DNA of 64,000 nt from the IMG/VR virus record IMGVR_UViG_3300032093_000042, positions 40,909 through 104,908 of that record; one strand, given 5' to 3'. How positions within the stretch are numbered: position 1 is the first letter of the stretch; the number at the start of each line of letters is the position of its first letter. Shown here one piece after another: positions 1-64,000 of this stretch. Under the pieces are notes generated by a model. The model was given only the letters and a program-made list of their open reading frames with translations. It was not told where the DNA came from and did no database searches. A program made the position numbers and the translations under genes. This stretch comes from a virus.

Positions 1-354
1 GGTAATGAAGGTTATTTTGCAACAAACAAAGATACGATTTCACAAGTTGCTGATAATTTACAAAATATGTTATTAACTATACCAGGAGAACGTAGATTTA
101 ATAACAGTTTTGGTTCTGGACTTTATAATTTACTTTTTCAATCAATTGATAACGACGTTTCTAATGATATCATTTTGGATGTAATTCAACGAGATATTGA
201 TAAGTATTTAAAGGGTATAGCTATATTGAAAGTAGAATTATCTCAACAACAAGTGGAAAATAATGATAAAAATTCAATATTTATAAGTATTACGTTTAGA
301 TATAACAATACTATAGGCACAACACAACTAAATTTGGAAGGTAATAGAATATAA
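1..354 (+). CDS. gp25: Baseplate wedge subunit, gp25/GPW-like (5' truncated by window)
   Basis: Frame is open from base 1 (GNEGYF..QVADNLQNMLLTIPGER..FGS.LYNLLF); typical gp25 'LLT.PGER....FG' motif; directly upstream of a gp6-like gene. Confidence 0.85.
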   Translation, partial: GNEGYFATNKDTISQVADNLQNMLLTIPGERRFNNSFGSGLYNLLFQSIDNDVSNDIILDVIQRDIDKYLKGIAILKVELSQQQVENNDKNSIFISITFRYNNTIGTTQLNLEGNRI

Positions 355-2333
355 TGTCAAAATTAATAAATAAAACATTTGATGCTAATACAAAAGATAT
401 AAACTATCTTAATAGAGATTTTGCGTCACTTCGTCAACAGTTAATTGACTTTACAAAACAATATTACCCACAAAGTTATAAAGATTTTAGTGAAAGTTCA
501 CCTGGTCAAATTTTTATAGAACAAGCTGCATATGTCGGAGATGTATTATCTTACTATACAGATCAACAATTCTTTGAAAGTTTTATACAATTCGCACAAG
601 ATCGTAGAAACATCATTAATGGTGCTAAAATGTTGGGTTATAAACCTAAAGTATCCTCTGCGTCGTCTACGGGTGTTGATTTATTTCAACTATTGCCTGC
701 TAAACGAACTGAGAACAACGAATATATTCCTGACGAACGTTATTGTTTAATATTAAAACCATTTACACGATTAACAAGTGTATCGGGTATAGATTTTATT
801 GTTGAAGAAAGTGTAGATTTTAGTCAAGATACAAAATTTTCGCCGCGGGAAATTACTGTATACAATCGTGATAATACAGGAGCGCCTCAGTTTTATTTAA
901 TTAAAAAAACAACCAAAGCATATTCTGGAACGTTAATTGTTAAACAAATTTCCGTTGGCGAACAAACTCCATTTTTTAGTATAAAATTAAACGAAACTAA
1001 TGTTCTTAAAATTGTGAGTGTAACCGACAGTAATAATAATTCTTATTATGAAGTGGAGTATTTAGCTCAAGATACAATTCCTATAGAAATAGATAATGTT
1101 CCTCTTAATAATCAAACACTATCTTCATATAGAAATGAAACGCCGAAAATATTAAAATATTTAAGAACTGAAAAACGTTTTGTTACAACAATCGACGAAA
1201 ATAACCAAACAACAATACAATTCGGTGCTAATACTGAAAATTATGATAACACTATCATAGTACCAAATCCAACTAACATCGGCGTTTCATTATCAAATCT
1301 TAAAAATTTGAATATATCTCTTGACAATACAAATGTATTAAAGGCTAACAGTTATGGTACCTCACCGTCAAATACTACTCTTACTATTAGTTATATTGTT
1401 GGTGGAGGTGTAAATTCAAATGTAAATTCGGGTGAGATAAATAAGATTGTCGCCGTATCATATTTAAATGATGTAACATCTTTAACTGACAGCGAAGTTA
1501 TATTGTTAAATAATATACAAAATTCTTTGAGAGTTAATAACCCAGATTCTTCTTCGGGTGGAGACGATGCTGAAAGTGATGAAGAAATAAGACAAAATTC
1601 TATATTAAACTTTTCTGCACAGAATAGAATGGTTACTGACGACGATTTTATTTTAAGAGTATATGCTTTACCTCCACAATTAGGAAACATAGCAAAAGCT
1701 TATATTGAAAGCAATTTAACAAGAGAAGTTCAATACAACGGATTAATAAACGGAGTAGTAAATACATCAAATAATTCTACATTGGATTTGACACCTTTAA
1801 ATCCGTTAGATAGACGTAAATTTTTACAATCAAATAATCCATTTACAAACAATTTATATATTCTGGGTTACGATGTAAATAAAAATTTAACACAAATTAA
1901 CCCAGCGACATTACAAAATTTGGTTACTTATTTACAAAACTACAAAATACTTACAGATAGAATAAATATAGTAGATGGATATATCATAAATATAGGCGTT
2001 GAATTCAAAATATCTGTATTTAAAGGTTTCAATAAATCAGAAGTGTTAAACGCATGTATACAATCTGTTAAAAACTTTTTTGATATAGACAAATGGAGTT
2101 TTAACCAACCTATAAATTTAAGTCAGATTAATTTTGAAATAATGCAAAACGAAGGTGTACAGTCTGTTGTAGATATAACAGTTAAAAATTTAACTATTGA
2201 TGACGGTAATTATTCTCCCGTCGCATACAATATTACCATCGCTACACAAAACAACATAATTTATCCATCAAAAGATCCATCTATATTTGAAATAAAATAT
2301 CCCGATAGTGATATAAAAGCACTCGTAGTTTAA
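354..2333 (+). CDS. gp6: Baseplate wedge protein, T4 gp6 / baseplate J-like
   Basis: N-terminal YLNRDF..LR..L, YVGDVLSYY.D, LGYKP; IQFG; GG.D.ES.EEIR..AQNRMVT.DD motifs of gp6/baseplate J proteins. Confidence 0.88.
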   Translation: MSKLINKTFDANTKDINYLNRDFASLRQQLIDFTKQYYPQSYKDFSESSPGQIFIEQAAYVGDVLSYYTDQQFFESFIQFAQDRRNIINGAKMLGYKPKVSSASSTGVDLFQLLPAKRTENNEYIPDERYCLILKPFTRLTSVSGIDFIVEESVDFSQDTKFSPREITVYNRDNTGAPQFYLIKKTTKAYSGTLIVKQISVGEQTPFFSIKLNETNVLKIVSVTDSNNNSYYEVEYLAQDTIPIEIDNVPLNNQTLSSYRNETPKILKYLRTEKRFVTTIDENNQTTIQFGANTENYDNTIIVPNPTNIGVSLSNLKNLNISLDNTNVLKANSYGTSPSNTTLTISYIVGGGVNSNVNSGEINKIVAVSYLNDVTSLTDSEVILLNNIQNSLRVNNPDSSSGGDDAESDEEIRQNSILNFSAQNRMVTDDDFILRVYALPPQLGNIAKAYIESNLTREVQYNGLINGVVNTSNNSTLDLTPLNPLDRRKFLQSNNPFTNNLYILGYDVNKNLTQINPATLQNLVTYLQNYKILTDRINIVDGYIINIGVEFKISVFKGFNKSEVLNACIQSVKNFFDIDKWSFNQPINLSQINFEIMQNEGVQSVVDITVKNLTIDDGNYSPVAYNITIATQNNIIYPSKDPSIFEIKYPDSDIKALVV

Positions 2334-2334
2334 T

Positions 2335-4227
2335 ATGCATACATTTATTTACTCATCTCAAGACACTTATATAAATAATTCCGAAAAATTTATTAATAAA
2401 AATTTTGGATTGGATGAAGTGTTAGAAATATATGCTTCTAATAAAGGCACAACTACTGTATATACGGATCCAAATTGGCATCCGGCGCCTATCACAGCTT
2501 CATCGTATGGTAATGAGGGTTGGTTAGCATATACTACATCTTCTTTTTGTATATATTCAGGAAGCAAATGGTACGCATTTAGTTTAAATTCATCAATAAT
2601 ACCATTTACATCGTTTATATCTAACTTTAACGGCAGACTTTCAAATGTAACAACCAATCCTAAAAAGGAATTGTACATTACGGGATCGTCGAATTTTGCA
2701 TCGGGTTCTTTTAGCGGCAGTATTTATATAACTAGTTACTCACATTTTACAGGTTCTTGGTCAACCGGTAGTTTTTCGGGTTCAATTTTACAAGGGGCTA
2801 CATTTTCTAATCTAAGATTAGGATCTACAATCTATACTATAAGTCCACTTACATCGTCGTTAAGTGGTACCGGTAGTTACAAAAATTTAAAAGGAGAAAT
2901 ACTCGGTAAATCAAATACAGGTATCCCATGTACTCCTGGATTTTATCAACCAGTAACTAATTTTACATCAGGATCTTTTACCGGTTCTTTTAGTGGATCT
3001 AATTTTAAAGGACTCGTACAAACACTTACATCAAGTAATTTGTATTATGTGGATGTTGTAAATTTTAAAGGTTATTTCAAAGGAATGTATAGTGGTTCTT
3101 TTACAAGACCATCCACAGCTACATATTTGAATTATCCAGAATTTTCCAGAACTCTTATTAAGTTTGACATTAACGATTTAAGTCAATCCATATCTAATAA
3201 CAAAATTAGCGGTTCAAACATTAAATTTACTTTAAACTTAAAATCATGTGGATCTAGAAATTTACCGTTAAATTATAAAATTTATGCTTATCCCGTAAGT
3301 CAGAGTTGGGATAACGGTAACGGTAGATATGCAGACGAGGGATCCCAATTGGGTGTTAGTTGGAATTATAAAAATTACGACGGCAACGGTTTGTGGTATG
3401 GATCCGAATCTACTAACGCTTATCAACAAGTTGATTATTTATTGTCTGCGTCATATTCTAGTGCTAGCTTTGAAAATCAAGGAGGTACTTGGTTTTATAA
3501 AGTACCACCTTCTTATACAAACAAACCTAAATGGATATGTTCTTCAAATACGTATCCGTCATTGGTAAATCAAAGTTTGATTTGTAGTCAATCTTTTAAT
3601 TATGGTCAACAAAGTGACATATCCATGGATATTACACGAATCGTTAGATCGTGGTTGTGTGGTTGTGTACCAAATCAAGGTTTAATATTGATAAGTTCAT
3701 TGGAATTATCTACACCACCTTTACAACAAACCAATGGGTTATTACAATTTTTTAGTAGAGATACAAATACTATTTATTCTCCTTATATTGATGTAGCTTG
3801 GGATAATAGTGTTTATAATACGGGCAGTTTATCGCCTGTTACTGGATCTGTTCAAAATGTAATTACATTGAATTATTTAAAAGATACATATAAGGCGGGT
3901 AGTTTACCAAGAATATTTGTATTTGCTAGAGACAGATATCCATTGAAGAACTTTCAAAAATCATATCAACAAGTATCAATGGTAACTCCTAAATATTTGC
4001 CCACAAGTTCTTACTATATGGTAAAAGATGCTGAATCCGAGGAGGTTTTAATTGGATTTGATGAATATACAAAATTAAGTTGTGATCCAAATCAAGGTAA
4101 TTATTTTGATTTACAAACCACAGGATTGCCTCAAGAACGTTATTTGAAAATATTTATTAAGACAGAATATACGGACGGTATAGTAGACATTACGGACACA
4201 CAAAAGGTATTTAAAATAATAAGATAA
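2335..4227 (+). CDS. Virion structural protein with DNRLRE-like beta-sandwich domain and Ser/Gly-rich insertion
   Basis: DTYI..NFG, SRTLIKFD, W..GNG, DIT.IV.SW, NQGLIL pattern; within baseplate cluster; many SGS/TGS motifs. Confidence 0.55.
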   Translation: MHTFIYSSQDTYINNSEKFINKNFGLDEVLEIYASNKGTTTVYTDPNWHPAPITASSYGNEGWLAYTTSSFCIYSGSKWYAFSLNSSIIPFTSFISNFNGRLSNVTTNPKKELYITGSSNFASGSFSGSIYITSYSHFTGSWSTGSFSGSILQGATFSNLRLGSTIYTISPLTSSLSGTGSYKNLKGEILGKSNTGIPCTPGFYQPVTNFTSGSFTGSFSGSNFKGLVQTLTSSNLYYVDVVNFKGYFKGMYSGSFTRPSTATYLNYPEFSRTLIKFDINDLSQSISNNKISGSNIKFTLNLKSCGSRNLPLNYKIYAYPVSQSWDNGNGRYADEGSQLGVSWNYKNYDGNGLWYGSESTNAYQQVDYLLSASYSSASFENQGGTWFYKVPPSYTNKPKWICSSNTYPSLVNQSLICSQSFNYGQQSDISMDITRIVRSWLCGCVPNQGLILISSLELSTPPLQQTNGLLQFFSRDTNTIYSPYIDVAWDNSVYNTGSLSPVTGSVQNVITLNYLKDTYKAGSLPRIFVFARDRYPLKNFQKSYQQVSMVTPKYLPTSSYYMVKDAESEEVLIGFDEYTKLSCDPNQGNYFDLQTTGLPQERYLKIFIKTEYTDGIVDITDTQKVFKIIR

Positions 4228-4228
4228 T

Positions 4229-4705
4229 ATGGCAAACATTCCATTAAATTACGATGTTGCTACCGACGAAGTTTCACAATTTAAAGAATTTGGAACATTT
4301 AATAATAATGTGGATTCGTTTGGAAATATACAATTGGTTTATTTAGTAGCACAATCCGTACAAGCTAATTTAAATTATGTAAAAATTCCACTCAAAAAGT
4401 TTGAGTATAATCAGAATAAAATAATTGACGCAAATACTGTAAGTTTTTCTGAATTAACCACTGTTGTAGGAGAGGAAAAGAGAAATGTAGATGAAATATT
4501 ACAACAATATAATGTACTTTTAGAAGAAAACAGATTGTTAAATCAAACAGTCAATGAACTTGTTGAAAAATATGAAAATAGCGATGATAAATCGGTTATA
4601 AATGCTTTAAAAAATACAATAATAGATTTAAGAATAAAATTAGGTCAGGGAAATGTGCCTTCGGATTTTAGTGACGATTTTCCATTTTTACCTTTAATTT
4701 CATAA
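4229..4705 (+). CDS. Hypothetical coiled-coil baseplate-associated protein
   Basis: 158 aa ORF tightly packed in the operon, with a heptad-like central helix. Confidence 0.6.
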   Translation: MANIPLNYDVATDEVSQFKEFGTFNNNVDSFGNIQLVYLVAQSVQANLNYVKIPLKKFEYNQNKIIDANTVSFSELTTVVGEEKRNVDEILQQYNVLLEENRLLNQTVNELVEKYENSDDKSVINALKNTIIDLRIKLGQGNVPSDFSDDFPFLPLIS

Positions 4706-4706
4706 T

Positions 4707-7700
4707 ATGCCTTACGATTATTTAACAATAAACACCAATGATCTTTCGTATGGAATAGTAAGTGCATCTTACTTGCCAGAAAATTTGCAATCTTTATATG
4801 AACAAAAATTAGTAAATGATTCTGCTTTTTTTGGCGATTCAGGCGACGACATCATAGAATTTACAGTTTACAATAACAATCAAGAACCACTTCTATTTAA
4901 TAGAATTGTTCCTAAAGTTACTTATAGTGTTATAAATTCAACATATAAAGACATAAACAATGTTGAACAATCTTATCAAGTTGCAAATCCATTTACAAAT
5001 TATGCTTTAAATAATAACGACCTGTTATTACATACGCAATTTGATTTAAAAATTAACGAACTTAGTCCCGGATTATATTATGTTTTATATAATCCTATAC
5101 GGAATATAGCTGGAAATTCTACAAATAAACTGTTTATAAAAGAAATCTCTCCTAGCAGAACTGAATTGAGATTGTCTTTTGCGTTTAATAGAAATACAAA
5201 TTTAACTTCTAATTTAGACGCTATTAAAATTTCAGCATTTGCTGAGAAAAAGTTTTTGTTTTTACAAATAATCGATCAAATTGTACCGATAATAGATACG
5301 AACCCAATTTTTAATAATTTTAATATTGAACAAAATAATTTTAATTACTATAAAATTACACAATTACTCGGTTTTAAAACAACGGCGGAATTACAATCTT
5401 TTATTAATGATACGTATGTCGGTTATAATAAAATATTAAATCTATCAAACGAAGACGACGTAGTAATTGAAAGTATAAAATTTACAGGTGTGTCTGAACA
5501 ACTTAAGAATTTTGTTTACACATATAATTTGTCCGAATTTACATTTAATGAAATATTGTCTGCATTTGAACTTATTGTTAGAAAAGTGTGCCAAGACGCA
5601 ATTTTACAAAGAACGACTTTATTAAATACAGATTTACAAGAAACATTAAACGTATTTTTAAAAATTATTTATACAGATTGGTTGTTGCCAAAAACAAGCA
5701 ATCTTTTAGAAAAATACACCAATAAATTTTACGATTATTATAAAAACGCTTTAAATTTTGATAATGGAAATTTAGTTAAAATTTTAACACATACGAGTTA
5801 TTTTAACGAAGTTGACGGCGTTGCAAATATTCAAATAAAATTGGATGAACCTTTGCCGCTTGAATATAGTTTAAAAGATACATGTTGGATTTCAAACATT
5901 TCATTATCTCCGTTATACTTTAAAACAAATTTATATACAGCGCCGATATCTAGAAAAGTATTTTTGAACGGTACAAATTTTACGGTTGGAGTACCAAAAG
6001 TAACTCTTGCAAGTGAAACGTTTACGGAAGTGGACGATAATACCGTATTTTCGGCTGAATCTAAATTAAAAACAAAGGTCAATGATTTATTAATCAATTA
6101 TGACGATTTTTCAAATTTCATTAATTTTTCATCTGCCGAATTAAGAACAAAAATTGCAAAAAATAAGATTTTAAAGTATAATTCATATGTTGATTCAGCC
6201 AACAGTATCAAATCCAACGCAAATAACACTTCAAACTCATCTATATCTGCGTCGTATAATCAAGAATTAAAAACTGTAACTGAACAACAGATATCTTTAT
6301 TAAATAGTTTTGATGACTATGAATCATATTTGTTTTATTATACAGGAAGTATAGACGATAAAATTGATTTGGGTATAGAATTTGATAAAGTTAATTATAA
6401 CAGTTTATTTTATCAACTTCCACAATACATAAAAAATCAACAATCATATGAAGATTATGTTAAGTTTACTGCGATGGTAGGTCATTTTTTTGATAATATA
6501 TTGGTTTTTATTAAAAAATTTCCAAAATCATATCCTCTTGATTACAACGATAATAATCATTATCCAAAAAATTATATTGAAGAACTGTTAAATTCGTTTA
6601 ATTGGGACGTAACAAATTTTAAATTTAATACCAGTGATATAAATCAACTTTTATTTAATAATCAAGAAACAACTGGTAGTTTATCGTCATCATACTTTGA
6701 CTATGCAAAATCTATATTTAATAGAATTGCTAATAATTTAAATTACATTTACAAAACCAAAGGTACAGCCACTTCTTTTAATTTAATACGTACTATATTC
6801 GGTATAAATTCAGATTTAATTAATGTAACGGAATATAGTAGTCCTGATGTATTAGCTAATAAAAATGTATTTTATGATTTTGATGACGTTATATACGCTA
6901 CAAAATACGACACAGATCAATATGTAAAATTTAATTTTACAAGTAGTGAGTATACTTACAATTTTAAACAAGACAGTATTAGTGGCAGTTACACAGGAAG
7001 TTATACAGGCGATAATATTTATATAACCCGTTCTTTTATAGAAAATTTTACAGGAGTTTCCACCGTAGAAATGTCTTTTAGGTCCAATAATTGGAAAAAA
7101 TATAATTTTCAACAAAGAATTCCTTTAATTAAAAAAATAAGAAATAAAAATGTAGATTGGCAAATTTATTTAAGTAAAACTAAACAAAAAGAATCTGCCA
7201 AATTAATATTTGAGTTTACTCCTATTGAATCATTAACTACATCCAGTATATCAAGTATAGAATTACCTTATTTGAATGGCGACTTTTATACGTTTATGTT
7301 AAGAAAAGAACCAAATAGTAATATACGATTTGATTCTCTTCAATCAACATCTTCAAATACACAAGTTATAGGTTTTTATGGAAATTATAATGTTACTCAA
7401 TCAATTAACAATGTATATTATCCAAATTCAAACAAATTTACGCCACAAAATTATACATTGGCGGTAAATCAGTATTATGGTAGTTCTTTAAACTTTACCG
7501 ATAGAAAAACCAAGAGCATTTTATATGGACAAGATCAATATTTTTCATCAGGAAGCTATTATGTAGGAAATTATTCATCATCCATTCAATTTTATGGAAA
7601 TATAGATAAAATAAAAATACAAAAATATGCGTTGAACGATTCCGATTTTAATGAACATTCTTATAACTTAAATTCTATTTCTATACCGGATAAATCTCAG

Positions 7701-9203
7701 ACATATGAAAATTTATATTATTTATGGTCGTTTGATACACCTGTAAATTTGTACGGTACAAGTTATGCAATTGTTAACAATCAAAATACACGTTACAACA
7801 ACTATTTTTACGCTTATAATTTTAACAGAAATACAAAAACTAGAGGATATCCACATTGTGATACAATCTCAACTGATATTTTTCCTTATCAGTTTGAAAA
7901 ATTTAATATTAAACAAGCAATAAATTCAAATAAATACGGCCCTAATTATAAAGCAAATGCTAATATTAATAAAATAACACAAGAAATCAATTCAAATTTA
8001 GTACCATACGAATATTCTACATATACAACCGATATATTAGGTAGCGATTCAAATCTCGTAGGATATTATATCTCTCCATATAACTATTTAAACAATAAAA
8101 TTGAAGACTTTTTGGGCAAAGAAGGTATAAGTGATATTATCGGCGATCCTAAATATTTAACTTCTAGAAGTTATCCAGAATTAAAGAACAGACAACTTGA
8201 ATTTTCACAAACAAATCAAAAGTATGTATATCCACAAGAGTTTTATACAACTTATAAATTTTATATTGATTTTTCAATATTTGACTTTGTTAAAAAAATA
8301 AATCCTACACGCAGTGCGTTAAAAACAGGTCTATTATTAGAACCATCAATTTTCGAACGTGTTAAATTTAATTACAAAGACGTTGTATTTAATACAATTG
8401 ATTCAAACGATACAAGTAGTTTATTATATTACAATATAAATACTAGATTTACGTCGTCATTAATAAACACAAATGATACATCAAGTAATACCACAATTGA
8501 TATTAATCTAAATTATCTTCAAACTGACCACAATACCTTTAATTATTCAACGTTTGAAATAAAAGACATCGTCGATAATCGTGATTTTATTTTTGCTAAC
8601 AAAGGAAAGTATGTTTATGTAGATACAACTGGATTTAACATTAGAAATGTTGTTAATTTGCCCACTGAAGATCATTATCAAATGACCAATAATGTTTCAC
8701 ACTCATATATTACATTCACTTCTAGTTATAATTCAGTACAAACTCTAGGATCTGGTTCTGGTTTACCGTTTAATCAAATCACAGGCAGTCGTTCATTAAA
8801 AAATCTTTATAGTGGATCTTTGGGGAGTGGATATTCAAATAGACATTTGAGTAAGTTTGTAAAAGTTGGTACGAGGGTCAAAAAACAAGCTTTGTCTGGC
8901 TCTTTTTATACAAATAATAACGGCGTAACTACTTTAGTAGCTGGAAAAATAAAATACTATTCTTATACAAAAGGTAAAAATGATTATACTACAACTGTAA
9001 ATCGTAAAGGATTGCCTAACGGAAGTTCTCCTATTATTTCAATACCTGGATTTTTAAGCGTTGATATTGAAAGTGATAATTTTCCAATATATGGAACACT
9101 CACCGGATCGGCAGGATCGCCAAATAGTATATTTATACAGTCGCCGTTAACGTGTTCTACGTGTACGAGCGCTAGTTTGAATAATTACATTATGAATTTA
9201 TAA
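4707..9203 (+). CDS. Large baseplate wedge protein (gp7-like)
   Basis: 1498 aa; EISPSRTELRL, MVGHFFD and YKTKGT motifs (Y.KGT is typical of gp7/P2 gpI-like wedge proteins); baseplate context. Confidence 0.6.
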   Translation: MPYDYLTINTNDLSYGIVSASYLPENLQSLYEQKLVNDSAFFGDSGDDIIEFTVYNNNQEPLLFNRIVPKVTYSVINSTYKDINNVEQSYQVANPFTNYALNNNDLLLHTQFDLKINELSPGLYYVLYNPIRNIAGNSTNKLFIKEISPSRTELRLSFAFNRNTNLTSNLDAIKISAFAEKKFLFLQIIDQIVPIIDTNPIFNNFNIEQNNFNYYKITQLLGFKTTAELQSFINDTYVGYNKILNLSNEDDVVIESIKFTGVSEQLKNFVYTYNLSEFTFNEILSAFELIVRKVCQDAILQRTTLLNTDLQETLNVFLKIIYTDWLLPKTSNLLEKYTNKFYDYYKNALNFDNGNLVKILTHTSYFNEVDGVANIQIKLDEPLPLEYSLKDTCWISNISLSPLYFKTNLYTAPISRKVFLNGTNFTVGVPKVTLASETFTEVDDNTVFSAESKLKTKVNDLLINYDDFSNFINFSSAELRTKIAKNKILKYNSYVDSANSIKSNANNTSNSSISASYNQELKTVTEQQISLLNSFDDYESYLFYYTGSIDDKIDLGIEFDKVNYNSLFYQLPQYIKNQQSYEDYVKFTAMVGHFFDNILVFIKKFPKSYPLDYNDNNHYPKNYIEELLNSFNWDVTNFKFNTSDINQLLFNNQETTGSLSSSYFDYAKSIFNRIANNLNYIYKTKGTATSFNLIRTIFGINSDLINVTEYSSPDVLANKNVFYDFDDVIYATKYDTDQYVKFNFTSSEYTYNFKQDSISGSYTGSYTGDNIYITRSFIENFTGVSTVEMSFRSNNWKKYNFQQRIPLIKKIRNKNVDWQIYLSKTKQKESAKLIFEFTPIESLTTSSISSIELPYLNGDFYTFMLRKEPNSNIRFDSLQSTSSNTQVIGFYGNYNVTQSINNVYYPNSNKFTPQNYTLAVNQYYGSSLNFTDRKTKSILYGQDQYFSSGSYYVGNYSSSIQFYGNIDKIKIQKYALNDSDFNEHSYNLNSISIPDKSQTYENLYYLWSFDTPVNLYGTSYAIVNNQNTRYNNYFYAYNFNRNTKTRGYPHCDTISTDIFPYQFEKFNIKQAINSNKYGPNYKANANINKITQEINSNLVPYEYSTYTTDILGSDSNLVGYYISPYNYLNNKIEDFLGKEGISDIIGDPKYLTSRSYPELKNRQLEFSQTNQKYVYPQEFYTTYKFYIDFSIFDFVKKINPTRSALKTGLLLEPSIFERVKFNYKDVVFNTIDSNDTSSLLYYNINTRFTSSLINTNDTSSNTTIDINLNYLQTDHNTFNYSTFEIKDIVDNRDFIFANKGKYVYVDTTGFNIRNVVNLPTEDHYQMTNNVSHSYITFTSSYNSVQTLGSGSGLPFNQITGSRSLKNLYSGSLGSGYSNRHLSKFVKVGTRVKKQALSGSFYTNNNGVTTLVAGKIKYYSYTKGKNDYTTTVNRKGLPNGSSPIISIPGFLSVDIESDNFPIYGTLTGSAGSPNSIFIQSPLTCSTCTSASLNNYIMNL

Positions 9204-9252
9204 TACATTTTTTTATTAAAAACTCAAAACGATTGATAATTATTAAATATAT

Positions 9253-9891
9253 ATGGCATATCTAAATAACAACGTTCTCACCGTTAACGCTATTTTAACT
9301 AAAAAAGGTCGTGAAGTGTTGGCAAAGACAGGTGGATTAAATATTACCGCTTTTGCTTTGTCTGACGATGAAATTGATTATACACAATTTAATCCAACAC
9401 ATCCACTAGGCAGTGCTTATTATGACATTGCCATTCGTAATACTCCTATAATGGAACCTATTACGGATGAGTCACAAATGTTGAAGTATAAACTAGTGAC
9501 ATTAAATAACGGCGTTACATCCGTTCCTACAATTACTATAGCACCACCAACAATTTCAATACCTCGTACATATACGTCGGCGATAGATGTAATTCCAAGT
9601 ACTACACCTACATATAACGTAAACTTAGGATATACCGCTATTTTAGCAAATAAGAACGTTGGTACTTTAGTTGTAACCGAAACTAACAATTTAAATAGTA
9701 GTACATCTACTATTCCAACATTTAGTGGCGATTTGTCTTCACAATCGTCACAAGTTGTTATAGGAAATAAGTTTCGTTTTATACCAAACAATTCTTTATC
9801 AACAACAACAACAACAAATATTACAATTATTGGAAATGAAAGTGGCGGTAGTGCATCTATAACCGTTACTGTAAGCGTTCCTACAACCTAA
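9253..9891 (+). CDS. Baseplate / fibre-attachment protein
   Basis: AILTKKGRE.LA..ITAFALSDDEIDY N-terminus followed by an Ig-like Thr-rich domain. Confidence 0.6.
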   Translation: MAYLNNNVLTVNAILTKKGREVLAKTGGLNITAFALSDDEIDYTQFNPTHPLGSAYYDIAIRNTPIMEPITDESQMLKYKLVTLNNGVTSVPTITIAPPTISIPRTYTSAIDVIPSTTPTYNVNLGYTAILANKNVGTLVVTETNNLNSSTSTIPTFSGDLSSQSSQVVIGNKFRFIPNNSLSTTTTTNITIIGNESGGSASITVTVSVPTT

Positions 9892-9897
9892 TTTATT

Positions 9898-11007
9898 ATG
9901 ATATTTACTCCATTTTCATCAGACGATATCGTAACAGGCAGAATAAACCAAGTATCCTCGGGTATGTTTGGTACCGGCAGTTTAACGGTGGCACAATCAA
10001 CATTTGTAACAGCATCATCTCAAGCAAACGTATTGACTGGATCAAATCCATATGACGTTAAAAACGGACAGTATTATTTGGATGTATATAGCGGCGCCGA
10101 TCAATATTTTTCTATAGCTTACGGAGATTATTATAACTCAGGAAGCAGTCAATTTGACTGGACCGGCAATACTACTCAAGTCTTGACAAATGAAACAAAA
10201 ATTATATACACACAATACAAAAACACTCTTCTACAACCAGGAGATAATTTATTTAGTTTTGCGTCTAGTAGTATAAATACACCAATTGATAGTTCTGCTA
10301 TCTTTGTAGTAAATTTTACAGCCGATAAATTCCAAGATCAAGTAGATCCTGGTCAAATTCAATTAAACTTTAGTGGTGCAAATGGTCAATATAGTTATAT
10401 TGACGACTCTCAAGTTATAAATAAACAACAAAACGTTTATAACTTAATTTCGGGATCAATTATTAATGGAATTCCGACTCCATATACACATGGAGGTACG
10501 GTAACAGCATATTATCAGGGTACAGGTCTATTTTATCCAACGAACGGCGTTGTTATATTGAATGCCGTTGCTCTAGATAAAATTGTAGGCATTACAGATG
10601 CATCTCCACAAATTACAGCAACTGGGCGTCCTAGTAATCAAACGTCAACACAATTTAAGAGTTATTGGAGAGATTGGATACGTAAGTTTTTCTTAAGTTT
10701 ACGTAGATCAAATAAGAATATGGCAGTACGTAAAAGTGAATTTGTACCATCAACGAACTATTTTATAAGAGTTAAAAATAAAGAGTTTAACTACAGCAAC
10801 AATCCTACATTTGTTTCTAACGGAAATGATGGTAAAACTCAAGGTACTATAATTTATCCCGAATTAATAAGTAATCCACGTACCTATGTTACTACAATCG
10901 GATTGTACGATTCTAACAATGAATTATTAGCAGTTGGTAAATTAAGTAAGCCAACGCAAAAATCATTTGATAATGAATTGTTAATCAAGTGTCGTATAGA
11001 TTTTTAA
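9898..11007 (+). CDS. Baseplate structural protein
   Basis: EFNYSNNPTF and C-terminal TYVTTIGLYD..NELLAVGKLSKP motif, shared with 11796..14450. Confidence 0.6.
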   Translation: MIFTPFSSDDIVTGRINQVSSGMFGTGSLTVAQSTFVTASSQANVLTGSNPYDVKNGQYYLDVYSGADQYFSIAYGDYYNSGSSQFDWTGNTTQVLTNETKIIYTQYKNTLLQPGDNLFSFASSSINTPIDSSAIFVVNFTADKFQDQVDPGQIQLNFSGANGQYSYIDDSQVINKQQNVYNLISGSIINGIPTPYTHGGTVTAYYQGTGLFYPTNGVVILNAVALDKIVGITDASPQITATGRPSNQTSTQFKSYWRDWIRKFFLSLRRSNKNMAVRKSEFVPSTNYFIRVKNKEFNYSNNPTFVSNGNDGKTQGTIIYPELISNPRTYVTTIGLYDSNNELLAVGKLSKPTQKSFDNELLIKCRIDF

Positions 11008-11026
11008 TATAATTTTTAATTTTTCC

Positions 11027-11034
11027 TATTTATA
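11027..11034 (+). promoter_or_regulatory. Putative late promoter box TATTTATA
   Basis: Recurrent motif, 5 nt upstream of ATG 11040. Confidence 0.55.
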
Positions 11035-11039
11035 TTAGG

Positions 11040-11774
11040 ATGGTTAAATTTTTAAAAAATCAAGATATTCAGGTAACTACATTTGCGATTGCTAAAAATA
11101 AAATAGCTAATACCTTATTTTCCGATTTGTTATTAGCAAGCGATGGCACATATGATTTTCCGTTAATAATACCGGTTGAACAGTGTGTTTATAATTTTAA
11201 CACTTTAGCCACCGGTTCATTTGTTACCGTGGCGAGTTCATCGTGTGATGGTTCCACTATTAATACTAACGGATATTTAGCGTGTTCTCCCAATTTAAAC
11301 GAAAATAATCCAAATATGCAGTTTGGATTCAAACAGTCTGCCGATTCAGTTTTTTATCCAATTGGCACGCCAGAATATAATTCGGTAAATAATCCTATAA
11401 ATTCCGACGGTACATACCAAGTACAAGTATATAATACTATAAAAAATATGTATTATAATACTTACAATAATTCTTATCAGATATTCGGCTTTGATGGATT
11501 TAATAATTCCAACACTAAGTTGCAACTTGACGATAAGTTTATAAGTTATACTTTAAATGTTACACAAAGTGGAGATAGAATTAGACAAAAAAGTGTTGTT
11601 ATTAATAATCAAACAGGAGATATAGTTGCCGATATTAAAGATGACGGTTTAAATAATTTATATTTGTCAGGTTCGTATTTTGTTAATAACTATAATATAT
11701 ATTCAAATACAACCGATACTGTGACTAACACCGGTGAAAGTGGTTTGGGAAGATATTTGATAAACAATAACTAG
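11040..11774 (+). CDS. Baseplate structural protein (looks like the N-terminal part of a 9898-like paralogue)
   Basis: QDIQVTTF and GDRI..KDDGLNNLY motifs; same frame as 11796..14450 but separated from it by two TAG codons. Confidence 0.55.
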   Translation: MVKFLKNQDIQVTTFAIAKNKIANTLFSDLLLASDGTYDFPLIIPVEQCVYNFNTLATGSFVTVASSSCDGSTINTNGYLACSPNLNENNPNMQFGFKQSADSVFYPIGTPEYNSVNNPINSDGTYQVQVYNTIKNMYYNTYNNSYQIFGFDGFNNSNTKLQLDDKFISYTLNVTQSGDRIRQKSVVINNQTGDIVADIKDDGLNNLYLSGSYFVNNYNIYSNTTDTVTNTGESGLGRYLINNN

Positions 11775-11783
11775 TTACAATTA

Positions 11784-11791
11784 TATTTATA
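11784..11791 (+). promoter_or_regulatory. Putative late promoter box TATTTATA
   Basis: 4 nt upstream of ATG 11796. Confidence 0.6.
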
Positions 11792-11795
11792 GTTA

Positions 11796-14450
11796 ATGGC
11801 GAATTTAGACACAATTTATAATGAAAATTATGGTTCAACCGTAGTAACCAACGGTGATTTTATTGCTATAGGCAATCCACCGTGGAAAAAATACTCACAA
11901 TGTGAGGGATTTTCAAGAATAGGTCAAGTATTTTTAATTAAAAATGATCGGTTTAATTCAAAATATCCTGTTATCAAAACGTATACAAAAAAGTTTTCTA
12001 CTGAAAATGGTTATTTACCTACATATTATACTGAACAGAGTAGTAGTACATCATTTACAGCATCGTTTACAAAAGATGACGGTTACTACAACGATACATC
12101 CACATCATGTAGTTATTTAGTAATTGAAGATGATAATATACACACATATCAGTCAAATTACGGATCTTCAATTGACATGTGTGATTATTTCTTAGCGATA
12201 GGAGATACAGGTGTAACAGCTAGTTTTTATACAGGTTATACATCTTCGTTTGCTTCCGTAGATATTTATGTAATTAATTCTAATTATACATACGACACAT
12301 CTAACGGCATAATGTCTTCGTTTAATGATTGTGACTCGGAATCAAATAGTCAGTTAGACAATAGTCCGGTTTGTGTAATAACTGGATCTATATCCGAACA
12401 TTTCGGTAAAACCGTAAGTATTACTAATAATTATCTAGCGGTTGGTGCACCTAATTACAATTCAGGAAGAGGCTGTGTTTATATATACAAATATGTAGAC
12501 TCAGAATGTATATATCAACTGCAATCTACGGTGTCGTGTAGTTTAACTACATATCCATTACAATATAATTTCGGCAGTTCTATATGCTTAGATAAAGCTA
12601 CAGAAACTACACTGGTAGTAGGTAGTAATCAACTTTCACAATCAAACGTTTATATATTTATATCATCTTCAAATGGTTGGCAACTAAAACAAACGTTAAG
12701 TCAAAATACGAGTTCTAACTATTATAAATTAAACGACGCAAACTTTGATTTTGTTGCGAGTGGCAGTCAGATAAATTCTAGATATGGATATTCGGTATCA
12801 ATACACAAAAATTTACTAGCCGTAGGTGCACCAAATGATTTGATTTATTGGGAATATTCTGGATCAAATGTATTAAGACAACGTGGATCCGTTTATTTGT
12901 ATACCGATGATATTTGTAACAATTCGGAAATAAGTGGTAATTTATTAGTAAACTATACGTTGTTAACGAAAGTATACGGAGACTCATCCACATTTAAAGA
13001 TAATTTATTTGGATTTTCAGTATCCACACATAATAATAAAGTTTTGATCGGATCGCCAAAACCATATTTTCCATTTAGTTCTATTTTTATTTCAAGTTCC
13101 ATAGATTTTTATGATAATACATTCGATCAAACCGATTTCGGAGAATCTACGTATTGTGGCCAAACTTTATTATATTATGTAACTAATTCCAACGTAGTAC
13201 AACTGACTACAACTCCTATTTCAAAGCGAAAAGAATTAGGCAAACCGTACAATGCATTCGGATATTCTGTATCTGTGTCAGACGACAATTTAGTTATAGG
13301 AGCTCCCATACCACTTAACGACGATTTTCATCTACAAAGTTTGATAATAACCGAATCAGGCAGCGCTTCTCAACCACTTTATAAATTAACATCGTCTTAT
13401 CAAAGTGAAGACTGTTATATAACTTCTAGTTTTGTTTTAAATCAACTCGAAGAATGTATTAGTTGTGATTTTGGCGGTCCTATTAGTGGCGCTATTAGTG
13501 GCGCTATTGGTGGTGTATGTGACAATCTGATTATATTTGTTAACGAAGACGGAGATACTCAATACGTATCAAGTCAAATATTCGGCATGTCTTACATCTA
13601 TGACATGAAAGATTTACAAAAAAATCATCACGTTGGTAATGTGTTTTACAATAATAATAAAATTGTTATTAATAATACAGGTAGTATATTAAAGAATTTG
13701 ACACTTGATCCCACCGATTTTAACAATTCATATTTGTATATGGATTATCAAAGTCAAATGTCTCTACATGAAAAACAGTATATATGTACAATTGAACCCG
13801 GCGAATTTAACGTTTCAACAAATCCATCTGCAATAACATCTTCATACTTTGAATATGATATACTGAATAAAAACGTGTTTGATTTTAATAATCTTGATAT
13901 TATAATGAGATATCTAAATTATAGAATTACAAATAATTCTTCGGAGAAATGGTGGTTAAATTTTGTGAGCGGTGATGTAGATGAATCCGTGTTTAATTAT
14001 TACACATCTTCATTTACGAATTACGACGATAATCGTCTAACACAAACAATAAAAGATAAGTTCTGTGACGTCGATTTAGATATTAACAACGATGGTGTTA
14101 CAAATAATCAAGACGCAGAAATATTATGGAAATATTTTATAAATGATTTGACAATAAATAATTATCAGAATTATTTAAATCCACGAGCAAAACGTACAAA
14201 TTATGATAATATTGTTGGATTTTTAAATGAAAAAACGGGAAAATTTAATACAAAACTAATTAAACAAGAATTTTTTAATTTTAATTATAGTTCTTCAATT
14301 GATATAACAGGTTCATATCTAGCCCCATATATTACAACGGTTGGTTTATACAGCGATCAAGGAGAATTGGTCGCGGTTGCTAAATTAGCTCAACCAATTA
14401 AAAATACAAGTGAAATTCCAATTAATATTGTTGTTAAATGGGATACTTAA
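11796..14450 (+). CDS. Baseplate protein with FG-GAP beta-propeller repeats and a dockerin/EF-hand-like loop
   Basis: Repeated FG.SVS....LAVGAP....G.VY.Y units; DINNDGVTNNQDAEIL; C-terminal PYITTVGLY..ELVAVAKLAQPIK. Confidence 0.7.
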   Translation: MANLDTIYNENYGSTVVTNGDFIAIGNPPWKKYSQCEGFSRIGQVFLIKNDRFNSKYPVIKTYTKKFSTENGYLPTYYTEQSSSTSFTASFTKDDGYYNDTSTSCSYLVIEDDNIHTYQSNYGSSIDMCDYFLAIGDTGVTASFYTGYTSSFASVDIYVINSNYTYDTSNGIMSSFNDCDSESNSQLDNSPVCVITGSISEHFGKTVSITNNYLAVGAPNYNSGRGCVYIYKYVDSECIYQLQSTVSCSLTTYPLQYNFGSSICLDKATETTLVVGSNQLSQSNVYIFISSSNGWQLKQTLSQNTSSNYYKLNDANFDFVASGSQINSRYGYSVSIHKNLLAVGAPNDLIYWEYSGSNVLRQRGSVYLYTDDICNNSEISGNLLVNYTLLTKVYGDSSTFKDNLFGFSVSTHNNKVLIGSPKPYFPFSSIFISSSIDFYDNTFDQTDFGESTYCGQTLLYYVTNSNVVQLTTTPISKRKELGKPYNAFGYSVSVSDDNLVIGAPIPLNDDFHLQSLIITESGSASQPLYKLTSSYQSEDCYITSSFVLNQLEECISCDFGGPISGAISGAIGGVCDNLIIFVNEDGDTQYVSSQIFGMSYIYDMKDLQKNHHVGNVFYNNNKIVINNTGSILKNLTLDPTDFNNSYLYMDYQSQMSLHEKQYICTIEPGEFNVSTNPSAITSSYFEYDILNKNVFDFNNLDIIMRYLNYRITNNSSEKWWLNFVSGDVDESVFNYYTSSFTNYDDNRLTQTIKDKFCDVDLDINNDGVTNNQDAEILWKYFINDLTINNYQNYLNPRAKRTNYDNIVGFLNEKTGKFNTKLIKQEFFNFNYSSSIDITGSYLAPYITTVGLYSDQGELVAVAKLAQPIKNTSEIPINIVVKWDT

Positions 14451-14481
14451 TTATATTTATTATATATAACACAATAAAAAT

Positions 14482-14805
14482 ATGGCAACCTCACCTGATA
14501 GTAAAAAAATTAATCGTGAATCATTAAATCAAAGTCTATCCGACAGATACATTAGTGGTCAATCCGCAGGCGGCGCATATCAGCCAGTACAAAAAAACGT
14601 TAAGACAGTTGGGTCCAATGAAATTTCGTTAGGCGGTAGTACTTTTGATACAAACTATACTGTAACCAAGGGTTTTAAAATTAAACAAGGTACACAACAA
14701 ACCGAGTTTAAAGACGCTGTTGATGGTCAACGATCATTACAACAGTCAATATATTTAAAAGGTTTTAATAATAAGAAATATACTAACGGATCTTTTGGTC
14801 GTTAA
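14482..14805 (+). CDS. Hypothetical protein
   Basis: 107 aa ORF with TATTTATT box upstream (14454-14461). Confidence 0.6.
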   Translation: MATSPDSKKINRESLNQSLSDRYISGQSAGGAYQPVQKNVKTVGSNEISLGGSTFDTNYTVTKGFKIKQGTQQTEFKDAVDGQRSLQQSIYLKGFNNKKYTNGSFGR

Positions 14806-14817
14806 TATATATTCTAA

Positions 14818-15327
14818 ATGGTTATATTAGGATTAGATTCATCGACATCAGTAACAGGTTGGGCTTTCAGTGAAAACGGAAAGATACTGGATGCTGGCTT
14901 TATTGACACAAAAAAATTTGATACGACTAAAGAAAAAACATTTCATGTAATTTCAGAGTTGGAATCAAACAAATATTGTAAATTATTTGAACAAATTAAC
15001 TTGGAAGCTGCTCTAAGCGGGTTCGCCGGCGGTTTTACTAGTCAACAAACGATTATTACACTCGCAAGACACAACGCGGTCTTTGCATACATAATAGAAG
15101 AACACTTTAAAAAGAAAGTAAACCTATTGAGCGTAAATACAATGCGTAAGCAAATATTTGGTAAATGTAGAATCAAAGGAATAAAGTCCAAAGACTTTGT
15201 TAAGCAAGAGTTGGAATCGTTGATACCAGACGTTGTTAACTTTACGGTTAAGAATAAAAAAGGTAATTGGGATGAACGCAACTGTGATATGTATGACGCT
15301 ATCGTAGCCGGCTTATATAAAAATTAA
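14818..15327 (+). CDS. RuvC-like Holliday junction resolvase
   Basis: ILGLDSSTSVTGWA, acidic E in INLE, C-terminal DMYDAIVAG; RNase H-fold catalytic pattern. Confidence 0.85.
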   Translation: MVILGLDSSTSVTGWAFSENGKILDAGFIDTKKFDTTKEKTFHVISELESNKYCKLFEQINLEAALSGFAGGFTSQQTIITLARHNAVFAYIIEEHFKKKVNLLSVNTMRKQIFGKCRIKGIKSKDFVKQELESLIPDVVNFTVKNKKGNWDERNCDMYDAIVAGLYKN

Positions 15328-15332
15328 AGTGC

Positions 15333-15361
15333 TTGATTAAATTTAAATGTTTTGATATACT
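15333..15361 (+). promoter_or_regulatory. Sigma70-type promoter, TTGATT-17-TATACT with extended -10 (TGnTATACT)
   Basis: TTGATT at 15333-15338, TATACT at 15356-15361, TG at 15353-15354; ATG follows 7 nt later. Confidence 0.65.
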
Positions 15362-15368
15362 ATAGTAA

Positions 15369-16286
15369 ATGACTAATGGTTCTGTTATAGAAACGCTTTC
15401 AAAACTGTTTAAGCAAAAGCCTCATATACAAAAAGGTGGAGATGAAATATTAGTTTTTTGTCCGAATTGTAAACATCACAAAAGAAAATTAAATATCAAC
15501 ACCACAACCGGTTATTATCAGTGTTGGGTATGTGGCTTTAGTGGTAAAAGTTTTACGTCTTTGTTGAAGAAAGTAAAAGCGCCTGCTGAATTTTATAAGG
15601 TATTGTGTAAGGACAAAGTTAAGATAACTTATACAATTGAAGAAGATAAAAAAGATCTCGTTTTACCTGAAGAATTTAAACCTTTGTGTAAACCCAATAA
15701 AGACTTTGCTTATAAACACGCTTTAAACTATTGTTTACAACGTAATCTTACAATTCATGAAATTGTTAGATACAACATTGGATACTGTTCCGAAGGCAAT
15801 TTTGCTAATAGGGTAATTATTCCATCATATGACAAAGACGGAAAGTTAAACTTTTATTGTGGTAGAGATTTTTGTGGCGGCAAACTCAAATACAGACTGT
15901 GTGATGGTAGTAAAGATATAATTGGCTTTGAATTATTTACAGACTTTAATCAACCTCTCACAATCGTAGAAGGACCGTTTGATGCTTTGTCGGTTAAATA
16001 CAACGTCGTACCTTTATTTGGTAAAACTCTATCAAGAAAATTAAAAATAAAATTGATGGTGAATAAACCACCTAGAGTAAATGTTCTTTTGGATAACGAT
16101 GCTTTATCTTCAAGTATCAAAATCTGTGAGTTTTTAGTAAGTAACAATATAGAAACACACTTGGTATTGTTGGATGGCAAAGATCCAAATGAAATAGGTC
16201 ACAAAAAAACTTGGCAAACCATCAGTAACAGTGTTAGAATGGATGAAAGTCTATTGTACCGATATAAGTTAACAAATAAATTATGA
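15369..16286 (+). CDS. DNA primase (Zn finger + TOPRIM)
   Basis: CPNC..H..CWVC zinc-binding domain; RVIIP, GR, VEGPFDA, LLDND and KDPNE TOPRIM motifs. Confidence 0.88.
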   Translation: MTNGSVIETLSKLFKQKPHIQKGGDEILVFCPNCKHHKRKLNINTTTGYYQCWVCGFSGKSFTSLLKKVKAPAEFYKVLCKDKVKITYTIEEDKKDLVLPEEFKPLCKPNKDFAYKHALNYCLQRNLTIHEIVRYNIGYCSEGNFANRVIIPSYDKDGKLNFYCGRDFCGGKLKYRLCDGSKDIIGFELFTDFNQPLTIVEGPFDALSVKYNVVPLFGKTLSRKLKIKLMVNKPPRVNVLLDNDALSSSIKICEFLVSNNIETHLVLLDGKDPNEIGHKKTWQTISNSVRMDESLLYRYKLTNKL

Positions 16287-19200
16287 TTGTATTAAAAAAT
16301 ACAGATGAAAAAATCAATTGCATAGTGCACATTGCAGATATTCATATTCGTCTTACACAAAGACACGATGAATATAAGTCGGTTTTTCAAAAGTTTTATG
16401 CAGCCCTTGATAAAGCAAAAACACTAAATGCATTGTTAGTAATTGCAGGTGACATTTTTCATAATAAATCCGATCTAAGTCCGGAGTGTGTGAAAATTGG
16501 AAGTGAATTTTTAAAGAACTGTGCAGATCGTCTTCCTACAATTCTCATAGCTGGAAATCATGATGCTACATTAGCTAATAAATCTAGATTAGATTGTTTA
16601 ACTCCAATCGTAGACAGTTTAAATCATTCAAATCTTTATTACTTAAAAGCTAGTGATGTATTTAGATATGAAAACATCTTATTTAATAATTTCAGTGTAT
16701 TTGATAGTCCTGAAAAATACGTAAAATTAGACGATGTACCCGCAAAGTATCTGGTTGGTACGGATCATCATATTGCACTATTTCACGGCCCAGTAAATAA
16801 TGCAATTACTGATATTGGATATACCGTGAGCAATCGTGCAATCACAAACGAACTGTTTGATGGACATCATATTGCAATGTTGGGTGATATTCATAAACAT
16901 CAAGTTCTACAAGAATATGATGAAAAGGAAAATAAACCAGTCATTGCATATGCATCAAGCATGATTCAACAAAATCATGGTGAAGAACTTAGAGGACATG
17001 GATTTTTGATGTGGGACTTAAAACGTAAAGTATTTAAACACTACGAGTTATCTAATGACTATGGGTTTTATACAGTTGAAATTAACAAAGGCAAACTAGT
17101 AACGGATATTTCATCAATTCCAAAGAAGGTTACATTAAGAGTAATCTGTAGGGAATCTATACCCTCACAGGTAAAGGAAATCGTAAGTGAAATTAAAGAA
17201 AAATGTACTTTAGTTGAAACTACTTATGTTCGTGGCGATGAACTTTCTAATGATTTGACTTTAAAGTCTGGTCAGATATTTGACATACACAACATTTTTA
17301 ATGTAGATTATCAAAATAAACTTATTGAAGATAATCTCTTAACTAAGAACATAGATAAAGATATCATAGAGAAGGTTAAAGAGTTAAATAAATCTCTAAA
17401 CAAAGAGATATCTAAAGATAAGACACCAAAGAACATTCGATGGAAGCCAAAGATGTTTGAGTTTGATAACATGTTTAGTTATGGTGAGGGTAACATAATT
17501 GATTTCACAAAACTAAAAGGCACTATCGGATTATTTGCACCAAATGCAAGTGGTAAATCAAGCATCATGGATGCACTTGCATTTTGTGTATTTGATAAGT
17601 TTAGTAAAGGGTTCAAAGCATCACATGTTTTAAATACTCAAAAGATGAGCTTTCGTTGTAAATTTAATTTTGAGGTCAACGGTGTTGATTACTTTATTGA
17701 ACGTGATGGTAAATCCGATAAAAAAGGAAATGTTAAAGTTGAGGTTAAGTTCTATAAAATAGAAAACGGTAATGAAGTACCATTAAACGGAGAAGCTCGG
17801 CGAAGTACAAATGATATAATCAGAGATTACGTAGGCACGTATGAAGATTTTATTTTAACGGTTCTTAGTATACAAAATAGTAAGGCCGGATCTTTTATCG
17901 ATCTGGGTCAAACTGAACGTAAAGATTTGTTGTGCCAATTTATGGGATTAACTGTATTTGATCAATTGTATAATTTGGCAAATGATAAGTTTAAAGAAAC
18001 AAATACACTTTTAAAGAATGTAAGCAAAGAACAGTTACTACAAGAATTACAAAATGTATCCAGTAGTATTGATAGTAATAATACAAGTATTACACAATAC
18101 AATTTAGAAGTAAAAGACTTAGAATCTAAAAAAGATGATCATAATAACAAGTTATTAGAACTATCAAATAATGTTATTAAGACATCTTCGTTTGATATTG
18201 ACATTACTAAACTAGAATCCGAAAAGAAATCTTTAGAATCTAATATCAATAGATTTGAAAAAGATATCAATGATAAAAAGACCAAGTTTTCATCTATTGA
18301 AACTGAGTTATATAGTTTATCTTCTTCATTAAAAAGTTGTGAAAATATAGAAACCGATTATGATCAATATAAAATTTATAAAGATGAAGAATCAAAAAAA
18401 TCTTCAGAAATTGATAAGCTTAAAGTAGTAGTTAAAAATAAAATTGATAAACTTAAAAAATTAGAAGAACACAAATATGATCCTAATTGTACGTATTGTA
18501 TAAATAACGTTTTTGTGAAAGATGCTATCAAGACTAAAGAAGAACTGGAACATGATAAAAACAAAGGAAAATTATTGGTAGAAGAATATAATGTTATTAA
18601 ATCTAAGTTAGATTTTTTTGGTGACATTGAATCTCGTTACAAAGAATGTCAACGTGTAAATTCTGAAAAGGTTAGATTAGAAAAATCCAAAGAGATTTTG
18701 TCTACAGCAATACTACGTGATGAAAATTTTAAAATCAGATTACAAAACGATTTGAGTAATGTAATTCATAATATTGAAAATTTTTATAAAAATAAAGATA
18801 TTATTGAAAATAACATCAAGTTAATAACAGAAATTGATGTTGTAAAATCTTCTATCAAAGATTATGAATCTCAGATTAAATCATTGAATAATAAATTGTT
18901 TAATATTTCTACGGAAAAAGGAAGACTTGAGTTGCAGTATAAAAATACTACCGATCAACTTAGCAAAGTTAAAGAGCTTGAAGATTCGTATGAGTCTTAT
19001 AAACTATATACCAATGTTATAAGTCGGGATGGAATTCCGTATGAAATTATTACCAAGACTTTGCCTGAAATTGAAAAAGAAGTTAATAATATTCTTCAAC
19101 AGTTAGTTGAGTTTACAGTAACTATGCAAACAGATGGTAAGAATATTATGACTAATATAGTTTATGACGATAAACGTTGGCCACTTGAAATGGCAAGTGG

Positions 19201-19468
19201 CATGGAGAAGTTTGTAAGTGGATTAGCAATTAGAGTTGCTTTAATTAATATTAGTAATTTGCCTAGACCAAATATTATTTGTATAGACGAAGGATTTGGA
19301 TGTGCTGACAGTGATCATTTGGGTCAAATGGGCGTGTTGTTTAATTATTTAAAACATCAATTTGAGTTCATATGGATAATCAGCCATTTGGACCAAATGC
19401 GTGATATGGTGGATACCAGAGTGGAAATAAAAAAAGAAGGAGGATATAGTAAAGTAGTATGTATTTAA
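16283..19468 (+). CDS. Fused SbcD-SbcC (Mre11-Rad50; T4 gp47-gp46) recombination nuclease
   Basis: Metallophosphoesterase motifs ADIH, GDIFH, GNHD, FHG, GDIH; Walker A NASGKSS, coiled coil with CTYC zinc hook, signature ASGMEK, Walker B IDEGFG, H-loop IISH. Confidence 0.92.
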   Translation: MIVLKNTDEKINCIVHIADIHIRLTQRHDEYKSVFQKFYAALDKAKTLNALLVIAGDIFHNKSDLSPECVKIGSEFLKNCADRLPTILIAGNHDATLANKSRLDCLTPIVDSLNHSNLYYLKASDVFRYENILFNNFSVFDSPEKYVKLDDVPAKYLVGTDHHIALFHGPVNNAITDIGYTVSNRAITNELFDGHHIAMLGDIHKHQVLQEYDEKENKPVIAYASSMIQQNHGEELRGHGFLMWDLKRKVFKHYELSNDYGFYTVEINKGKLVTDISSIPKKVTLRVICRESIPSQVKEIVSEIKEKCTLVETTYVRGDELSNDLTLKSGQIFDIHNIFNVDYQNKLIEDNLLTKNIDKDIIEKVKELNKSLNKEISKDKTPKNIRWKPKMFEFDNMFSYGEGNIIDFTKLKGTIGLFAPNASGKSSIMDALAFCVFDKFSKGFKASHVLNTQKMSFRCKFNFEVNGVDYFIERDGKSDKKGNVKVEVKFYKIENGNEVPLNGEARRSTNDIIRDYVGTYEDFILTVLSIQNSKAGSFIDLGQTERKDLLCQFMGLTVFDQLYNLANDKFKETNTLLKNVSKEQLLQELQNVSSSIDSNNTSITQYNLEVKDLESKKDDHNNKLLELSNNVIKTSSFDIDITKLESEKKSLESNINRFEKDINDKKTKFSSIETELYSLSSSLKSCENIETDYDQYKIYKDEESKKSSEIDKLKVVVKNKIDKLKKLEEHKYDPNCTYCINNVFVKDAIKTKEELEHDKNKGKLLVEEYNVIKSKLDFFGDIESRYKECQRVNSEKVRLEKSKEILSTAILRDENFKIRLQNDLSNVIHNIENFYKNKDIIENNIKLITEIDVVKSSIKDYESQIKSLNNKLFNISTEKGRLELQYKNTTDQLSKVKELEDSYESYKLYTNVISRDGIPYEIITKTLPEIEKEVNNILQQLVEFTVTMQTDGKNIMTNIVYDDKRWPLEMASGMEKFVSGLAIRVALINISNLPRPNIICIDEGFGCADSDHLGQMGVLFNYLKHQFEFIWIISHLDQMRDMVDTRVEIKKEGGYSKVVCI

Positions 19469-19472
19469 TATT

Positions 19473-22112
19473 ATGAAAATTTTGTTTATAACACCTCACT
19501 TATCTACCGGAGGAGCTCCTCAATACCTTTTAAAAAAAATATTAGAATTGATAAATAACCACGAAATTTATTGTATTGAATATTCAAATATTACAGGAGG
19601 AGTTTTGGTTGTTCAAAGATCACAGATAGAACAATTATTGGGTAATAAACTTATAACTCTGACGGATAATAAAACCGAATTGATCGATCATATAAAAAAT
19701 ATAAATCCGGATATAATTCATTTAGAAGAATTGCCCGAATATTTTTGTGACCGAGAAATATCCAAAAAAATATATACCAATGAACGATCATATAAGATCA
19801 TAGAAACCTCACACGACAGTAGTTTTAATATTTCACAAAAACAATTTTTTCCTGATAGTTTCGTTTTTGTTAGTGAGTATCAAAAAAACATGTTTTCACC
19901 GTTATCTATACCATCTTACGTGGTAGAGTATCCTATATCATATAAAGTAAAAACTGATCGTAATAAATCACTTTTAAATCTCGGATTGGATCCTAATAAA
20001 AAACATTTTCTGAATGTTGGGTTGTTTACTTCTAGAAAAAATCAGTCTGAAATTATTGATTATGCCAGAAAATTATTAGATAAAAACGTACAATTTCATT
20101 TTGTCGGTAACCAAGCGGATAATTTTAAAAGCTATTGGGAACCTTTAATGAAAAGTTTTCCTGCAAATTGTAAATGGTGGGGAGAAAGACGAGACGTTGA
20201 TACGTTTTACAACGCTATGGATGTTTTTATTTTTACTTCAAGAGGACACGCTAACGATAAAGAAACAAGTCCTTTAGTTTTAAGAGAAGCAATTGGTTGG
20301 AATATGCCTATATTGATGTATAATCTACCTGTATACTGTGGGATGTACAATAAATATAAAAATATTACGTGGTTAACTAATGATTTGGAAGATAATCTAT
20401 TTTTAATAAAAAATTTCATATCTGATACCGTTATCAATGAGTCTACCGACCCCAAAACAACATTAGATACATCTGTTAAAATTAATAATTTATTCAACGT
20501 TAAGTTTGAAAATTCAAATAAAATTGTTTTTGAATATTTAAGCGATAAAAATATAGAATGTCACGTTGTTATAAAAGATGTTGATTCAAATATTCCTATC
20601 TATAATTTTAAGAATATTTTTTATAAAAATTCGACATTTTGGACCATTCCTATTCCAACACACGTGTTTGATTTTGAAAAAGAAGATACGTTTCGTGGAT
20701 TTTTAATAGAAATATATGATCTAAATAAAAAAATAATAACGTCTACGGAATTGTATATTGATAAAAATAGAAAGAATGATAAATTTAAATTTAATATAAT
20801 AAATCCTTTTGATTTGTTATTTCACAACTATCTAGAAATGTTTGTGAAAAAAAATTATGATTGTTATGGTATAGATAATTTATCTACAGTTATAGATATA
20901 GGTGCAAACTCAGGATTATTTTCTAAACTGTGTTTTGATAAAAACGCAAAACAAATTTTTGCTATAGAGCCAAACATAAATTGTTTATCAAACTTACGTA
21001 GTATTTTTAACGACGAAAACAGAATTACAATTATTAATAAAGCTATCTCTGACTTTGTGGGGACGGTTGATTTGTATACAAACGATGATTGTACTACGTT
21101 AAGTTCTTTATATAAAGAACACGCTAATACTAATACTTGTACTCAAACCGTAGATTGTACTACTTTGGAAAAAATAGTTAATGATTATAACATTAAACAA
21201 ATATCTCTGCTTAAACTAGACGTAGAAGGAGCCGAGTATTCTATATTAGAAAATCTAAACAAAAATATTTATGATATCACCGATTCAATTTTATTGGAAT
21301 ATCATGACAATAAAGACAAACGTGTTAAAAAGCTAGTGGAAATATTAGAATCACATGGATTTAGTATTTTACAAGTTAGAAATCACAGTAAAAATAACGA
21401 AGATATAATTGACAATTATCTAAATATAGATAATGCAACTATATATGCAAAAAAAGAAAATAAAAAAGAGTTACTAGTTACTGATATAGAATTCCTTAAA
21501 AAAGAAATTGCTAATATAAAAGGAATTTGCCATGTAGGATCTCACGTAGGAGCTGAAGTTAAAGAATATGTTAAAAATGATGTAGATACAATGGTTTGGG
21601 TCGAAGCCAATTATTTAATATTAAATAAATTAATTAATAATACGGCTAAGTTTGGTAAAAAACAATATTGGTTACCGTTTACTCTTTATAATAAAGATGA
21701 TATAATTAAAAATTTTAATATATCAAATAACGAAGAAAGTTCTTCCGTTTTAGAGTTAGGAGAAGAACATAAAAAACAATATCCACACATTCACTATAAT
21801 AATAAAATATCGGTATTGACAAAAAGATTTGATACATATGTCAATAGTCAGACTGATTTTAATTGGAATGATATTAATATGTTAGTAGTAGATTGTCAAG
21901 GATCAGATTTACAGGTTTTAGAAGGATTCGGAGATTTACTACACTCACCTTCGTTAAAGATAATAAAAACAGAAGTAAACATAGGTAATATGTATGAAGG
22001 AAATGCTTCGGAAGAAGATATAGTTAAATATTTGTCAAACTTTAATTTTATTAAAAAGTATTGGTTTTACACATATCATCAGTGGGGCGATATTGTTTTT
22101 GTTAAAAATTAA
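19473..22112 (+). CDS. GT4-like glycosyltransferase fused to two FkbM-like methyltransferase domains
   Basis: MKILFITPHLSTGGAPQ, RKNQ, ETSPLVLREA (GT-B); IDIGANSG..EP..LKLDVEGAE; second HVGSHVG..EAN..VDCQGSDL domain. Confidence 0.85.
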   Translation: MKILFITPHLSTGGAPQYLLKKILELINNHEIYCIEYSNITGGVLVVQRSQIEQLLGNKLITLTDNKTELIDHIKNINPDIIHLEELPEYFCDREISKKIYTNERSYKIIETSHDSSFNISQKQFFPDSFVFVSEYQKNMFSPLSIPSYVVEYPISYKVKTDRNKSLLNLGLDPNKKHFLNVGLFTSRKNQSEIIDYARKLLDKNVQFHFVGNQADNFKSYWEPLMKSFPANCKWWGERRDVDTFYNAMDVFIFTSRGHANDKETSPLVLREAIGWNMPILMYNLPVYCGMYNKYKNITWLTNDLEDNLFLIKNFISDTVINESTDPKTTLDTSVKINNLFNVKFENSNKIVFEYLSDKNIECHVVIKDVDSNIPIYNFKNIFYKNSTFWTIPIPTHVFDFEKEDTFRGFLIEIYDLNKKIITSTELYIDKNRKNDKFKFNIINPFDLLFHNYLEMFVKKNYDCYGIDNLSTVIDIGANSGLFSKLCFDKNAKQIFAIEPNINCLSNLRSIFNDENRITIINKAISDFVGTVDLYTNDDCTTLSSLYKEHANTNTCTQTVDCTTLEKIVNDYNIKQISLLKLDVEGAEYSILENLNKNIYDITDSILLEYHDNKDKRVKKLVEILESHGFSILQVRNHSKNNEDIIDNYLNIDNATIYAKKENKKELLVTDIEFLKKEIANIKGICHVGSHVGAEVKEYVKNDVDTMVWVEANYLILNKLINNTAKFGKKQYWLPFTLYNKDDIIKNFNISNNEESSSVLELGEEHKKQYPHIHYNNKISVLTKRFDTYVNSQTDFNWNDINMLVVDCQGSDLQVLEGFGDLLHSPSLKIIKTEVNIGNMYEGNASEEDIVKYLSNFNFIKKYWFYTYHQWGDIVFVKN

Positions 22113-22116
22113 TCAT

Positions 22117-23832
22117 ATGAAATTAAGCGTAATAATACCGTGTTATAAATTTGAAGAGTACATAGAGGAATGTGTAAATTCTGTACTTAATCAACAAGTT
22201 GATTTTGAATATGAAATAATAGTTAGGGATGATGGTTCTAATGATAACACTTACAATATTATTCATAGTAAATTTTCTCATTTAAAAAATTTGAAATTGT
22301 TGGATAACAGTGTTAATTACGGCGTTTCTCACAATCCAATCATTCTTAATAAAGAATGTAAAGGCGAATACGTATTTTATATAGATGGAGACGATTATCT
22401 TACAGATATAAATTATTTTCAAAGAGCCGTTAGTTTTTTAGACAATAATAAACAATATGTAGTCTATTCTTCTGGATGTAAGTATAAACAAAATGATAAA
22501 ATATTTCCAGAAACACACTGGGTTTGTAGTTCTTTAAAGATTGTTAAATTGAAAGATCTGCTTATAACAAATTATATTTGTTTTGGTAGAGTGTATAGAA
22601 GATTAGAAATAAATACAATGGATAAATTTTTGAATTATCCATATCCCGATTGGATTTTTAATTTTGAACTTTTAAAAAACGGCGATGGTTATTGTGATAA
22701 TGATAAATGTGTTGGAATTTATAGGTTTAGAGAGTCGTGTGTATTTAGTACTAAAACCGATGAGGAAAAAAATGTTAATAATGAAATAATAAAAAGAGAA
22801 TTAGAACGTAGATATGTACATCATGTAAATAAAACTATTACTATAATTGATAGTTTTGTTCATAACGATGCTATCAAAAATAAACTAAGTAATACTTTAA
22901 ATTGGATGAAAGAAGATGGACACGAAGTACTCTTAGTTTCTAATACTCTTATAGACATAAACATTATAAACGGAGTTAAATATTATTTATATGATAGTAA
23001 TAATAACCTGTTTAGTGATACCTATACTAATTTACCGTATTTAGATACTTGGAAATTAATTGGTAATATGGAATGTCACGATATATCTTATAGTCTCCAA
23101 AAACACGGTTTATCTGTATTAATAAATTTATTTAATTCTTTAATGTATGCTAAAAATTTGGGCTATACACATTTTCAAAGATTTGAAGTTGACGATTTGT
23201 ACGGACCAAACTCTAGAAAATATATAAAAAATATTCCATTAGAATGTTTTTTTCAAAATAAAAAAGGATTATTTTATTACAATGATAATAATAATCCACC
23301 GGACATATCTTTTCACTATTTCTATTGTGAAATAGACTATTTTTTAAATAAAATTAAAAAAATAACATGTGAATTAGATTATAAAAATTATTTACATGAA
23401 ATTTATAATAATAATGATTTTAAAATAGTAGAAGTTTTTATATACGATTATCTTAAAAAAAATAAAGACGATGAAATTTTAAAAAAATCCGGTGGAGATC
23501 AAATGAAAAATGATTTTAAAGATACCATATGGAATACTGAAACCTCGGTATCTAATTACGACAGTAAATATAGAGGATGTACCACAAGATTGTATAAATA
23601 CAAAGATGAATATATATTACTAACATATAATTATACACCCAACGAAATTAAAAGATTTATAAAAGTAGAATTTACGGATAATACAACTACATATATTAAT
23701 CACACGGTTTCTTGTATACATGCTTGGAATTTTAATAATTTGAGCAAAAATACAAAAAAAATAGATGTTTATCAAAACGATATTTTGTTGTATACTGAAA
23801 AAACAGAAGATGTAAGTAGTTATATAAATTAA
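22117..23832 (+). CDS. GT2 glycosyltransferase with C-terminal domain of unknown function
   Basis: MKLSVIIPCY, DDGSND, IDGDDY (DxD); start moved to ATG 22117. Confidence 0.85.
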   Translation: MKLSVIIPCYKFEEYIEECVNSVLNQQVDFEYEIIVRDDGSNDNTYNIIHSKFSHLKNLKLLDNSVNYGVSHNPIILNKECKGEYVFYIDGDDYLTDINYFQRAVSFLDNNKQYVVYSSGCKYKQNDKIFPETHWVCSSLKIVKLKDLLITNYICFGRVYRRLEINTMDKFLNYPYPDWIFNFELLKNGDGYCDNDKCVGIYRFRESCVFSTKTDEEKNVNNEIIKRELERRYVHHVNKTITIIDSFVHNDAIKNKLSNTLNWMKEDGHEVLLVSNTLIDINIINGVKYYLYDSNNNLFSDTYTNLPYLDTWKLIGNMECHDISYSLQKHGLSVLINLFNSLMYAKNLGYTHFQRFEVDDLYGPNSRKYIKNIPLECFFQNKKGLFYYNDNNNPPDISFHYFYCEIDYFLNKIKKITCELDYKNYLHEIYNNNDFKIVEVFIYDYLKKNKDDEILKKSGGDQMKNDFKDTIWNTETSVSNYDSKYRGCTTRLYKYKDEYILLTYNYTPNEIKRFIKVEFTDNTTTYINHTVSCIHAWNFNNLSKNTKKIDVYQNDILLYTEKTEDVSSYIN

Positions 23833-23848
23833 AAAATTGATATTTAAA

Positions 23849-25972
23849 ATGAAAATTGTACAAGTACATCCAGGCATTTTACCAATTCCACCAAATGGTT
23901 GGGGGGCGGTTGAAAAAATTATATGGGAATATAAAAAAGCTTTTGAGAAAATGGGTCATGTATGTGACATTTTATATTTAAATGATATAGATCCATCTAA
24001 ATATGATGTAATACACGTACACGTTGCAAATTTAGCAATTATGCTTCGTAATAAAAATATTCCTTATTTTTTTACATGTCACGATCACCACGCTTTTTTG
24101 TATACAAAAGAAAGTAATGTTTTTAAAGAAAATTACGAAGCCGCTAAATATTCTTTGAAGACTTTTGTACCAGCAAAGTATTTGGTTGAATATTTTGATT
24201 TAAAAAACGTTTTATATTTAAGTCACGGTGTAAATAACGAATTTTTTAAACCGTCACAAAATAATTTTAACACACATCGTTTGTTATGTGTTGCTAATAA
24301 CGGTATAGCTCACGATAAATCGTATGATAGAAAAGGATTTTCATATGCTATACATGCAGCTGAGAAATTAAATTTACCTATTACCATAGCAGGTCCAGAA
24401 AATAATAAACATTTTTTTAAAAAATTCAATTCCGACTATGAAAAATTAACTTTAAAATTTAATTTAAACGAACAAGAATTATTAAAAGAGTACCAATCAC
24501 ATTCAATATTTTTACATTTATCAGATTTGGAAGCTGGTCATCCAAATTTAACTTTGTTGGAATCAATTGGGTGTGGATTACCAATAGTAGGAACATACGA
24601 AAAAAATAACGAATTGGAAGGTTTGTATAAAGTTGAAAGAGACGTTGACTGTATTGTTAATGGCATCAATTATGTCATTGCTAATTATGAACAATTTAAA
24701 AATAAATGTTTATTTACATCAAAAATTAAAAGTTGGGATAATATTGTAATGAATTTAATTAACATATATAACAATCAAACGATGGCTACACAATTGGTGG
24801 ACATATACAATAATACAGAAATAACTTATAAGTCTCCAATTAATCCGATTGAAATCAAAAACGAATTTGTTTTTGATTTCAATAATGGACCAAAAGTAGA
24901 AATATTAGGATCAATCACGAAAAAATATAATATAAAAATGAAAGATCTTAATTCAAGTCAAATATTATATGAAACCGATATCACCAATAATATGTGGTGT
25001 GTAGCTAGTAAAAAATATTATATTCCGTGGAGAATTGAAATAAAAGATATAGAAACAAATGAAATTTTTATATACGATCTTAATTTAGAAAATAAAAATG
25101 TTAAAATAATAAACGAGTCTCCTTCACTTGGAGATTATATATCGTGGATTTCTTATATTGATAAATTTCAGAAAACTCATAAGTGTATAGTTGATATATA
25201 CACACCAAATAAAAATATATTTAAAGACTCATATCCAAATTTAAATTTTTATAATTATAATCAAAATTTAAATAGTAATTATTTTGCTACATATAGAATA
25301 GGTTGTTTTGACCCATCCGACAGAAATTTATCACCTAAAGATTATAGAGAACAAAACTTACAAGAAATTTCGGCAAATATTCTTGGTTTTGATTACGTAG
25401 AAATAACTCCTAGTATAATTGTGAACAACACTACACGTAAACTTGATGAAAAATACGTATGTATTTCTACTGCATCAACGTCAGGTTGTAAACATTGGCA
25501 ATATGACGGTGGATGGCAAAAAACTGTAGATTATTTGAATAAAATCGGATATAAAGTAGTTGTCATTCAAAAAGAACCGTTAAATTACATGGATTTAAAA
25601 AATTTATATAATGTGGTTCATCCAAAAACAGAAAATATCAATGATGCGATAAATTGGCTTTATAACTGCGAATTTTTTATAGGATTGAGTTCGGGTATTA
25701 GTTGGCTTGCTTGGGCATTACGTAAACCTGTAATTTTAATAAGCGGATTTACTAAAACTTTCAATGAGTTTTCCACTCCTTATAGATTAATAAACGAGTC
25801 GGTTTGTAACGGTTGTTGGAACAATAGTTTGTACAAATTAGACGGAGGAGATTGGAATTGGTGTCCTGTTAATAAAAATACAAAAGATCACTTTATATGT
25901 ACTAAAACTATAACTCCCGATCAAGTAATTGATACAATCAATAAATTAACGGTTGATAAAAATTTGTTATAA
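23849..25972 (+). CDS. GT4 glycosyltransferase fused to TibC/Aah-type protein O-heptosyltransferase
   Basis: N-terminal IPPNGWGAVE..EAGHPNLTLLE (GT4); C-terminal FN.GPKVEI, SLGD.ISW, YVCIST.ST..CKHW...GW, FIGLSSGISWLAWA..PVILISGF...EF.TPYR, CNGCW..WCP..C iron-finger pattern. Confidence 0.85.
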   Translation: MKIVQVHPGILPIPPNGWGAVEKIIWEYKKAFEKMGHVCDILYLNDIDPSKYDVIHVHVANLAIMLRNKNIPYFFTCHDHHAFLYTKESNVFKENYEAAKYSLKTFVPAKYLVEYFDLKNVLYLSHGVNNEFFKPSQNNFNTHRLLCVANNGIAHDKSYDRKGFSYAIHAAEKLNLPITIAGPENNKHFFKKFNSDYEKLTLKFNLNEQELLKEYQSHSIFLHLSDLEAGHPNLTLLESIGCGLPIVGTYEKNNELEGLYKVERDVDCIVNGINYVIANYEQFKNKCLFTSKIKSWDNIVMNLINIYNNQTMATQLVDIYNNTEITYKSPINPIEIKNEFVFDFNNGPKVEILGSITKKYNIKMKDLNSSQILYETDITNNMWCVASKKYYIPWRIEIKDIETNEIFIYDLNLENKNVKIINESPSLGDYISWISYIDKFQKTHKCIVDIYTPNKNIFKDSYPNLNFYNYNQNLNSNYFATYRIGCFDPSDRNLSPKDYREQNLQEISANILGFDYVEITPSIIVNNTTRKLDEKYVCISTASTSGCKHWQYDGGWQKTVDYLNKIGYKVVVIQKEPLNYMDLKNLYNVVHPKTENINDAINWLYNCEFFIGLSSGISWLAWALRKPVILISGFTKTFNEFSTPYRLINESVCNGCWNNSLYKLDGGDWNWCPVNKNTKDHFICTKTITPDQVIDTINKLTVDKNLL

Positions 25973-26062
25973 AATAAAAAAAGATATAATAAATAGTTTA
26001 ATCTTCCTTTTTTTATTTTATATTTATTGATTAAATATAACTTTTGAAAGGATATTAACATT

Positions 26063-29000
26063 ATGCCAATACAAGAAGGAGGCACATTTGCCCCAACACA
26101 AAATATAGTAAGTCCAGGCGTTTTTACCAGAGAAAACGATCTGTCGGGTTTAGCACAAGGAGTCGCTAACATCGGTGGTGCTATAGTAGCACCATTTTCT
26201 GACGGGCCCGCATTTTTCCCAGCAACTTTAACAGATGTAGCTACATTAGAAAATCGTTTCGGTGTTGCTGACGGTGTATATTACGGTCCATATACAGCAA
26301 AAGAATATCTACAACAACAAGGCATTGTCACAGTTGTTCGTGTAGGTGGTTTAACTGGTTACTGGCAAAAGAATCCATTACTTGTTTATGCACAACCAGG
26401 TACGTGGAATCGTGGATCAGATGCCGGTGCTATTACAACCGCATCATTCATGTATTTGGACGATACAAATTATACTACCAATATTAATTATCAACAAAGT
26501 AGTTCTGTATTAATATCTTCTGGAAGTAACAATACAGTTGTCGGAAAAAATAATTTTATTGGATTATCCGGTAAAATTACAGTAACCAAAGCCACTACAA
26601 GTGAAATTAGTTTATTTTTATTAAATAATATCAATGGTTTGCCATATTATTCAACACTTTCAAGTTCCTTGGCTACTTCAGCCAGTTTAGGTAAAGTATT
26701 AAAAATCACCACCACTGATTATTATAATGCATTTACCGCTTCTGTACAAAGACGCAATTTTACGGTAGGTAAAACAACTAACTATAGTTTGGCAAATTTT
26801 GATTTCCAAAAATCACGTTTTTCAGGATCTATTTCATCTAGCGCAACTACGTATTCATTGGTATTTGATACAAATACATTTGGTAATATTTCTGGTTCTC
26901 AAAATACTGCTCCTAGATCATCTACTCATCCGTATTACAGTTATTTGACTGCTTCATATACATTAATCGGAAATACCGTTGTATATGGATTAGTTTTTGC
27001 TAAATGTCCATCATCTCAAACTACTAATTTTTCAACGGCTAATTATAATTTGGCTAAGTCTACAGGTAGTTATGAATTCCGCGTTGATAATTCAAGAATA
27101 TCTCTTAGCGGTTCAATCAATGTGAAATTTGGATCCGTAGCAGCTACAAGTTTAGTAAATGCTGGATCGACTGATGGCACAGGAACATTAAGTGGCAGTG
27201 TTTTATACGCTGACCAACAATTAAATATAGGCGGAATCGGTCCTATTTTATTTACCAAGAAAGGCGCTCCATCGAATGCACAATATCCATATTATTATTT
27301 AACTTCAAGTGTACAAGCACAAGATGTAAGTGCAGAAACTGCAATTTCTACAGCGTTCGCTGAAAGTACTGCTACAAGTGTATTATTTAGTAGTTCTTAT
27401 TTTAACGATACTAGTATTGGATATAATAGAGACGTGTTAAATGTTTCTAGTGGAAACGTTCAATTACTAAGCGGTAGTGTTGCTTCTGTTCGTGGATCAG
27501 GAACATGCGTTGCTGGTTTACAGTTAAAAGGTGTAATTAGCGGTAATTATGGTAAATATACAGGAACATTTACGCCAGACGGAACAAATAGTAATGACCC
27601 ATGTAATCCAAATACTTCAGGTCGTCAAAATATGATTTTGGCAGTATTGGCTAACACTCAAAATGCTTCTGCTCAATTTAGCAGTGATTACGAGGTATAT
27701 GGATTCAATAACACTACATTATCACAACTAACTAGTTCAACATTCCCATATAAGAATTTGATCAATCCAAACGAAAACGTTTATAATTTGGCTTTAAGAT
27801 ATAACTTTACAAATCCAAATGGCAGCGTTTCTTCTGGTACATACGGATATTACGATTTCAGTCTAAATGAAAATGATAATAACTATATTAAAGACGTATT
27901 TGGAGTTGATCCAACAGTTGGTAATCCTGATAAACAAATTGCTGGTCAAAAAGTTGAAGCTGCTTACAACTACGTTCTATTTGAAGATAGTATCAAGAAG
28001 TTCGTTGCTGAAAAAACCAGTAATTTGGGTTGGAAATTGCAAGTTGGTACAAATAGTATATCCGGAAGTACAATTGTGGGTGAACCACTTAAATTTGTAG
28101 ATCAATATAGTACAAATTTAAACGCCGGTGATAGTCAATTCAGTATCACCAACGCAACTACTCCTTGGATCTATTCACAGAAGATAGCTCCATTTAAAGG
28201 TAGTGCGGCTGAATCTCCGGAACCAACAAAATTCCAATTATTCAGAGTACATACTTTGAGCGACGGTACATTAAGTAATAAAAAATTTAAGATTGAAATT
28301 AGTAATGTTAAATTAGCAGGTACCGTACCTGGCAGCGATTGGGGCAGTTTCACATTAGCAGTACGTGCTTATAGTGATACCGATAAGAAGCCTAAGTATC
28401 TTGAAATTTTCCAAAATTGTAATTTGGATCCAGAATCAGCAAACTATGTAGCACGTAAAGTAGGCGATAGATATGCTTATATTACCTACGCTGGTAAAAT
28501 CATTCAATTTGGAGATTTTGTTAACTTAAGCAGATATATTAGAATTGAAATGGCCGATACTTCATATCCGGTTAGTTCAGTACCATACGGATTTGAATCA
28601 TATAGTACTCCGATTGATAGTACAGCTAGTATTTATGTTCCTTACATTCAATATAGTAAGGCAAGTATCTATGGTTTAGCTCCAGGTAAATATCCTTCTG
28701 GTACAGTGTTTGGAGGTGTACCACAAACGGACGATGAAATTCAATCTCTATATCCTACATCATCATTTGGTGTCGGTGTAGAAAATAATACACACCAATA
28801 CTTTAATCCACTACCTTACTACGGCAATACAGATTCAAATGGTCTAAATATAGACTTTGATCTAGAAGATAAAGTTTGGGGAACAAGTACTGCTAAATAC
28901 TATGCTCAAGGTACTTCTGCAAGTACAGGTTCTTTATTAGCACCAAGTTTAAGTGGTAGTATTCCAAGTACCTATGACGCCGTTAATGAAAGTACGTATG

Positions 29001-30007
29001 TTAAACTACGTAAGTTCGTTGTTGGTTTCCAAGGTGGATTTGATGGTCAATGGCCAGCAATTCCTATCAACGTAGGTAGTGCTATTACGCCAGGTAATAC
29101 ACAAGGTCTAGACTGTACAAATATCAACAGTCCAGGTAGTATTGCTTATAAACAATGTATTGCTGCTCTAGGTAATGCCGATGAATTTGATATCAACTTG
29201 ATTGTATTACCTGGTATCTTCCGTGAGATGCACAGTTATGTTACCGAATTGGTAATTGATATGTGTGAAACTCGCCAAGATTGTTTCTATATCATGGATA
29301 ATGTGGTGTTCCCAGCAAGCAATCAAACCGTAGGATTGATTGATGCAGCAGTAAATACTGTAGCTACAGTTGATAGTAATTATGTAGGTACTTATTATCC
29401 GTGGGTTAAGATCCTAGATACCAATACCAATAAGATTATTAGTGTACCACCTTCAGTTGTATTACCAGCGGTTTATGCTGCTAATGATAATGCTGCCGCT
29501 GAATGGTACGCTCCAGCCGGTTTAAACCGTGGTGGTATTCCTCAAGCAGTACAAGTACTTGATAGAGTAACACACAGCGAACGTGATACACTCTATGAAG
29601 GTCGTGTAAATCCAATCGCAGCATTCCCTGGCCAGGGTATCTGTGTATGGGGTCAAAAGACTCTTCAAATCGCTCCAAGTGCTTTGGATCGTATCAATGT
29701 ACGTCGTTTGTTGATCAACTTGAAGAAGTTTATCGCGAGCTCAAGCAACTACTTGGTATTCGAACAAAACGTAGCTGCTACACGTAACAGATTCTTGAGT
29801 ATCGTAACTCCATATTTGGAATCTGTACAACAACGTAACGGTATTTACGCATTCCAAGTCAAGATGGATGAAACTAATAATACACCCGATTTGATAGATA
29901 GAAATATTCTATATGGTCAAATCTATATTCAACCAACTCGTACTGCTGAATTTATTATACTCGATTTCAACATACTTCCTACAGGAGGGGCTAGTTTTAA
30001 TGTTTGA
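26063..30007 (+). CDS. gp18: Tail sheath protein with large Ser/Thr-rich insertion domains
   Basis: VSPGVFTREND N-terminus; YYPWV, VPPS, WYAPAGLNRG, VNPI, WGQKTL, RINVRRL, FEQN, PTRTAEFI C-terminal sheath motifs. Confidence 0.95.
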   Translation: MPIQEGGTFAPTQNIVSPGVFTRENDLSGLAQGVANIGGAIVAPFSDGPAFFPATLTDVATLENRFGVADGVYYGPYTAKEYLQQQGIVTVVRVGGLTGYWQKNPLLVYAQPGTWNRGSDAGAITTASFMYLDDTNYTTNINYQQSSSVLISSGSNNTVVGKNNFIGLSGKITVTKATTSEISLFLLNNINGLPYYSTLSSSLATSASLGKVLKITTTDYYNAFTASVQRRNFTVGKTTNYSLANFDFQKSRFSGSISSSATTYSLVFDTNTFGNISGSQNTAPRSSTHPYYSYLTASYTLIGNTVVYGLVFAKCPSSQTTNFSTANYNLAKSTGSYEFRVDNSRISLSGSINVKFGSVAATSLVNAGSTDGTGTLSGSVLYADQQLNIGGIGPILFTKKGAPSNAQYPYYYLTSSVQAQDVSAETAISTAFAESTATSVLFSSSYFNDTSIGYNRDVLNVSSGNVQLLSGSVASVRGSGTCVAGLQLKGVISGNYGKYTGTFTPDGTNSNDPCNPNTSGRQNMILAVLANTQNASAQFSSDYEVYGFNNTTLSQLTSSTFPYKNLINPNENVYNLALRYNFTNPNGSVSSGTYGYYDFSLNENDNNYIKDVFGVDPTVGNPDKQIAGQKVEAAYNYVLFEDSIKKFVAEKTSNLGWKLQVGTNSISGSTIVGEPLKFVDQYSTNLNAGDSQFSITNATTPWIYSQKIAPFKGSAAESPEPTKFQLFRVHTLSDGTLSNKKFKIEISNVKLAGTVPGSDWGSFTLAVRAYSDTDKKPKYLEIFQNCNLDPESANYVARKVGDRYAYITYAGKIIQFGDFVNLSRYIRIEMADTSYPVSSVPYGFESYSTPIDSTASIYVPYIQYSKASIYGLAPGKYPSGTVFGGVPQTDDEIQSLYPTSSFGVGVENNTHQYFNPLPYYGNTDSNGLNIDFDLEDKVWGTSTAKYYAQGTSASTGSLLAPSLSGSIPSTYDAVNESTYVKLRKFVVGFQGGFDGQWPAIPINVGSAITPGNTQGLDCTNINSPGSIAYKQCIAALGNADEFDINLIVLPGIFREMHSYVTELVIDMCETRQDCFYIMDNVVFPASNQTVGLIDAAVNTVATVDSNYVGTYYPWVKILDTNTNKIISVPPSVVLPAVYAANDNAAAEWYAPAGLNRGGIPQAVQVLDRVTHSERDTLYEGRVNPIAAFPGQGICVWGQKTLQIAPSALDRINVRRLLINLKKFIASSSNYLVFEQNVAATRNRFLSIVTPYLESVQQRNGIYAFQVKMDETNNTPDLIDRNILYGQIYIQPTRTAEFIILDFNILPTGGASFNV

Positions 30008-30022
30008 TAATAAATAATTCAC

Positions 30023-30053
30023 AAAACCTCGCTTAGAAATAAGCGAGGTTTTT
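30023..30053 (+). terminator. Rho-independent terminator after sheath gene
   Basis: AAAACCTCGCTTA-GAAA-TAAGCGAGGTTTTT perfect hairpin with T tract. Confidence 0.9.
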
Positions 30054-30111
30054 GTTTTAATTTTTTGGTTAGTCGGTTAATATTTATTAAATATCATATT
30101 AACTCTGTATT

Positions 30112-30316
30112 AATTTATATAAACAAATTGGTATGTCATTTGTAGATAACACTACGTCTGGATATCACTATTTTCATAAAAACAAAGGAGTACCAATTGA
30201 AAGAAAAACTTGAAAAATTTGATATTAATTTAAGTGAATGGCAAAATATGCAAATTAATGGTTATGATAGAATATGGGACTGTGGACATATGAAATTTGA
30301 ATGGAAACGTAATTAA
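30112..30316 (+). pseudogene. Remnant (C-terminus) of a Hef-like homing endonuclease gene
   Basis: NLYKQIGMSFVDNTTSGYHYF..PIER, then in another frame KEKLEKFDINLSEWQNMQINGYDRIWDCGHMKFEW*; no N-terminal part; orphan TATTTATT box at 30081-30088. Confidence 0.7.
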
Positions 30317-30320
30317 TACA

Positions 30321-30328
30321 TATTTATA
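30321..30328 (+). promoter_or_regulatory. Putative late promoter box TATTTATA
   Basis: 4 nt upstream of ATG 30333. Confidence 0.6.
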
Positions 30329-30332
30329 TAAT

Positions 30333-30635
30333 ATGATACGGTTAAAATCTATACTTGCTACGGCCAAACAAGAAAATGACACAAATCATTTAGTTAAAGA
30401 ACAATTGTTAAAAGATTCTTCGTTAATAGATCAAGTGATAAATGACACAAACGTTCTTGTTGTTAACAATTTAAAAACGATAAAAGATATTTTGTCAAAA
30501 GAGCCACTGGATAAAGAAAAGTTAAAAATAGCATTAAATAATTATAAACGTTATTTTAATAGAGATAACGGAGGTACACCTGAAGTTATTAGAGGAATGA
30601 CTTTTCAAAAAGAGTTGGAAAATCTTTTAAAATGA
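30333..30635 (+). CDS. Hypothetical protein, putative internal head protein
   Basis: Start moved to ATG 30333 (MIRLKSILA..E), matching the shared N-terminal tag and promoter spacing. Confidence 0.65.
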   Translation: MIRLKSILATAKQENDTNHLVKEQLLKDSSLIDQVINDTNVLVVNNLKTIKDILSKEPLDKEKLKIALNNYKRYFNRDNGGTPEVIRGMTFQKELENLLK

Positions 30636-31417
30636 TTAGTTTAACCGATCTATTGTTAGAAGCCAAACTTCCTCAAAGCGAGCAAGATATGGATCTTTAT
30701 GCTCGTAAATACAAAAAAACAATAGATTATTTACGTACCAAGAACAAAGTACTATTGTTAACTACCAGTAATAGATGGAGTCAACACAAAGACGATGTTC
30801 CAAAGAGTACTCAATTAGCAATTAAAATACAAGAATTATTGGGTAAAGAAAAAGTCACATTGATTGAAGTACCCAGTTTAAATATAGCTCCGTGTGAAGG
30901 CAATGTTAGTAGCAACTTAAAATACGACGGAAATCATTGTGGCGTTGCAAAAGCATTATTAAAAGATAAAGAAAAGAATCCAAGTGGATATCATCGTTGT
31001 TGGGCAAGTCTTAATGAAAAAGGGGATGAACTTTGGAAGATTACCAAAGAACTGTTTGAAAGTGATTGTGTAGTATTTTTTGCTAGTGTTAGATGGGGTC
31101 AAGCTAATGGTTATTATCAAAAACTCATTGAACGTTTAACTTGGATTGAAAACAGACACTCTACTCTTGGAGAAAAGAATGTTGTAAAAGACATTGAAGC
31201 TGGATTTATTGCAGTTGGACAAAATTGGCACGGTAAACAAGTTGTTGAAACTCAAAGAGCAGTATTAGGCGATTATTACCAATTCAAAACATCAGATGTA
31301 TTGTTCTGGAATTGGCAATTTACACAAGATGATACAGACGAAACTAAACGTTCTTATGATAAAGCAGTTAGAGTGTTTGATAAAACATTTTTAAAACCAT
31401 ATGATAAAGCTGAATAA
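30632..31417 (+). CDS. Flavodoxin-like NADPH-dependent FMN reductase / iron-sulfur flavoprotein family
   Basis: LLLTTSNR..KSTQLA, IAPCEG, DEL..I..LFESDCVVF.SVRWG....YQKLIERL; N-terminal MISLTDLLLE tag. Confidence 0.7.
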   Translation: MISLTDLLLEAKLPQSEQDMDLYARKYKKTIDYLRTKNKVLLLTTSNRWSQHKDDVPKSTQLAIKIQELLGKEKVTLIEVPSLNIAPCEGNVSSNLKYDGNHCGVAKALLKDKEKNPSGYHRCWASLNEKGDELWKITKELFESDCVVFFASVRWGQANGYYQKLIERLTWIENRHSTLGEKNVVKDIEAGFIAVGQNWHGKQVVETQRAVLGDYYQFKTSDVLFWNWQFTQDDTDETKRSYDKAVRVFDKTFLKPYDKAE

Positions 31418-32435
31418 TATATTAAACGAAGTAATACAAGAAGGCGGCGCTGGAGGCCATATGGCACATCCATTTGATTTTGTAAATACAGGAGCTAAAT
31501 TAGTGGATGTATTTTCTAAATCTGTAAAGTCATTAAAACAAGGCGCTGGCAGTGTTAAAATAGATGGTGTAAATGCTAGTATTCGTTTGGTAAATGGACA
31601 ATTTGTGATGGATCGTGGTAGCGCAAAACCACTTGATATCAAAGGAATGCGACCAGAAGACTTGCCTAGTCGATTTGAACCAGGCCACGGATTTATAAAT
31701 ATTGGTACCAAAGTAATTAATATTTTTGATGAATCAATTCCTAGTACAAAATCAGAATTAAAAAAATTAGGATTGTTAGATAATCCAAATATATTGTTTA
31801 ATATAGAATATGTAGAAGGACAAACCAATGTTTTGGGTTATGGCGAAATAGGAAACTTTTTAGCTATTCACGGATTGAAAGAAATTAAGCCAAAAACATT
31901 TGGTAAAGATGGAAGTGTTAAATCGAGAGTAGCCAGTGAAATTCCATATGACAAAATAGCGATGCAATCTTATATAAATAAATTAAATAAGATTGCTATG
32001 AAGTATGGATTTAAGGTGCTGGGTAGTGTTGATACTACTTTCAAATCAGAACCAAAACTAGCAAGTGTTTTAACTCAACCAGTTACATTGTATCCAACGG
32101 GTGAAGCTGTAACTAAGTCTTTGAAGGATTGGTTGAAAGGTTTGAAGTTTACAACTCCACTAATTACAAGAGAACAATTTTTGAAAGCGGTTGAAAGTAG
32201 AAATATTAGTCAAAATTTTGCTGGGCAAGATTTAAATAAAGTGGTAAGTGATACAATTGTTTATTTAACTACGATTAAATTAGGCGATGAAATATTAAAA
32301 AATGCTACAAGTGAAATCGGAGATCTAGATAAACATGAAGGTATAGTTGTAAGAGATACCAGTATTAGTTCTAACCCATTTAAAATTACAGGAAGTTTTA
32401 TTATAAAAGGTCTCGGAAGTAAGTTTAAGAAATAA
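31401..32435 (+). CDS. Putative ligase-fold nucleotidyltransferase, internal head protein candidate
   Basis: EGGAGGHMAHPFD; KIDG (motif I KxDG), NIEY, HEGIVV (motif IV), FKITG; N-terminal MIKLNNILNE tag. Confidence 0.5.
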   Translation: MIKLNNILNEVIQEGGAGGHMAHPFDFVNTGAKLVDVFSKSVKSLKQGAGSVKIDGVNASIRLVNGQFVMDRGSAKPLDIKGMRPEDLPSRFEPGHGFINIGTKVINIFDESIPSTKSELKKLGLLDNPNILFNIEYVEGQTNVLGYGEIGNFLAIHGLKEIKPKTFGKDGSVKSRVASEIPYDKIAMQSYINKLNKIAMKYGFKVLGSVDTTFKSEPKLASVLTQPVTLYPTGEAVTKSLKDWLKGLKFTTPLITREQFLKAVESRNISQNFAGQDLNKVVSDTIVYLTTIKLGDEILKNATSEIGDLDKHEGIVVRDTSISSNPFKITGSFIIKGLGSKFKK

Positions 32436-32453
32436 AATAAATACGTATTTGTT

Positions 32454-33095
32454 ATGAAAAAAGCATCAGGTAAAAGTAATCTATCAATTGTAAAAGATTA
32501 CGTCGAAGGCAACCGTCCATTTGTACAGTTTGGTTACGATCCCAATTTAAACAATAATAAACGCAAAGAAGGTGAAGAGTGGGAAGACTCACAAGGTAGA
32601 AAGTGGATTTGGAAAAATGGTGTAAAACGTAGAGTTCCAAAGAAAGCTAAAATTATCAACGAACAACGTTGTAAAGAATGTAATATGGATGTTCGGTGGG
32701 GGAATTATTTAGATGATCGTGTATGGCCAAAAACGGGCATGTGTTACGATTGTTATATTAATTTTCAAACCAATCTGAAATTGATTGGTATGTTTGAAAT
32801 TTACAACGAACTTCAAGATTTGAAGAATGAACGTAGTATTTTAGAAGACTATAAGAAAAAATTTGAAGAAAGCAAAAAATTTTGTGAAGAAAATCAAGGT
32901 AAACCAGTTGAATTTTTAGAAGAAGATGGTTCTTTTGAACGATGGGAAGGTATTCAAGATTATAATAAAATACTAGAAGATTTAAATAAAGATTTGGAGT
33001 TACTCTATAAACGTTTAGAAGAACTAAATGCCAAAATAAAAGAGTACGAAGAACAATATGAGTCAGCAAAATCTCAGAGAAATAATAAAAAGTGA
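32454..33095 (+). CDS. Hypothetical Zn-finger/coiled-coil protein upstream of terminase
   Basis: CKEC..CYDC; overlaps the terL start; possible terminase accessory subunit (unproven). Confidence 0.55.
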   Translation: MKKASGKSNLSIVKDYVEGNRPFVQFGYDPNLNNNKRKEGEEWEDSQGRKWIWKNGVKRRVPKKAKIINEQRCKECNMDVRWGNYLDDRVWPKTGMCYDCYINFQTNLKLIGMFEIYNELQDLKNERSILEDYKKKFEESKKFCEENQGKPVEFLEEDGSFERWEGIQDYNKILEDLNKDLELLYKRLEELNAKIKEYEEQYESAKSQRNNKK

Positions 33096-33903
33096 GTATA
33101 AGAAGTGTATAGAAGATCCTATATACTTCATGAAAAAGTACGTTAAGATTCAACATCCTATAAGAGGAACAGTTGGATTTGAACTATACCCATTTCAAGA
33201 AGAGGCTTTGGAAGAGTTTGTTGATAATCAATTAAACATTGTTCTTAAAAGTCGTCAGATGGGTATTAGTACTCTTACCGCCGCATATAGTTTGTGGTTA
33301 ATGACGTTCCACAATGATAAGAATATTCTTTGTATTAGTATTACTCAAGAAACCGCAAAAGAAATCGTTACCAAAGTAAGATTTGCAAATGATAATCTTC
33401 CAAGTTGGTTGAAAGTTCCTTGTGTAGAAGACAATAGATTATCATTACGATTGAAGAATGGATCTCAAATCAAAGCGGTATCATCTGCCGGTACCGCAGG
33501 TCGTTCATCAGCTCTATCATTACTAATTATTGACGAAGCTGCATTTATCGATGGTATTGAGGAAATTTGGCTGTCTGCTCAATATACATTATCTACCGGT
33601 GGTAGAGCTATTATATTAAGTACTCCCAACGGCGTTGGTAACTTCTTCCATAAAACTTGGGTTGAAGCTGAAGAAGGTAAAAATAACTTCAAGACTATAC
33701 GATTGCCATGGCATTTACATCCAGAAAGAGACCAGACTTGGAGAGATAAACAAACAGAATTGTCGGGTGTGAAAGGAGCCGCACAAGAATGTGATTGTCT
33801 ATGGGGAGACTCTGTTGTTAGAGTTAAAGATAAATTGTCTGGAAAAGAATTTGATATTTCTTTGGAAAAGTTATATTCTGGGGATTTACAATTATATGTA
33901 TAA
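33058..33903 (+). CDS. terL: Terminase large subunit, N-terminal ATPase part fused to split-intein N fragment
   Basis: LYPFQ, Walker A KSRQMGIST, Walker B LLIIDEAAF, STPNG, W..HP.RD..W, AQECD followed by intein start CLWGDS. Confidence 0.93.
   Translation: MSQQNLREIIKSEYKKCIEDPIYFMKKYVKIQHPIRGTVGFELYPFQEEALEEFVDNQLNIVLKSRQMGISTLTAAYSLWLMTFHNDKNILCISITQETAKEIVTKVRFANDNLPSWLKVPCVEDNRLSLRLKNGSQIKAVSSAGTAGRSSALSLLIIDEAAFIDGIEEIWLSAQYTLSTGGRAIILSTPNGVGNFFHKTWVEAEEGKNNFKTIRLPWHLHPERDQTWRDKQTELSGVKGAAQECDCLWGDSVVRVKDKLSGKEFDISLEKLYSGDLQLYV
33796..33900 (+). mobile_element. Split intein N fragment (35 aa, atypically short)
   Basis: CLWGDSVVRVKDKLSGKEFDISLEKLYSGDLQLYV*; block A (CL.GD+.V) and I..LY, then stop. 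Confidence 0.88.
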
Positions 33904-33924
33904 TACATGAATGTGATTGCGACT
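33895..33924 (+). promoter_or_regulatory. Late-promoter variant TATGTATA followed by a copy of the intein-less terL target site (putative operator)
   Basis: TATGTATA at 33895-33902, 4 nt before ATG 33907; ACATGAATGTGATTGCGACT (33905-33924) vs joined exteins ACAAGAATGTGAT|TGTGATT, 17/20 identical. Confidence 0.55.
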
Positions 33925-34665
33925 CATACGCATATGCCTAAAAATTATGCATCTATAGGATGGAATAAAATCAAACAACAATTAAGTTGTGAAACAGATT
34001 TATATTCAACCGAGGAAACAAAATCCGAATTGTTAAAAAACGATTATTATAAATTTTTATTTGGTCGTGCAAAGAATAGAACTTTGATGAAACAAAATCC
34101 AAAATTATACAAATCTATTCTTTTTCATACGGAGATTCTAGAAAAATCATTTAAACAACAACAAAGTTACAAGGGATGGTATAGTTTTTCGTACCGAATT
34201 CGTTTTATTGTTGAACATAACTACGATTTAATAAAATTGAAATGTCAATGTGGAAAAAAAATAACATGGACTAAATATTGTCGTAGATGTCCTGAATATC
34301 ATAAAACCCAGACCGGTAAATCACACACTCCGGAAACAAAACAAAAAATGAGAGTATCCGCGTTAAAGTATCTATCAGAAACAAAAGGACAAATTATACC
34401 CCGTTATAACAAGAGATCAATACAACTGATAGAGGAATTTGGTAATAAACATGGATATACATTTAGACATGCTGAAAACGGAGGTGAGGTTTTTCTTAAA
34501 GAACTTGGTTATTGGTTGGATGCATATGATGAGAAAAATAACGTCGTGTTGGAAATATATGAAAAAAGACACTATAAAAATGGTAAATTGAAACAACGAG
34601 ATTTCCAACGAGAAAATGAAATTAAAAATTTATTAGGGTGTAAATTGTTCACGATTGACATATGA
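33907..34665 (+). CDS. Free-standing homing endonuclease (Zn finger, NUMOD3-like motif, Vsr/DUF559-like nuclease domain)
   Basis: CQCG..YCRRC; HTPETKQKMRVSA; YWLDAYD....VLEIYE..H..RD..RE; lies between the two intein halves. Confidence 0.78.
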   Translation: MNVIATHTHMPKNYASIGWNKIKQQLSCETDLYSTEETKSELLKNDYYKFLFGRAKNRTLMKQNPKLYKSILFHTEILEKSFKQQQSYKGWYSFSYRIRFIVEHNYDLIKLKCQCGKKITWTKYCRRCPEYHKTQTGKSHTPETKQKMRVSALKYLSETKGQIIPRYNKRSIQLIEEFGNKHGYTFRHAENGGEVFLKELGYWLDAYDEKNNVVLEIYEKRHYKNGKLKQRDFQRENEIKNLLGCKLFTIDI

Positions 34666-35003
34666 ATCATTCGAAAATTAAACTAAATACTAGATTTCAG
34701 ATTTTGACTCCGACTGGATATCAGGATTTTTTTGGAATCAGAAAAGTAAAAAAAGATTGTTATTATACCATTTTATTGAGTAACGGAAAAATAATAAAAT
34801 GTTCGGATAATCATTCATTTATTTACAACAACGTCGAGGTTCGATCTCATGATATCAGTATTGGATCAAAAATATCAGGAGTTGATGGTATAGAGGTGGT
34901 TGTTGTATCAATAGAAAAATTTGAAAACACGATTGATTTGTATGATATAGTAAATGTATCAGGTGGTAATATTTTTAATGTAGATGGAATTGTTTCACAT
35001 AAT
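34662..35003 (+). mobile_element. Split intein C fragment (114 aa)
   Basis: QILTPTGY..F.GI.KV, IKCSDNHSF (block B), LYDIVNV (block F), NVDGIVSHN/C (block G with +1 Cys). Confidence 0.9.
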
Positions 35004-35855
35004 TGTGATTTTTCTACTTCTGGTAATCAAGTTGTTAGTGTAGATGTTCTTGAGTTTTACAAACAAACATATTTAAAAGATCCTATAGAAAAACGTGGTA
35101 ACAATCAAGATTTATGGATCTGGGATTATCCAAATTACAGCAAAAACTACATATTGACGGCGGATTGTGCTAGAGGAGATGGTGGAGATTTTAGTGCATT
35201 TCATGTTATTGACATTGAAACAATGGAACAAGTGGCTGAATACAAAGGTCAACTAACCACTAAAGATTACGGTAATTTATTAGTCAGTGTAGCTACTGAA
35301 TATAATAACGCATTGTTAGTTGTAGAAAATAACAACGTAGGATGGGGAACTCTTCAACAGATTATAGATAGAGACTATCAGAATACGTTTTATAGTGCAA
35401 CCGATCTTACTATTGTAGATGTAGAAAAGTCTTATAGTAATAAATTACACGCGCAAGATAAAAAATTAGTCGCTGGGTTTACAACAACGAGTAAAAATAG
35501 ACCATTAATAGTGAGTAATTTAGAGTTATTTTTTAGACAAAAACAAGTTATAATCAAATCAAAACGGTTATACGAAGAATTGAATGTATTTATTTGGAAC
35601 GGACCGAAAGCCGAAGCGATGAGAGGTTATAACGACGATTTGGTGATGTCTATTGGTATAGGATTATGGGTTCGTGAAACTGCTTTGAGGCTTAGAAACG
35701 ATCAAATTGCATATAATAAAGCTATGATTTCTAAAATATCCAAAGTAACAAGTCCTGTAATATTACCTAGAGAAATTAGCTCTATACCGGATTATCAAAA
35801 GACACTTGAATTTTCCGTTAATGATAAAAAAGAAAGTTTAACTTGGTTATTGTAA
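34662..35855 (+). CDS. terL: Split-intein C fragment fused to terminase large subunit C-terminal nuclease part
   Basis: After SHN: CDFSTSG, ADCARGDGGDFSAF, VENNNVG, GFTTT, YNDDLVMS RNase H-fold terminase nuclease motifs; ATGA overlap with the endonuclease stop. Confidence 0.93.
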   Translation: MNHSKIKLNTRFQILTPTGYQDFFGIRKVKKDCYYTILLSNGKIIKCSDNHSFIYNNVEVRSHDISIGSKISGVDGIEVVVVSIEKFENTIDLYDIVNVSGGNIFNVDGIVSHNCDFSTSGNQVVSVDVLEFYKQTYLKDPIEKRGNNQDLWIWDYPNYSKNYILTADCARGDGGDFSAFHVIDIETMEQVAEYKGQLTTKDYGNLLVSVATEYNNALLVVENNNVGWGTLQQIIDRDYQNTFYSATDLTIVDVEKSYSNKLHAQDKKLVAGFTTTSKNRPLIVSNLELFFRQKQVIIKSKRLYEELNVFIWNGPKAEAMRGYNDDLVMSIGIGLWVRETALRLRNDQIAYNKAMISKISKVTSPVILPREISSIPDYQKTLEFSVNDKKESLTWLL

Positions 35856-35878
35856 ATACTTATATAATAGAATAATAT

Positions 35879-37822
35879 ATGGCTGATCAATCATTTCAGG
35901 AATTAAGAAATCGTTCATTGTTTGCACGTTTGAAACGTTTGTTTTCAAACGATGTAATTGTTAGAAACATTGGCGGTAAAAAGTTAAAGGTAGTTGATAC
36001 CGATGAAATTCAATATGCCACGGATCGTAATAGTTTAAGAGATCGTTTTAATAGATTACGTACTACTTCATATAATCAATATACCAGAGATTTCAATCTA
36101 TCATATCAAAGCAGTCGTGTAGAACTATTTCGTGACTATGATACGATGGACATGGATCCAATTCTAGCATCTGCTTTGGATATCTATGCCGATGAATGTA
36201 CCACGCGAGATGAAATGGGGGAAATTTTACAAATTAAATCCAGTAATGATGAAATTAAAAACATACTTCATAACTTATTTTATGATATTCTAAATATTGA
36301 ATTTAATCTATGGAGTTGGACTCGGTGTATGGTTAAATATGGAGATTTTTATCTTCGTTTACATATTAGTCCGGAATACGGTGTATATATGGTTGAACCG
36401 TTAAGCACTTATTATGTCACCCGAGTTGAAAATGCACATTTGCAAAACAAAAATTTTGTAAAATTTCAAGTTAATCTTCCATATGGCAATAAAATGGAAG
36501 ATCTTGAAAATTATCAAATTGCACATTTTAGATTATTAAGTGATAGTAACTTCTTGCCATACGGTAAGAGTATGTTGGAAGGTGCTCGTCGGGTTTGGAA
36601 ACAATTGAGTTTGATGGAAGATGCAATGTTAATTCATCGTATCATGCGTGCTCCTGAAAAACGTATCTTCAAAGTTGATATCGGCAATATTCCTCCAAAT
36701 GAAGTTGACAATCATATGGAACGAATTATGACTCAGATGAAAAAGGTTCCATATGTAGATCAACAAACAGGCGATTACAATTTACGTTTCAATTTACAAA
36801 ACATGGTTGAAGATTTCTTCTTGCCAGTTCGTGGTAGTGATAGTGGTACAAGCATTGATAATTTGCCCGGATTGGAGTGGACAGGTACAGACGATATTGA
36901 ATATCTTCGCAATAAGATGATGGCCGCACTTAAGATTCCAAAAGCATTTTTAGGATACGATGAAAGTTTAAGTGGTAAAGCTACGTTAGCGGCTGAAGAT
37001 ATTCGTTTTGCTAGAACGATTCAACGTATACAGAGAATTATTGTAAGTGAATTAAATAAGATTGCCTTAATTCATTTATACAGTCAAGGATATCGCGATG
37101 AATCACTTGTTGATTTTACGTTAGAGTTGACCAATCCATCTACTATTTTTGAAAAAGAAAAAATAGATGTTTGGAAGAGTAAAGTTGAAGTATCTAAAGA
37201 CATGCAAGAAAATAAGTTTTTTAGCAAAAAGTGGATTTATGAAAACGTGTTTGGTTTAAGTGATCAAAACATGATAGAGTTACAAAAACAATTAGTCGAT
37301 GATGCTAAAGGTACTTATAGATTTAAGCAAATTGAAGACGAAGGTAATGATCCGGCGATTAAGTTTTTGCAATCAAGTGAAGAAAAAACGGATGGAGAAG
37401 GTGGAGGAGATGAACCTCCCTCTGACAGTGGATTACCCACAGGAGATTCCGATATAAATTCAGAACTATCAGGTAATAAAAAAGAAGAACCCCAAAAAGA
37501 ACCAACTAAAGAACCATCTAAAGAACCATCTAAAGAACCAACTGGAGCTGCGGGGTCAACTCCTCCAAAATTGTCCGAAAGAGATCAAAGTGGTAGAAAA
37601 GATGCTCGTAAATATCGGTTTGGAGAGGATCCCTTGGGTACGCTAGAAAATAACAGACGAAGTGATCTATCAGTAACACACAAATATAAAAACAAATCTC
37701 CATTATCATTGGAATCGTTGTCAGGACTTAATGATATGTTAAATACAGTTGATCAAGAAAAACAAATTTTAAGAGAGGGAAACGAAAAATCCTTTATGGA
37801 TGAAAGAAATATAAAAGAATAA
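35879..37822 (+). CDS. gp20: Portal protein
   Basis: LMEDAMLIHRIMRAPEKRIF.VD.GN.P, MVEDFFLP.RG, I..LPG, DIEY, ALKIP, EDIRF T4 gp20 motifs. Confidence 0.95.
   Translation: MADQSFQELRNRSLFARLKRLFSNDVIVRNIGGKKLKVVDTDEIQYATDRNSLRDRFNRLRTTSYNQYTRDFNLSYQSSRVELFRDYDTMDMDPILASALDIYADECTTRDEMGEILQIKSSNDEIKNILHNLFYDILNIEFNLWSWTRCMVKYGDFYLRLHISPEYGVYMVEPLSTYYVTRVENAHLQNKNFVKFQVNLPYGNKMEDLENYQIAHFRLLSDSNFLPYGKSMLEGARRVWKQLSLMEDAMLIHRIMRAPEKRIFKVDIGNIPPNEVDNHMERIMTQMKKVPYVDQQTGDYNLRFNLQNMVEDFFLPVRGSDSGTSIDNLPGLEWTGTDDIEYLRNKMMAALKIPKAFLGYDESLSGKATLAAEDIRFARTIQRIQRIIVSELNKIALIHLYSQGYRDESLVDFTLELTNPSTIFEKEKIDVWKSKVEVSKDMQENKFFSKKWIYENVFGLSDQNMIELQKQLVDDAKGTYRFKQIEDEGNDPAIKFLQSSEEKTDGEGGGDEPPSDSGLPTGDSDINSELSGNKKEEPQKEPTKEPSKEPSKEPTGAAGSTPPKLSERDQSGRKDARKYRFGEDPLGTLENNRRSDLSVTHKYKNKSPLSLESLSGLNDMLNTVDQEKQILREGNEKSFMDERNIKE
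37487..37543 (+). repeat. 12-bp tandem repeat encoding EP(Q/T/S)K in the portal C-terminal tail
   Basis: GAACC..AAA units, 4 full plus 1 partial. Confidence 0.8.
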
Positions 37823-37878
37823 ATACAAATACTATATATTTAAATAGTTCTTATATATTTATAAATAATATTAATATT

Positions 37879-38763
37879 ATGCATAAGAAAGCAAAACATT
37901 CAAAATTTAAGAATGCTGGAATATTGTTTGAACTTCTTACGCGTCAAATTACTGCAGATATTTTGGCGGGTAGAGATGAATCATTTACTAAAAATTTAAT
38001 GTTTAAATACTTTCACGAAAGTAAAGAGCTTGGTAAAGAAGCACAGTTATACAATTTTGTTTTGCATCAAACCAGCAAAGATACCACATCCGCAGATCGT
38101 ATTTTAAATGTTGTTTTACAAACACGTTCAAAATTAGATGAACGTGAATTGAACAAACAAAAATATAACGTAATCAAAGAAATAAAAGAAAAGTACAATA
38201 TTGATGAATTTTTGAAGAACAAGATTCCCAATTATAAATTATACGCTTCTATTTATAAACTATTTGAAAATCAAGTAGAATGTGAAGTTAAGTTTGATAT
38301 AAAAGAGTTAGTCGAGTCCAGAGAATATATCGTTGAAAATTTAACTAAAGAAAAAAAGAATAGTGAAGAAAGTTTGGATGTTTATGGAAGTCAGAGTGCA
38401 GAAGTAAGATTGTTAGCATATAAATTCTTGATTGAAAATTTTAACACTAAGTATAGTAATTTGTTACCTTCACAAAAGAAACTACTTAAAGAATACATTA
38501 CAAATATTAGTAATTCAAGTAAATTTACTAAATTTGTAAATGAAGAGTATAAAAGAATAAGCATTTTATTGAAAGAAAATTTACAAACTGTAAATTCCGA
38601 TGTGGTTAAAATTAAAATAACAGAAGTTGTTAATCAGTTTTCAAATAAAAACGTTGCGGGTGTGGTAAAAGAAAATCAGTTAACTTCATTGTTGAATGCA
38701 TACGAATTAGTTGAAGAACTTGAAAAGTTAAAGAATGAAGGTACATCTAAAAAAGAAAATTAA
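37879..38763 (+). CDS. Head-module hypothetical protein (prohead core candidate)
   Basis: KHSKFKNAGILFELL.RQIT; helical; between portal and protease. Confidence 0.65.
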   Translation: MHKKAKHSKFKNAGILFELLTRQITADILAGRDESFTKNLMFKYFHESKELGKEAQLYNFVLHQTSKDTTSADRILNVVLQTRSKLDERELNKQKYNVIKEIKEKYNIDEFLKNKIPNYKLYASIYKLFENQVECEVKFDIKELVESREYIVENLTKEKKNSEESLDVYGSQSAEVRLLAYKFLIENFNTKYSNLLPSQKKLLKEYITNISNSSKFTKFVNEEYKRISILLKENLQTVNSDVVKIKITEVVNQFSNKNVAGVVKENQLTSLLNAYELVEELEKLKNEGTSKKEN

Positions 38764-39754
38764 AGAACTTTTACATAAGTTAAAAGTTAAAAACGAAGCT
38801 AGTATGACTGGTACGGCTCCTGTAGCATCGGGTCCTGTTGCGGTAGGAGGAGATGCTGCTAGAACGCCATTTGCATTTTCAAAAAGAGGCACTCGTCCTT
38901 CAACTTATAATCAATTGGGTTATAAATTAGCAAAAAATATTAAAAAGAGTCCAAATTTTAAATTAGAAAATCAAGTTTATAGTCAACCTTCATATACAAC
39001 ACCATCTTTTAATATAGAACCAACCAATACATATTTTGACAAGAATGGATTGGTGCAACACAACGATCCCAACATTGATCCAAATTTAATAGGATATAAA
39101 CAAGGCAATCTGCCTGTAACCGAAGGTTTTAATGGATTGAAATACGAACAAGAAGGACAAAAACCTTTACAACAAAACGTTAAACAGTCTTTACCAACCA
39201 ATTCAGTTCAACCACTCAAACAACAATCTGTTACACCACCCACACAATCGGCTGTTCAACCGTCGGTTAATATTAAAAATTATGATGTTTTACCAGATTT
39301 CACGTCGTTTGATACCAAATTAAAAAGTAGCACAGAATCTTTAAAAAACAATTTACAAAAAACTATTCAAGATAAAATTTTGGGTAAAAAAATAGTGGTA
39401 AGAGCTAGCAAAGGATATAAGCAACCAGAAACAGATTATACAATAAATGTTACAGGTGTAGCAATAGATTACTACTATGATAGATATGTTATTATTATAA
39501 TAGGACGTGAAGAAAATAAACAAAAGGTTGCTAAGTTTTTCATTAAACCCGGATTTTCAATAAAAATATTAGGCACAGCGGAGCTTAAACCTAAAGATAA
39601 ATATCAGGTAGCTAAGTCTCAGGCATTGGTAAGTCCACAACAATCGGCTACACCAACAAATACGGTGACTTCCGATGAAGAAGAAGCTTCAAAAACACCA
39701 GACGAAACTTCTTCTAAGAATCAACAACAATCTCCTACACAAGTAAAAGTATAA
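38735..39754 (+). CDS. Head-module hypothetical protein
   Basis: 339 aa; low-complexity Q/P/T linkers; potential x-x-E protease sites (KNE, LEN, VTE). Confidence 0.6.
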   Translation: MKVHLKKKIKELLHKLKVKNEASMTGTAPVASGPVAVGGDAARTPFAFSKRGTRPSTYNQLGYKLAKNIKKSPNFKLENQVYSQPSYTTPSFNIEPTNTYFDKNGLVQHNDPNIDPNLIGYKQGNLPVTEGFNGLKYEQEGQKPLQQNVKQSLPTNSVQPLKQQSVTPPTQSAVQPSVNIKNYDVLPDFTSFDTKLKSSTESLKNNLQKTIQDKILGKKIVVRASKGYKQPETDYTINVTGVAIDYYYDRYVIIIIGREENKQKVAKFFIKPGFSIKILGTAELKPKDKYQVAKSQALVSPQQSATPTNTVTSDEEEASKTPDETSSKNQQQSPTQVKV

Positions 39755-39755
39755 T

Positions 39756-40361
39756 ATGAAACAAGTATTAATAGACGTATTACCATTTGAGTTTAAAAAA
39801 TCGTCATTGAATGAATCTTATTCAGATGGAAAAATGGTAGTGACAGGCGTTCTTCAACGTGCTGATGCAAAAAATCAAAATGGTAGAGTATATCCATCCG
39901 AAATTTTAAAAAGAGAATCGGAGAAATACATGGACAATTTCGTAAAACAACGTCGTGCCATGGGTGAATTAGACCACCCCGAATCTTCCGTTGTAAATTT
40001 GAAAAACGTTAGTCATAATATTATTGACATGGGATGGGACGGTAAAGATTTGATGGGTACGGTTGAAATTTTACCAACTCCAAGTGGTAATATTTTGAAA
40101 GATCTTCTTAAGGCTGGTATTTTGTTGGGAATTAGTAGCCGGGGACTGGGATCTGTTAAAAAAGATATGAGAGAAAACGCAGATGTTGTACAAGACGATT
40201 TTGATTTAATAGCGTTTGATTTTGTTAGCAATCCAAGTACACAAGGAGCGTTTATGTATCCACAAGGAAAAATAAATGAAAGTGTCGATCAATCAAAAAC
40301 AATTATTAATCCTTATAGTAACGTTGAAAGAATTATCCACAACATTCTATCAGAACTATAA
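39756..40361 (+). CDS. gp21: Prohead core protease
   Basis: NQNGRVYP, GELDHP (catalytic His), TPSG, GISSRG (catalytic Ser), DFVSNPS. Confidence 0.95.
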   Translation: MKQVLIDVLPFEFKKSSLNESYSDGKMVVTGVLQRADAKNQNGRVYPSEILKRESEKYMDNFVKQRRAMGELDHPESSVVNLKNVSHNIIDMGWDGKDLMGTVEILPTPSGNILKDLLKAGILLGISSRGLGSVKKDMRENADVVQDDFDLIAFDFVSNPSTQGAFMYPQGKINESVDQSKTIINPYSNVERIIHNILSEL

Positions 40362-40369
40362 TATTTATA
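40362..40369 (+). promoter_or_regulatory. Putative late promoter box TATTTATA
   Basis: 4 nt upstream of ATG 40374. Confidence 0.6.
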
Positions 40370-40373
40370 AAGT

Positions 40374-40799
40374 ATGAAATTAAAACATTTACTAGAAAAT
40401 TCGACTGAACACGCATATACTCCACTTACCGTATATGAAAAGAAAAATATGGTTGAAACTATCAAGGCTTATAATCAATATCGCAAAGGATTAAAAGCTG
40501 AGGGAGTATATGCTACCGCTCAAAAAATAATGGAGGCCGTTAACTTGGCCGAACGTTATGCTTTAAAAGAATGTGGCGATTGGATGGAAGCTAAGATGGT
40601 GGAACGTGACATGAAAGAAATCAAACGTGATGCCGCTAAAATGTACGAAGAAGCACAAAAAATGAAATCCATTGAAAAACAACTAGAAATGTTGTATGAA
40701 GAAGTTGGTCGTCGTTTGGAAAGATATTTTGAAATTGCGGATATCACTCCGACAACCGACACTAAGTCTTTAACTGATTCATCGGAATTGAATCAATAA
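40374..40799 (+). CDS. Helical head-module protein with N-terminal tag MKLKHLLE
   Basis: Coiled-coil pattern; LYEEVG..L.RYFEI C-terminus; follows the protease gene. Confidence 0.65.
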   Translation: MKLKHLLENSTEHAYTPLTVYEKKNMVETIKAYNQYRKGLKAEGVYATAQKIMEAVNLAERYALKECGDWMEAKMVERDMKEIKRDAAKMYEEAQKMKSIEKQLEMLYEEVGRRLERYFEIADITPTTDTKSLTDSSELNQ

Positions 40800-41235
40800 A
40801 TTCAATCATTTTATTAAACGTTTCAAAAACGTATTTTCTATTTGTTTCTAATACATAGCCTTCGTCAGTTTTATAGACGAAGGCTTTTGTTTTTTCATTT
40901 TCCATTTTTATTGATGGAATTTCAATTTCACTAAACATTTTGTATTCATCATCAATACGAAAATTCATTTCTCCCAACATATCCAATTCTTTAAAATCCC
41001 ATCCATTTGGGTGGTCAATATCTTCTAGTTTATAAATTTTTACATCTTCTTCAAAATTATCATTATTAATAAAATTAATTAGTTTAGGACTTTTATAATT
41101 GTTATAATTATTATTCATTGAACGCACGTCGGGATTAGAATAAGGGTTTTCTTCTCCGGTTCTTTTAATATTTTTATAAGATTCCTTTTTATTATTTATA
41201 TGTTTATTAAAGTTTGGATTGAAATTGTATGGCAT
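40762..41235 (-). CDS. Hypothetical protein
   Basis: Likely start ATG 41235 (MPYNFNP), 1 nt after the stop of the upstream minus-strand gene. Confidence 0.6.
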   Translation of the reverse strand: MPYNFNPNFNKHINNKKESYKNIKRTGEENPYSNPDVRSMNNNYNNYKSPKLINFINNDNFEEDVKIYKLEDIDHPNGWDFKELDMLGEMNFRIDDEYKMFSEIEIPSIKMENEKTKAFVYKTDEGYVLETNRKYVFETFNKMIEFIDSIPMNQLKT

Positions 41236-41236
41236 A

Positions 41237-41830
41237 TTAAATGGATCCGAAAGTTGTGTTAATTCTATCAATAAAATCAGTAAGAGTTTTTGTTTTTTCA
41301 GAAATGTTACGATCATCAAAACTACTACTTAACAAGTCTAATATTTCTTTTTCCGTTTTGTCAGGAAAAGTTCTTTGAATAAAACAAGCATATTTGTATG
41401 TACCATCATTTTTATCAATTAATTTTTTAAATACAAATTTTTTGTTAGTACCATTACTGCTTACTTCAGTATAAATTTCGTTATTTTGTTTATCTATTTT
41501 AAAAGTTGTTTTTCCAAATCCAGAAAATCCAGTTTGTTTACCCTGAAACATTTCATATTCCTTTTCATCAAACGGTACACCAACTTGTTTTGATAAATGT
41601 TGTTTGAAACTTACTCCCTTTACTCTTTTTACTTTACTTAAACTATATTCATTTTCTTTTATTTGATTTAAAATTTCTTTTAATTTAGTAAAATGTTTAA
41701 CGCTACTGGGTTTAATGGTACGTGCCATTTTACGAACGTTAGAAGATACATCATTGTTATTAACATTACCTTTTTGTATGGCTCTCACCAATTTAAATAG
41801 ATTTGCTTGTTTTTGACTTTTTGCAGGCAT
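41237..41830 (-). CDS. Hypothetical protein with DUF3008-like MPAKS..Q N-terminus
   Basis: MPAKSQKQANLFKLVRA; TATTTATT box 5 nt upstream on the minus strand. Confidence 0.65.
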   Translation of the reverse strand: MPAKSQKQANLFKLVRAIQKGNVNNNDVSSNVRKMARTIKPSSVKHFTKLKEILNQIKENEYSLSKVKRVKGVSFKQHLSKQVGVPFDEKEYEMFQGKQTGFSGFGKTTFKIDKQNNEIYTEVSSNGTNKKFVFKKLIDKNDGTYKYACFIQRTFPDKTEKEILDLLSSSFDDRNISEKTKTLTDFIDRINTTFGSI

Positions 41831-41835
41831 ATATC

Positions 41836-41843
41836 AATAAATA
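41836..41843 (-). promoter_or_regulatory. Putative late promoter box TATTTATT (minus strand)
   Basis: Motif orientation follows the inverted gene; 5 nt before ATG 41830. Confidence 0.55.
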
Positions 41844-41877
41844 TAAACTTTTTTATTATATTTTGATTTTTATTATA

Positions 41878-41984
41878 TATTTATTAATCAAATACATCAT
41901 TCTTTGATGTGACTTAAATTTATCTTCTTTGGAGTTCTTAATAACTTCACAAACACATAACAATAAGAAAGGCAGTAATATAAT
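41878..41984 (+). promoter_or_regulatory. Late promoter box and structured ~100 nt leader of the scaffold/capsid operon
   Basis: TATTTATT at 41878-41885; hairpins ACATCA/TGATGT (41894-41910) and GGAGTT/AACTTC (41931-41948); GAAAGG before the start. Confidence 0.45.
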
Positions 41985-43094
41985 ATGAGCGATCTATTAA
42001 AAGAAAGTATCGCGGATGCTAAAGCTGTACGTGAAACGGCACTAGCAAACGCAAAAAGTTTTCTCGAAGAAAACTTTGCAGCAAGCGTAAAAGAAATGTT
42101 TGCTGAAAAACTAAAGGAAGAAATGGCTGAAGACGATTCCGCCGAAGAAACCGAAGGAGATAAAATTGAAGAAAAATTGGGATCTTCAGGTATCGGCAAA
42201 GATGATAGCAATCTTGCTTCTAAACAACATCCCACAAAACCTTCTACTGTAGCAAATAAAAACACAACTCCCGCCGGTAAACAAGAATTTGATGTAAAAT
42301 TGGAAGAATCTTCAACAGAAGATGGCGCCGAAGTTACAAGTGAAGAGTTGGATGAAATTCTAGCAGAATTAGAAAGCGAAGTTTCTGAAAATACAGAAGG
42401 TGCTTCAGACGTAGCAGAAGTTGACGATTCTTGTGAAATGGACGAAGAAATCAGTTTGGATGAACTTCTAGCTGAATTAGAAGGTGAAGAAGCCGCGCCA
42501 GCTCCTGCTCCAGCAGCTGCAGCTCCAACACCAGCTCCAGCAGATCCTACAGCAGTTCAAGTGCCGGCAGCTCCAGTAGCACCTGCCGCTCCTGAAGATC
42601 AAACTCAGATGCCAGGTCAAGTACCCTCTCCTGTAGCTGAAGGCGACGTTACAGCCGACGAAATGGCAGAAGCACTAATTGCAATTAACGAAGAAAACGA
42701 AACTCTTAAGAAACAGTTGGGTGAAGCACTGAATACCGTAAAATATATGAAGGGTGTTCTAGCCGAAACCAATTTATTGAATGCTAAGTTGCTTTATACC
42801 AATAAACTATTTAAAGGTAAAGGTTTAACCGAAGATCAAAAGCTTAAGATCATTAACACTTTCGACTTGACCAAGAATATTCGTGAAGTCAAGTTGGCAT
42901 ATACAGTTTTGGCCGAATCACTTAATTCCGGTGCATCAGTTGTCAAGAAAAAGACTAATACAACTGCTCAAACTATCACCGAAGGTTTGGCAAGCAAACC
43001 AGTATCATCAACAAAGCCTGATTCTACCATTGTAGAACCTCAAGCCGATGTGATGACTTCAAGATTCCAAAAACTCGCAGGAATCAAGAAGTAA
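41985..43094 (+). CDS. gp22: Prohead core scaffolding protein
   Basis: LLKESIADAKAVRETALANAK, acidic and Ala/Pro linker, NLLNAKLLY, RFQKLAGI; directly upstream of the MCP gene. Confidence 0.85.
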   Translation: MSDLLKESIADAKAVRETALANAKSFLEENFAASVKEMFAEKLKEEMAEDDSAEETEGDKIEEKLGSSGIGKDDSNLASKQHPTKPSTVANKNTTPAGKQEFDVKLEESSTEDGAEVTSEELDEILAELESEVSENTEGASDVAEVDDSCEMDEEISLDELLAELEGEEAAPAPAPAAAAPTPAPADPTAVQVPAAPVAPAAPEDQTQMPGQVPSPVAEGDVTADEMAEALIAINEENETLKKQLGEALNTVKYMKGVLAETNLLNAKLLYTNKLFKGKGLTEDQKLKIINTFDLTKNIREVKLAYTVLAESLNSGASVVKKKTNTTAQTITEGLASKPVSSTKPDSTIVEPQADVMTSRFQKLAGIKK

Positions 43095-43147
43095 AATTAG
43101 TTTGCGAGTAAAAACCTAACAGTAATTAATATAGAAAGAAACAAAAT

Positions 43148-44974
43148 ATGAGTATGGATGTAAAGAGTCTATTGACAAATAATATGAATCCACAAGCCAA
43201 ATTGATGGCTGAAACCCGTGGATTACAAAACAAATGGGAAAAGACAGGCCTACTAGAAGGTTGTGCTGGTGTTGAAAAGGCACACATGTCTATCCTCTTG
43301 GAAAACCAAGCAAAACAATTGCTTGACGAAGCAACCACCACTGGTACTTCTACCAGTTCTGAACAATGGGCTGGCGTAGCTCTTCCATTGGTTCGTCGTG
43401 TGTTCGCTGAGATCGCTGCGAAGGAATTCGTAAGCGTTCAACCAATGAACCTACCATCAGGTCTAATTTTCTATTTAGACTTCAAGTATGGTACAACCGC
43501 TCCTGGTACCGACTTACGTAATTTGAATAACGGTAGTGCTAAAACCACACGTGCCGGTAAACAATTGAACGATAGTTTGTTCGGTGGTACAGGTAAGAAA
43601 TTGGGTTCTACCGACGACGCTGTTCGTGGTTTATATGGTCAAGGCGCATATGCTTATTCAGTTCGTCCAGTAAGTAGCTCTGCTATTACACTAACAAAAG
43701 TAGCAGGTACTACATCCACTGGTAATACAATTCAAACAGCTTCTTGGAATGACGTGCAATTTGCTAGCGAATTGAGTTCGTCCGTAGTAGCTAAGAAATT
43801 GTTCAAGGTAATCTTGAATCATGACGACAATACTTCCGGTATTGCTGCTAATGGATATGTATATAATGCAGATTTAAACGCAGCTCGTTCATTCAATTTA
43901 ATCTCAGGATCAACTACACCAACTACCTTACAAAGTAGTGGTCTCGTATTGAATACATACACTAAGGCAATCAATACAGGCAGTTTGGGAGATCCATTCT
44001 ATCAAACCGTATATATCGTATCAGCATCTAACAGTGCATTTGGCGGTGCGTCAAGCAAGGTTAAATTGATCTATAGTCTACAACCTACCGACAACCTACG
44101 TGGTGATTTTGAAGCTGGCAAGACTGCCGGTGAAGGATCCGGTACGGCCGGTAACGTTGCTACACAAAGCATTGATACCGATATCAGTATCCCAGAAGTT
44201 AACTTGGTACTAAACAGCGAACCTATCGTTGCTAAAACTCGTAAACTAAAGGCAGTCTGGACCCCAGAATTGGCTCAAGACTTGAATGCTTACCACTCTA
44301 TCGATGCAGAAGCAGAACTTACTGCTCTATTGAGTGAATATGTAAGTATGGAAATTGATCTTGAAATCCTAGATATGTTGAACGAATCCGTTCAAGGTAT
44401 CACAACCGAAGCTTGGTCCGCCCAAATCGGCGTTGAGTTCAGCAAGTCAATCAACGCAACAACCGGTGAAGCAGTCTTCACACGTAATGCAAACAGTTCA
44501 CCAAACCGTACTGCTTACGTAAAGAGCACCTGGTTCCAAACTCTTGGTAACAAGATTCAAAAGGTGTCTAACACAATCCAAAAATTGACCCTCCGTGGTG
44601 GTGCTAACTTCTTGGTCGTAAGTCCAGACGTAGCAACAATCTTGGAATCAATCCCAGGATATGTTGTAAACACTGACGGCGATCAAGCTAAGTTCGCAAT
44701 GGGCGTAAGCCGTGTTGGTAGCTTCGCAAGTCGCTTCCAAGTTTACAAGAACCCATACATGACCGATAACGTAGTATTGGTTGGTTTCCGCGGAAACAAC
44801 TTCCTAGAAACCGGTGCTGTATATGCTCCTTATATCCCACTAATCCAAACTCCATTGGTCTATGATCCAGTGAACTTCACACCACGTAGAGGCGTAATGA
44901 CCCGCTACGCTAAGAAGGTAGTGCGCCCAGAGTTCTATGGAAAAGTATTAATCGGTGATCTCGATACCGTATAA
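43148..44974 (+). CDS. gp23: Major capsid protein
   Basis: LLENQ, LPLVRR, VQPM..PSGLIF, KTRKLKA.WTPELAQDL.AYH.IDAEAEL, YAPYIPL, F.P..GVMTRY. Confidence 0.97.
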   Translation: MSMDVKSLLTNNMNPQAKLMAETRGLQNKWEKTGLLEGCAGVEKAHMSILLENQAKQLLDEATTTGTSTSSEQWAGVALPLVRRVFAEIAAKEFVSVQPMNLPSGLIFYLDFKYGTTAPGTDLRNLNNGSAKTTRAGKQLNDSLFGGTGKKLGSTDDAVRGLYGQGAYAYSVRPVSSSAITLTKVAGTTSTGNTIQTASWNDVQFASELSSSVVAKKLFKVILNHDDNTSGIAANGYVYNADLNAARSFNLISGSTTPTTLQSSGLVLNTYTKAINTGSLGDPFYQTVYIVSASNSAFGGASSKVKLIYSLQPTDNLRGDFEAGKTAGEGSGTAGNVATQSIDTDISIPEVNLVLNSEPIVAKTRKLKAVWTPELAQDLNAYHSIDAEAELTALLSEYVSMEIDLEILDMLNESVQGITTEAWSAQIGVEFSKSINATTGEAVFTRNANSSPNRTAYVKSTWFQTLGNKIQKVSNTIQKLTLRGGANFLVVSPDVATILESIPGYVVNTDGDQAKFAMGVSRVGSFASRFQVYKNPYMTDNVVLVGFRGNNFLETGAVYAPYIPLIQTPLVYDPVNFTPRRGVMTRYAKKVVRPEFYGKVLIGDLDTV

Positions 44975-44998
44975 TACTTAGTAGAAATAAAATAACTC

Positions 44999-45027
44999 AA
45001 AAACCCCAACGAAAGTTGGGGTTTTTT
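44999..45027. terminator. Bidirectional rho-independent terminator between convergent MCP and mom-like genes
   Basis: AAAAACCCCAAC-GAAA-GTTGGGGTTTTTT. Confidence 0.9.
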
Positions 45028-45799
45028 ATTCAAAAAATTGGTTATTATTTTGTACAATTATTTCTTGAACTTCTTCTTTGAATGAAGCATTTTTGGGGTA
45101 ATCAAGAACTTTATGTTTTAGTGATTTGACAAGTTTCTTGTTCTCTATTTTGTTGCTAATAAATTTGATATAACGATACTTGCCACTTTCACGTTTACGC
45201 CAAAATGTTCTACCTATACGTTCTTTAAGTTTATCTACACTGTGTGTTTTCCACTTAGCATATACACTTCTACTGTGTATCCATTTATAATTTGGAGGTC
45301 CATCTAAACTAACACTATAGTTGGGCATTAGTGCTACATCAACATAATTGTCTCCTTGAAAAAGAAAGCCCGTAGCTTGGTATATTGTACCTTTATGTCC
45401 TACTTCACTATCAGCATAACTTAAAATACATTTTATGTGGGGGTGTTCTTTATTGAGTAATCTAAAACTTTCAGCTATACAATAACTTTCTATATTCTTG
45501 CCGTAACCGTCTGCAATCCACAGTCTTGTTAATTCTAACACATTATTGTTAACAAGTAGTGGTGATATACTGGTACTGGCGTTTCTACCCACGGCATTTC
45601 CATATACCAATACACCTATTAATCTTTCGTTAAATCCACCAAAGAATGTACTCTCAATATATTCTTTGTAATAAACTCCATAAGCTACTGTACATAGACT
45701 CCATTTGTGAGTATAATGATTCTTTTCAATAAGTGTTTTTGCAACATTCTTATTGATGCTTTTGAGGTAAATTAATGTGGGATCAAAATACTCGGACAT
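45026..45799 (-). CDS. mom: Mom-like (GNAT fold) DNA adenine modification protein
   Basis: I.KNHY, LIGV.VYG, LELTRLW, KNIES.CI, ILSYAD...GH.GTIYQATGF motifs of the Mu Mom family. Confidence 0.8.
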   Translation of the reverse strand: MSEYFDPTLIYLKSINKNVAKTLIEKNHYTHKWSLCTVAYGVYYKEYIESTFFGGFNERLIGVLVYGNAVGRNASTSISPLLVNNNVLELTRLWIADGYGKNIESYCIAESFRLLNKEHPHIKCILSYADSEVGHKGTIYQATGFLFQGDNYVDVALMPNYSVSLDGPPNYKWIHSRSVYAKWKTHSVDKLKERIGRTFWRKRESGKYRYIKFISNKIENKKLVKSLKHKVLDYPKNASFKEEVQEIIVQNNNQFFE

Positions 45800-45805
45800 A
45801 AAACA

Positions 45806-45833
45806 AGTATATCATATGTTTGTCAAAATACAA
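45806..45833 (-). promoter_or_regulatory. Sigma70-type promoter with extended -10 (TTGTAT-16-TATACT; TGATATACT)
   Basis: Same TGATATACT as upstream of primase; 6 nt before the mom ATG. Confidence 0.55.
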
Positions 45834-45852
45834 GTTTTTATATTATGTTTGA

Positions 45853-45860
45853 TATTTATA
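45853..45860 (+). promoter_or_regulatory. Putative late promoter box TATTTATA
   Basis: 4 nt upstream of ATG 45865. Confidence 0.6.
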
Positions 45861-45864
45861 TTAT

Positions 45865-46788
45865 ATGAAAATTTTTATTTTATCAGTTTTATCTCTTAGT
45901 GTATTAACCAGCTGTAAAACGCCGAATGTAGATAAAATACAAAAAACAAAAGACGCTTTGACCGAAACCAGAGTAGAAAAGGCTAAAAATAACGATGAAA
46001 AATTGCAAGTTGTTTCTACACTTGCGGCGGGTACAGATTATTCTTTGAAAGCTGTAACAAATCCGCCTGTACAAGTTAAAACTGCTTTAGACTATAATAG
46101 TAGAATATTAAGTATTGCGGGCAATCCAAATGTTGATGAACTAAACAAGATGAAACAAATTACGGATTTGTTGAACAGTGAAATTGAAAAAGAAAAAGAA
46201 AAGGGTGGTAAATTATTAAAAGAAAAAGATGTATTAATACAAGATTTACAAAATAAACAAAAAGAAATACACGATAGATACGAAGCTCAAATAAAAGGAC
46301 TTGAAATACAAGCTTCTCAGGTTGCTAAAAAAGCTGATGCTTTACAAATAACCGTTGATGAGGTGAACAGTTGGATGGGATTAGGTGGAGTAATGTATGG
46401 ATTAAAAAGATTTGTAACTATAGGTGTTACAGGAATATTAATATTTTTAGTGTGTTTTATGGTTTTAAGATTTTTGGCAGCGACGAATCCTATTGCAGGT
46501 GCAATATTTTCAATAGTCGAACATATAGTTGGCATGTTCATTAATATTTTAAAAGGACTTGCTCCGAAAGCTTTGCAATTTAGTAATCATATTGAATTGC
46601 CTATCTTTAATAAGTACAAAGATACTTTGGATACGGTTGTGGATACACTTGAAAATTTAAAAACCATTCAAAAAAGAGCTAATGTTCAAGTAACATTAAA
46701 CGATGTGTTTGTTGAATTAGATAAAAATTTAGATTCACAAGAAAAGATTTTAGTAGGAGAATTAAAATCAATTAATAAATATGGATAA
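45865..46788 (+). CDS. Lipoprotein with coiled coil and C-terminal transmembrane segment; unimolecular spanin candidate
   Basis: MKIFILSVLSLSVLTS/C lipobox; long heptad region; hydrophobic FVTIGVTGILIFLVCFMVL segment. Confidence 0.55.
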   Translation: MKIFILSVLSLSVLTSCKTPNVDKIQKTKDALTETRVEKAKNNDEKLQVVSTLAAGTDYSLKAVTNPPVQVKTALDYNSRILSIAGNPNVDELNKMKQITDLLNSEIEKEKEKGGKLLKEKDVLIQDLQNKQKEIHDRYEAQIKGLEIQASQVAKKADALQITVDEVNSWMGLGGVMYGLKRFVTIGVTGILIFLVCFMVLRFLAATNPIAGAIFSIVEHIVGMFINILKGLAPKALQFSNHIELPIFNKYKDTLDTVVDTLENLKTIQKRANVQVTLNDVFVELDKNLDSQEKILVGELKSINKYG

Positions 46789-46799
46789 TATTTATAACT

Positions 46800-47402
46800 A
46801 TGATCAAATTTAACGATTTAATGGATAATGAAGAGTTGTGTGGCATGACTCTTGCACAAGACGCAGTTGTTAGTGATAATTTAAAATATCATCTTGAAAA
46901 ACAAATACCATTAAGTGAAAATATTTTTAGAACTTATAGCGATAGTTATTTTGAGTTGTTGGAAGAAGTTCGTAGTTTATATCTCAACAACCAAATTGAA
47001 TTATGTGATCCAGACGCTGAATTGGTGGAAAGTGATCTTGGTAAAAAAGAACTCTTCGAAGGTAGAGAAGTTTATTTGGATGCACCTATTGAAGTAGATG
47101 AAGACATTTTGATGGAAGCTAAACATCGGGGTAGAAATGTCACTCTTAATAGACCAATTAGAACTCCAGGCGGACCAAAGAAGTATGCTGTGTATGTAAA
47201 ATCAAAAAGTGGCAAAATTAAAAAAGTAACATTTGGAGATCCTAATTTGAGAGTCAGAGGTCGTAGTAAAGCTCGCCGTAAGAGTTTTGCTGCTAGACAT
47301 AAATGTGCACAAAAGAAAGATAGAACGACTGCTGGATATTGGAGTTGTCGTAGTCATCGTATTCGTAGTTTAGGCAATAAAGGCAGAGGCAAGTACTGGT
47401 AA
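46800..47402 (+). CDS. Phage protein with basic C-terminal domain (DUF6321-like)
   Basis: KKYAVYVK..KKVTFGD..RRKSFAARHKC..KKDRTTAGYWSC; TATTTATA at 46789-46796. Confidence 0.65.
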   Translation: MIKFNDLMDNEELCGMTLAQDAVVSDNLKYHLEKQIPLSENIFRTYSDSYFELLEEVRSLYLNNQIELCDPDAELVESDLGKKELFEGREVYLDAPIEVDEDILMEAKHRGRNVTLNRPIRTPGGPKKYAVYVKSKSGKIKKVTFGDPNLRVRGRSKARRKSFAARHKCAQKKDRTTAGYWSCRSHRIRSLGNKGRGKYW

Positions 47403-47668
47403 TGAATCTGCCGTTCACAGAAAAGTTGTTGGGTAATAATCAGTATATAAGAGAATTTGATGCTGATGTAGATACTCATGAATTAGAATGGCATATAGAT
47501 CGTGAAGATAGAACAATAGAAGTTATAGAAAATGTGGATTGGCAAGTTCAATTAGATAATAATCTACCACAATTACTTAGAGAAACAATATTTATACCTA
47601 AAGAAACATATCACCGTGTAATAAAAGGTAACGGTAATTTAAAAGTAAAAATAACAAAACACATATGA
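47402..47668 (+). CDS. Small cupin-fold protein
   Basis: WH.D.EDR..EV and IFIPKETYHRVIKG cupin-like metal-ligand motifs. Confidence 0.6.
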   Translation: MNLPFTEKLLGNNQYIREFDADVDTHELEWHIDREDRTIEVIENVDWQVQLDNNLPQLLRETIFIPKETYHRVIKGNGNLKVKITKHI

Positions 47669-48975
47669 AACTTATAGATTTATTAAACGAAGTAAAAATG
47701 TATAAAAGTTTGGGTTTGACTGCTGACGGTATTATCCCACTAGATACGTTTGTATGTGAATGTAAAAATTGCGTAAATCAATCTCTATATGAAGCTATAA
47801 ATGATGCCGATAACAATTTGAATATATATTTGACCGAAGCGAACAAAAAGGAGCCTATTAGTTATGAGCTGGCCGAATTAATGAAGAATATTATCCGTGA
47901 CACTCGAGGAAGACTAAAACTATTGAGTGTATTAAGCGATCCAAAAACACTGAAGTCTTTCTTGGATGACAAAGGATATTTGACTGCAATTTTATATTTG
48001 GCTCCATCTGATTCATCGGGTCATGAAGTGTGTCCAAAGAAAAGTCCAGAATGTAACGCTGGTTGTTTGAATTTTGCTGGTAACCCTGCATATCTAAAAG
48101 CAAAATTAGCAGCAAGAACTAGAAAAACTCGTTGGTTGTTTGGTGATAAATTGACATCTGATGAGATGAAAAATATTCCTACAGATCCAAAAATTATAGA
48201 TAGATTTTATGGCAAAGGTAGACCCGGACCAGAAGGCAAGCGTGGTAGAATATTGAACCCAATGCGCCCTGAAGACTTCATCGAAAGATTGCAAATTGAA
48301 ATGGAGTTTTTGAAAAAAGTGGCTGATAAATACAATTTAAAGTTGGCAGTTAGATTAAACGGCACGAGCGATATTGATTTTCATAAAAAATTGGAAAGTT
48401 GGAAATTTGCAAATCCAGATGTTAAATTTTATGACTATACAGCTGTGTTTAAATGGGCAATGCAAAGTCTCGAAGATCCTTCAAACCCACATATGACTTT
48501 TTCAAGAAAAGAAACTTTACAAAATAATATAGAATGTGAAAAATATTTGAAGTCAGGCGGTAATATTTCTGCAATATTTGATGAATTACCAGAATATTAT
48601 CGTGGTTATAAAGTAATTGATGCAGATAGAACCGATTTAAGATTTTTAGACGATGTTGATCGTCCGATTGATCCCGATACAGGTAAACCCGTGGGTGTAA
48701 TCGCCGGATTAAAGATGAAGGGATTTAGGTTAAAGGACGCATTTGCATTGGGTATAATACAAAATAAGGGACCGGAAGATACATTTGTAATAAGAACCAA
48801 GGAATTGAGGGAAAGATTTGGAGATAAGTATTTTACACAAAAAATCTATTGGGGTGATCGTGCGCCAACAGAGCCAAACAATATTACTGCTAAACAGATC
48901 TATAAAGATAAAATCAAGAATTATTTAAATAAAATTTTAAGTAAATTGAAAGGTGCCGCCGATAAAACGAATTAA
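47665..48975 (+). CDS. GP88-family (radical-SAM-like) protein with N-terminal extension
   Basis: ILYLAP, CP..S.EC..GCL, VRLNGTSD, FYDYT, D..DLRFLD, GL.MKG; N-terminal MKLIDLLNE tag. Confidence 0.7.
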   Translation: MKLIDLLNEVKMYKSLGLTADGIIPLDTFVCECKNCVNQSLYEAINDADNNLNIYLTEANKKEPISYELAELMKNIIRDTRGRLKLLSVLSDPKTLKSFLDDKGYLTAILYLAPSDSSGHEVCPKKSPECNAGCLNFAGNPAYLKAKLAARTRKTRWLFGDKLTSDEMKNIPTDPKIIDRFYGKGRPGPEGKRGRILNPMRPEDFIERLQIEMEFLKKVADKYNLKLAVRLNGTSDIDFHKKLESWKFANPDVKFYDYTAVFKWAMQSLEDPSNPHMTFSRKETLQNNIECEKYLKSGGNISAIFDELPEYYRGYKVIDADRTDLRFLDDVDRPIDPDTGKPVGVIAGLKMKGFRLKDAFALGIIQNKGPEDTFVIRTKELRERFGDKYFTQKIYWGDRAPTEPNNITAKQIYKDKIKNYLNKILSKLKGAADKTN

Positions 48976-49028
48976 AAATATGATATGTAAATTAACAAAT
49001 TATAAACTGTATATTTTTGTTGTTTAGA

Positions 49029-49036
49029 TATTTATA
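49029..49036 (+). promoter_or_regulatory. Putative late promoter box TATTTATA
   Basis: 4 nt upstream of ATG 49041. Confidence 0.6.
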
Positions 49037-49040
49037 ATTA

Positions 49041-50327
49041 ATGAGTGCTAATTTGGACCAAGACAGAGTGAGGTGGCCTGGGAGTGGAAGTGCTGTTAAT
49101 AGCGGCAGTGTTCCATTCGGCTATTATCTAGACGAAACCTGTACATCAGGCGAGACTACATTTGAAAATGATTGTAGTAGCAGCGCGATGTGGGCAGCAA
49201 AACGTCTTGGATACCCGATTGTTGACATAGAAATGATTGATGTCAATTTTTATGCTTGTTTTGAAGAAGCTACGTTAGAATATAATCGTGTAATTAATGA
49301 ATTTAATATCGTAAATAACTTAGTATCATTACAAGGTTTACCACAAAGTAAGTACGATAATTTAACCGGGTTGGCAATGAAAAGTACAGGGTTGCCTTAT
49401 GTTGTACAACTAAGCAAACAATATGGCGCAGAAGCATTGGTCGGTGGAGAATATGAAGTAAAAAGAAATTATATTAGTATTACAGGCAGTAGCAATCCGG
49501 CTAATACAAATCAAGTCTATGACTTAAATGCTTTAATAGGCGAAAATATAGAACATCTTACTGGATCTAGAATAGAAGTGAAAAGAGTGTTTCATTACAG
49601 ACCACCAGCTATAGCACGTATTTATGATCCATTTAGTATGACAGGTATGAGCTACAGCAACGTACTTACCGAAATGGGATTTAGCGCATATAGTCCAGCA
49701 ACACAATTCTTAATGACTCCTATATTTGAGGATTTGGAACGTGTACAAGCAATTGAATTCAACGATATGGTTAGAAAAAGTGCTTATAGCTTTGAAATAT
49801 TAGGAAACAACAAATTAAGAATATTTCCTATACCAACCGACAGTTTTAAAATTTATATAGATTATATCGTTGAAAGTGAACGTGATATAACAAACTTTTA
49901 CAGCGGATCTCGTTACGAATATATTAGTGATCCAAGCGATGTGCCTTACGAAAATTGTACTTACTGCAAAATTAATCAGCCTGGCAAACAATGGATTAAA
50001 AAATATTTTCTAGCTTTATGTAAAGAAACACTCGGTCGTATTCTTCAAAAATATAGTACCGTTCCAATTCCGGGTGGTGAAGTTACATTAGACGGTGCCG
50101 AATTAAGATCCGAAGCTAAAGAAGAAAAAGACACTTTGCTTGAAAAATTAAGAGATATGTTGGAAAAAACCTTGAGGGTTACACAATTGGAAAACAAGGG
50201 CAAAGAAGGTGAAGAAATGCAAAAGATGTTAGCTAGAGTACCACTACACATTTATATAGGGGTTTGGGCGTTTTTATTAATATATATTAATATATGGACA
50301 AACATCAATGTGGTATCTGCGGTTTAA
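49041..50327 (+). CDS. gp13: Neck protein, gp13-like
   Basis: RLGYPIVDIE..CFEEA, WIKKY.LAL.KE.LG..KY..IPGGEVTLDG motifs; C-terminus runs past P..IYIG into the endonuclease insertion. Confidence 0.8.
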   Translation: MSANLDQDRVRWPGSGSAVNSGSVPFGYYLDETCTSGETTFENDCSSSAMWAAKRLGYPIVDIEMIDVNFYACFEEATLEYNRVINEFNIVNNLVSLQGLPQSKYDNLTGLAMKSTGLPYVVQLSKQYGAEALVGGEYEVKRNYISITGSSNPANTNQVYDLNALIGENIEHLTGSRIEVKRVFHYRPPAIARIYDPFSMTGMSYSNVLTEMGFSAYSPATQFLMTPIFEDLERVQAIEFNDMVRKSAYSFEILGNNKLRIFPIPTDSFKIYIDYIVESERDITNFYSGSRYEYISDPSDVPYENCTYCKINQPGKQWIKKYFLALCKETLGRILQKYSTVPIPGGEVTLDGAELRSEAKEEKDTLLEKLRDMLEKTLRVTQLENKGKEGEEMQKMLARVPLHIYIGVWAFLLIYINIWTNINVVSAV

Positions 50328-51188
50328 AATATAAAAGTACACGATCTTTATCAATTCATATAAAATCTTCACATAAAATATCAACTGAAGAATATTATAT
50401 AAAATATATTAATATAAATAAAAGTGAATGTAGTTATTGTAAATCTAAAACAAGATTTGTGTCTCTAGGAGATGGGTATTCAAAATACTGTGGTATTAAA
50501 TGTTCAAAAGTACATTATTATAGTGATGTAAATAATAGGATTTTTGTATCGGAGAAAACAAAGATTGCTATGAAAAATCCTATCGTTAAAGAAAAAATGT
50601 CTAAGTTTTTTTTGAAAAAAAAAATCAAAGGAAACTTTAGAAAAAATGAGCATATCCAGTAAAAAAAGATTTGAAGATGAAAATTTTAAAAAAAAGATAT
50701 ATACCAAAGAAAGAAATGAAAAAATATCAATAGCAAAAAAGAAATATTGGGATACACATCCGGAAGAGAAAAAACGTGTGGGTCAAATATGGAAAACGTT
50801 GAAAGAAGAAGACGAATCCAGGTGGAGGGAAAATTTATTAAGAGCATCTAGGTTAGGATTTAAAAAAATTTTTTCTCCATCAGGAAACACATCGTTGGAG
50901 GAAAAATTATATAAACAACTAGAGTTAGAAAATATAAAATATATACCACAATATGTTATAGATTATAAAGTATTTGACGCGTATTTACCTGATTATAATC
51001 TAGTAATTGAGGTAGATGGTATGTTTTGGCATCCAAAATCGTTGGACGAGTGTAAATATAAATTTCAAAAAACATCATATTTTAATGATTTAGAAAAAGA
51101 AAATTTATTAAAACAAAAAGATATAAAATTAATACGAATACGAGAAAATGAATTTCCAGAATCAATCATTAACGTTATAAATAAATAA
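50294..51188 (+). pseudogene. Frameshifted free-standing endonuclease (C2H2/Cys Zn fingers, NUMOD-like motif, DUF559/Vsr-like domain)
   Basis: ORF 50294-50662 (CGIC..H...H, CSYC..YC..C) and ORF 50646-51188 (TSLE, FDAYLP....IEVDG.FWH, D..K, LIRIRE) join if one base is removed from T8-G-A10 at 50606-50624. Confidence 0.75.
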
Positions 51189-51210
51189 TATTTATATATT
51201 TATATATTAT

Positions 51211-51780
51211 ATGGCAGCCCCAGTAACACCACAATATCCAAAACAAAATCCAACCTTTCCCCAATATTGGACAAATGGTAGAAAAGATATTGGTATATAT
51301 AATCCCAATTATTCGCCAGGAAGATATTTTTCTCCCAGAGACATTAATATGTTGAGTTCGGTTAATGCCGAATTGTTGGGTGATATTATTGAAAACGTAG
51401 TACAAGTGTTTAAGATCGCTACATATGAAACTGTTATCAACATATACGGCGAAAGTAGTAGTGAAAAAGGTAAAGTATTTTATCCGGGCATTAATATGAC
51501 TGCTTTAATTCAACGTGAAGATTTAAATGCAGAAAATCAACAATTTGGTCCTGACAGAAAACAGGATATTGTTTATAGATTTAGAGAACGTGATTGTATA
51601 GTTACTAACTTTTTCCCTGAAATCGGTGATTTAGTTCTTTACAATGAACGTTATTATGAAATAGATAACGTTGTACAAGAACAATTTTTAGGTGGACATC
51701 CAGATAAATCATGGAGTTTGATAGTAAATACACACTATACTAGAATAAGCAAATTGAATTTGGTAGAAAGACAAACTTAA
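51211..51780 (+). CDS. Head-closure/neck protein, gp14-like
   Basis: NIYGE, FPEIGDLV.YN..YYEI..V motifs; position between gp13-like and gp15-like genes; tandem TATTTATA boxes at 51189-51204. Confidence 0.65.
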   Translation: MAAPVTPQYPKQNPTFPQYWTNGRKDIGIYNPNYSPGRYFSPRDINMLSSVNAELLGDIIENVVQVFKIATYETVINIYGESSSEKGKVFYPGINMTALIQREDLNAENQQFGPDRKQDIVYRFRERDCIVTNFFPEIGDLVLYNERYYEIDNVVQEQFLGGHPDKSWSLIVNTHYTRISKLNLVERQT

Positions 51781-51783
51781 TTT

Positions 51784-53253
51784 ATGCCTTGGGGACCAAA
51801 TAACATTAATGACAGTAATAATTCACCAAATCCCATTGAAAATAATAAAAATCAATCGGATGTAAAAAAGAATTATAATCGTGCATATGCAGTACGACGT
51901 GATACCGATAAAGAAAAAAATGTTACAATTACGTTATTGGATATAGATACGGCTATTATTACAACATTAGAAAGTCAATTAAAATTGCAGGTAAACGATA
52001 ATGGTGAAACAATAAAAGTACCTGTAATATATGGTAATCCGGAAAGATGGGTTGCTATGAAAAAAGATGGTGGTATACGAGATAATCAAGGTAAAATTTT
52101 GTTACCAGCGATGATGATTCGTAGAAAGAGTGTTGAAAATAATAAAGAGTTAGCCACGTTTAATCGTTATTTGACGTATCAAACAATAATGAATTATTCG
52201 GAAAAAAATAAATACGACAGATTTGATCTGATGAATAAGGATCTGTTTCCGAGTAAGCCAACTAAACAAATACTTAACGTTTCTTTACCTGTACATATAA
52301 ATGTTACATATGAATGTATTATATGGACGGATTATGTTGATCAAAACAATAAATTACTGGAACAAATAAATTATGCAGCAAAAGATTATTGGGGTGATCG
52401 TGAAAGATATAAGTTCAGAGCTAGAATAGATAATTATACTATAGATCAAGAAGTTAATGACGGCGAAGATCGTAATATTAAAACTACGTTTGATTTAAAT
52501 GTAAATGCTTACCTTTTAAACGAAAATTTTACAACAAGTATGAGTGGTATCAAAAATACCACATCAAAGATTTTTACAGTAAGAAAAATAAGATTACAAG
52601 AAAATGCTGTTTCTTCTGCATCCGAAATGGATGATATTGTACATAACACGGATACTACAAATGTAAAAGATAAACCGTTTGACTATGTTGATATAACAGG
52701 TCAAGGTACAATGGAATTGCAACAAAATGATATTAAAAATAATACGGGGTATAACAAAATTGAACCCGGAAAAATTATTAAAACATTTTTTCACCCAGCT
52801 CCAAAGTCTTCAACAGATTATGGTGAAAATGGTTGGTTAGCTTATGATTCACAATACATTTATGTTTATCAATATCCATTGGGATGGTTAAAAAGAGAAA
52901 TATCAACATTTGATTATGATTATAGCAGTCAAACTTATATAAGCGGATATGACTGTAATGGCAATCCTATTTATACCACGACAAATAGAAGACCCATAAA
53001 TACCGCGTTTAGAATATTTCAAAGATTTCCAGATAAATTTTATCATCAAGTACCTTATCAATCAAGTGATTATGGTCAAGATGGATGGATAAGTTATGAC
53101 GGTAGTTATTTTTATATTTATAGTCAAGGACAATGGCGACGTGTACCAATAAATGTATTTTCTCCTGTTACGGCTGATAATACATATTTGAGACCAGACG
53201 GCATTTCTTTTTATATAAGACCAGATGGAGTATCTATTTATTTAAGACCATAA
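51784..53253 (+). CDS. Tail completion/sheath stabiliser, gp15-like, with C-terminal repeat extension
   Basis: KVPVIYG.PERW, LP.M, P....VTY....WT....Q.N..LEQI motifs; two P..S.DYG..GW..YD..Y.Y.Y modules at the C-terminus. Confidence 0.7.
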   Translation: MPWGPNNINDSNNSPNPIENNKNQSDVKKNYNRAYAVRRDTDKEKNVTITLLDIDTAIITTLESQLKLQVNDNGETIKVPVIYGNPERWVAMKKDGGIRDNQGKILLPAMMIRRKSVENNKELATFNRYLTYQTIMNYSEKNKYDRFDLMNKDLFPSKPTKQILNVSLPVHINVTYECIIWTDYVDQNNKLLEQINYAAKDYWGDRERYKFRARIDNYTIDQEVNDGEDRNIKTTFDLNVNAYLLNENFTTSMSGIKNTTSKIFTVRKIRLQENAVSSASEMDDIVHNTDTTNVKDKPFDYVDITGQGTMELQQNDIKNNTGYNKIEPGKIIKTFFHPAPKSSTDYGENGWLAYDSQYIYVYQYPLGWLKREISTFDYDYSSQTYISGYDCNGNPIYTTTNRRPINTAFRIFQRFPDKFYHQVPYQSSDYGQDGWISYDGSYFYIYSQGQWRRVPINVFSPVTADNTYLRPDGISFYIRPDGVSIYLRP

Positions 53254-53257
53254 TTAT

Positions 53258-55540
53258 ATGCCAAATTTAACAGTATCAAACGTAATTGACACATTTATGC
53301 AATCTGCTACTCAAGCAGATGCTCGTACAGCTTTAGGTATATCCAGTATAGTAGGTAGTTCCGGTTCTGCTGGATCAAGCGGCAATTCAGGTACAAATGG
53401 AAGTAGTGGAAGTTCAGGCACAACGGGTACAAGTGGTAGTTCTGGATCAAGTGGTACATCAGGTAATAGTGGTACACACGGTACAAGTGGTGAAAATGGA
53501 AGTAGTGGTACAAGTGGTACCAGCGGCGTCAGTGGTATTTCAGGCGGTGCAATTTTATATTTTAATACGTCTGTACCACAATCTCCATACAAAGAAATTT
53601 CTATAACGCCTACCGGTAACATTGAAATAACTTCTAGTATCTTTATTGCTAGTGGTAGTACGTCAATATTAGAATCATATCAAACTCCTGTTGGATATCC
53701 AAATGTAACCAGTATTCCGGCCGGTATTTGGTCAATGTTTTTACACACGTCAAAACTAAACGCTTCGTCATCATTTGAAATATCAACAGACGTTTATGCT
53801 AGATCAGGTAGTTCAGAGGTTTATTTGTTTTCTACAGATCCAGTAGATGTTACGTCGGTTTTGGTGCCTAGTATGGTTATAACCGATGTATATGAGTCGG
53901 GATATAGTCTGTCCACACAAGATAGAATTGTAGTAAAGATTATAGCTAAAAATAAAAATGTCTTTACAGACAAAATAACTTTTTATACCGAAGGACAGTT
54001 ACATTATTCATATTCACAAACTACACTCGGTTCCGTTAGTGGTACAAGTGGTAGTAGCGGTACAAGCGGCATTAATGGTAGCAGTGGTACAGGTGGTAGT
54101 AGTGGTAGTAGCGGTACAACCGGTAGTAGTGGATCATCTGGTAGTAGTGGTAGTAGCGGTACAAGTGGTACAACAGGTACAAGTGGTAGCAGCGGTACAA
54201 GTGGCAGCAGTGGTACGTCAGGTACAAGTGGCACAACCGGCAGTAGTGGTAGTAGCGGTACAACCGGCAGTAGTGGTACAAGTGGAATTAGTGGCAGTAG
54301 TGGCAGTAGTGGCAGTAGTGGCAGTAGTGGCAGTAGTGGTACCAGTGGTGTAGGAGGTAGCAGTGGTACAAGCGGCATTAGTGGTAGCAGTGGCACAAGT
54401 GGCACAGTTGGAAGTAGTGGTAGTAGCGGTACAAGTGGAAGTAGTGGCAGCAGTGGTAGCAGTGGTGTAGGAGGTAGCAGCGGTAGTAGTGGTTTAAATG
54501 GAAGTAGTGGTACAAGCGGTACTACCGGTAGCAGTGGTACAAGCGGTAGTAGCGGTAGCAGTGGCATTGGTAGTAGTGGCAGTGCTGGTTCAGCTGGTAC
54601 AGGTGGTAGTAGTGGTACCAGTTTTGGTACGAGTGGTAGTAGCGGCAGTAGTGGTACAGGAATAAGCGGATCTGCCGGATCCGCTGGTACGGGTGGTAGT
54701 AGTGGTACCAGTTTTGGTACGAGTGGTAGTAGTGGAACTGACGGCACAAGCGGTAGTAGTGGAACTACCGGTACAAGTGGAAGTAGTGGAACTACCGGTA
54801 CAAGCGGTAGTAGCGGTACAAGTGGAATTGGTGGTAGTAGTGGTACAAGTGGTAGCAGTGGAACTACCGGTACAAGTGGTAGCAGTGGAACCACCGGTAC
54901 AAGTGGTAGCAGCGGTAGTAGTGGTACAAGCGGAATTAGTGGCAGTAGTGGTACAAGCGGAATTAGTGGCAGTAGTGGCAGTAGTGGCAGTAGTGGTACC
55001 AGTGGTGTAGGAGGTAGCAGTGGTACAAGCGGCATTAGTGGTAGCAGTGGCACAAGTGGCACGGTTGGTAGTAGTGGCACAAGCGGAGTCGGCGTTCCAT
55101 CAGGCGGCACTACCAATCAAGTATTAGCAAAAGCAAGCAATGCCGATTACGATACTACATGGGTAAATCAAACCGGTGGCGGCGGCGGTAGCAGTGGTAG
55201 TAGTGGTAGTAGTGGTAGTAGTGTAAGTGTATCAGGTACTTTAAATAGAGTAATTAAATTTACAAGTTCAAGTACTATTGGGGATACGACAGCTCCATTA
55301 AGCGAATTTTCTGGAAGCATAGGTATAGGTGTTATTACGTCGTCAAATATATCTAATAAATTACACGTTTCTTCTTCAAGTAATCCGGTAAGACTGGAAG
55401 GATTGGTTTCTTCTTCAAATGATACTAGATTTATGTCTGTAAACGCAACCGGCGTTATAAGATTTAGAAATATTACTATAGGTACCGCTTCACCTACAGG
55501 CGGGTATGACGGCGATATATACTTACAATATACCCCATAA
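53258..55540 (+). CDS. Fibre-like protein with Gly-Ser/Thr triplet repeats
   Basis: Two G-X-Y tracts around a globular domain; GGTTNQVLAK.S..DYDTTW motif; C-terminal P.GG.DGDIYLQY. Confidence 0.8.
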   Translation: MPNLTVSNVIDTFMQSATQADARTALGISSIVGSSGSAGSSGNSGTNGSSGSSGTTGTSGSSGSSGTSGNSGTHGTSGENGSSGTSGTSGVSGISGGAILYFNTSVPQSPYKEISITPTGNIEITSSIFIASGSTSILESYQTPVGYPNVTSIPAGIWSMFLHTSKLNASSSFEISTDVYARSGSSEVYLFSTDPVDVTSVLVPSMVITDVYESGYSLSTQDRIVVKIIAKNKNVFTDKITFYTEGQLHYSYSQTTLGSVSGTSGSSGTSGINGSSGTGGSSGSSGTTGSSGSSGSSGSSGTSGTTGTSGSSGTSGSSGTSGTSGTTGSSGSSGTTGSSGTSGISGSSGSSGSSGSSGSSGTSGVGGSSGTSGISGSSGTSGTVGSSGSSGTSGSSGSSGSSGVGGSSGSSGLNGSSGTSGTTGSSGTSGSSGSSGIGSSGSAGSAGTGGSSGTSFGTSGSSGSSGTGISGSAGSAGTGGSSGTSFGTSGSSGTDGTSGSSGTTGTSGSSGTTGTSGSSGTSGIGGSSGTSGSSGTTGTSGSSGTTGTSGSSGSSGTSGISGSSGTSGISGSSGSSGSSGTSGVGGSSGTSGISGSSGTSGTVGSSGTSGVGVPSGGTTNQVLAKASNADYDTTWVNQTGGGGGSSGSSGSSGSSVSVSGTLNRVIKFTSSSTIGDTTAPLSEFSGSIGIGVITSSNISNKLHVSSSSNPVRLEGLVSSSNDTRFMSVNATGVIRFRNITIGTASPTGGYDGDIYLQYTP
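54041..55093 (+). repeat. Degenerate 9-bp coding repeat (GGN-AGY/ACN-AGY), about 350 aa of G-S/T-S/T
   Basis: Directly visible; a shorter tract at about 53354-53547; higher-order block duplication between about 54270-54420 and 54950-55080. Confidence 0.95.
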
Positions 55541-55598
55541 AAATAAAATAAAAATAAAAAACATATAAAATAAAGATACTTATATTATATAATATTTT

Positions 55599-58445
55599 AT
55601 GCCTACAATTGCAAGTAATACATTAAGTTTACAAACAGATATTCCTACATGGGAGTGGACACGGTTTGCGCCTGCCGTAAGTTCAGCGATCAGTTCAACT
55701 TGTGCAGCCGACAACGGTGATTTTAATCAAGCTGAATATGGTAGATACATTTACTATTTAATCAGTGCCACACAATTTTTTAGGTATGATACATGGACAG
55801 ATATGTATCAACAATTGTCGTCACCTCCGATTGCACCTGCAACATTTAGTTCAATGAAATTTTCAGGTGGGTTGGGCCCCGAAGGCATTACAATTGCAGC
55901 TACATCAAATTCTATAACAGTTGCTGCTGTAACAATGCAAAGTATGGTCGGTTATGATATTGTTATCGTATCTGGCACGGGTGCTGGTCAACGCCGTACA
56001 ATTACCGCCGTGGCGGATCCGATTGCTATTGATACCGGAGTTGTAACTGCTGTTAGCAACACCATCGGTTCGCTAAACATTACCGATAGTACTAAATCTT
56101 GGAGTGGAAATATTCATGCTAATTATTCATTGCGTATAACAGGTAACACGGGTGTTAGCCAAATTCGTCGTATATTGTCAAATACAGCGACCGTTATAAC
56201 GATGGGCGATACGACTCAGGCGAATAAATATTGGAATAATCCTGCTGTTTTTTCTCCGGCTATCGTTGCAACGGCAGGTTCTCAAGCGGTGTATGCAATT
56301 GAATCTCAAACATTAACCGTTGACAGTGCTTGGTCCGTTACACCGGACAGTACATCTGTTTATCGTATACAGTCTGGTATGGTAGGTTTAGTTAGTAGTG
56401 CAGCTGCTACACCATTTCATACCGTTCAAGCGTATGATATACTTACTGATATTTGGTACGTATTACCAGCATATACAAACATGTTTGCAGCGGTTGGTAC
56501 AGATTGTACGATTGAAAGAACAACGGAAAATTCGTCTATTTGGTATAGAGGTAAAGCTAGTTCCGGCACAACAACTACTCTTGTAGATAATACTCTAGGT
56601 GTTAGTATGGCTGCGTGGTCAACAAATCAATGGTTAAATTATTGGGTCTATATTTATTCTGGAACAGGCGAAGGACAGATTCGTCAAATTGTAAGTAATA
56701 CATCAAATACATTAACGTGGTCAAGTGCAGGTACCGCGCCCGATAGTACGAGTAGATATTTTATCATAGGATTTGACGCTGGCATAGCTACGTCAGGTGC
56801 ATCAACTTCTATCACGGACAGTACGAAATCTTGGTCCGTTAATCGTTGGACAAATTATGTAGTACGTATTATGTCCGGTACAGGCGCTGGACAAGTTCGT
56901 CCTATTGCTAGCAATACATCCACAGCAATTACAATAATTGGTTCGTGGGATACAAATCCTGACAATACATCCGTATATACAATACAAGGAGATCCCGGTA
57001 AAGTATATATACAATTAGGCGGTATAGCCGGCATGTTGATTCATAATTTAGATTCAATGGTTGAAAGTTGGGGTCGTCAACAAGATTTTGGAATAGCAAG
57101 AAATGCTTCTGCTACGGTTGCTGGTAATTTACCAATTGCTATATCAACGTTAGCTAATGCTACAACTACAGCTACCGTGACAACTGCACATCCTCATCAA
57201 TTTAGAATTGGTGATCTTGTAACTGTTAGAGGTGCAACCGACTCTAACTTCAACGTAACAAATGTTGTGATTGCTACTGTACCTACCGCAACTTCATTCA
57301 CATACACGATGGCCGGTACACCAGCGGTTACTACAATCGTTGGTTCACAAAGCACAACAACGTTAACTGACGCAACAAAGAATTGGACCACAAATCAATG
57401 GGCTGGATTTACAGTTTATTTAAATACAGCCGCTGTTACCGCTGCTTCTGGTCTATCGACTGGTCAAGGTGTACGTATAGCAAGTAATACAGCAACAACA
57501 TTAACATTTGTTGGTGTTGGTAATGCTCCTATAAACGGAGTATCTCGTTATAGTATTTGTGCGTCTTCTGCAATTGGTGCGGCAGATAGTGGTGTCGCGA
57601 CAGGAACGCAAAGCACAACAACATTACAAGATACGACAAAAGTGGGTTCATTTACTGTAAATAATACTCTAAATAGTACAACAATCACGGTTACGGCTGT
57701 TGCATCTGGTCAATTGTTTGTCGGTCACGCTGTATCGGGTACAGGTATTCCTACTGGCACAGTAATTATTTCATTTGGAACGGGTACCGGTGGTGCTGGA
57801 ACATACACTATTAGTCAAGCGTGTACAAGTACAAATACAGGTATAACTATGACTTCTGGATGGGTAGTAAACGGATATGCGGGTAAACGTGTTCGTATTC
57901 TTACTTCCGTAGGTGCTGGTCCACAAGAACTTGCAATCACTAGCAATACTAATAATACATTAACATTTTCTACTGCCACCGCGCCCACAAATGGTGTTAG
58001 TGGATATGTAATATTAGAATCTACTGTAAAAAGCACTGGTACAAGTATGAATTGGGCTTTCGGTACGAGTGATTCAAATATACGCGGTAGATATGCGTAT
58101 ATTGTTCGTGGAGGTGGTGTTATTGGATTTGATCGATGGGATTTAACCACCGATAGATTTAATTTAATGTTTACGTCACCCGCAACAGAAACATTAACGA
58201 CCGGAACTATGACAGCATACGATGGTATGGATCGTATATTCTTCCATAAGGACGCTACACAACGTGTATATTCATTGGATGTTGTAACAGGAAAAATTAA
58301 TGGTGGTGGTATGTTCCCATACGTCGCGCCGACCGCTGTACTGGGAAATCGTATGGAGATATTTACTACCAAAGATGGATTAAAGTATATGTGGTTAAAT
58401 CGTTCTTCATTTCAAGAATGTTTTAGATGTTTAATATTTTGGTAA
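55599..58445 (+). CDS. Putative receptor-binding/fibre protein: propeller-like termini with repeated inserted beta modules
   Basis: About six repeats of D.TK.W..N.W....V.I..GTG.GQ.R.I.SNT...T....PD.TS.Y.I; Kelch-like YIYYL/FFRYD and FDRWD segments. Confidence 0.65.
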   Translation: MPTIASNTLSLQTDIPTWEWTRFAPAVSSAISSTCAADNGDFNQAEYGRYIYYLISATQFFRYDTWTDMYQQLSSPPIAPATFSSMKFSGGLGPEGITIAATSNSITVAAVTMQSMVGYDIVIVSGTGAGQRRTITAVADPIAIDTGVVTAVSNTIGSLNITDSTKSWSGNIHANYSLRITGNTGVSQIRRILSNTATVITMGDTTQANKYWNNPAVFSPAIVATAGSQAVYAIESQTLTVDSAWSVTPDSTSVYRIQSGMVGLVSSAAATPFHTVQAYDILTDIWYVLPAYTNMFAAVGTDCTIERTTENSSIWYRGKASSGTTTTLVDNTLGVSMAAWSTNQWLNYWVYIYSGTGEGQIRQIVSNTSNTLTWSSAGTAPDSTSRYFIIGFDAGIATSGASTSITDSTKSWSVNRWTNYVVRIMSGTGAGQVRPIASNTSTAITIIGSWDTNPDNTSVYTIQGDPGKVYIQLGGIAGMLIHNLDSMVESWGRQQDFGIARNASATVAGNLPIAISTLANATTTATVTTAHPHQFRIGDLVTVRGATDSNFNVTNVVIATVPTATSFTYTMAGTPAVTTIVGSQSTTTLTDATKNWTTNQWAGFTVYLNTAAVTAASGLSTGQGVRIASNTATTLTFVGVGNAPINGVSRYSICASSAIGAADSGVATGTQSTTTLQDTTKVGSFTVNNTLNSTTITVTAVASGQLFVGHAVSGTGIPTGTVIISFGTGTGGAGTYTISQACTSTNTGITMTSGWVVNGYAGKRVRILTSVGAGPQELAITSNTNNTLTFSTATAPTNGVSGYVILESTVKSTGTSMNWAFGTSDSNIRGRYAYIVRGGGVIGFDRWDLTTDRFNLMFTSPATETLTTGTMTAYDGMDRIFFHKDATQRVYSLDVVTGKINGGGMFPYVAPTAVLGNRMEIFTTKDGLKYMWLNRSSFQECFRCLIFW

Positions 58446-58473
58446 AATAAAATAGAAATATATAGATTAATAA

Positions 58474-58481
58474 TATTTATA
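58474..58481 (+). promoter_or_regulatory. Putative late promoter box TATTTATA
   Basis: 4 nt upstream of ATG 58486. Confidence 0.6.
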
Positions 58482-58485
58482 TTAT

Positions 58486-58944
58486 ATGGCAGATAACGTA
58501 GGATATACACCGGGTGTAGGAGCAACAGTAGCCGCTGACGATATTGGAGGCATACTTTATCAACGCATCAAACCAACGTTTGGTGGCGACGGCGTAGCAA
58601 TCGATGTTAGTGTTGATAATCCGTATCCTGTTGTTTCCAATCGTAACGATTCACTTTTAGCGTTGATGCAACGGTTAGTAAAGGTGAATGAATCAAGTCA
58701 AGTTGTTGATTCAGCACAACGTCAACGTATCACAATTGATTCTATAACCGCTGGCGTCGCGCTTCCAACAGTTACCACAGTTACCACAGTTACCACAGTT
58801 ACCACAGTTACCACAGTCACTACAGTCACTACAGTATCATCGATTACAAATATAGCAGGTATTGGTACTGATCAAGCACAATTATTAACAAGAGGATCTA
58901 ACACATCTGCTTGGTATGATATAGTAAGAAGTAGAATAACATAA
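58486..58944 (+). CDS. Small fibre-associated protein with (TTV)n tract
   Basis: MADN..GATVAADDIGG..YQRIK N-terminus; TVTTVTTV repeat. Confidence 0.7.
   Translation: MADNVGYTPGVGATVAADDIGGILYQRIKPTFGGDGVAIDVSVDNPYPVVSNRNDSLLALMQRLVKVNESSQVVDSAQRQRITIDSITAGVALPTVTTVTTVTTVTTVTTVTTVTTVSSITNIAGIGTDQAQLLTRGSNTSAWYDIVRSRIT
58768..58836 (+). repeat. 9-bp tandem repeat ACAGTYACY, 7 copies plus partial
   Basis: Directly visible; encodes (TVT)n. Confidence 0.9.
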
Positions 58945-58963
58945 ATATTAAATTTTTTTATAC

Positions 58964-60571
58964 ATGGCAAATACATTTAAAAAAGTAATAGATCGTTTAA
59001 TGTGGATACAAGTTCCGTCCGCACCGAATGCACATGCGGCTGCAACGTCAATGACAAGTGATCTCAGAAATGATACGTCACGTAATCCATTTGCATATCA
59101 ATTAGTATCTAATACTGTATTGAATAGACAAAATATAATTACAAAAGGTTGGTCACTTGTAGTGTCGCCTGCTTTAGCAGGTACGTTTGGCGCTGGTTCT
59201 GCTATGACATTCGCCCCCAGCTTCGGTGCTGTAGGCACAATCGCGGCTGGTGCTACAACTACATCAGTAATATTATCAACAGCACTCGCAACCGCTGTAG
59301 GAACAAATATGTTAGCAAATCGTGGTGGTAGTGGTGATTACGGTTTTAAAATAAGAATTATAGGATTTGGTTCGGGAAAAACCGAAGAAAGATATATTGT
59401 AGCAAATACATCCGGTACCACACCTACAATTAACGTAGATTCTCCTTTTACGTTTACACCTGCTTCAGGTGACAGATATGAAATTTTGGGAGGTCGTGTA
59501 TTTATGTTGGGAGCCGGTACAACTGCTTCCAATATTTGGAGAAGTTTTGAAGTAGCTACAAATACTTTATCTACAGGTTTAAGTACAACCGGATTACCTG
59601 CTACAATTGCAACTGATAGTGATTTTGTTACTTTAGACGAACAATATGTGCCTTATACGTTGATACCCGGTGAAGGAATGATAGTTGGATCAGGTACGTA
59701 TAATAGCGGCAGTTTAAACTGTTTAACAGCTACAGCAACTGGTGCAAGTAGTTTAACAGGTCAATCATCTGGAGGAGACGCTGTAGTTGCAATTAATGAA
59801 TATCGTAATTTTCAAATAAGAATTGTTGAAGATACTGGTACTCCTGCCGCGGTGGGTCAACGTAGAATTATAGCATCGCATACAGCGGGGACGAGTCCTG
59901 TATATACACTTGGTACGGCTTGGTCTACACAACCATCTAGTACAGCTAAATATGTAATTGAACTACCAAATTTAATTTTATTAAGAAGTTCAGGTACCAC
60001 CACCGTTTACACGTGGAATTATACAGATGCATCTATAAACAACGGTACAAATACTATAGCTTCAAATGCTTGGTCTACAACTTATTTTGGAGTGGCACCG
60101 GCAGTAAATGCAAGTGGTGGCGTTTGGTCTCCTAGTTTTGGAATTGTCCCAGACGTTGCTAGAAATGCAAGACACAGTTTTTGTTATTTCTTTAGAGGCG
60201 GCGCTACTACTTTAGACCTACTTGATATAGCCGGTGGTACTACAGGCAATTGGACCGGTAACATAACATATGATGGAGGCGTTGCATTAACCGTAGGCAC
60301 ATGTGGTGCTTATGCTCCCTTTGGAAGTGAAGGTAGAATGTTTTACATGAATATATATACAGCATCCGCTGTTAATCAAATTTTTAGATTCGACGTTCAA
60401 AATCGTGTATTGAGTCCATATGTGCCGACGGATTATTTACAGGCAGGTACAGCAGCTGTAGGTAAACGTTTAGCCGCATATTGTGCTATAGATGGATCCG
60501 ATAAATACGATGTTATATTGTTACAATCACATTTAACAGCTGTTAATAATGAATTAATTGTTTTAGTATAA
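58964..60571 (+). CDS. Putative receptor-binding protein, related to 55599..58445
   Basis: Shares NEY....IRI......GQRRIIASHT..W...P.ST.KYVI module and propeller-like termini (W.Q...AP, IFRFDV). Confidence 0.65.
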   Translation: MANTFKKVIDRLMWIQVPSAPNAHAAATSMTSDLRNDTSRNPFAYQLVSNTVLNRQNIITKGWSLVVSPALAGTFGAGSAMTFAPSFGAVGTIAAGATTTSVILSTALATAVGTNMLANRGGSGDYGFKIRIIGFGSGKTEERYIVANTSGTTPTINVDSPFTFTPASGDRYEILGGRVFMLGAGTTASNIWRSFEVATNTLSTGLSTTGLPATIATDSDFVTLDEQYVPYTLIPGEGMIVGSGTYNSGSLNCLTATATGASSLTGQSSGGDAVVAINEYRNFQIRIVEDTGTPAAVGQRRIIASHTAGTSPVYTLGTAWSTQPSSTAKYVIELPNLILLRSSGTTTVYTWNYTDASINNGTNTIASNAWSTTYFGVAPAVNASGGVWSPSFGIVPDVARNARHSFCYFFRGGATTLDLLDIAGGTTGNWTGNITYDGGVALTVGTCGAYAPFGSEGRMFYMNIYTASAVNQIFRFDVQNRVLSPYVPTDYLQAGTAAVGKRLAAYCAIDGSDKYDVILLQSHLTAVNNELIVLV

Positions 60572-60588
60572 AATTTCTAAAACTAACT

Positions 60589-60750
60589 ATGACTATTAAC
60601 GACTTAATAAATTTTTGTAACACTCGTTTAGAGTTTCTAAAAGCTTTAAAAATATCATATATTCAATTAGGAGATTATGATATGATAAATAAAATTGAGG
60701 CTCAAATATTGGAAACCGAAAATACATTAAATCAATTAAGAAATTCTTAA
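60589..60750 (+). CDS. Small helical-hairpin protein (53 aa)
   Basis: MTINDLINFCNTRLEFLKALK..QLGD....KIEAQILETENTLNQLRNS*; below the ORF-track cutoff; fills the gap in the operon. Confidence 0.65.
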   Translation: MTINDLINFCNTRLEFLKALKISYIQLGDYDMINKIEAQILETENTLNQLRNS

Positions 60751-60764
60751 TTTTCTGAAATATT

Positions 60765-60923
60765 ATGTTATTAACAATTTTATCCAATCAAGGAGCGGCT
60801 CCACCACAGAAGTTTTGGGTAAAAGTAGCGGGCGTTTGGAAGCTGGCTACAGCTTATATAAAAATAAGCGGGGTGTGGAAAGTAACTACTCCGTTTGTTA
60901 AAGTATCAGGTGCTTGGAAATAA
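60765..60923 (+). CDS. Small protein (52 aa) with three xVKVxGxWK repeats
   Basis: MLLTILSNQGAAPPQKFWVKVAGVWKLATAYIKISGVWKVTTPFVKVSGAWK*. Confidence 0.7.
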   Translation: MLLTILSNQGAAPPQKFWVKVAGVWKLATAYIKISGVWKVTTPFVKVSGAWK

Positions 60924-60965
60924 TATTATAAAAAATTGTTATTATATATAACTAAATTAGTTTTA

Positions 60966-60973
60966 TATTTATA
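60966..60973 (+). promoter_or_regulatory. Putative late promoter box TATTTATA
   Basis: 4 nt upstream of ATG 60978. Confidence 0.6.
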
Positions 60974-60977
60974 ACAA

Positions 60978-63900
60978 ATGGCAAGTTGTAATCATAATAT
61001 TTGTCCTCCAAATGCGTGTACTTTAACTAACGCAATAAAGGATTATAAAAAAGCTAGATCAGGCATAAATGATGCTAGCTTAAAACCTTTTCTTAAAATA
61101 ATAGAATCTTTACAGGCTGAAATTGCTTGTGGTGGAGGAGGTGGTGGTAATTGTGATTCGGGTATATATAAAGAGTTTTCTACTCCGTCTACTATTTGGA
61201 ATTTTGATCATAATCTATCCTCAGCAATTGTAATAATACAAGTATATGACAACGATTTTAATCAATTAATTCCTACTACAATAGAACTTGTTAACAGTAA
61301 TTTAGCTTTAATAAAATTTAGTACTAATGTCTCGGGATATGCCATAGCTGTAAAAGCATGTGGTAATGGTAGTAGTGGCACAAGTGGACAGACATATGGT
61401 ACTAGTGGTAGTAGCGGTAGTATTGGTACCAGTGGCACCGGCGGTAGTAGTGGTACATCAGGTACAGTTGGTAGTAGTGGATCTACTGGATCAGCGGGTA
61501 CTGCTGGTACCGGAGGAAGTAGTGGTACCAGTTTTGGTACAAGTGGTACAAGCGGAAGTAGTGGTATAATTGGTAGCAGTGGCAGTAGCGGCACGAGCGG
61601 TACAAGTGGAACTACAGGTACAAGTGGAAGTAGTGGCACAACCGGTACAAGTGGTAGTAGTGGAACTACCGGCACAAGCGGTACAAGCGGAAGTAGTGGT
61701 ATAATTGGCAGTAGTGGTAGTAGCGGTACCACAGGTAGTAGTGGTACAAGTGGTAGCAGTGGAACTACCGGCACAAGTGGTAGTAGTGGAACTACAGGTA
61801 CAAGTGGTAGCAGTGGAACTACAGGTACAAGTGGTAGCAGTGGTATAATTGGAAGCAGCGGTTCTTCTGGATCTACAGGATCCGCCGGTACAGGAGGTAG
61901 TAGTGGCACTAGTTTCGGTACAAGTGGTAGTAGTGGAACTACAGGTACAAGTGGCAGTTGTGGTAGCAGCGGAACTACCGGTACAAGTGGTAGCAGTGGT
62001 ATAAGTGGTAGTAGTGGTAGCAACGGAACTACCGGTAGTAGCGGTAGCAGCGGATCTGCGGGTAGTAGTGGTACCAGTGGTACTAGTGGTAGTAGTGGTA
62101 CCAGTGGTACGAGTGGTAGTAGCGGTAGTAGTGGATCATCCGGTACGAGTGGTAGTAGCGGTAGCAGTGGTAGTAGCGGCAGCGGTGGTAGTAGCGGTAG
62201 CACAGGATCCGCTGGTACAGGAGGCAGTAGTGGTACCAGTTTCGGTACAAGTGGTAGTAGTGGTATAACAGGCAGCAGTGGAACTACCGGCACAAGTGGT
62301 AGTAGCGGCACAACCGGCACAAGTGGTAGTAGTGGATCATCTGGTACGAGTGGTAGTAGTGGATCATCCGGTACGAGTGGTAGTAGTGGATCATCCGGTA
62401 CGAGTGGTAGTAGCGGAACTACCGGCACAAGTGGTTCTTCTGGTACAAGCGGTAGCAATGGTACGGCAGGTACAAGTGGTATAAACGGAAGTAGTGGTTC
62501 TTCCGGTACAAGTGGAAGTAGCGGAACTACAGGTACAAGTGGAAGTAGCGGAACTACAGGTACGAGCGGTAGTAGCGGAACTACAGGTACGAGCGGTAGT
62601 AGTGGTTCTTCCGGTACAAGTGGTAGCAATGGCACATCAGGTACTAGTGGTAGTAGTGGTAGTAGTGGAACTACCGGCACAAGTGGTAGTAGTGGAACTA
62701 CAGGTACAAGTGGTAGTAGCGGAACTGCCGGTACTAGTGGTAGTAGCGGAACTGCCGGTACTGCCGGTACTAGTGGTAGCAGCGGAACTACCGGTACAAG
62801 TGGAAGTAGCGGAACTACCGGTACAAGTGGAAGTAGCGGAACTACAGGTACAAGTGGAAGTAGTGGATCATCTGGTACGAGTGGTAGTAGTGGATCATCT
62901 GGTACGAGTGGTAGTAATGGTACATCAGGTACAAGTGGAAGTAGTGGAACTACCGGTACAAGTGGAAGTAGTGGAACTACCGGTACAAGTGGAAGTAGTG
63001 GAACTACCGGTACAAGTGGATCATCCGGTACGAGTGGTAGTAGTGGAACTGCCGGTACAAGTGGTAGTAGTGGTAGTAGTGGTAGTAGTGGTAGTAGTGG
63101 ATCAAGTGGATCTAGTGGTAGTAGCGGCACAACTGGTACAAGTGGTAGCAGTGGTTCAACCGGTTCAAGAGGCAGTAGCGGATCAAGTGGTAGCAGCGGA
63201 ACTACCGGCACAAGTGGTAGTAGCGGAACTACCGGCACAAGTGGTAGTAGCGGAACTACCGGCACAAGTGGTAGTAGTGGTACAAGCGGATCAAGTGGTA
63301 GTAGCGGCACAACTGGCACAAGTGGTAGTAGTGGTACAAGCGGATCAAGTGGTAGTAGCGGCACAAGTGGTAGCAGTGGTTCAACCGGTTCAAGAGGCAG
63401 CAGCGGCACAACCGGTACAAGTGGTAGTAGTGGAAGTAGTGGCACAACCGGTACAAGTGGTAGTAGCGGTAGCAGTGGTAGCAGTGGTAGCAGTGGTAGC
63501 AGTGGCACAAGTGGCACAAGTGGCACAAGTGGCACAAGTGGCACAAGTGGCACAAGTGGCACAAGTGGCAGTAGCGGTAGTCGGGGACAATTCGGCGGTG
63601 ATACCATGTTTTTAGTAGGTAAACAGTATTTACCAGGAACCCCAGTACCAACATCCGGATCAATATTGTTTTATAATGATAATTTTGGTACTAATGTATC
63701 CATATATGTTTCTAGATACGATAAATTTGGAGCCGATTATAAAAAATGGCTTGATACAATAGGCACTATAACCGGTTCTATAAAAGCAGGGGTTAAAGTA
63801 ACAGATCTTGATACAGAAAATTCATTTGCACATTATTTAATTAGATCATCGTCGTATACCACTGTAGGAGGATATTATACTTTTAACGTAACAATTAACA

Positions 63901-64000
63901 CATTAGGCCCTTCCGTAGGAAATTTTCCTTTTCAATCAGCGTTTACATTAGCTTTAGCTGGAAATGCAGGCAGTAGTGGATCATCTGGTACGAGTGGTAC
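60978..64000 (+). CDS. Very long fibre-like protein with G-S/T-S/T repeats (3' truncated by window)
   Basis: Absent from the ORF track because no stop is reached; MASCNHNICPPNAC..W.F.HNL....IQVYD domain, about 740 aa of G-X-Y, a globular domain, then repeats resume. Confidence 0.88.
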   Translation, partial: MASCNHNICPPNACTLTNAIKDYKKARSGINDASLKPFLKIIESLQAEIACGGGGGGNCDSGIYKEFSTPSTIWNFDHNLSSAIVIIQVYDNDFNQLIPTTIELVNSNLALIKFSTNVSGYAIAVKACGNGSSGTSGQTYGTSGSSGSIGTSGTGGSSGTSGTVGSSGSTGSAGTAGTGGSSGTSFGTSGTSGSSGIIGSSGSSGTSGTSGTTGTSGSSGTTGTSGSSGTTGTSGTSGSSGIIGSSGSSGTTGSSGTSGSSGTTGTSGSSGTTGTSGSSGTTGTSGSSGIIGSSGSSGSTGSAGTGGSSGTSFGTSGSSGTTGTSGSCGSSGTTGTSGSSGISGSSGSNGTTGSSGSSGSAGSSGTSGTSGSSGTSGTSGSSGSSGSSGTSGSSGSSGSSGSGGSSGSTGSAGTGGSSGTSFGTSGSSGITGSSGTTGTSGSSGTTGTSGSSGSSGTSGSSGSSGTSGSSGSSGTSGSSGTTGTSGSSGTSGSNGTAGTSGINGSSGSSGTSGSSGTTGTSGSSGTTGTSGSSGTTGTSGSSGSSGTSGSNGTSGTSGSSGSSGTTGTSGSSGTTGTSGSSGTAGTSGSSGTAGTAGTSGSSGTTGTSGSSGTTGTSGSSGTTGTSGSSGSSGTSGSSGSSGTSGSNGTSGTSGSSGTTGTSGSSGTTGTSGSSGTTGTSGSSGTSGSSGTAGTSGSSGSSGSSGSSGSSGSSGSSGTTGTSGSSGSTGSRGSSGSSGSSGTTGTSGSSGTTGTSGSSGTTGTSGSSGTSGSSGSSGTTGTSGSSGTSGSSGSSGTSGSSGSTGSRGSSGTTGTSGSSGSSGTTGTSGSSGSSGSSGSSGSSGTSGTSGTSGTSGTSGTSGTSGSSGSRGQFGGDTMFLVGKQYLPGTPVPTSGSILFYNDNFGTNVSIYVSRYDKFGADYKKWLDTIGTITGSIKAGVKVTDLDTENSFAHYLIRSSSYTTVGGYYTFNVTINTLGPSVGNFPFQSAFTLALAGNAGSSGSSGTSG
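61362..63587 (+). repeat. 2.2 kb degenerate 9-bp coding repeat (Gly-Ser/Thr-Ser/Thr)
   Basis: Directly visible; frame is preserved from ATG 60978 through 63587. Confidence 0.95.

Follow-up and report, generated by a model that had tools for sequence, protein, structure and literature searches.

A recurrent Ser/Thr tripeptide in the proteins of the window

The window, by which we mean the whole 64,000-nucleotide stretch of IMG/VR virus record IMGVR_UViG_3300032093_000042 analysed here, encodes baseplate, sheath and head proteins, a three-gene transferase/methyltransferase cassette directly upstream of the sheath gene, and two collagen-like fibre proteins. Five of the encoded proteins carry the tripeptide [ST][GAS]S 3 to 5 times more often than expected from 1000 composition shuffles of each protein (z of 6 to 8). 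These are a 630-aa protein from the baseplate region that belongs to no known family (2335-4227, + strand; 22 sites against 5.2 expected, z 7.2), a 1498-aa tail/baseplate protein (4707-9203, +; 22 against 4.8, z 8.1), an 884-aa protein with FG-GAP repeats (11796-14450, +; Pfam FG-GAP_2, E 9e-22; 19 against 4.5, z 6.7), the 1314-aa tail sheath (26063-30007, +; 24 against 6.9, z 6.5) and a head-tail adaptor-like protein (49041-50327, +; phrog_211 head-tail adaptor, E 2e-11; 6 against 0.8, z 6.0). The excess is weaker in a 369-aa protein (9898-11007, +; 6 against 1.8, z 3.3) and in the T4-type major capsid protein (43148-44974, +; Pfam Gp23, E 2e-73; 7 against 2.5, z 2.9), and 3 sites against 0.7 expected by composition shuffling lie in 11040-11774. 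The portal (35879-37822) and the protease (39756-40361) have no site at all, the SbcCD-like protein (16283-19468) has 3 against 1.4 by the same shuffles, and the open reading frame at 55599-58445 has none against 7.4 expected.

The first-pass annotation, made from the sequence alone, had described the tripeptide as dense in the baseplate proteins, sheath, capsid insertion and "neck protein" (the adaptor-like protein above), essentially lacking in portal and protease and found about three times in SbcCD. The shuffle counts, which it had proposed as a check, bear out this picture; the identities of the three comparison proteins come from separate annotation. The densest carriers fall outside the range that it covered (2335-50327): two fibre genes with tandem (hydrophobic-S-G-S)n lie just upstream of the window, and the collagen-like reading frames at 53258 and 60978 are also among them.

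The excess persists when residues are shuffled only inside blocks of 40, 20 or 10 residues (z 6.2 for the 1498-aa protein at 10), so it is not a product of local composition. SGS (31 against 4.5 expected) and TGS (23 against 3.5) are the most over-represented of the common tripeptides. The motif serines use a mixture of AGY and TCN codons, which places the signal at the protein level. When flanked by hydrophobic residues the motif takes a sharply delimited form, hydrophobic-[ST]-[G>S>A]-S-hydrophobic: only S or T occurs at position 1 and only S at position 3, G prevails over S and A at position 2 (47 against 2.8 expected), and these rules match the [ST][GAS]S class exactly. It is also directional, with T-x-S outnumbering S-x-T by 32:2. 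Its positions are conserved among homologs, and substitutions remain inside the class; in the 630-aa baseplate-region protein, whose residues 116-150 and 212-222 include tandem runs of hydrophobic-S-G-S, the sites are kept in 40 homologs with class-preserving replacements. BLAST detected no similarity between the motif-bearing proteins, in line with the earlier view of one motif common to unrelated proteins. The motif is a selected, sharply defined unit common to proteins without BLAST-detectable mutual similarity.

Within these proteins the sites fall in lineage-specific portions. The Pfam sheath core spans residues 1032-1304, and 23 of the 24 sheath sites precede it, in a large lineage-specific N-terminal part; the earlier estimate of more than 20 sites with almost none in the C-terminal core thus proved accurate. 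The seven capsid sites lie in the N-terminal and insertion part, where the motifs named in the first-pass annotation (QTASW, LSSSV, ISGST and VSASN) were found at residues 197-292, ahead of the main Gp23 match.

AlphaFold2 models of the 630-aa protein and the sheath are of low overall quality (mean pLDDT 48 and 53); the former is confident only for residues 100-250, and there long predicted beta-strands hold the sites. In these confident regions strands contain 10 of 13 sites of the 630-aa protein and each of the four confident SGS/TGS sites in the sheath; more generally, in these weak models, the sites occupy strands, strand edges or, for Ala- and Ser-centred sites, helices, and no site was found in a free loop in the confident regions of either model. 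Within the confident model parts, the G-type motif is predicted to sit inside beta-strands rather than in loops.

Such strands could present a face of hydroxyls, and beta-solenoid ice-binding proteins bind through Thr-x-Thr arrays. By analogy, Ser/Thr-x-Ser arrays on flat beta-sheets might touch host polysaccharide or other virion subunits. Both the tandem arrays, which repeat every four residues along long predicted strands, and the concentration of the motif in fibres, baseplate proteins and outer sheath domains would allow this. We consider it very improbable: the idea is an analogy, and it leaves the isolated capsid and adaptor sites unexplained.

A TibC/Aah-type enzyme beside the sheath gene

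The first gene of the cassette (19473-22112, +) encodes a GT1-type glycosyltransferase with two FkbM methyltransferase domains (Pfam Glycos_transf_1, and Methyltransf_21 in two stretches), and a homolog lies upstream of the sheath in nearly all relatives that carry the enzyme described below. The second (22093-23832, +) encodes a GT2-type glycosyltransferase (Pfam Glycos_transf_2, E 3e-24) and is confined to closer relatives. The third (23837-25972, +) combines a GT4-like N-terminal half with a protein O-glycosyltransferase of the TibC/Aah (BAHT) type, assigned from PDB and Pfam matches. Its BAHT part is complete: residues 334-704 align with nearly the whole of E. coli TibC (phmmer against PDB 4rap/4rb4, E about 1e-64, range 7e-64 to 2e-64; TibC residues 13-386 of 406), including the N-terminal beta-barrel and the GT9-like catalytic domain. 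The Pfam matches to TibC_1st (E 3.7e-8) and to Glyco_transf_9 (E 3e-7) each lie above the family cut-off.

We compared this part with the defining features of the BAHT family, namely the catalytic Asp, ligand residues, iron finger and thumb (PMC4358343). The catalytic base Asp-110 of TibC corresponds to D433, and all 17 phage homologs with an alignment reaching this region carry the "LGD" motif unchanged. The sugar-nucleotide ligands Thr-226, Lys-230 and Trp-305 are conserved as T548, K552 and the Trp of G-x-SG-x-S-W, the four iron-finger cysteines (Cys 339, 342, 358 and 370) all align and are invariant in the phage homologs, and the tip of the beta-hairpin thumb through which BAHT enzymes assemble a dodecameric ring, F265-V266, aligns with L-Y. 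TibC Arg-286 aligns with Ala and is variable among the phage enzymes, and the stereoselectivity position Pro-300 is Ser, as in Aah (Ser or Gly in the phage enzymes); for these two reasons the donor sugar is uncertain. BAHT enzymes take heptose from ADP-heptose; no ADP-heptose synthesis gene was found among the annotated reading frames of 105 kb, of which a subset was scanned, on a contig representing about 36% of the genome.

By its sequence, the third gene encodes a genuine protein O-glycosyltransferase of the TibC/Aah type joined to a GT4-like domain, and the three-gene glycosylation/methylation cassette is probably active. The likeness to the TibC-TibA and Aah-AIDA-I systems of E. coli covers the barrel domain, the catalytic Asp, the Thr/Lys/Trp ligands and the four iron-finger cysteines; it may extend to cytoplasmic action on serines of beta-rich repetitive proteins, with a gene often near a repetitive Ser-rich protein. 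Unlike in E. coli, the enzyme is phage-encoded, carries the GT4-like fusion and belongs to a cassette of transferases and FkbM methyltransferases; it has no autotransporter beside it, its neighbours being transferases and the tail sheath, and its likely substrates are collagen-like fibres and not a beta-helix passenger. TibC occurs in 4 of 50,697 phage records, in a collection biased towards cultured phages, and our literature search found no published phage-encoded example. By sequence homology, this adhesin-type glycosyltransferase family has been recruited by phages and is rare in cultured ones.

Distribution of motif, enzyme and collagen-like fibres

The first-pass annotation had read the tripeptide as a candidate sequon for the phage glycosyltransferases. 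One half of this idea gained substance, since an enzyme of the TibC/Aah type is encoded by the sheath gene, but the link between motif and enzyme fails. The hydrophobic-flanked motif is over-represented with TibC in the contig of this virus (81 observed against 10.5 expected) and in Mel-JY01 (44 against 13.5), and also without it in Flavobacterium phage immuto (72 against 12) and RM378 (26 against 9). Counts are 23 against 16 in S-PM2, and no enrichment is seen in A511 (8 against 6.4) or T4 (5 against 8.4). The motif is thus specific to the clade, not to TibC. The tail spike of immuto (MW353176, 97614-100775), a cultured relative lacking TibC, is Ser-rich and has the same motif units in tandem arrays; fibrous repeats of this type are absent from T4 and A511 tail proteins.

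The sheath orthologs tell the same: the tripeptide ratio is 3.09x in 41 orthologs with an adjacent TibC and 2.86x in 13 on contigs lacking it throughout, one of them 304 kb long and 89% complete (p 0.10), and in a size-matched subgroup the flanked motif reaches 9.0x with and 7.4x without TibC (p 0.24). These contigs are mutually related and mostly fragments, and the p-values carry no phylogenetic correction. Sheaths without TibC retain the aligned sites 377, 443, 470, 899, 955 and 964. In the reverse direction, TibC-plus loci of other lineages show a ratio of 0.96x in reading frames that are not collagen-like. The co-occurrence of motif enrichment with the heptosyltransferase gene, suggested earlier, therefore breaks down both ways. 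Since TibC-less relatives are equally motif-dense, a role as building element of these proteins is likelier for the motif than one as TibC target; and as selection keeps the motif with or without a TibC-type enzyme, it was not shaped as a TibC sequon.

It could still be that the motif is older than the enzyme, and that in TibC-plus phages such as this one hydrophobic-[ST]-G-S-hydrophobic serves the cassette as a further acceptor, so that sheath, baseplate and fibres would be O-glycosylated besides or instead of the collagen-like fibres. In this lineage the TibC gene immediately precedes the motif-rich sheath gene; it lies beside motif-rich reading frames in Mel-JY01, and six loci have a standalone TibC two genes from a giant fibre with the dispersed motif, the available fragments showing no collagen-like run. 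The genes of BAHT enzymes usually neighbour those of their substrates, and the enzymes recognise a strand-loop-strand element with Ser at the loop start (PMC4358343, PMC3835316). The heptosylated peptides of TibA are full of hydrophobic-S-G-G-S, near the motif described here (PMC3835316), and TibC acts by drawing a strand out into a loop (PMC4358343), so the strand location of our sites is compatible with an acceptor role. We nevertheless hold this to be unlikely: motif density and aligned sites are unchanged without TibC, the motif is missing from TibC-plus loci of other lineages, and the statistics support collagen-like sequence as the companion of TibC, with Ser/Thr preferences unlike those of the dispersed motif (collagen runs mostly have S preceding Gly and S/T following it; in the motif S/T precedes the centre and S alone follows).

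This companion is represented in the window by two fibre genes with long Gly-X-Y repeats (Pfam PF01391). One (53258-55540, +; Collagen E 6e-42) has 128 G-X-Y triplets (GSS 55, GTS 34, GTT 10) without proline inside the runs and is a probable substrate of the cassette; the other (60978-63998, +; Collagen E 2e-94), with 243 triplets, continues past the end of both window and contig. Proline, which stabilises the collagen triple helix from the X and Y positions, is absent from the runs, where the X position holds S or T and more than 75% of triplets have S at Y. Collagen-like sequence is present in 3 of 4 TibC-plus whole genomes and in 0 of 6 TibC-minus ones, and its proline-free form in 7 of 11 related contigs with TibC and 0 of 13 without (Fisher p 0.00095). 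When viral contigs were selected solely by the DNA pattern (GGN WSN WSN)x8 (n=72), 23 encoded TibC, as did 6 of the 11 that are at least 90% complete, compared with the 4 of 50,697 phage records overall. The distance between TibC and the collagen run is 1.6-4.2 kb in five loci and about 2.5 kb in Mel-JY01; LR756504 has TibC and lacks the collagen pattern. At the sequence level, TibC is strongly linked to proline-free collagen-like (G-S/T-S)n fibres across phages.

Transferases of the GT1/GT2 type occur in every motif-bearing relative examined, some in each, and hence there is no transferase-free control for the motif. One may ask whether the motif is the recognition site of another clade-wide enzyme, be it a GT1/GT2 protein, a host enzyme or one performing some other serine modification. 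Its sharpness and directionality resemble a sequon, substitutions stay in class, it is clade-specific yet present in unrelated proteins, all members checked carry glycosyltransferase clusters, and a second FkbM/GT2-like cluster lies on the contig just upstream of the tandem-motif fibre genes. Set against this, no specific enzyme family was found to co-vary with the motif, the transferases could equally modify DNA or the host surface, and confident model regions place the sites in regular secondary structure; we give this explanation little credence. Somewhat less doubtful, yet still improbable, is that the pentapeptide is a portable O-modification sequon read by a phage-encoded enzyme common to this clade of large aquatic phages (not TibC, or TibC in some members only) which would sugar-coat the whole outer virion, from fibres, baseplate and sheath to capsid insertion and adaptor, with TibC adding a fibre-specific layer.

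A probable building element and a proposed fibre-directed cassette

We lean, by a modest degree, towards two separate things: a dispersed motif that is a virion building element, and a TibC cassette that serves the collagen-like fibres. The motif would be a lineage-specific building element of beta-rich fibres, baseplate, outer sheath domains, capsid insertion and adaptor. In tandem it would form period-4 (hydrophobic-S-G-S)n stretches, predicted to be long beta-strands, in which the bulky residue and the small centre may alternate on one face with the two hydroxyls opposite. A simple amphipathic strand does not readily account for Ser, and never Thr, at position 3 or for the strong directionality; recognition by an enzyme would produce such specificity.

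TibC travels with collagen-like fibre genes, and the cassette therefore most likely O-glycosylates those fibres, as judged from gene content and repeat composition. It would act on their Ser/Thr residues in the cytoplasm, before assembly, and the glycans would stabilise or coat a proline-less triple helix, by analogy with Thr-rich glycosylated collagens and Bacillus BclA. BclA of Bacillus anthracis carries glycosylated GPT repeats, and worm cuticle collagen is Thr-glycosylated. The phage fibres share with them Ser/Thr-rich Gly-X-Y repeats in a filament at a particle surface, with O-glycans predicted; they differ in that their repeats are proline-free, mostly G-S-S and G-T-S. Mycobacteriophage glycosyltransferases have been proposed to O-glycosylate their own virion proteins, at Ser/Thr-rich C-terminal extensions. 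The proposal here is alike in that phage transferases would decorate the phage's own structural proteins, but other enzyme families are involved, and the candidate acceptors are internal pentapeptide or collagen-like repeats.

Methodologically, motif enrichment together with the presence of a transferase was insufficient to call a sequon, and the co-occurrence control reversed the assignment. The cultured relatives Mel-JY01, with TibC, and immuto, without it, make the question directly testable. Glycosylation of phage-particle proteins is, to our knowledge, established in very few systems; it bears on how phages recognise their hosts, on the stability of the particle and on the immune recognition of phages. 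The motif itself is a conserved peptide element common to unrelated virion proteins of a widespread environmental clade of large phages.

A serine-ended tripeptide in the virion proteins

The window is the terminal 64 kb of a 104.9 kb viral contig from an uncultured virus (completeness ~36% by CheckV). It has a G+C content of ~30%, carries nearly all of its genes on the plus strand, and encodes a T4-type capsid protein, a portal, a prohead protease, a 1314-aa tail sheath (ORF 26063-30007) and many tail and baseplate proteins. Judged by the capsid (48% identity), Microcystis phage Mel-JY01 and the Flavobacterium 'immuto' phages are the closest named phages, and a more remote relative is Rhodothermus phage RM378. 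The large terminase is present as two ORFs (33058-33903 and 34662-35855), each with a terminase PHROG match, separated by a 252-aa ORF without a Pfam family (33907-34665). Among the few minus-strand genes is one for a Mom-family protein (45026-45799; Pfam PF25680, E = 1e-42), a match that suggests DNA base modification. An HNH/homing-endonuclease-like ORF (50646-51188) lies between an adaptor-like gene and a tail-sheath-stabiliser-like gene (51784-53253; Pfam T4-gp15_tss).

The first-pass annotation had described a tripeptide, [ST][GAS]S, as dense in outer virion proteins and proposed it as a glycosylation sequon. Counted per protein against 1000 composition shuffles, the tripeptide is indeed 3-5-fold over-represented (z 6-8) in the sheath and in ORFs 2335, 4707, 11796 and 49041 (named by start coordinate). 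The excess is smaller for the capsid protein and for ORFs 9898 and 11040. What the annotation said in detail about sheath and capsid was accurate. Its statement that other proteins are nearly free of the motif also held, with zero in the portal and the protease and 3 against 1.4 expected in the SbcCD-like protein. Of the common tripeptides, SGS (31 against 4.5 expected) and TGS (23 against 3.5) show the strongest over-representation. The excess persists after whole-protein shuffles and shuffles within blocks of 10-40 residues, which rules out a composition artefact. The motif serines are encoded by a mixture of AGY and TCN codons, so that the signal resides in the protein and a DNA-level repeat is ruled out as its source.

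The motif is typically flanked by hydrophobic residues, with I/L/F/Y at position -1 and Y/F/I/L at +3. In this flanked form, position 1 is exclusively S or T, position 2 prefers G (47 against 2.8 expected) over S and S over A, and position 3 is exclusively S. T-x-S outnumbers S-x-T by 32 to 2, a directionality that rules out mere clustering of small residues. Across 40 homologs of ORF 2335 (2335-4227) the motif sites keep their positions and swaps remain within the class (SGS/SSS, TGS/SGS/SSS, TSS/TAS/SAS), Ser/Thr conservation being 0.81 within motifs compared with 0.66 elsewhere. Many of these homologs have 555 aa instead of 630 aa, and in eight alignment rows of the shorter form the motif-site columns 139-179 are missing as one block, as if a strand-pair module had been gained or lost.

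That the motif occurs in unrelated proteins, as first proposed, was supported by BLAST, which found no similarity among its carriers except between two fibre paralogs and in weak repeat-level matches; a common homologous domain is therefore rejected. Pfam and PHROGs assigned almost nothing to the motif-rich proteins.

Structural setting of the motif

An AF2 model of ORF 2335, built with 40 homologs, is weak overall and confident for residues 100-250 only. This is the motif-dense part, in which tandem units lie within very long strands (E114-151, E176-200 and E215-230); strands hold 10 of the 13 confident motif sites. For the sheath we modelled the N-terminal 1030 residues with 42 orthologs, again with weak overall confidence, and 13 sites fell in blocks where pLDDT reached 65 or more. 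Of these, the four SGS/TGS sites all lay inside strands, six sites were at strand edges, three, centred on Ala or Ser, were in helices, and none was in a free loop.

The densest carriers are fibre-like, made of (hydrophobic-S-G-S)n with a spacing peak of 4 residues, and the immuto tail spike has identical units. Within a strand, the bulky and small residues of such a unit would share one face, with its two hydroxyls on the opposite one, an arrangement that leaves the strict Ser at position 3 unexplained. No solved structure was matched when the fibre and the immuto spike were searched by sequence against the PDB, and a Foldseek search with the model of ORF 2335 returned nothing significant.

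A TibC-type transferase and the distribution of the motif

The phage does encode glycosyltransferases, as the first-pass annotation had assumed. Three genes immediately precede the sheath gene. Their products are a GT1 that also has two FkbM methyltransferase domains, a GT2, and a protein of 711 aa (23837-25972) whose C-terminal 370 residues match nearly the entire E. coli TibC (PDB 4rap, E ~1e-64), a protein O-glycosyltransferase of the BAHT type. We checked the enzyme against the defining BAHT features (PMC4358343): the barrel domain, catalytic Asp-110, Thr-226, Lys-230, Trp-305 and the four iron-finger cysteines (TibC numbering) are all present, and invariant among the phage homologs. Because Arg-286 of TibC is not conserved in the phage enzymes, and the position of Pro-300 is occupied by Ser or Gly, the donor sugar is uncertain. 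No ADP-heptose synthesis genes were seen among the annotated ORFs, a subset of those in the 105 kb of this ~36% complete contig. TibC-like proteins occur in 4 of 50,697 phage records, Mel-JY01 included, in a collection biased towards cultured phages. In the collection of papers searched we found no published BAHT enzyme of a phage, the matches to 'TibC' and 'phage' being unrelated.

Upstream of the window (source contig 19901-27632) is another cluster, in which FkbM methyltransferase domains occur together with a weak GT2-like ORF; it lies a few kb upstream of two fibre genes (32426-33481 and 33500-34666 of that contig). These two genes hold the densest tandem hydrophobic-S-G-S arrays.

The sequon idea was attractive because BAHT enzymes act on Ser at the loop start within strand-loop-strand elements (PMC4358343, PMC3835316) and the heptosylated peptides of TibA abound in hydrophobic-S-G-G-S (PMC3835316). 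We set genome-wide totals of the flanked motif against TibC presence. With TibC, the source contig has 81 (10.5 expected) and Mel-JY01 44 (13.5 expected); without it, immuto has 72 (12 expected), RM378 26 (9), S-PM2 23 (16), A511 8 (6.4) and T4 5 (8.4). These totals indicate that the motif belongs to this clade of phages, independently of TibC. It is not a general property of myovirus tails, T4 and A511 showing no enrichment and S-PM2 a marginal one.

The same was seen among 80 sheath orthologs from viral contigs, which are mostly fragments and mutually related. The tripeptide ratio was 3.09x in 41 orthologs that have TibC next to the sheath gene and 2.86x in 13 TibC-less ones (p = 0.10, with kinship among the contigs ignored). 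For each of the latter, at least 7 kb of upstream sequence was available and the whole contig was free of TibC; the set includes a 304 kb contig that is 89% complete. In a size-matched subgroup the flanked motif stood at 9.0x with TibC and 7.4x without (p = 0.24, kinship again ignored), and the aligned sites 377, 443, 470, 899, 955 and 964 are retained in the TibC-less rows. Conversely, TibC-plus loci of other lineages showed no motif enrichment in their non-collagen ORFs (0.96x). The motif thus occurs without TibC and TibC without the motif, a double dissociation, and the expected co-occurrence of motif and transferase failed to appear. Another transferase may modify the dispersed motif, since GT1/GT2 genes turned up in all the relatives examined and none could serve as a transferase-free control.

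In six loci of a separate phage group (L028, L031, L033, L034, L036 and L038) the gene for a giant fibre protein of 1700-2350 aa is followed, two genes downstream, by a standalone TibC-like gene of ~381 aa. The fibre protein bears 8-12 flanked sites compared with ~1.3 expected, and its C-terminal end looks by eye like a tail-fibre chaperone domain. The available fragments of these loci contain no collagen-like run.

Collagen-like sequence and TibC

We scored as collagen-like any proline-free run of at least 8 G-X-Y triplets composed of S and T. Such runs total 1095 aa in the source contig and 597 aa in Mel-JY01, where they lie ~2.5 kb from the TibC gene, and are absent from immuto, RM378, T4, S-PM2 and A511. 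Two genes carry them in the window, at 53258-55540 (128 triplets) and 60978-63998 (243 triplets), both outside the range of the first-pass annotation; X is S or T and Y is mostly S. Their residue preferences around Gly are opposite to those of the dispersed motif, and the two are therefore not obviously one sequon.

Of the contigs with a sheath ortholog, 7 of the 11 that encode TibC showed the collagen pattern, as against none of the 13 that lack it (Fisher p = 0.00095, for contigs that are related and mostly fragments). TibC-plus LR756501 had 888 matches and TibC-minus LR756508 zero; TibC-plus LR756504, also with zero, is an exception to the link. In the reverse test, viral contigs were selected solely by the DNA pattern (GGN WSN WSN)x8, and 12 of 44 and 11 of 28 of them (23/72) encoded TibC-like proteins (E 1e-44 to 1e-133), as did 6 of the 11 that were at least 90% complete. 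At five loci the collagen-like run is 1.6-4.2 kb from the TibC-like gene.

In Mel-JY01 (PP395634.1) long G-S/T-S collagen-like frames run on the plus strand at 41-2176, where the deposited annotation has two minus-strand hypothetical CDSs (1-651 and 739-2298) and probably took the wrong strand. In the window, G+C climbs from ~0.30 to 0.44 across the final 12 kb (52000-64000), much of it accounted for by the GGN-rich collagen-like genes; ORFs 55599 and 58964 are likewise above the usual G+C. ORF 55599-58445 encodes a 948-aa Thr-rich protein of ~100-residue repeats with hydrophobic-S-G-T-G-x-G-Q, and its G+C (~0.40 against 0.30 elsewhere) may reflect a different origin. It has no [ST][GAS]S against 7.4 expected, and 8 copies of the reversed tripeptide; its different repeat, hydrophobic-S-G-T-G, is a simpler account of the zero count than sequon avoidance.

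The original glycosylation proposal holds in part: the phage probably has a virion-directed glycosylation system. Judged from gene association, this system more likely acts on the collagen-like fibres, and [ST][GAS]S is more probably a structural unit specific to the lineage.

Follow-up and report, generated by a model that had tools for sequence, protein, structure and literature searches.

The DNA analysed here, referred to as the window, is a 64,000-nucleotide stretch of IMGVR_UViG_3300032093_000042, a 105-kb contig from a large uncultured T4-like phage. At 19473–25972 on the plus strand it carries a cassette of three closely packed genes encoding seven sugar-handling enzyme domains. These are ordered GT4-FkbM-FkbM in gene A, GT2 followed by a hidden GT-A-like domain in gene B, and a GT4-TibC/Aah fusion in gene C. 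An earlier note had described three adjacent genes with two GT4, one GT2, two FkbM, and one TibC/Aah domain, all of which were found using Pfam, NCBIfam, and phmmer. Replication and recombination genes precede the cassette, primase and Mre11-Rad50 genes adjoin it, and no late-type signal of its own was found. A published account of such a phage TibC-like cassette was not found in the literature.

Domain composition of the cassette

Gene A (19473–22112, plus strand, 879 aa) combines a GT4 domain (Glycos_transf_1 PF00534, residues ~170–298, E 4e-12) with two FkbM methyltransferase domains, one at residues ~472–631 and the second C-terminal (PF05050 E 2e-24; TIGR01444 134.8 bits over the two stretches). 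Its GT4-FkbM part is kept in the relatives L003–L005 and in group-2 phages. Gene B is listed with a start at 22093 and a length of 579 aa. Alignment with the closest relative indicates that genes B and C likely start at ATG codons, 22117 and 23849 respectively, and not at the listed TTGs, giving gene B ~571 aa (22117–23832, plus strand). It opens with a GT2 domain (Glycos_transf_2 PF00535, residues 12–170, E 3e-24), while residues 240–579 of the listed ORF hold a further domain of divergent GT-A-like type and, at the C-terminus, a β-sandwich, both missed by Pfam. The AF2 model of this region (pLDDT 87) matches GT-A enzymes in Foldseek with probability 1.0, E ~1e-4, and TMt 0.4–0.56, including GT6 enzymes, SpsA, and a PBCV-1 capsid-glycan transferase. 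PDB entries 2P6W, 2P72, and 2P73, listed for PBCV-1 A064R, are among these matches. Look-alikes of this C-terminal part in the Atlas are viral only and often fused to Aah/TibC-type proteins, and gene B homologues lie directly 5′ of the GT4-TibC gene at many loci.

Gene C, listed at 711 aa, begins with a GT4-type domain (23849–24835, plus strand) of borderline score (PF13524 26.5 bits against a cut-off of 25; PF00534 26.1 bits against 26.4) and 26–29% identity to cyanophage proteins annotated as glycosyltransferases. L006, L009, L042, and the cultured Microcystis phage Mel-JY01 carry the same GT4-TibC fusion. TibC itself is an E. coli enzyme that transfers heptose to adhesins. The C-terminal domain of gene C (24836–25972, plus strand) is a true member of the TibC/Aah (BAHT) O-heptosyltransferase family, an assignment resting on a curated HMM, sequence, and the fold of an AF2 model. 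It scores 341.9 bits on TIGR04414 (cut-off 200), and residues 334–704 align with residues 13–386 of TibC (4RB4/4RAP) in phmmer at E 1.7e-64. The model (pLDDT 88.8) superimposes on 4RAP/4RB4 with a TM of 0.85–0.88, compared with ~0.5 for the LPS heptosyltransferases WaaC and WaaF. The TibC/Aah-type domain with a Cys iron finger proposed in the earlier note is thus borne out, as its suggested HMM and structure comparison with TibC found both the fold and the catalytic Asp.

The iron-finger motif CNGCW...WCP...C retains all four Cys residues. D433, K552, W623, and C657/660/676/688 are conserved among 176 aligned family members. In the alignment to TibC, D433 corresponds to the catalytic D110, T548 to T226, K552 to K230, and W623 to W305, and the residues contacting the β-phosphate and the heptose O4 are retained. 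The position of TibC P300 is Ser, as in Aah, and the adenine contact R286 aligns to Ala beside a gap.

Ninety nucleotides separate gene C from the gene for a giant tail sheath of 1314 aa (26063–30007, plus strand; PF04984 and PF17482), whose canonical domains occupy only residues 1032–1304. The cassette therefore lies directly upstream of the sheath gene, as the earlier note had placed it. No strong terminator was found from 14.4 kb to the end of the sheath gene. A strong intrinsic terminator-like hairpin at 30023–30052 on the plus strand, with a 13-bp stem and a T-run, closes the block, and the sheath is probably co-transcribed with the cassette.

Two collagen-like proteins are encoded 27–35 kb downstream of the cassette, within the structural module. 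The first (53258–55540, plus strand, 760 aa; PF01391 Collagen E 6e-42) directly follows a gp15-like neck gene (51784–53253) and contains two G-S/T-S/T triplet arrays, with 387 residues in G-X-Y runs and an S+T content of 44%. The second (60978–63998, plus strand, >1007 aa; PF01391 E 2e-94) has ~730 residues of G-S/T-S/T triplets in an ORF that is open at the contig end; the same repeat DNA lies at the contig ends of G001 and G004, two longer contigs of the closest relatives. Both repeats are without proline. Jointly the proteins hold ~1100 residues in G-X-Y runs, in agreement with the more than 1000 residues of G-S/T-S/T repeats claimed earlier. The absence of an autotransporter also stands, as a search of the 105-kb contig found neither an AIDA repeat nor an autotransporter barrel.

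Distribution of the enzyme and its neighbours

At least 590 IMG/VR stretches contain relatives of the TibC-like enzyme. Among 95 viral loci, 28 have a collagen-like ORF no further than 7 kb from the enzyme gene (none at 7–10 kb), compared with 2 of 80 random viral loci (Fisher p 1e-6; ~7-fold per kb), the random loci being shorter and unmatched for phage type. Dereplication at 70% identity leaves 46 viral rows, of which 18 keep a collagen-like neighbour. The arrangements vary, from fibre-GTs-TibC-sheath-tube to a fibre gene directly 3′ of TibC, convergent genes, or unlinked genes as in the window, making inherited synteny alone an unlikely explanation. Several of the linked collagen-like ORFs have C-terminal ends that resemble a tail-fibre chaperone by eye, suggesting that these ORFs are probably virion fibres. 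One giant neighbour that is not collagen-like matches Peptidase_S74. In the window's own subclade, none of 16 members has a collagen-like gene within 10 kb.

The enzyme tree splits into two clades (FastTree 100, IQ-TREE SH-aLRT 100). Clade I holds cellular enzymes, including those adjoining AIDA-type adhesins (29 of 70 rows, drawn from 80 cellular loci), and has no collagen-like neighbours. Clade II holds all phage enzymes together with those of eight Gammaproteobacteria, in which the enzyme is flanked by (GSS/GTS)n lipoproteins with a poly-Asp tail. Only in this phage-dominated clade are W387 and the iron-finger residue W673 invariant. These comparisons support a link between the enzyme and G-S/T-S/T repeats that extends well beyond the window to many phage lineages in several arrangements and, independently, to Gammaproteobacteria.

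GT, methyltransferase, and TibC domains recur as fusions among relatives, which favours one shared pathway. Close relatives exchange the middle enzymes between conserved cassette ends, a pattern that resembles surface-glycan loci.

Candidate acceptors

The collagen linkage and the split in the tree point to the phage's own fibres as the likely acceptor. The reading preferred here, held with moderate confidence, is that the cassette encodes a cytoplasmic protein O-glycosylation system whose likeliest acceptors are the two proline-free collagen-like fibre proteins. The glycan-coated virion of the earlier note is thereby narrowed to putatively glycosylated collagen-like fibres, possibly with the sheath as well; comparative support lies with the fibres. 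Several observations were counted against this reading: TibC recognises a folded β-helix strand-loop-strand motif, the R286 position is Ala, the collagen-like genes are distant from the cassette and absent within 10 kb across the window's own subclade, and the cassette follows replication and recombination genes with no late-type signal of its own.

Alternatively, the cassette may alter the host surface during infection, modifying LPS/O-chain, capsule, or surface proteins such as GSS-type lipoproteins and so blocking superinfection or changing receptor display. Polysaccharide loci commonly contain GT2, GT4, and FkbM domains, and the top NCBIfam models for gene B are EPS and teichuronic-acid GTs, although every one falls far under its cut-off. 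Early-type genes adjoin the cassette, and the bacterial clade II enzymes adjoin surface lipoproteins, so a similar host protein could be the target. O-chain modification is likewise how the GT and rfaE genes within pelagimyophage host-recognition clusters have been read (PMC7029224). However, the putative priming enzyme is of the protein-modifying BAHT type and not WaaC/WaaF (TM 0.87 vs. ~0.5), and the GT and methyltransferase domains are fused to it. The three genes show no membrane-embedded polymerase, flippase, or ligase. Furthermore, the enzyme is located between fibre and sheath genes across phages, and this phage itself supplies more than 1000 residues of the kind of repeat found beside the bacterial enzymes. 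A host-surface role is thus considered unlikely.

The sheath may be an alternative or additional acceptor, but virion glycosylation mainly on short S/T-rich loops of the giant sheath or other outer proteins, instead of the collagen-like fibres, appears less likely still. In the window, as in 40 of 95 viral loci, the sheath gene is the immediate 3′ neighbour of the TibC-like gene, and no strong terminator separates the two in the window, yet this adjacency may merely reflect conserved structural-module order. The 1000-residue sheath extension has an S+T content of 23–35% at residues 100–600. The many [ST]-[GAS]-S motifs previously noted are genuinely enriched against shuffles, 4.0-fold in the window's structural proteins (z 14.8) and with z 6–8 in the sheath and three baseplate-region proteins, often with hydrophobic flanks as in strand-loop-strand motifs. 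As a sequon the tripeptide is weakened: Flavobacterium phage immuto lacks a TibC-like gene, yet its sheath displays the same enrichment, while most large structural proteins of the enzyme carrier Mel-JY01 do not. It therefore does not distinguish enzyme-bearing phages from one that lacks the gene. Cellular clade II cases also lack a sheath yet have GSS repeats.

To our knowledge the TibC family acts solely in protein O-glycosylation, and we know of no DNA precedent for a methylated oligosaccharide from five GT domains, both of which count against hypermodification of phage DNA. Sugars placed on hydroxymethylated bases for restriction escape are highly improbable here: phage GTs often glycosylate DNA (Pyle et al. 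2024, as cited in PMC12619734) and primase and Mre11-Rad50 genes are adjacent, but no thymidylate-synthase/hydroxymethylase family genes were found in the 105-kb contig and comparison ties the enzyme to genes for fibres, sheath, and lipoproteins, not to nucleotide-modification genes.

Comparison with known systems and proposed pathway

The closest characterised systems are TibC-TibA and Aah-AIDA-I of E. coli (BAHT, TIGR04414, PDB 4RAP/4RB4; eLife 2014, PMC4358343). The phage enzyme falls in the same curated-HMM family with ~31% identity across the whole enzyme, shares the N-terminal β-barrel, GT-B catalytic domain, and four-Cys iron finger, and is likewise a cytoplasmic enzyme encoded alongside a large repetitive surface-fibre protein. 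It differs in its separate phage-dominated clade (SH-aLRT 100), the loss of the R286 adenine contact, and the lack of an AIDA repeat or autotransporter. The phage-linked repeats are collagen-like G-X-Y, whereas the TibC/Aah partners have 19-residue β-helix repeats. The fusion to GT4 among further GT and methyltransferase domains suggests that the product would be an oligosaccharide, not a single heptose.

Virion glycosylation has been described for mycobacteriophages Che8, Corndog, and Myrna (Freeman et al. 2023, Cell Host Microbe, PMC10527164, cited in PMC12619734). There, phage GTs encoded beside structural genes add O-linked glycans to the virion proteins of the same phage while still inside the host cytoplasm. 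Those systems use other GT families, their targets are the C-terminal tails of capsid and tail-tube subunits, and the phages concerned are siphoviruses and myoviruses that infect Actinobacteria. In contrast, the present cassette has a putative priming enzyme of BAHT type and putative collagen-like fibre acceptors.

GT and rfaE-like gene clusters also occur among the tail-fibre genes of aquatic T4-like phages, where pelagimyophage and cyanomyophage examples in host-recognition clusters are termed 'LPS-related auxiliary metabolic genes' (PMC7029224). These are mainly GT8, and PMC7029224 mentions neither TibC/Aah-type enzymes nor a collagen-like fibre link. The structural likeness of gene B to the chlorovirus PBCV-1 enzyme is one of shared GT-A fold only, at low TM. 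In PBCV-1, with A064R, and in giant-virus fibrils, virus-encoded multidomain proteins that combine GT and sugar-methyltransferase domains build methyl-capped glycans on virion proteins. This glycosylation is independent of the host glycosylation machinery (reviewed in PMC9614988). Their hosts are eukaryotes, their glycans are either N-linked on the capsid or carried on fibrils, and they have no BAHT-type enzyme. A further parallel is BclA (mentioned in PMC10050317), a glycoprotein of the Bacillus anthracis exosporium. It forms a proline-poor or Thr-rich, collagen-like G-X-Y surface filament, whose Thr residues bear O-linked oligosaccharides capped by a methylated sugar. BclA is a functional analogy only: it belongs to bacterial spores, and its glycans are rhamnose-based, end in anthrose, and are made by other transferases.

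In the proposed pathway, the TibC-like domain of gene C would move the first sugar onto Ser/Thr hydroxyls of the repeats. This sugar is probably heptose from host ADP-heptose. Counting against the pathway, searches detected no ADP-heptose pathway gene in the 105-kb contig, nor gmhA in five large relatives; in a host without ADP-heptose the donor must differ. Three distant relatives carry a gene with a heptose-7-phosphate kinase as its best match immediately 3′ of the TibC-like gene. The two GT4, the GT2, and the GT-A-like domains would then lengthen the first sugar to a short oligosaccharide, and the two FkbM domains would O-methylate its sugars, probably the terminal ones. Glycosylated fibres would finally be built into the virion close to its neck and tail, where the glycan could stabilise the proline-free triple helix, give protection from proteases, or tune adsorption.

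Cassette and genomic setting

The window makes up the final 64 kb of a 104.9-kb viral contig from IMG/VR, with a GC content of 25-31% outside the repeat genes. CheckV estimates the completeness of this contig at 36%, so the phage is probably jumbo-sized. A T4-type morphogenesis set is present (gp20 portal, gp21-type prohead protease, gp23 capsid protein, gp15-like neck protein, terminase, and sheath), and the nearest cultured relatives are Microcystis phage Mel-JY01 and Flavobacterium phage immuto, with a capsid identity of ~48%. The large terminase lies in pieces (33058-35855), comprising a 281-aa N-terminal ATPase part (Terminase_6N), a 252-aa ORF, and a 397-aa ORF with a weak intein-splicing match; in relatives it is a single 531-aa protein.

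The glycosylation cassette lies between the primase and fused Mre11-Rad50 genes on one side and the sheath gene on the other. It consists of three plus-strand genes separated by spacers of 4 and 16 nt. Gene A (19473-22112) encodes a GT4 domain followed by two FkbM domains. Gene B, from the ATG at 22117 to 23832, encodes a GT2 domain, a second, divergent GT-A-like domain, and a beta-sandwich. Gene C, from the ATG at 23849 to 25972, encodes a GT4 domain fused to a TibC-like domain, bringing the cassette to five glycosyltransferase-type and two methyltransferase domains. Between 14.4 and 30.4 kb this strand has a single strong terminator (30023-30052), which follows the sheath gene. The sheath itself (26063-30007) is 1314 aa long, about twice T4 gp18, with canonical domains confined to its last 280 residues. 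Among related loci, twenty encode sheaths of 920-1340 aa and twenty encode normal sheaths of 512-869 aa. On the other flank (16283-19468), an Mre11-like phosphoesterase and a Rad50-like ATPase form one fused 1061-aa protein, as they do in the viral locus L005; the closest relative, L003 (1271-4623), has them as two ORFs of 236 and 853 aa.

The two GT4, one GT2, and two FkbM domains that the earlier note had read from the sequence were all recovered by HMM searches. The GT4 domain of gene A matches PF00534 (Glycos_transf_1) at 46.3 bits against a gathering score of 26.4, and its FkbM domains are matched in two stretches by both PF05050 (87.1 bits) and TIGR01444 (134.8 bits, cut-off 37.7). The GT2 domain of gene B matches PF00535 at residues 12-170 (86.2 bits, gathering score 23.3). 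The GT4 domain of gene C is borderline, scoring 26.5 bits against 25 for PF13524 and 26.1 for PF00534, just below 26.4. The second domain of gene B has no Pfam match, and its AlphaFold2 (AF2) model (pLDDT 87) resembles GT-A enzymes, including a PBCV-1 capsid-glycan transferase. Residues 240-579 (22810-23829) represent a virus-only domain family of ~330 residues that lacks a Pfam model and combines a GT-A-like fold with a beta-sandwich; Y61, D62, H99, D128, and E208 are invariant in 13 sequences. Further copies occur in the viral loci L004 (8005-9006), L005 (7994-8968), and L022 (7982-8950). Repeatedly, the domain sits just before GT4-TibC, on its own or in fusion with GT2, GT4, GT25-like, or TibC-type domains.

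In close relatives both cassette ends, GT4-FkbM and GT4-TibC, are retained, and two of these relatives have a further FkbM domain fused in. The middle is swapped for a rhamnosyl-O-methyltransferase-like protein, a GT34-like protein, and unknowns, despite Rad50 and sheath genes 73-92% identical to those of the window. Conserved ends with exchanged middle enzymes are typical of surface-glycan loci.

The T4 late promoter motif TATAAATA occurs 35 times on both strands against 19.5 expected. Before structural genes the recurring form is its complement, ATATTTATA, located 3-12 nt upstream of start codons. On the coding strand, (A)TATTTATA stands 3-12 nt before the ATG in many structural genes with an intergenic spacer (11027-11034, 11784-11791, 37856-37867, 40362-40369, 45853-45860, 46789-46796, 49029-49036, 51189-51204, 58474-58481, and 60966-60973). 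This element may act as a late promoter whose transcripts would be near-leaderless, or as a signal for translation. The glycosylation genes have no clean copy, only an imperfect one before 19473, and neither TATAAATA nor ATATTTATA was taken as evidence for the timing of cassette expression.

The TibC-like domain and its probable sugar donor

Assignment of the C-terminus of gene C to the TibC/Aah autotransporter O-heptosyltransferase (BAHT) family, first made by the earlier note from sequence hallmarks, is borne out by profile and structure comparison. Residues 334-704 align with TibC end to end (E 1.7e-64), and the NCBI equivalog model TIGR04414 (cut-off 200) matches with 341.9 bits over positions 9-374 of its 374. 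PF21129 (TibC_1st) adds a match of 33.7 bits. The AF2 model (pLDDT 88.8, pTM 0.89) retrieves 4RB4/4RAP in Foldseek with TM 0.85-0.88 and E 2e-35, and the next-best fold, that of the LPS heptosyltransferases WaaF/WaaC, reaches a TM of only ~0.5. The modelled domain thus has the predicted TibC fold of N-terminal beta-barrel, GT-B catalytic domain, and iron-finger insertion.

The hallmark residues are also in place. D433 aligns to the catalytic D110 of TibC (Ala in the mutant chain of 4RB4) and is invariant in A1 and conserved in both clades of the family. The iron finger is represented by C657, C660, C676, and C688, which align to the TibC Cys residues; these four predicted iron ligands are conserved at ≥85% in both clades (176 sequences). 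Key TibC residues, including ADP-heptose contacts, are T226, K230, R286, P300/S294, and W305, with R286 a weak adenine contact; Aah has Ser at the P300 position and takes both heptose epimers (PMC4358343). T226, K230, and W305 are kept as T548, K552, and W623 in gene C, the P300 position is Ser as in Aah, and R286 aligns to Ala adjoining a 6-residue gap. Across the 176 family members D433, K552, W623, and the four Cys are conserved.

The transferred sugar is probably heptose, a tentative assignment drawn from these kept contacts and from a kinase gene adjacent to the enzyme gene in three distant relatives. In these three (viral loci L008, L013, and L018) the kinase gene directly follows the TibC-like gene, and heptose-7-phosphate kinase is its best match (92 bits; cut-off 345). 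The kinase of distant carriers (L008 11113-11862, L013, and L018; contigs G005, G008, and G009) is PfkB-type, ~250 aa long, and matches rfaE domain I best, below cut-off. ADP-heptose pathway genes were rejected as evidence for heptose: the contig of the window has no PfkB or cytidylyltransferase-family gene and no heptose-pathway gene, and five large relatives have no gmhA (0/5), with a short rfaE_dom_I-like gene below cut-off in three of the five. A large protein following the enzyme in one set of carrier phages (group-2) was likewise discarded; although it carries an adenylyltransferase domain, it matches NMN adenylyltransferase best rather than HldE domain II.

Two clades and their likely acceptors

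A pattern scan confirmed at least 590 relatives of the TibC-like domain in IMG/VR, and 529 occur in GTDB at one genome per species. Only four of 50,697 deposited phage records carry it, Mel-JY01 being the sole cultured phage among them. This scarcity may be why our literature search found no report of phage BAHT enzymes. Neighbourhoods of at most 10 kb per side were sampled around the enzyme gene in 95 viral and 80 cellular loci.

The enzyme tree splits in two. Clade I holds 70 cellular enzymes, among them every AIDA-linked enzyme, none with a collagen-like neighbour. Clade II holds all 96 viral enzymes and ten cellular ones with collagen or GSS neighbours (FastTree support 100). IQ-TREE with a mixture model gave the identical split on 72 rows dereplicated at 70% identity (SH-aLRT 100). 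Two of the ten cellular enzymes of clade II, on short MAG contigs inside viral subclades, are probably phage DNA.

Candidate acceptor genes follow the same division. AIDA-type neighbours are restricted to clade I, at 29 of its 70 rows. These 29 come from the 80 cellular loci, and each has as neighbour a giant protein that combines AIDA and RTX repeats, an acceptor of the classical kind; HlyD and ABC exporter genes are nearby in some. The absence of an autotransporter from the phage, remarked on in the earlier note, holds for the whole 105-kb contig, where neither PF16168 nor PF03797 was found. W387 and W673 are invariant solely in the phage-type clade, and conservation of several beta-barrel residues is limited to the adhesin-type clade. 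W673 lies inside the iron finger, which in TibC helps to hold the acceptor. At the level of sequence, these clade-specific residues would fit a change of acceptor, short of proof.

Co-occurrence with Ser-rich repeats, put forward earlier as a test of the glycosylation reading, was found. ORFs were scored as collagen-like when runs of six or more G-X-Y took in ≥45 residues. Such an ORF neighbours the enzyme gene in 28 of 95 viral loci, and 2 of 80 random viral loci, picked via an arbitrary 14-mer, contain one. The excess (Fisher p 1e-6, ~7-fold per kb) is relative to a control unmatched for phage type and locus length. All 28 linked ORFs lie within 7 kb and none at 7-10 kb, though each 1-kb bin holds ~100 kb of sequence; 22 of the 28 are of the S/T type. 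By eye, the C-terminal sequence of several resembles a tail-fibre C-terminal chaperone. The common myovirus order is a giant collagen-like gene, small genes, an 800-900-residue GT/MT protein, a ~314-residue GT, TibC-like (alone or as GT4-TibC), sheath, and tube. In other lineages the fibre gene begins 13-73 nt downstream of the enzyme gene, is convergent on the opposite strand, or lies 5 kb away. Group-2 relatives have a 2000-2400-residue protein upstream of the enzyme genes, and its L008 representative matches Peptidase_S74.

The 16-row subclade of the window has no collagen-like gene within 10 kb of the enzyme gene. The two collagen-like proteins of the window match PF01391 (E 6e-42 and 2e-94), a triple helix of their proline-free arrays being putative, and both genes belong to the structural module: the first (53258-55540) comes right behind the gp15-like neck gene, and the second runs past the contig end. 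Two longer contigs of the nearest relatives likewise end in G-S/T-S/T repeat DNA, and two short ones end before that region; a reversed-pattern control gave no matches. The arrays at contig ends span 60978-63998 in the window, 91282-91733 in G001, and 46550-49302 in G004. Such repeats probably break assemblies, and in many carrier contigs the fibre genes would be hidden as a result. Between the collagen-like genes lie two S/T-rich proteins of 948 and 535 aa (55599-58445 and 58964-60571) with no Pfam match, probably fibre or baseplate components. The former has ~45-60-residue repeats of the form ...T-D-x-T-K-x-W-x-x-N-x-W-x-x-Y-x-V-x-I-x-S-G-T-G-x-G-Q-x-R-x-I...

The [ST]-[GAS]-S motifs stressed in the earlier note are indeed enriched, 4-fold against shuffles and beyond permuted forms, but fail to discriminate carriers. 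The motif was dropped as a sequon: phage immuto, which lacks TibC, shows the enrichment too, in its sheath and one further protein, and Mel-JY01, a carrier, does not show it generally.

Eight Gammaproteobacteria (Arenicellales, Acidiferrobacterales, and others) have the enzyme gene flanked by one to three small lipoproteins, each with a signal peptide and lipobox Cys followed by (GSS/GTS)n and a poly-Asp C-terminus; a DUF6502 gene accompanies them. These chromosomal clade II loci (L098, L105, L108, L119, L120, L126, L153, and L155) mostly fall at ~7.8-12.6 kb and are a candidate bacterial system for mucin-like lipoprotein glycosylation.

Probable virion glycosylation and its alternatives

The evidence favours a cytoplasmic pathway for protein O-glycosylation in which the TibC-like domain would carry out priming and collagen-like fibres of the phage itself would be the acceptors, and we regard this as probable. 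Modification of the host surface by the cassette enzymes is the published reading of such clusters (PMC7029224) and is unlikely here. The sheath gene immediately follows the enzyme gene in 40 of 95 viral loci, and the sheath or other virion proteins could be the main acceptors, which we consider rather improbable. Glycosylation of DNA is highly improbable, as the contig carries no thymidylate-synthase or hydroxymethylase family gene.

To our knowledge, protein glycosylation of phage particles has so far been demonstrated only in mycobacteriophages, and the BAHT family is known only from pathogen adhesins. In systems of the mycobacteriophage type, glycans are demonstrated on virion proteins and depend on the phage GTs, whereas here the comparison draws on genomic placement, beside the sheath in the window and between fibre and sheath in relatives. 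Extended beyond the window, fibre glycosylation leads to a broader and more speculative proposal, which we consider possible but somewhat doubtful. Hundreds of uncultured aquatic myoviruses would share a virion-fibre O-glycosylation system defined by the phage-dominated sister clade of adhesin heptosyltransferases. The system's heptose-primed, methyl-capped, and strain-variable glycans on proline-free G-S/T-S/T fibres would stabilise the helix and set adsorption or host range, and the same enzyme-repeat pair would make mucin-like lipoproteins in some Gammaproteobacteria.

If true, many genes now listed as 'LPS-related auxiliary metabolic genes' in aquatic T4-like phages would instead serve virion glycosylation and need re-reading, and glycosylated particles built on the BAHT family would be common among environmental T4-like and jumbo phages. 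Collagen-like Ser/Thr triplets would become a second acceptor class for this family and offer a route to a collagen helix without proline or hydroxyproline. A hypervariable fibre glycan layer could, in turn, alter host range, particle stability, and stickiness in water.

Follow-up and report, generated by a model that had tools for sequence, protein, structure and literature searches.

The split terL locus

The window, that is, the whole stretch of 64,000 nucleotides of viral DNA that was analysed, contains a terL gene that is split by an intein and whose parts all lie on the plus strand. The N-extein, which is the ATPase half of TerL, spans 33058..33795 (Pfam Terminase_6N, 1.3e-12; PHROG terminase large subunit, 3e-41) and ends with ...AAQECD, the DNA reading ...GCACAAGAATGTGAT at 33795. 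It runs directly into IntN (33796..33903), an atypical short N fragment of the GOS-TerL/AceL-TerL type with 35 aa (CLWGDS...LQLYV; 33796-33900) and a stop codon at 33901-33903. A free-standing endonuclease gene of 252 aa follows at 33907..34665 with its ATG at 33907, then IntC with 114 aa (34662..35003), which ends with ...VSHN (...CATAAT at 35003), and finally the C-extein, the nuclease half of TerL, at 35004..35855, which starts with CDFSTSG (DNA TGTGATTTT at 35004). With the N part and IntN, the free-standing endonuclease, and IntC and the C part as adjacent ORFs, the layout is that of a fractured gene, and by its sequence, i.e. the lengths of IntN (35 aa) and IntC (114 aa) and the residues C1 and C+1, the split intein belongs to the GOS-TerL/AceL-TerL type. 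Atypical split inteins of this type are known from TerL, with an IntN of 25-37 aa and an IntC of >100 aa (PMC11766414). The joined exteins of the window read ACAAGAATGTGAT followed directly by TGTGATT, and the spliced product QECD-CDF has the sequence of intein-less homologues (QECDCDF or QECDCNF), so splicing is predicted to restore a normal TerL. At 34659-34665, the stop codon of the endonuclease and the ATG of IntC overlap as ATGA. Both ORFs start with Met-Asn (ATGAAT), and this short direct repeat could be a route to a precise loss of the endonuclease gene.

Two elements mark the border between IntN and the endonuclease gene. One is a variant of a late-gene box, TATGTATA (33895..33902, plus strand), which overlaps the IntN stop codon and ends 4 nt (ATAC) 5' of the ATG. 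The other is ACATGAATGTGATTGCGACT (33905..33924, plus strand), a copy of the empty terL site, the putative homing site, with a conserved 14-nt core at 33906-33919. The box in its usual form, TATTTATA, occurs in the window 24 times on the gene strand and 11 times on the other strand, and at least 10 ORFs of the window have TATTTATA followed by 3-6 nt and then the ATG (examples of such sites are 11784, 30321, 40362, 45853, 46789, 49029, 58474 and 60966). As this box at this spacing is the standard upstream signal, TATGTATA can be taken as the standard signal of this phage, and the earlier note was right in describing the copy as adjoining a late-box variant 4 nt before the ATG; in relatives the copy adjoins TATTTATA itself. 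The box is a candidate promoter or translation signal. If it is a T4-like late promoter, the mRNAs would be leaderless or nearly so, and if not, it would be an unusual translation signal.

The free-standing endonuclease

The endonuclease matches no family in Pfam or PHROGs, a profile search of PDB sequences returned only a GAL4 zinc-cluster match that is spurious, and a tblastn search of cultured phages gave only distant partial matches and no annotated relatives. The family to which it belongs has 3541 representatives at E<=0.001. The N-terminal ~110 residues are common to the closest subfamily only, and the rest of the family has a zinc ribbon, a NUMOD3-like helix and the C-terminal domain in common. 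In an AF2 model (pLDDT 85), residues 1-11 are disordered and residues 165-252 form a PD-(D/E)xK fold that is Vsr-like according to structure comparison. The Z scores of this part are moderate with Vsr (1cw0: Z 6.4, 96 aligned residues, rmsd 6.2) and with the catalytic domain of I-Bth0305I (3r3p: Z 6.4, 73 aligned residues, rmsd 3.9), and RAP-domain chains reach Z 9-10. Foldseek gave 3r3p with a probability of 0.91, and no match at E<=0.001. Because the modelled C-terminal fold aligns with Vsr, I-Bth0305I and RAP domains, the middle gene is predicted to encode a Vsr-like free-standing homing endonuclease, similar to those described by Dassa et al. and by Taylor et al. (PMC3239194), which is recognizable by its fold and not by detectable sequence similarity. 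The family has invariant acidic and His residues (E190, E194, D205, E216, E219 and H222), D232 is nearly invariant, and from these residues a composite E-D-x-H-D motif could be formed. An alternative start of the endonuclease at 33934 is the counterpart of the start in the closest relatives.

Some related loci (L067, L069, L071, L073, L075, L079 and L088) encode a subfamily whose N-terminus carries an additional CxxC...HxxxH module. The intein junction lies two codons earlier (QE/C) in most of these loci, though not in L067 and L075. The endonuclease starts of this subfamily overlap the IntN stop, some of them after a Shine-Dalgarno-like AGGAGG, and no homing-site copy is present in any of its loci.

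A copy of the empty terL site at the endonuclease start

The copy at 33905-33924, directly after the IntN stop, is identical with the joined exteins of the window in 17 of 20 positions, which confirms the initial observation in sequence and position. Two of the three mismatches (TGC and GAC) had been regarded as synonymous changes, and they are in fact codons of natural empty alleles. A scan with IntC-TerL-C identified 66 intein-less terL alleles in relatives (L174-L241), the C-extein proteins of which are 85-94% identical to that of the window. The commonest form, found in 20 of the 66, is ACAAGAATGTGAT followed by TGCGACT, and with this form the copy agrees in 19 of 20 positions, the lone difference being an A-to-T change that makes the ATG. 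The junction codons of the empty alleles vary (TGC/TGT, GAC/GAT), and the occupied alleles that were checked (the window and the L013 group) have TGTGATT, not the commonest empty form TGCGACT. Intein-bearing and empty terL alleles coexist in a natural population, and the element is thus polymorphic at terL, as expected for active homing. It is this polymorphism that points to the terL junction as the likely target of the endonuclease.

The earlier note had proposed to compute how often such a match would be expected by chance. On both strands of the window there are 2 matches with at most 3 mismatches, against 0.02 expected from shuffles, and the second match is the occupied N junction itself (33783..33802, plus strand; ACAAGAATGTGAT followed by TGTCTAT). 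Its first 16 nt are still those of the empty site, as the intein also begins with TGT. A search of the whole 105-kb record revealed neither additional copies of the core nor another copy of the endonuclease.

Relatives with 89-90% identical endonucleases carry ACAAGAATGTGATTGCAACC, which has no ATG and is followed by a start 7 codons downstream, and ACAAGAATGTGATTGCGACC; the variants end with ...GCAACC in L013 and with ...GCGACC in L164. In the window's lineage, the ancestral copy would therefore have matched the empty site across the junction in 20/20 positions or nearly so. That the third mismatch creates the endonuclease ATG, as had been proposed, is correct for the window, but it is a lineage-specific trait, since the closest relatives (L001-L006) have the copy without an ATG, upstream of the start. 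A CATGA variant, with the ATG in the copy and the standard spacing to the box, is shared by the window with the distant loci L043, L051, L039 and L040, and it must therefore have arisen more than once.

Recurrence in related loci

An alignment of endonuclease homologues yielded 80 loci, which represent 49 distinct arrangements that fall into three groups. The core CAAGAATGTGATTG is present with at least 11 of 14 matching positions between IntN and the endonuclease start in 26 of these 49 distinct loci, and only 0.8% of random 120-nt windows of the same loci reach this threshold. A chance resemblance in AT-rich DNA, for which nothing but the shortness of the match can be put forward, is refuted by this recurrence together with the 0.02 matches expected per window and the 19/20 identity with natural empty alleles, and its probability is negligible.

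The first class consists of 19 distinct sequences from about a dozen lineages, with endonucleases that are 49-57% identical to that of the window. In this class, CAAGARTGYGAYTG is found 119-125 nt after the N junction, behind the IntN stop, and it starts 2-4 nt after a TATTTATA-like box. The information content is highest over the core and falls to near zero or background level in both flanks. Measured against IntN as well as against the endonuclease, the core is found in frames 0, 1 and 2. Since the core falls in all three frames and always adjoins the late box, the copy appears to be a selected DNA or RNA element and not a coding sequence, and a coding constraint is ruled out by the varying frames. 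In the window, the copy lies in the part that encodes the N-terminal 11 residues, which are predicted to be disordered. The Gln codon in the class-1 copies is CAA in 16/19 and CAT in 3/19 cases and never CAG, and in the real N-exteins it is CAA or CAG. A co-variation of the copy with synonymous sites of its own N-extein, which would indicate gene conversion or co-evolution, is not evident.

The part that is conserved in the whole family is the N-extein end plus the Cys codon TG(Y), 14-16 nt in total, and the C-extein-specific part (GAYT) is confined to the lineage of the window, apart from a weak occurrence in one other lineage. The copy had been described as spanning a junction that no longer exists in this allele, and this is true for the window's lineage, but family-wide the core is the N-extein end with TG(Y), and this is kept also by an occupied junction.

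The second class, with 13 sequences, has a related motif, CAAGAAKGYGAC, which is read in frame as the tail of IntN (...QE[CG]DYL, followed by two stop codons) and runs directly into a box, TATTTATAATAA, so that the motif ends where the box begins. As compared with their own junctions, the class-2 motifs are not individually significant (p 0.1-0.9), and for this reason class 2 is counted as having a related motif only. The remaining loci, about 30%, have no copy. In these, the endonuclease start overlaps the IntN stop, or there is an in-frame fusion of IntN with the endonuclease, and others have an N-terminal zinc-finger extension together with a Shine-Dalgarno-coupled start. The expectation that other terL loci would carry such copies has thus been borne out in the 26 loci that match the core, but not in this last group.

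An extension to other fractured genes did not succeed. Of 66 gp41-type split-intein loci that were recognized by their C-intein motif, 24 have complete and distinct upstream regions, and a significant junction copy upstream of GIY-YIG or other endonucleases was found in 0/24, so that the copy is not a general feature of fractured genes. The best of these loci, L098, has a weak N-extein-like stretch with 14/20 matching positions right after the IntN stop (p about 0.05), and the gene there is a different one of 463 aa. In the helicase loci of the gp41-1 type (L093-L158), GIY-YIG genes follow a perfect hairpin with TATAAATA in the loop, in agreement with Dassa 2009.

The copy as a part of the endonuclease cassette

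Natural variants of the terL locus indicate where the copy belongs. L173 (L173:2381-2540) has the split intein without an endonuclease, and there the IntN stop, TCATATACATT and the ATG of IntC follow each other without any copy, the gap being 11 nt. L173 is collinear with its endonuclease-bearing relatives up to ...TCATATGTATTAT, and the extra DNA of the relatives starts exactly at the copy and ends at the ATG of IntC. In L261 (L261:2389-2560), a contiguous mini-intein occupies the same terL site, and nothing that resembles QECDC is present at the split point. Because the copy is absent in both L173 and L261 and the insertion begins at the copy, these alignments identify the copy as the 5' end of the endonuclease cassette.

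This has consequences for two explanations that would see the copy as a historical remnant. One was already given as an alternative in the earlier note: an intein may once have contained a target-like sequence into which the endonuclease homed, and the copy would be what is left of it. The class-2 motif, which is in frame as the IntN tail, would be compatible with such an origin, but L261 and L173 have no such sequence at the split point of an intein in the same terL site, and the class-1 copies lie after the IntN stop in varying frames, which makes this explanation very improbable. The other is that the cassette was captured together with ~20 nt of terL, either from an earlier position or during the repair of a cleaved site, and that the copy has no present function. 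Such an insertion scar would explain why the copy is the exact 5' boundary of the insert relative to L173, and why it spans the junction in the window's lineage like an uncut empty site. However, 14 nt without any function would not outlast a divergence of the proteins to ~50% identity while the flanks randomise, and the fact that the copy always adjoins the late box, on one side or the other, also points to a use. A neutral scar is hard to reconcile with this conservation and must be considered improbable.

Two further loci, L164 (2306-2540) and L254 (2259-2500), have lost most of the endonuclease gene by independent internal deletions, which in both cases have left the box, the copy and the start in place, together with the 3' end, i.e. 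the last codons that overlap with the start of IntC. From their sequences, this suggests that the expression of IntC-TerL-C may depend on the ends of the cassette. The product of the deletion in L164 is an in-frame mini-ORF of 17 codons.

Operator or RNA element

A system with a similar arrangement is known from the td intron of phage T4. The homing endonuclease I-TevI has an operator that is 15/20 identical to its homing site and overlaps a late promoter, and I-TevI binds to this operator but cuts it about 100-fold less well (Edgell et al. 2004, reviewed in PMC2988022). This precedent, to which the earlier note had referred, is thus well documented. By analogy, the DNA-binding part of the endonuclease would recognize the CAAGARTGYGAYTG core in the copy as it does in the target, the copy would not be cut since the flanking context for cleavage is missing, and a nuclease bound there, on or beside the late box and the start codon, would keep its late expression low in the manner of I-TevI. 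An operator is favoured because of the identity with the target, the conservation of the sequence, the contact with the box, the link to the cassette and the precedent of I-TevI, and it is quite conceivable, albeit still a tentative assignment, that the copy is an I-TevI-like operator that is bound but left uncut. This view presupposes that the endonuclease binds the copy and leaves it uncleaved, that the box acts as a promoter and that repression follows from the binding. The more comprehensive view, in which this conserved box is the recognition core of the endonuclease and serves as the uncut operator of a portable cassette that throttles the nuclease together with the coupled IntC-TerL-C, is possible but more speculative.

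A difficulty for an operator is the occupied N junction, where the core is still intact because TG(Y) is also the start of the intein. A nuclease that recognizes only the core would bind there and could cut its own terL, so that whatever decides whether a site is cut must be sought outside the core. In the case of I-TevI, this discrimination is achieved through distance and the cleavage motif. As to the deletions that keep the copy in L164 and L254, either they are recent or the conserved box serves another role, e.g. in the expression of IntC-TerL-C. Apart from this, it speaks against an operator that ~30% of the related loci have no copy, that the class-2 motifs are not individually significant and form a conserved hairpin, that there is no evident synonymous co-variation, and that the gp41-type loci are devoid of the copy.

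Another explanation would be a control at the RNA level, of the Dassa or Gibb-Edgell type that is known from mobE and I-TevI. The copy would then be an arm or a loop of a 5' hairpin that contains the box and hides the endonuclease start in read-through transcripts, and it might in addition set the translation of the coupled IntC-TerL-C, with the likeness to the homing site being only historical. According to Dassa 2009 (PMC2677866), hairpins, often with TATAAATA, are found upstream of 15/16 endonucleases of fractured genes. In class 2, a hairpin with CAAGA / TCTTG around TATTTATAATAA is present in 13/13 sequences with some compensatory changes; the partner is a complementary TTCTTG ~20 nt downstream, and the start codon lies in or beside the 3' arm. 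Also individual class-1 sequences can form hairpins in which the box pairs with the copy, and the loci that have lost the endonuclease, L164 and L254, retain this region. On the other hand, RNAalifold detected no shared structure in 18 class-1 sequences, the local hairpin of the window is unremarkable (z -0.94), and what class 1 conserves is the primary sequence, even at bases that a fold would place in loops, with pairing partners that vary from lineage to lineage. A hairpin alone gives no reason for a 19/20 identity with the homing site. An RNA element is thus well supported for class 2 but, as an account of the copy, less likely than an operator, and it has to be kept in mind that an operator and an RNA element are not mutually exclusive, as I-TevI has both.

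Comparison with known systems

The locus shares with I-TevI the homing-site-like sequence at the endonuclease start, with 15/20 identical positions in I-TevI and 17-19/20 here, and the position of this site on or beside a late promoter-like box. I-TevI has a hairpin that hides the start, and a comparable hairpin is clear only in the class-2 relatives, not in the window. The two systems differ in the nuclease, which is of the GIY-YIG type in I-TevI and Vsr-like with an N-terminal binding region here, and in the genetic setting, since I-TevI is intron-encoded, whereas the endonuclease described here is free-standing inside a split intein and its presumed target is the insertion site of a protein-splicing element. 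Moreover, the conserved part of the copy is here also kept at the occupied junction, unlike in I-TevI, and binding and repression are established for I-TevI but predicted from the sequence for the terL endonuclease. Late boxes beside or inside a stem that can cover the start are known also from mobE (Aeh1 nrdA) and segB besides I-TevI, and class 2 clearly resembles these, whereas what the window and class 1 have kept is the sequence, with a structure that is either weak or not maintained.

The fractured genes described by Dassa 2009 (PMC2677866), among them the Lake Gatun GOS-TerL, have the same gene order with a Vsr-like endonuclease, an endonuclease stop that overlaps the IntC start, and late-promoter-like elements upstream. 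The passages of that paper that keywords lead to describe hairpins and two complementary motifs and do not mention a copy of the extein junction; as compared with these passages, the conserved element is here the junction copy, and class 1 has no shared hairpin. A literature search on split-intein loci, which covered Dassa 2009 in this keyword-based way, found no description of a copy of a homing site or junction.

The prototype of EDxHD/Vsr-like homing endonucleases, I-Bth0305I, has a 14-bp pseudopalindromic specificity core (PMC3239194). Like the terL endonuclease, it combines a Vsr-like C-terminal nuclease (Z 6.4 over 73 residues) with N-terminal DNA binding, and the core found here is of the same length (14 nt), its outer triplets, CAA/TTG, being palindromic. 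However, the two proteins are not detectably similar in sequence, the N-terminal domains differ, the cores are distinct (TTxG-N6-CxAA in I-Bth0305I and CAAG-N6-ATTG here), and an operator has not been reported for I-Bth0305I. The parallel of the 14-nt cores may thus serve only as a lead.

The logic of a homing-site-like operator is known from T4 introns, and what is new here is the combination with a different nuclease family, a split intein and many uncultured phages. If the nuclease binds the conserved box, self-repression by a mimic of the homing site would have arisen again in a second, unrelated endonuclease family, this time in the setting of an intein rather than an intron, and it could be a general means by which the toxicity of homing endonucleases is kept in check. 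One could then read the target specificity of this Vsr-like subfamily from the sequence upstream of each gene, and this read-out of the recognition core from sequence data would be available for an almost uncharacterised family with >3500 members, with uses in target prediction and engineering. It would also mean that the supply of the packaging enzyme is tied to the level of a selfish element.

The natural forms of the terL site, i.e. empty, with a mini-intein, split without and with the endonuclease, and with the endonuclease deleted, make it possible to follow the formation and decay of fractured genes, and they include the GOS-TerL/AceL-TerL type of split intein, which is used in biotechnology. 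Along with L066 and L068, where an in-frame fusion joins IntN to the endonuclease at this terL site, these forms resemble a complete natural series of gain and loss.
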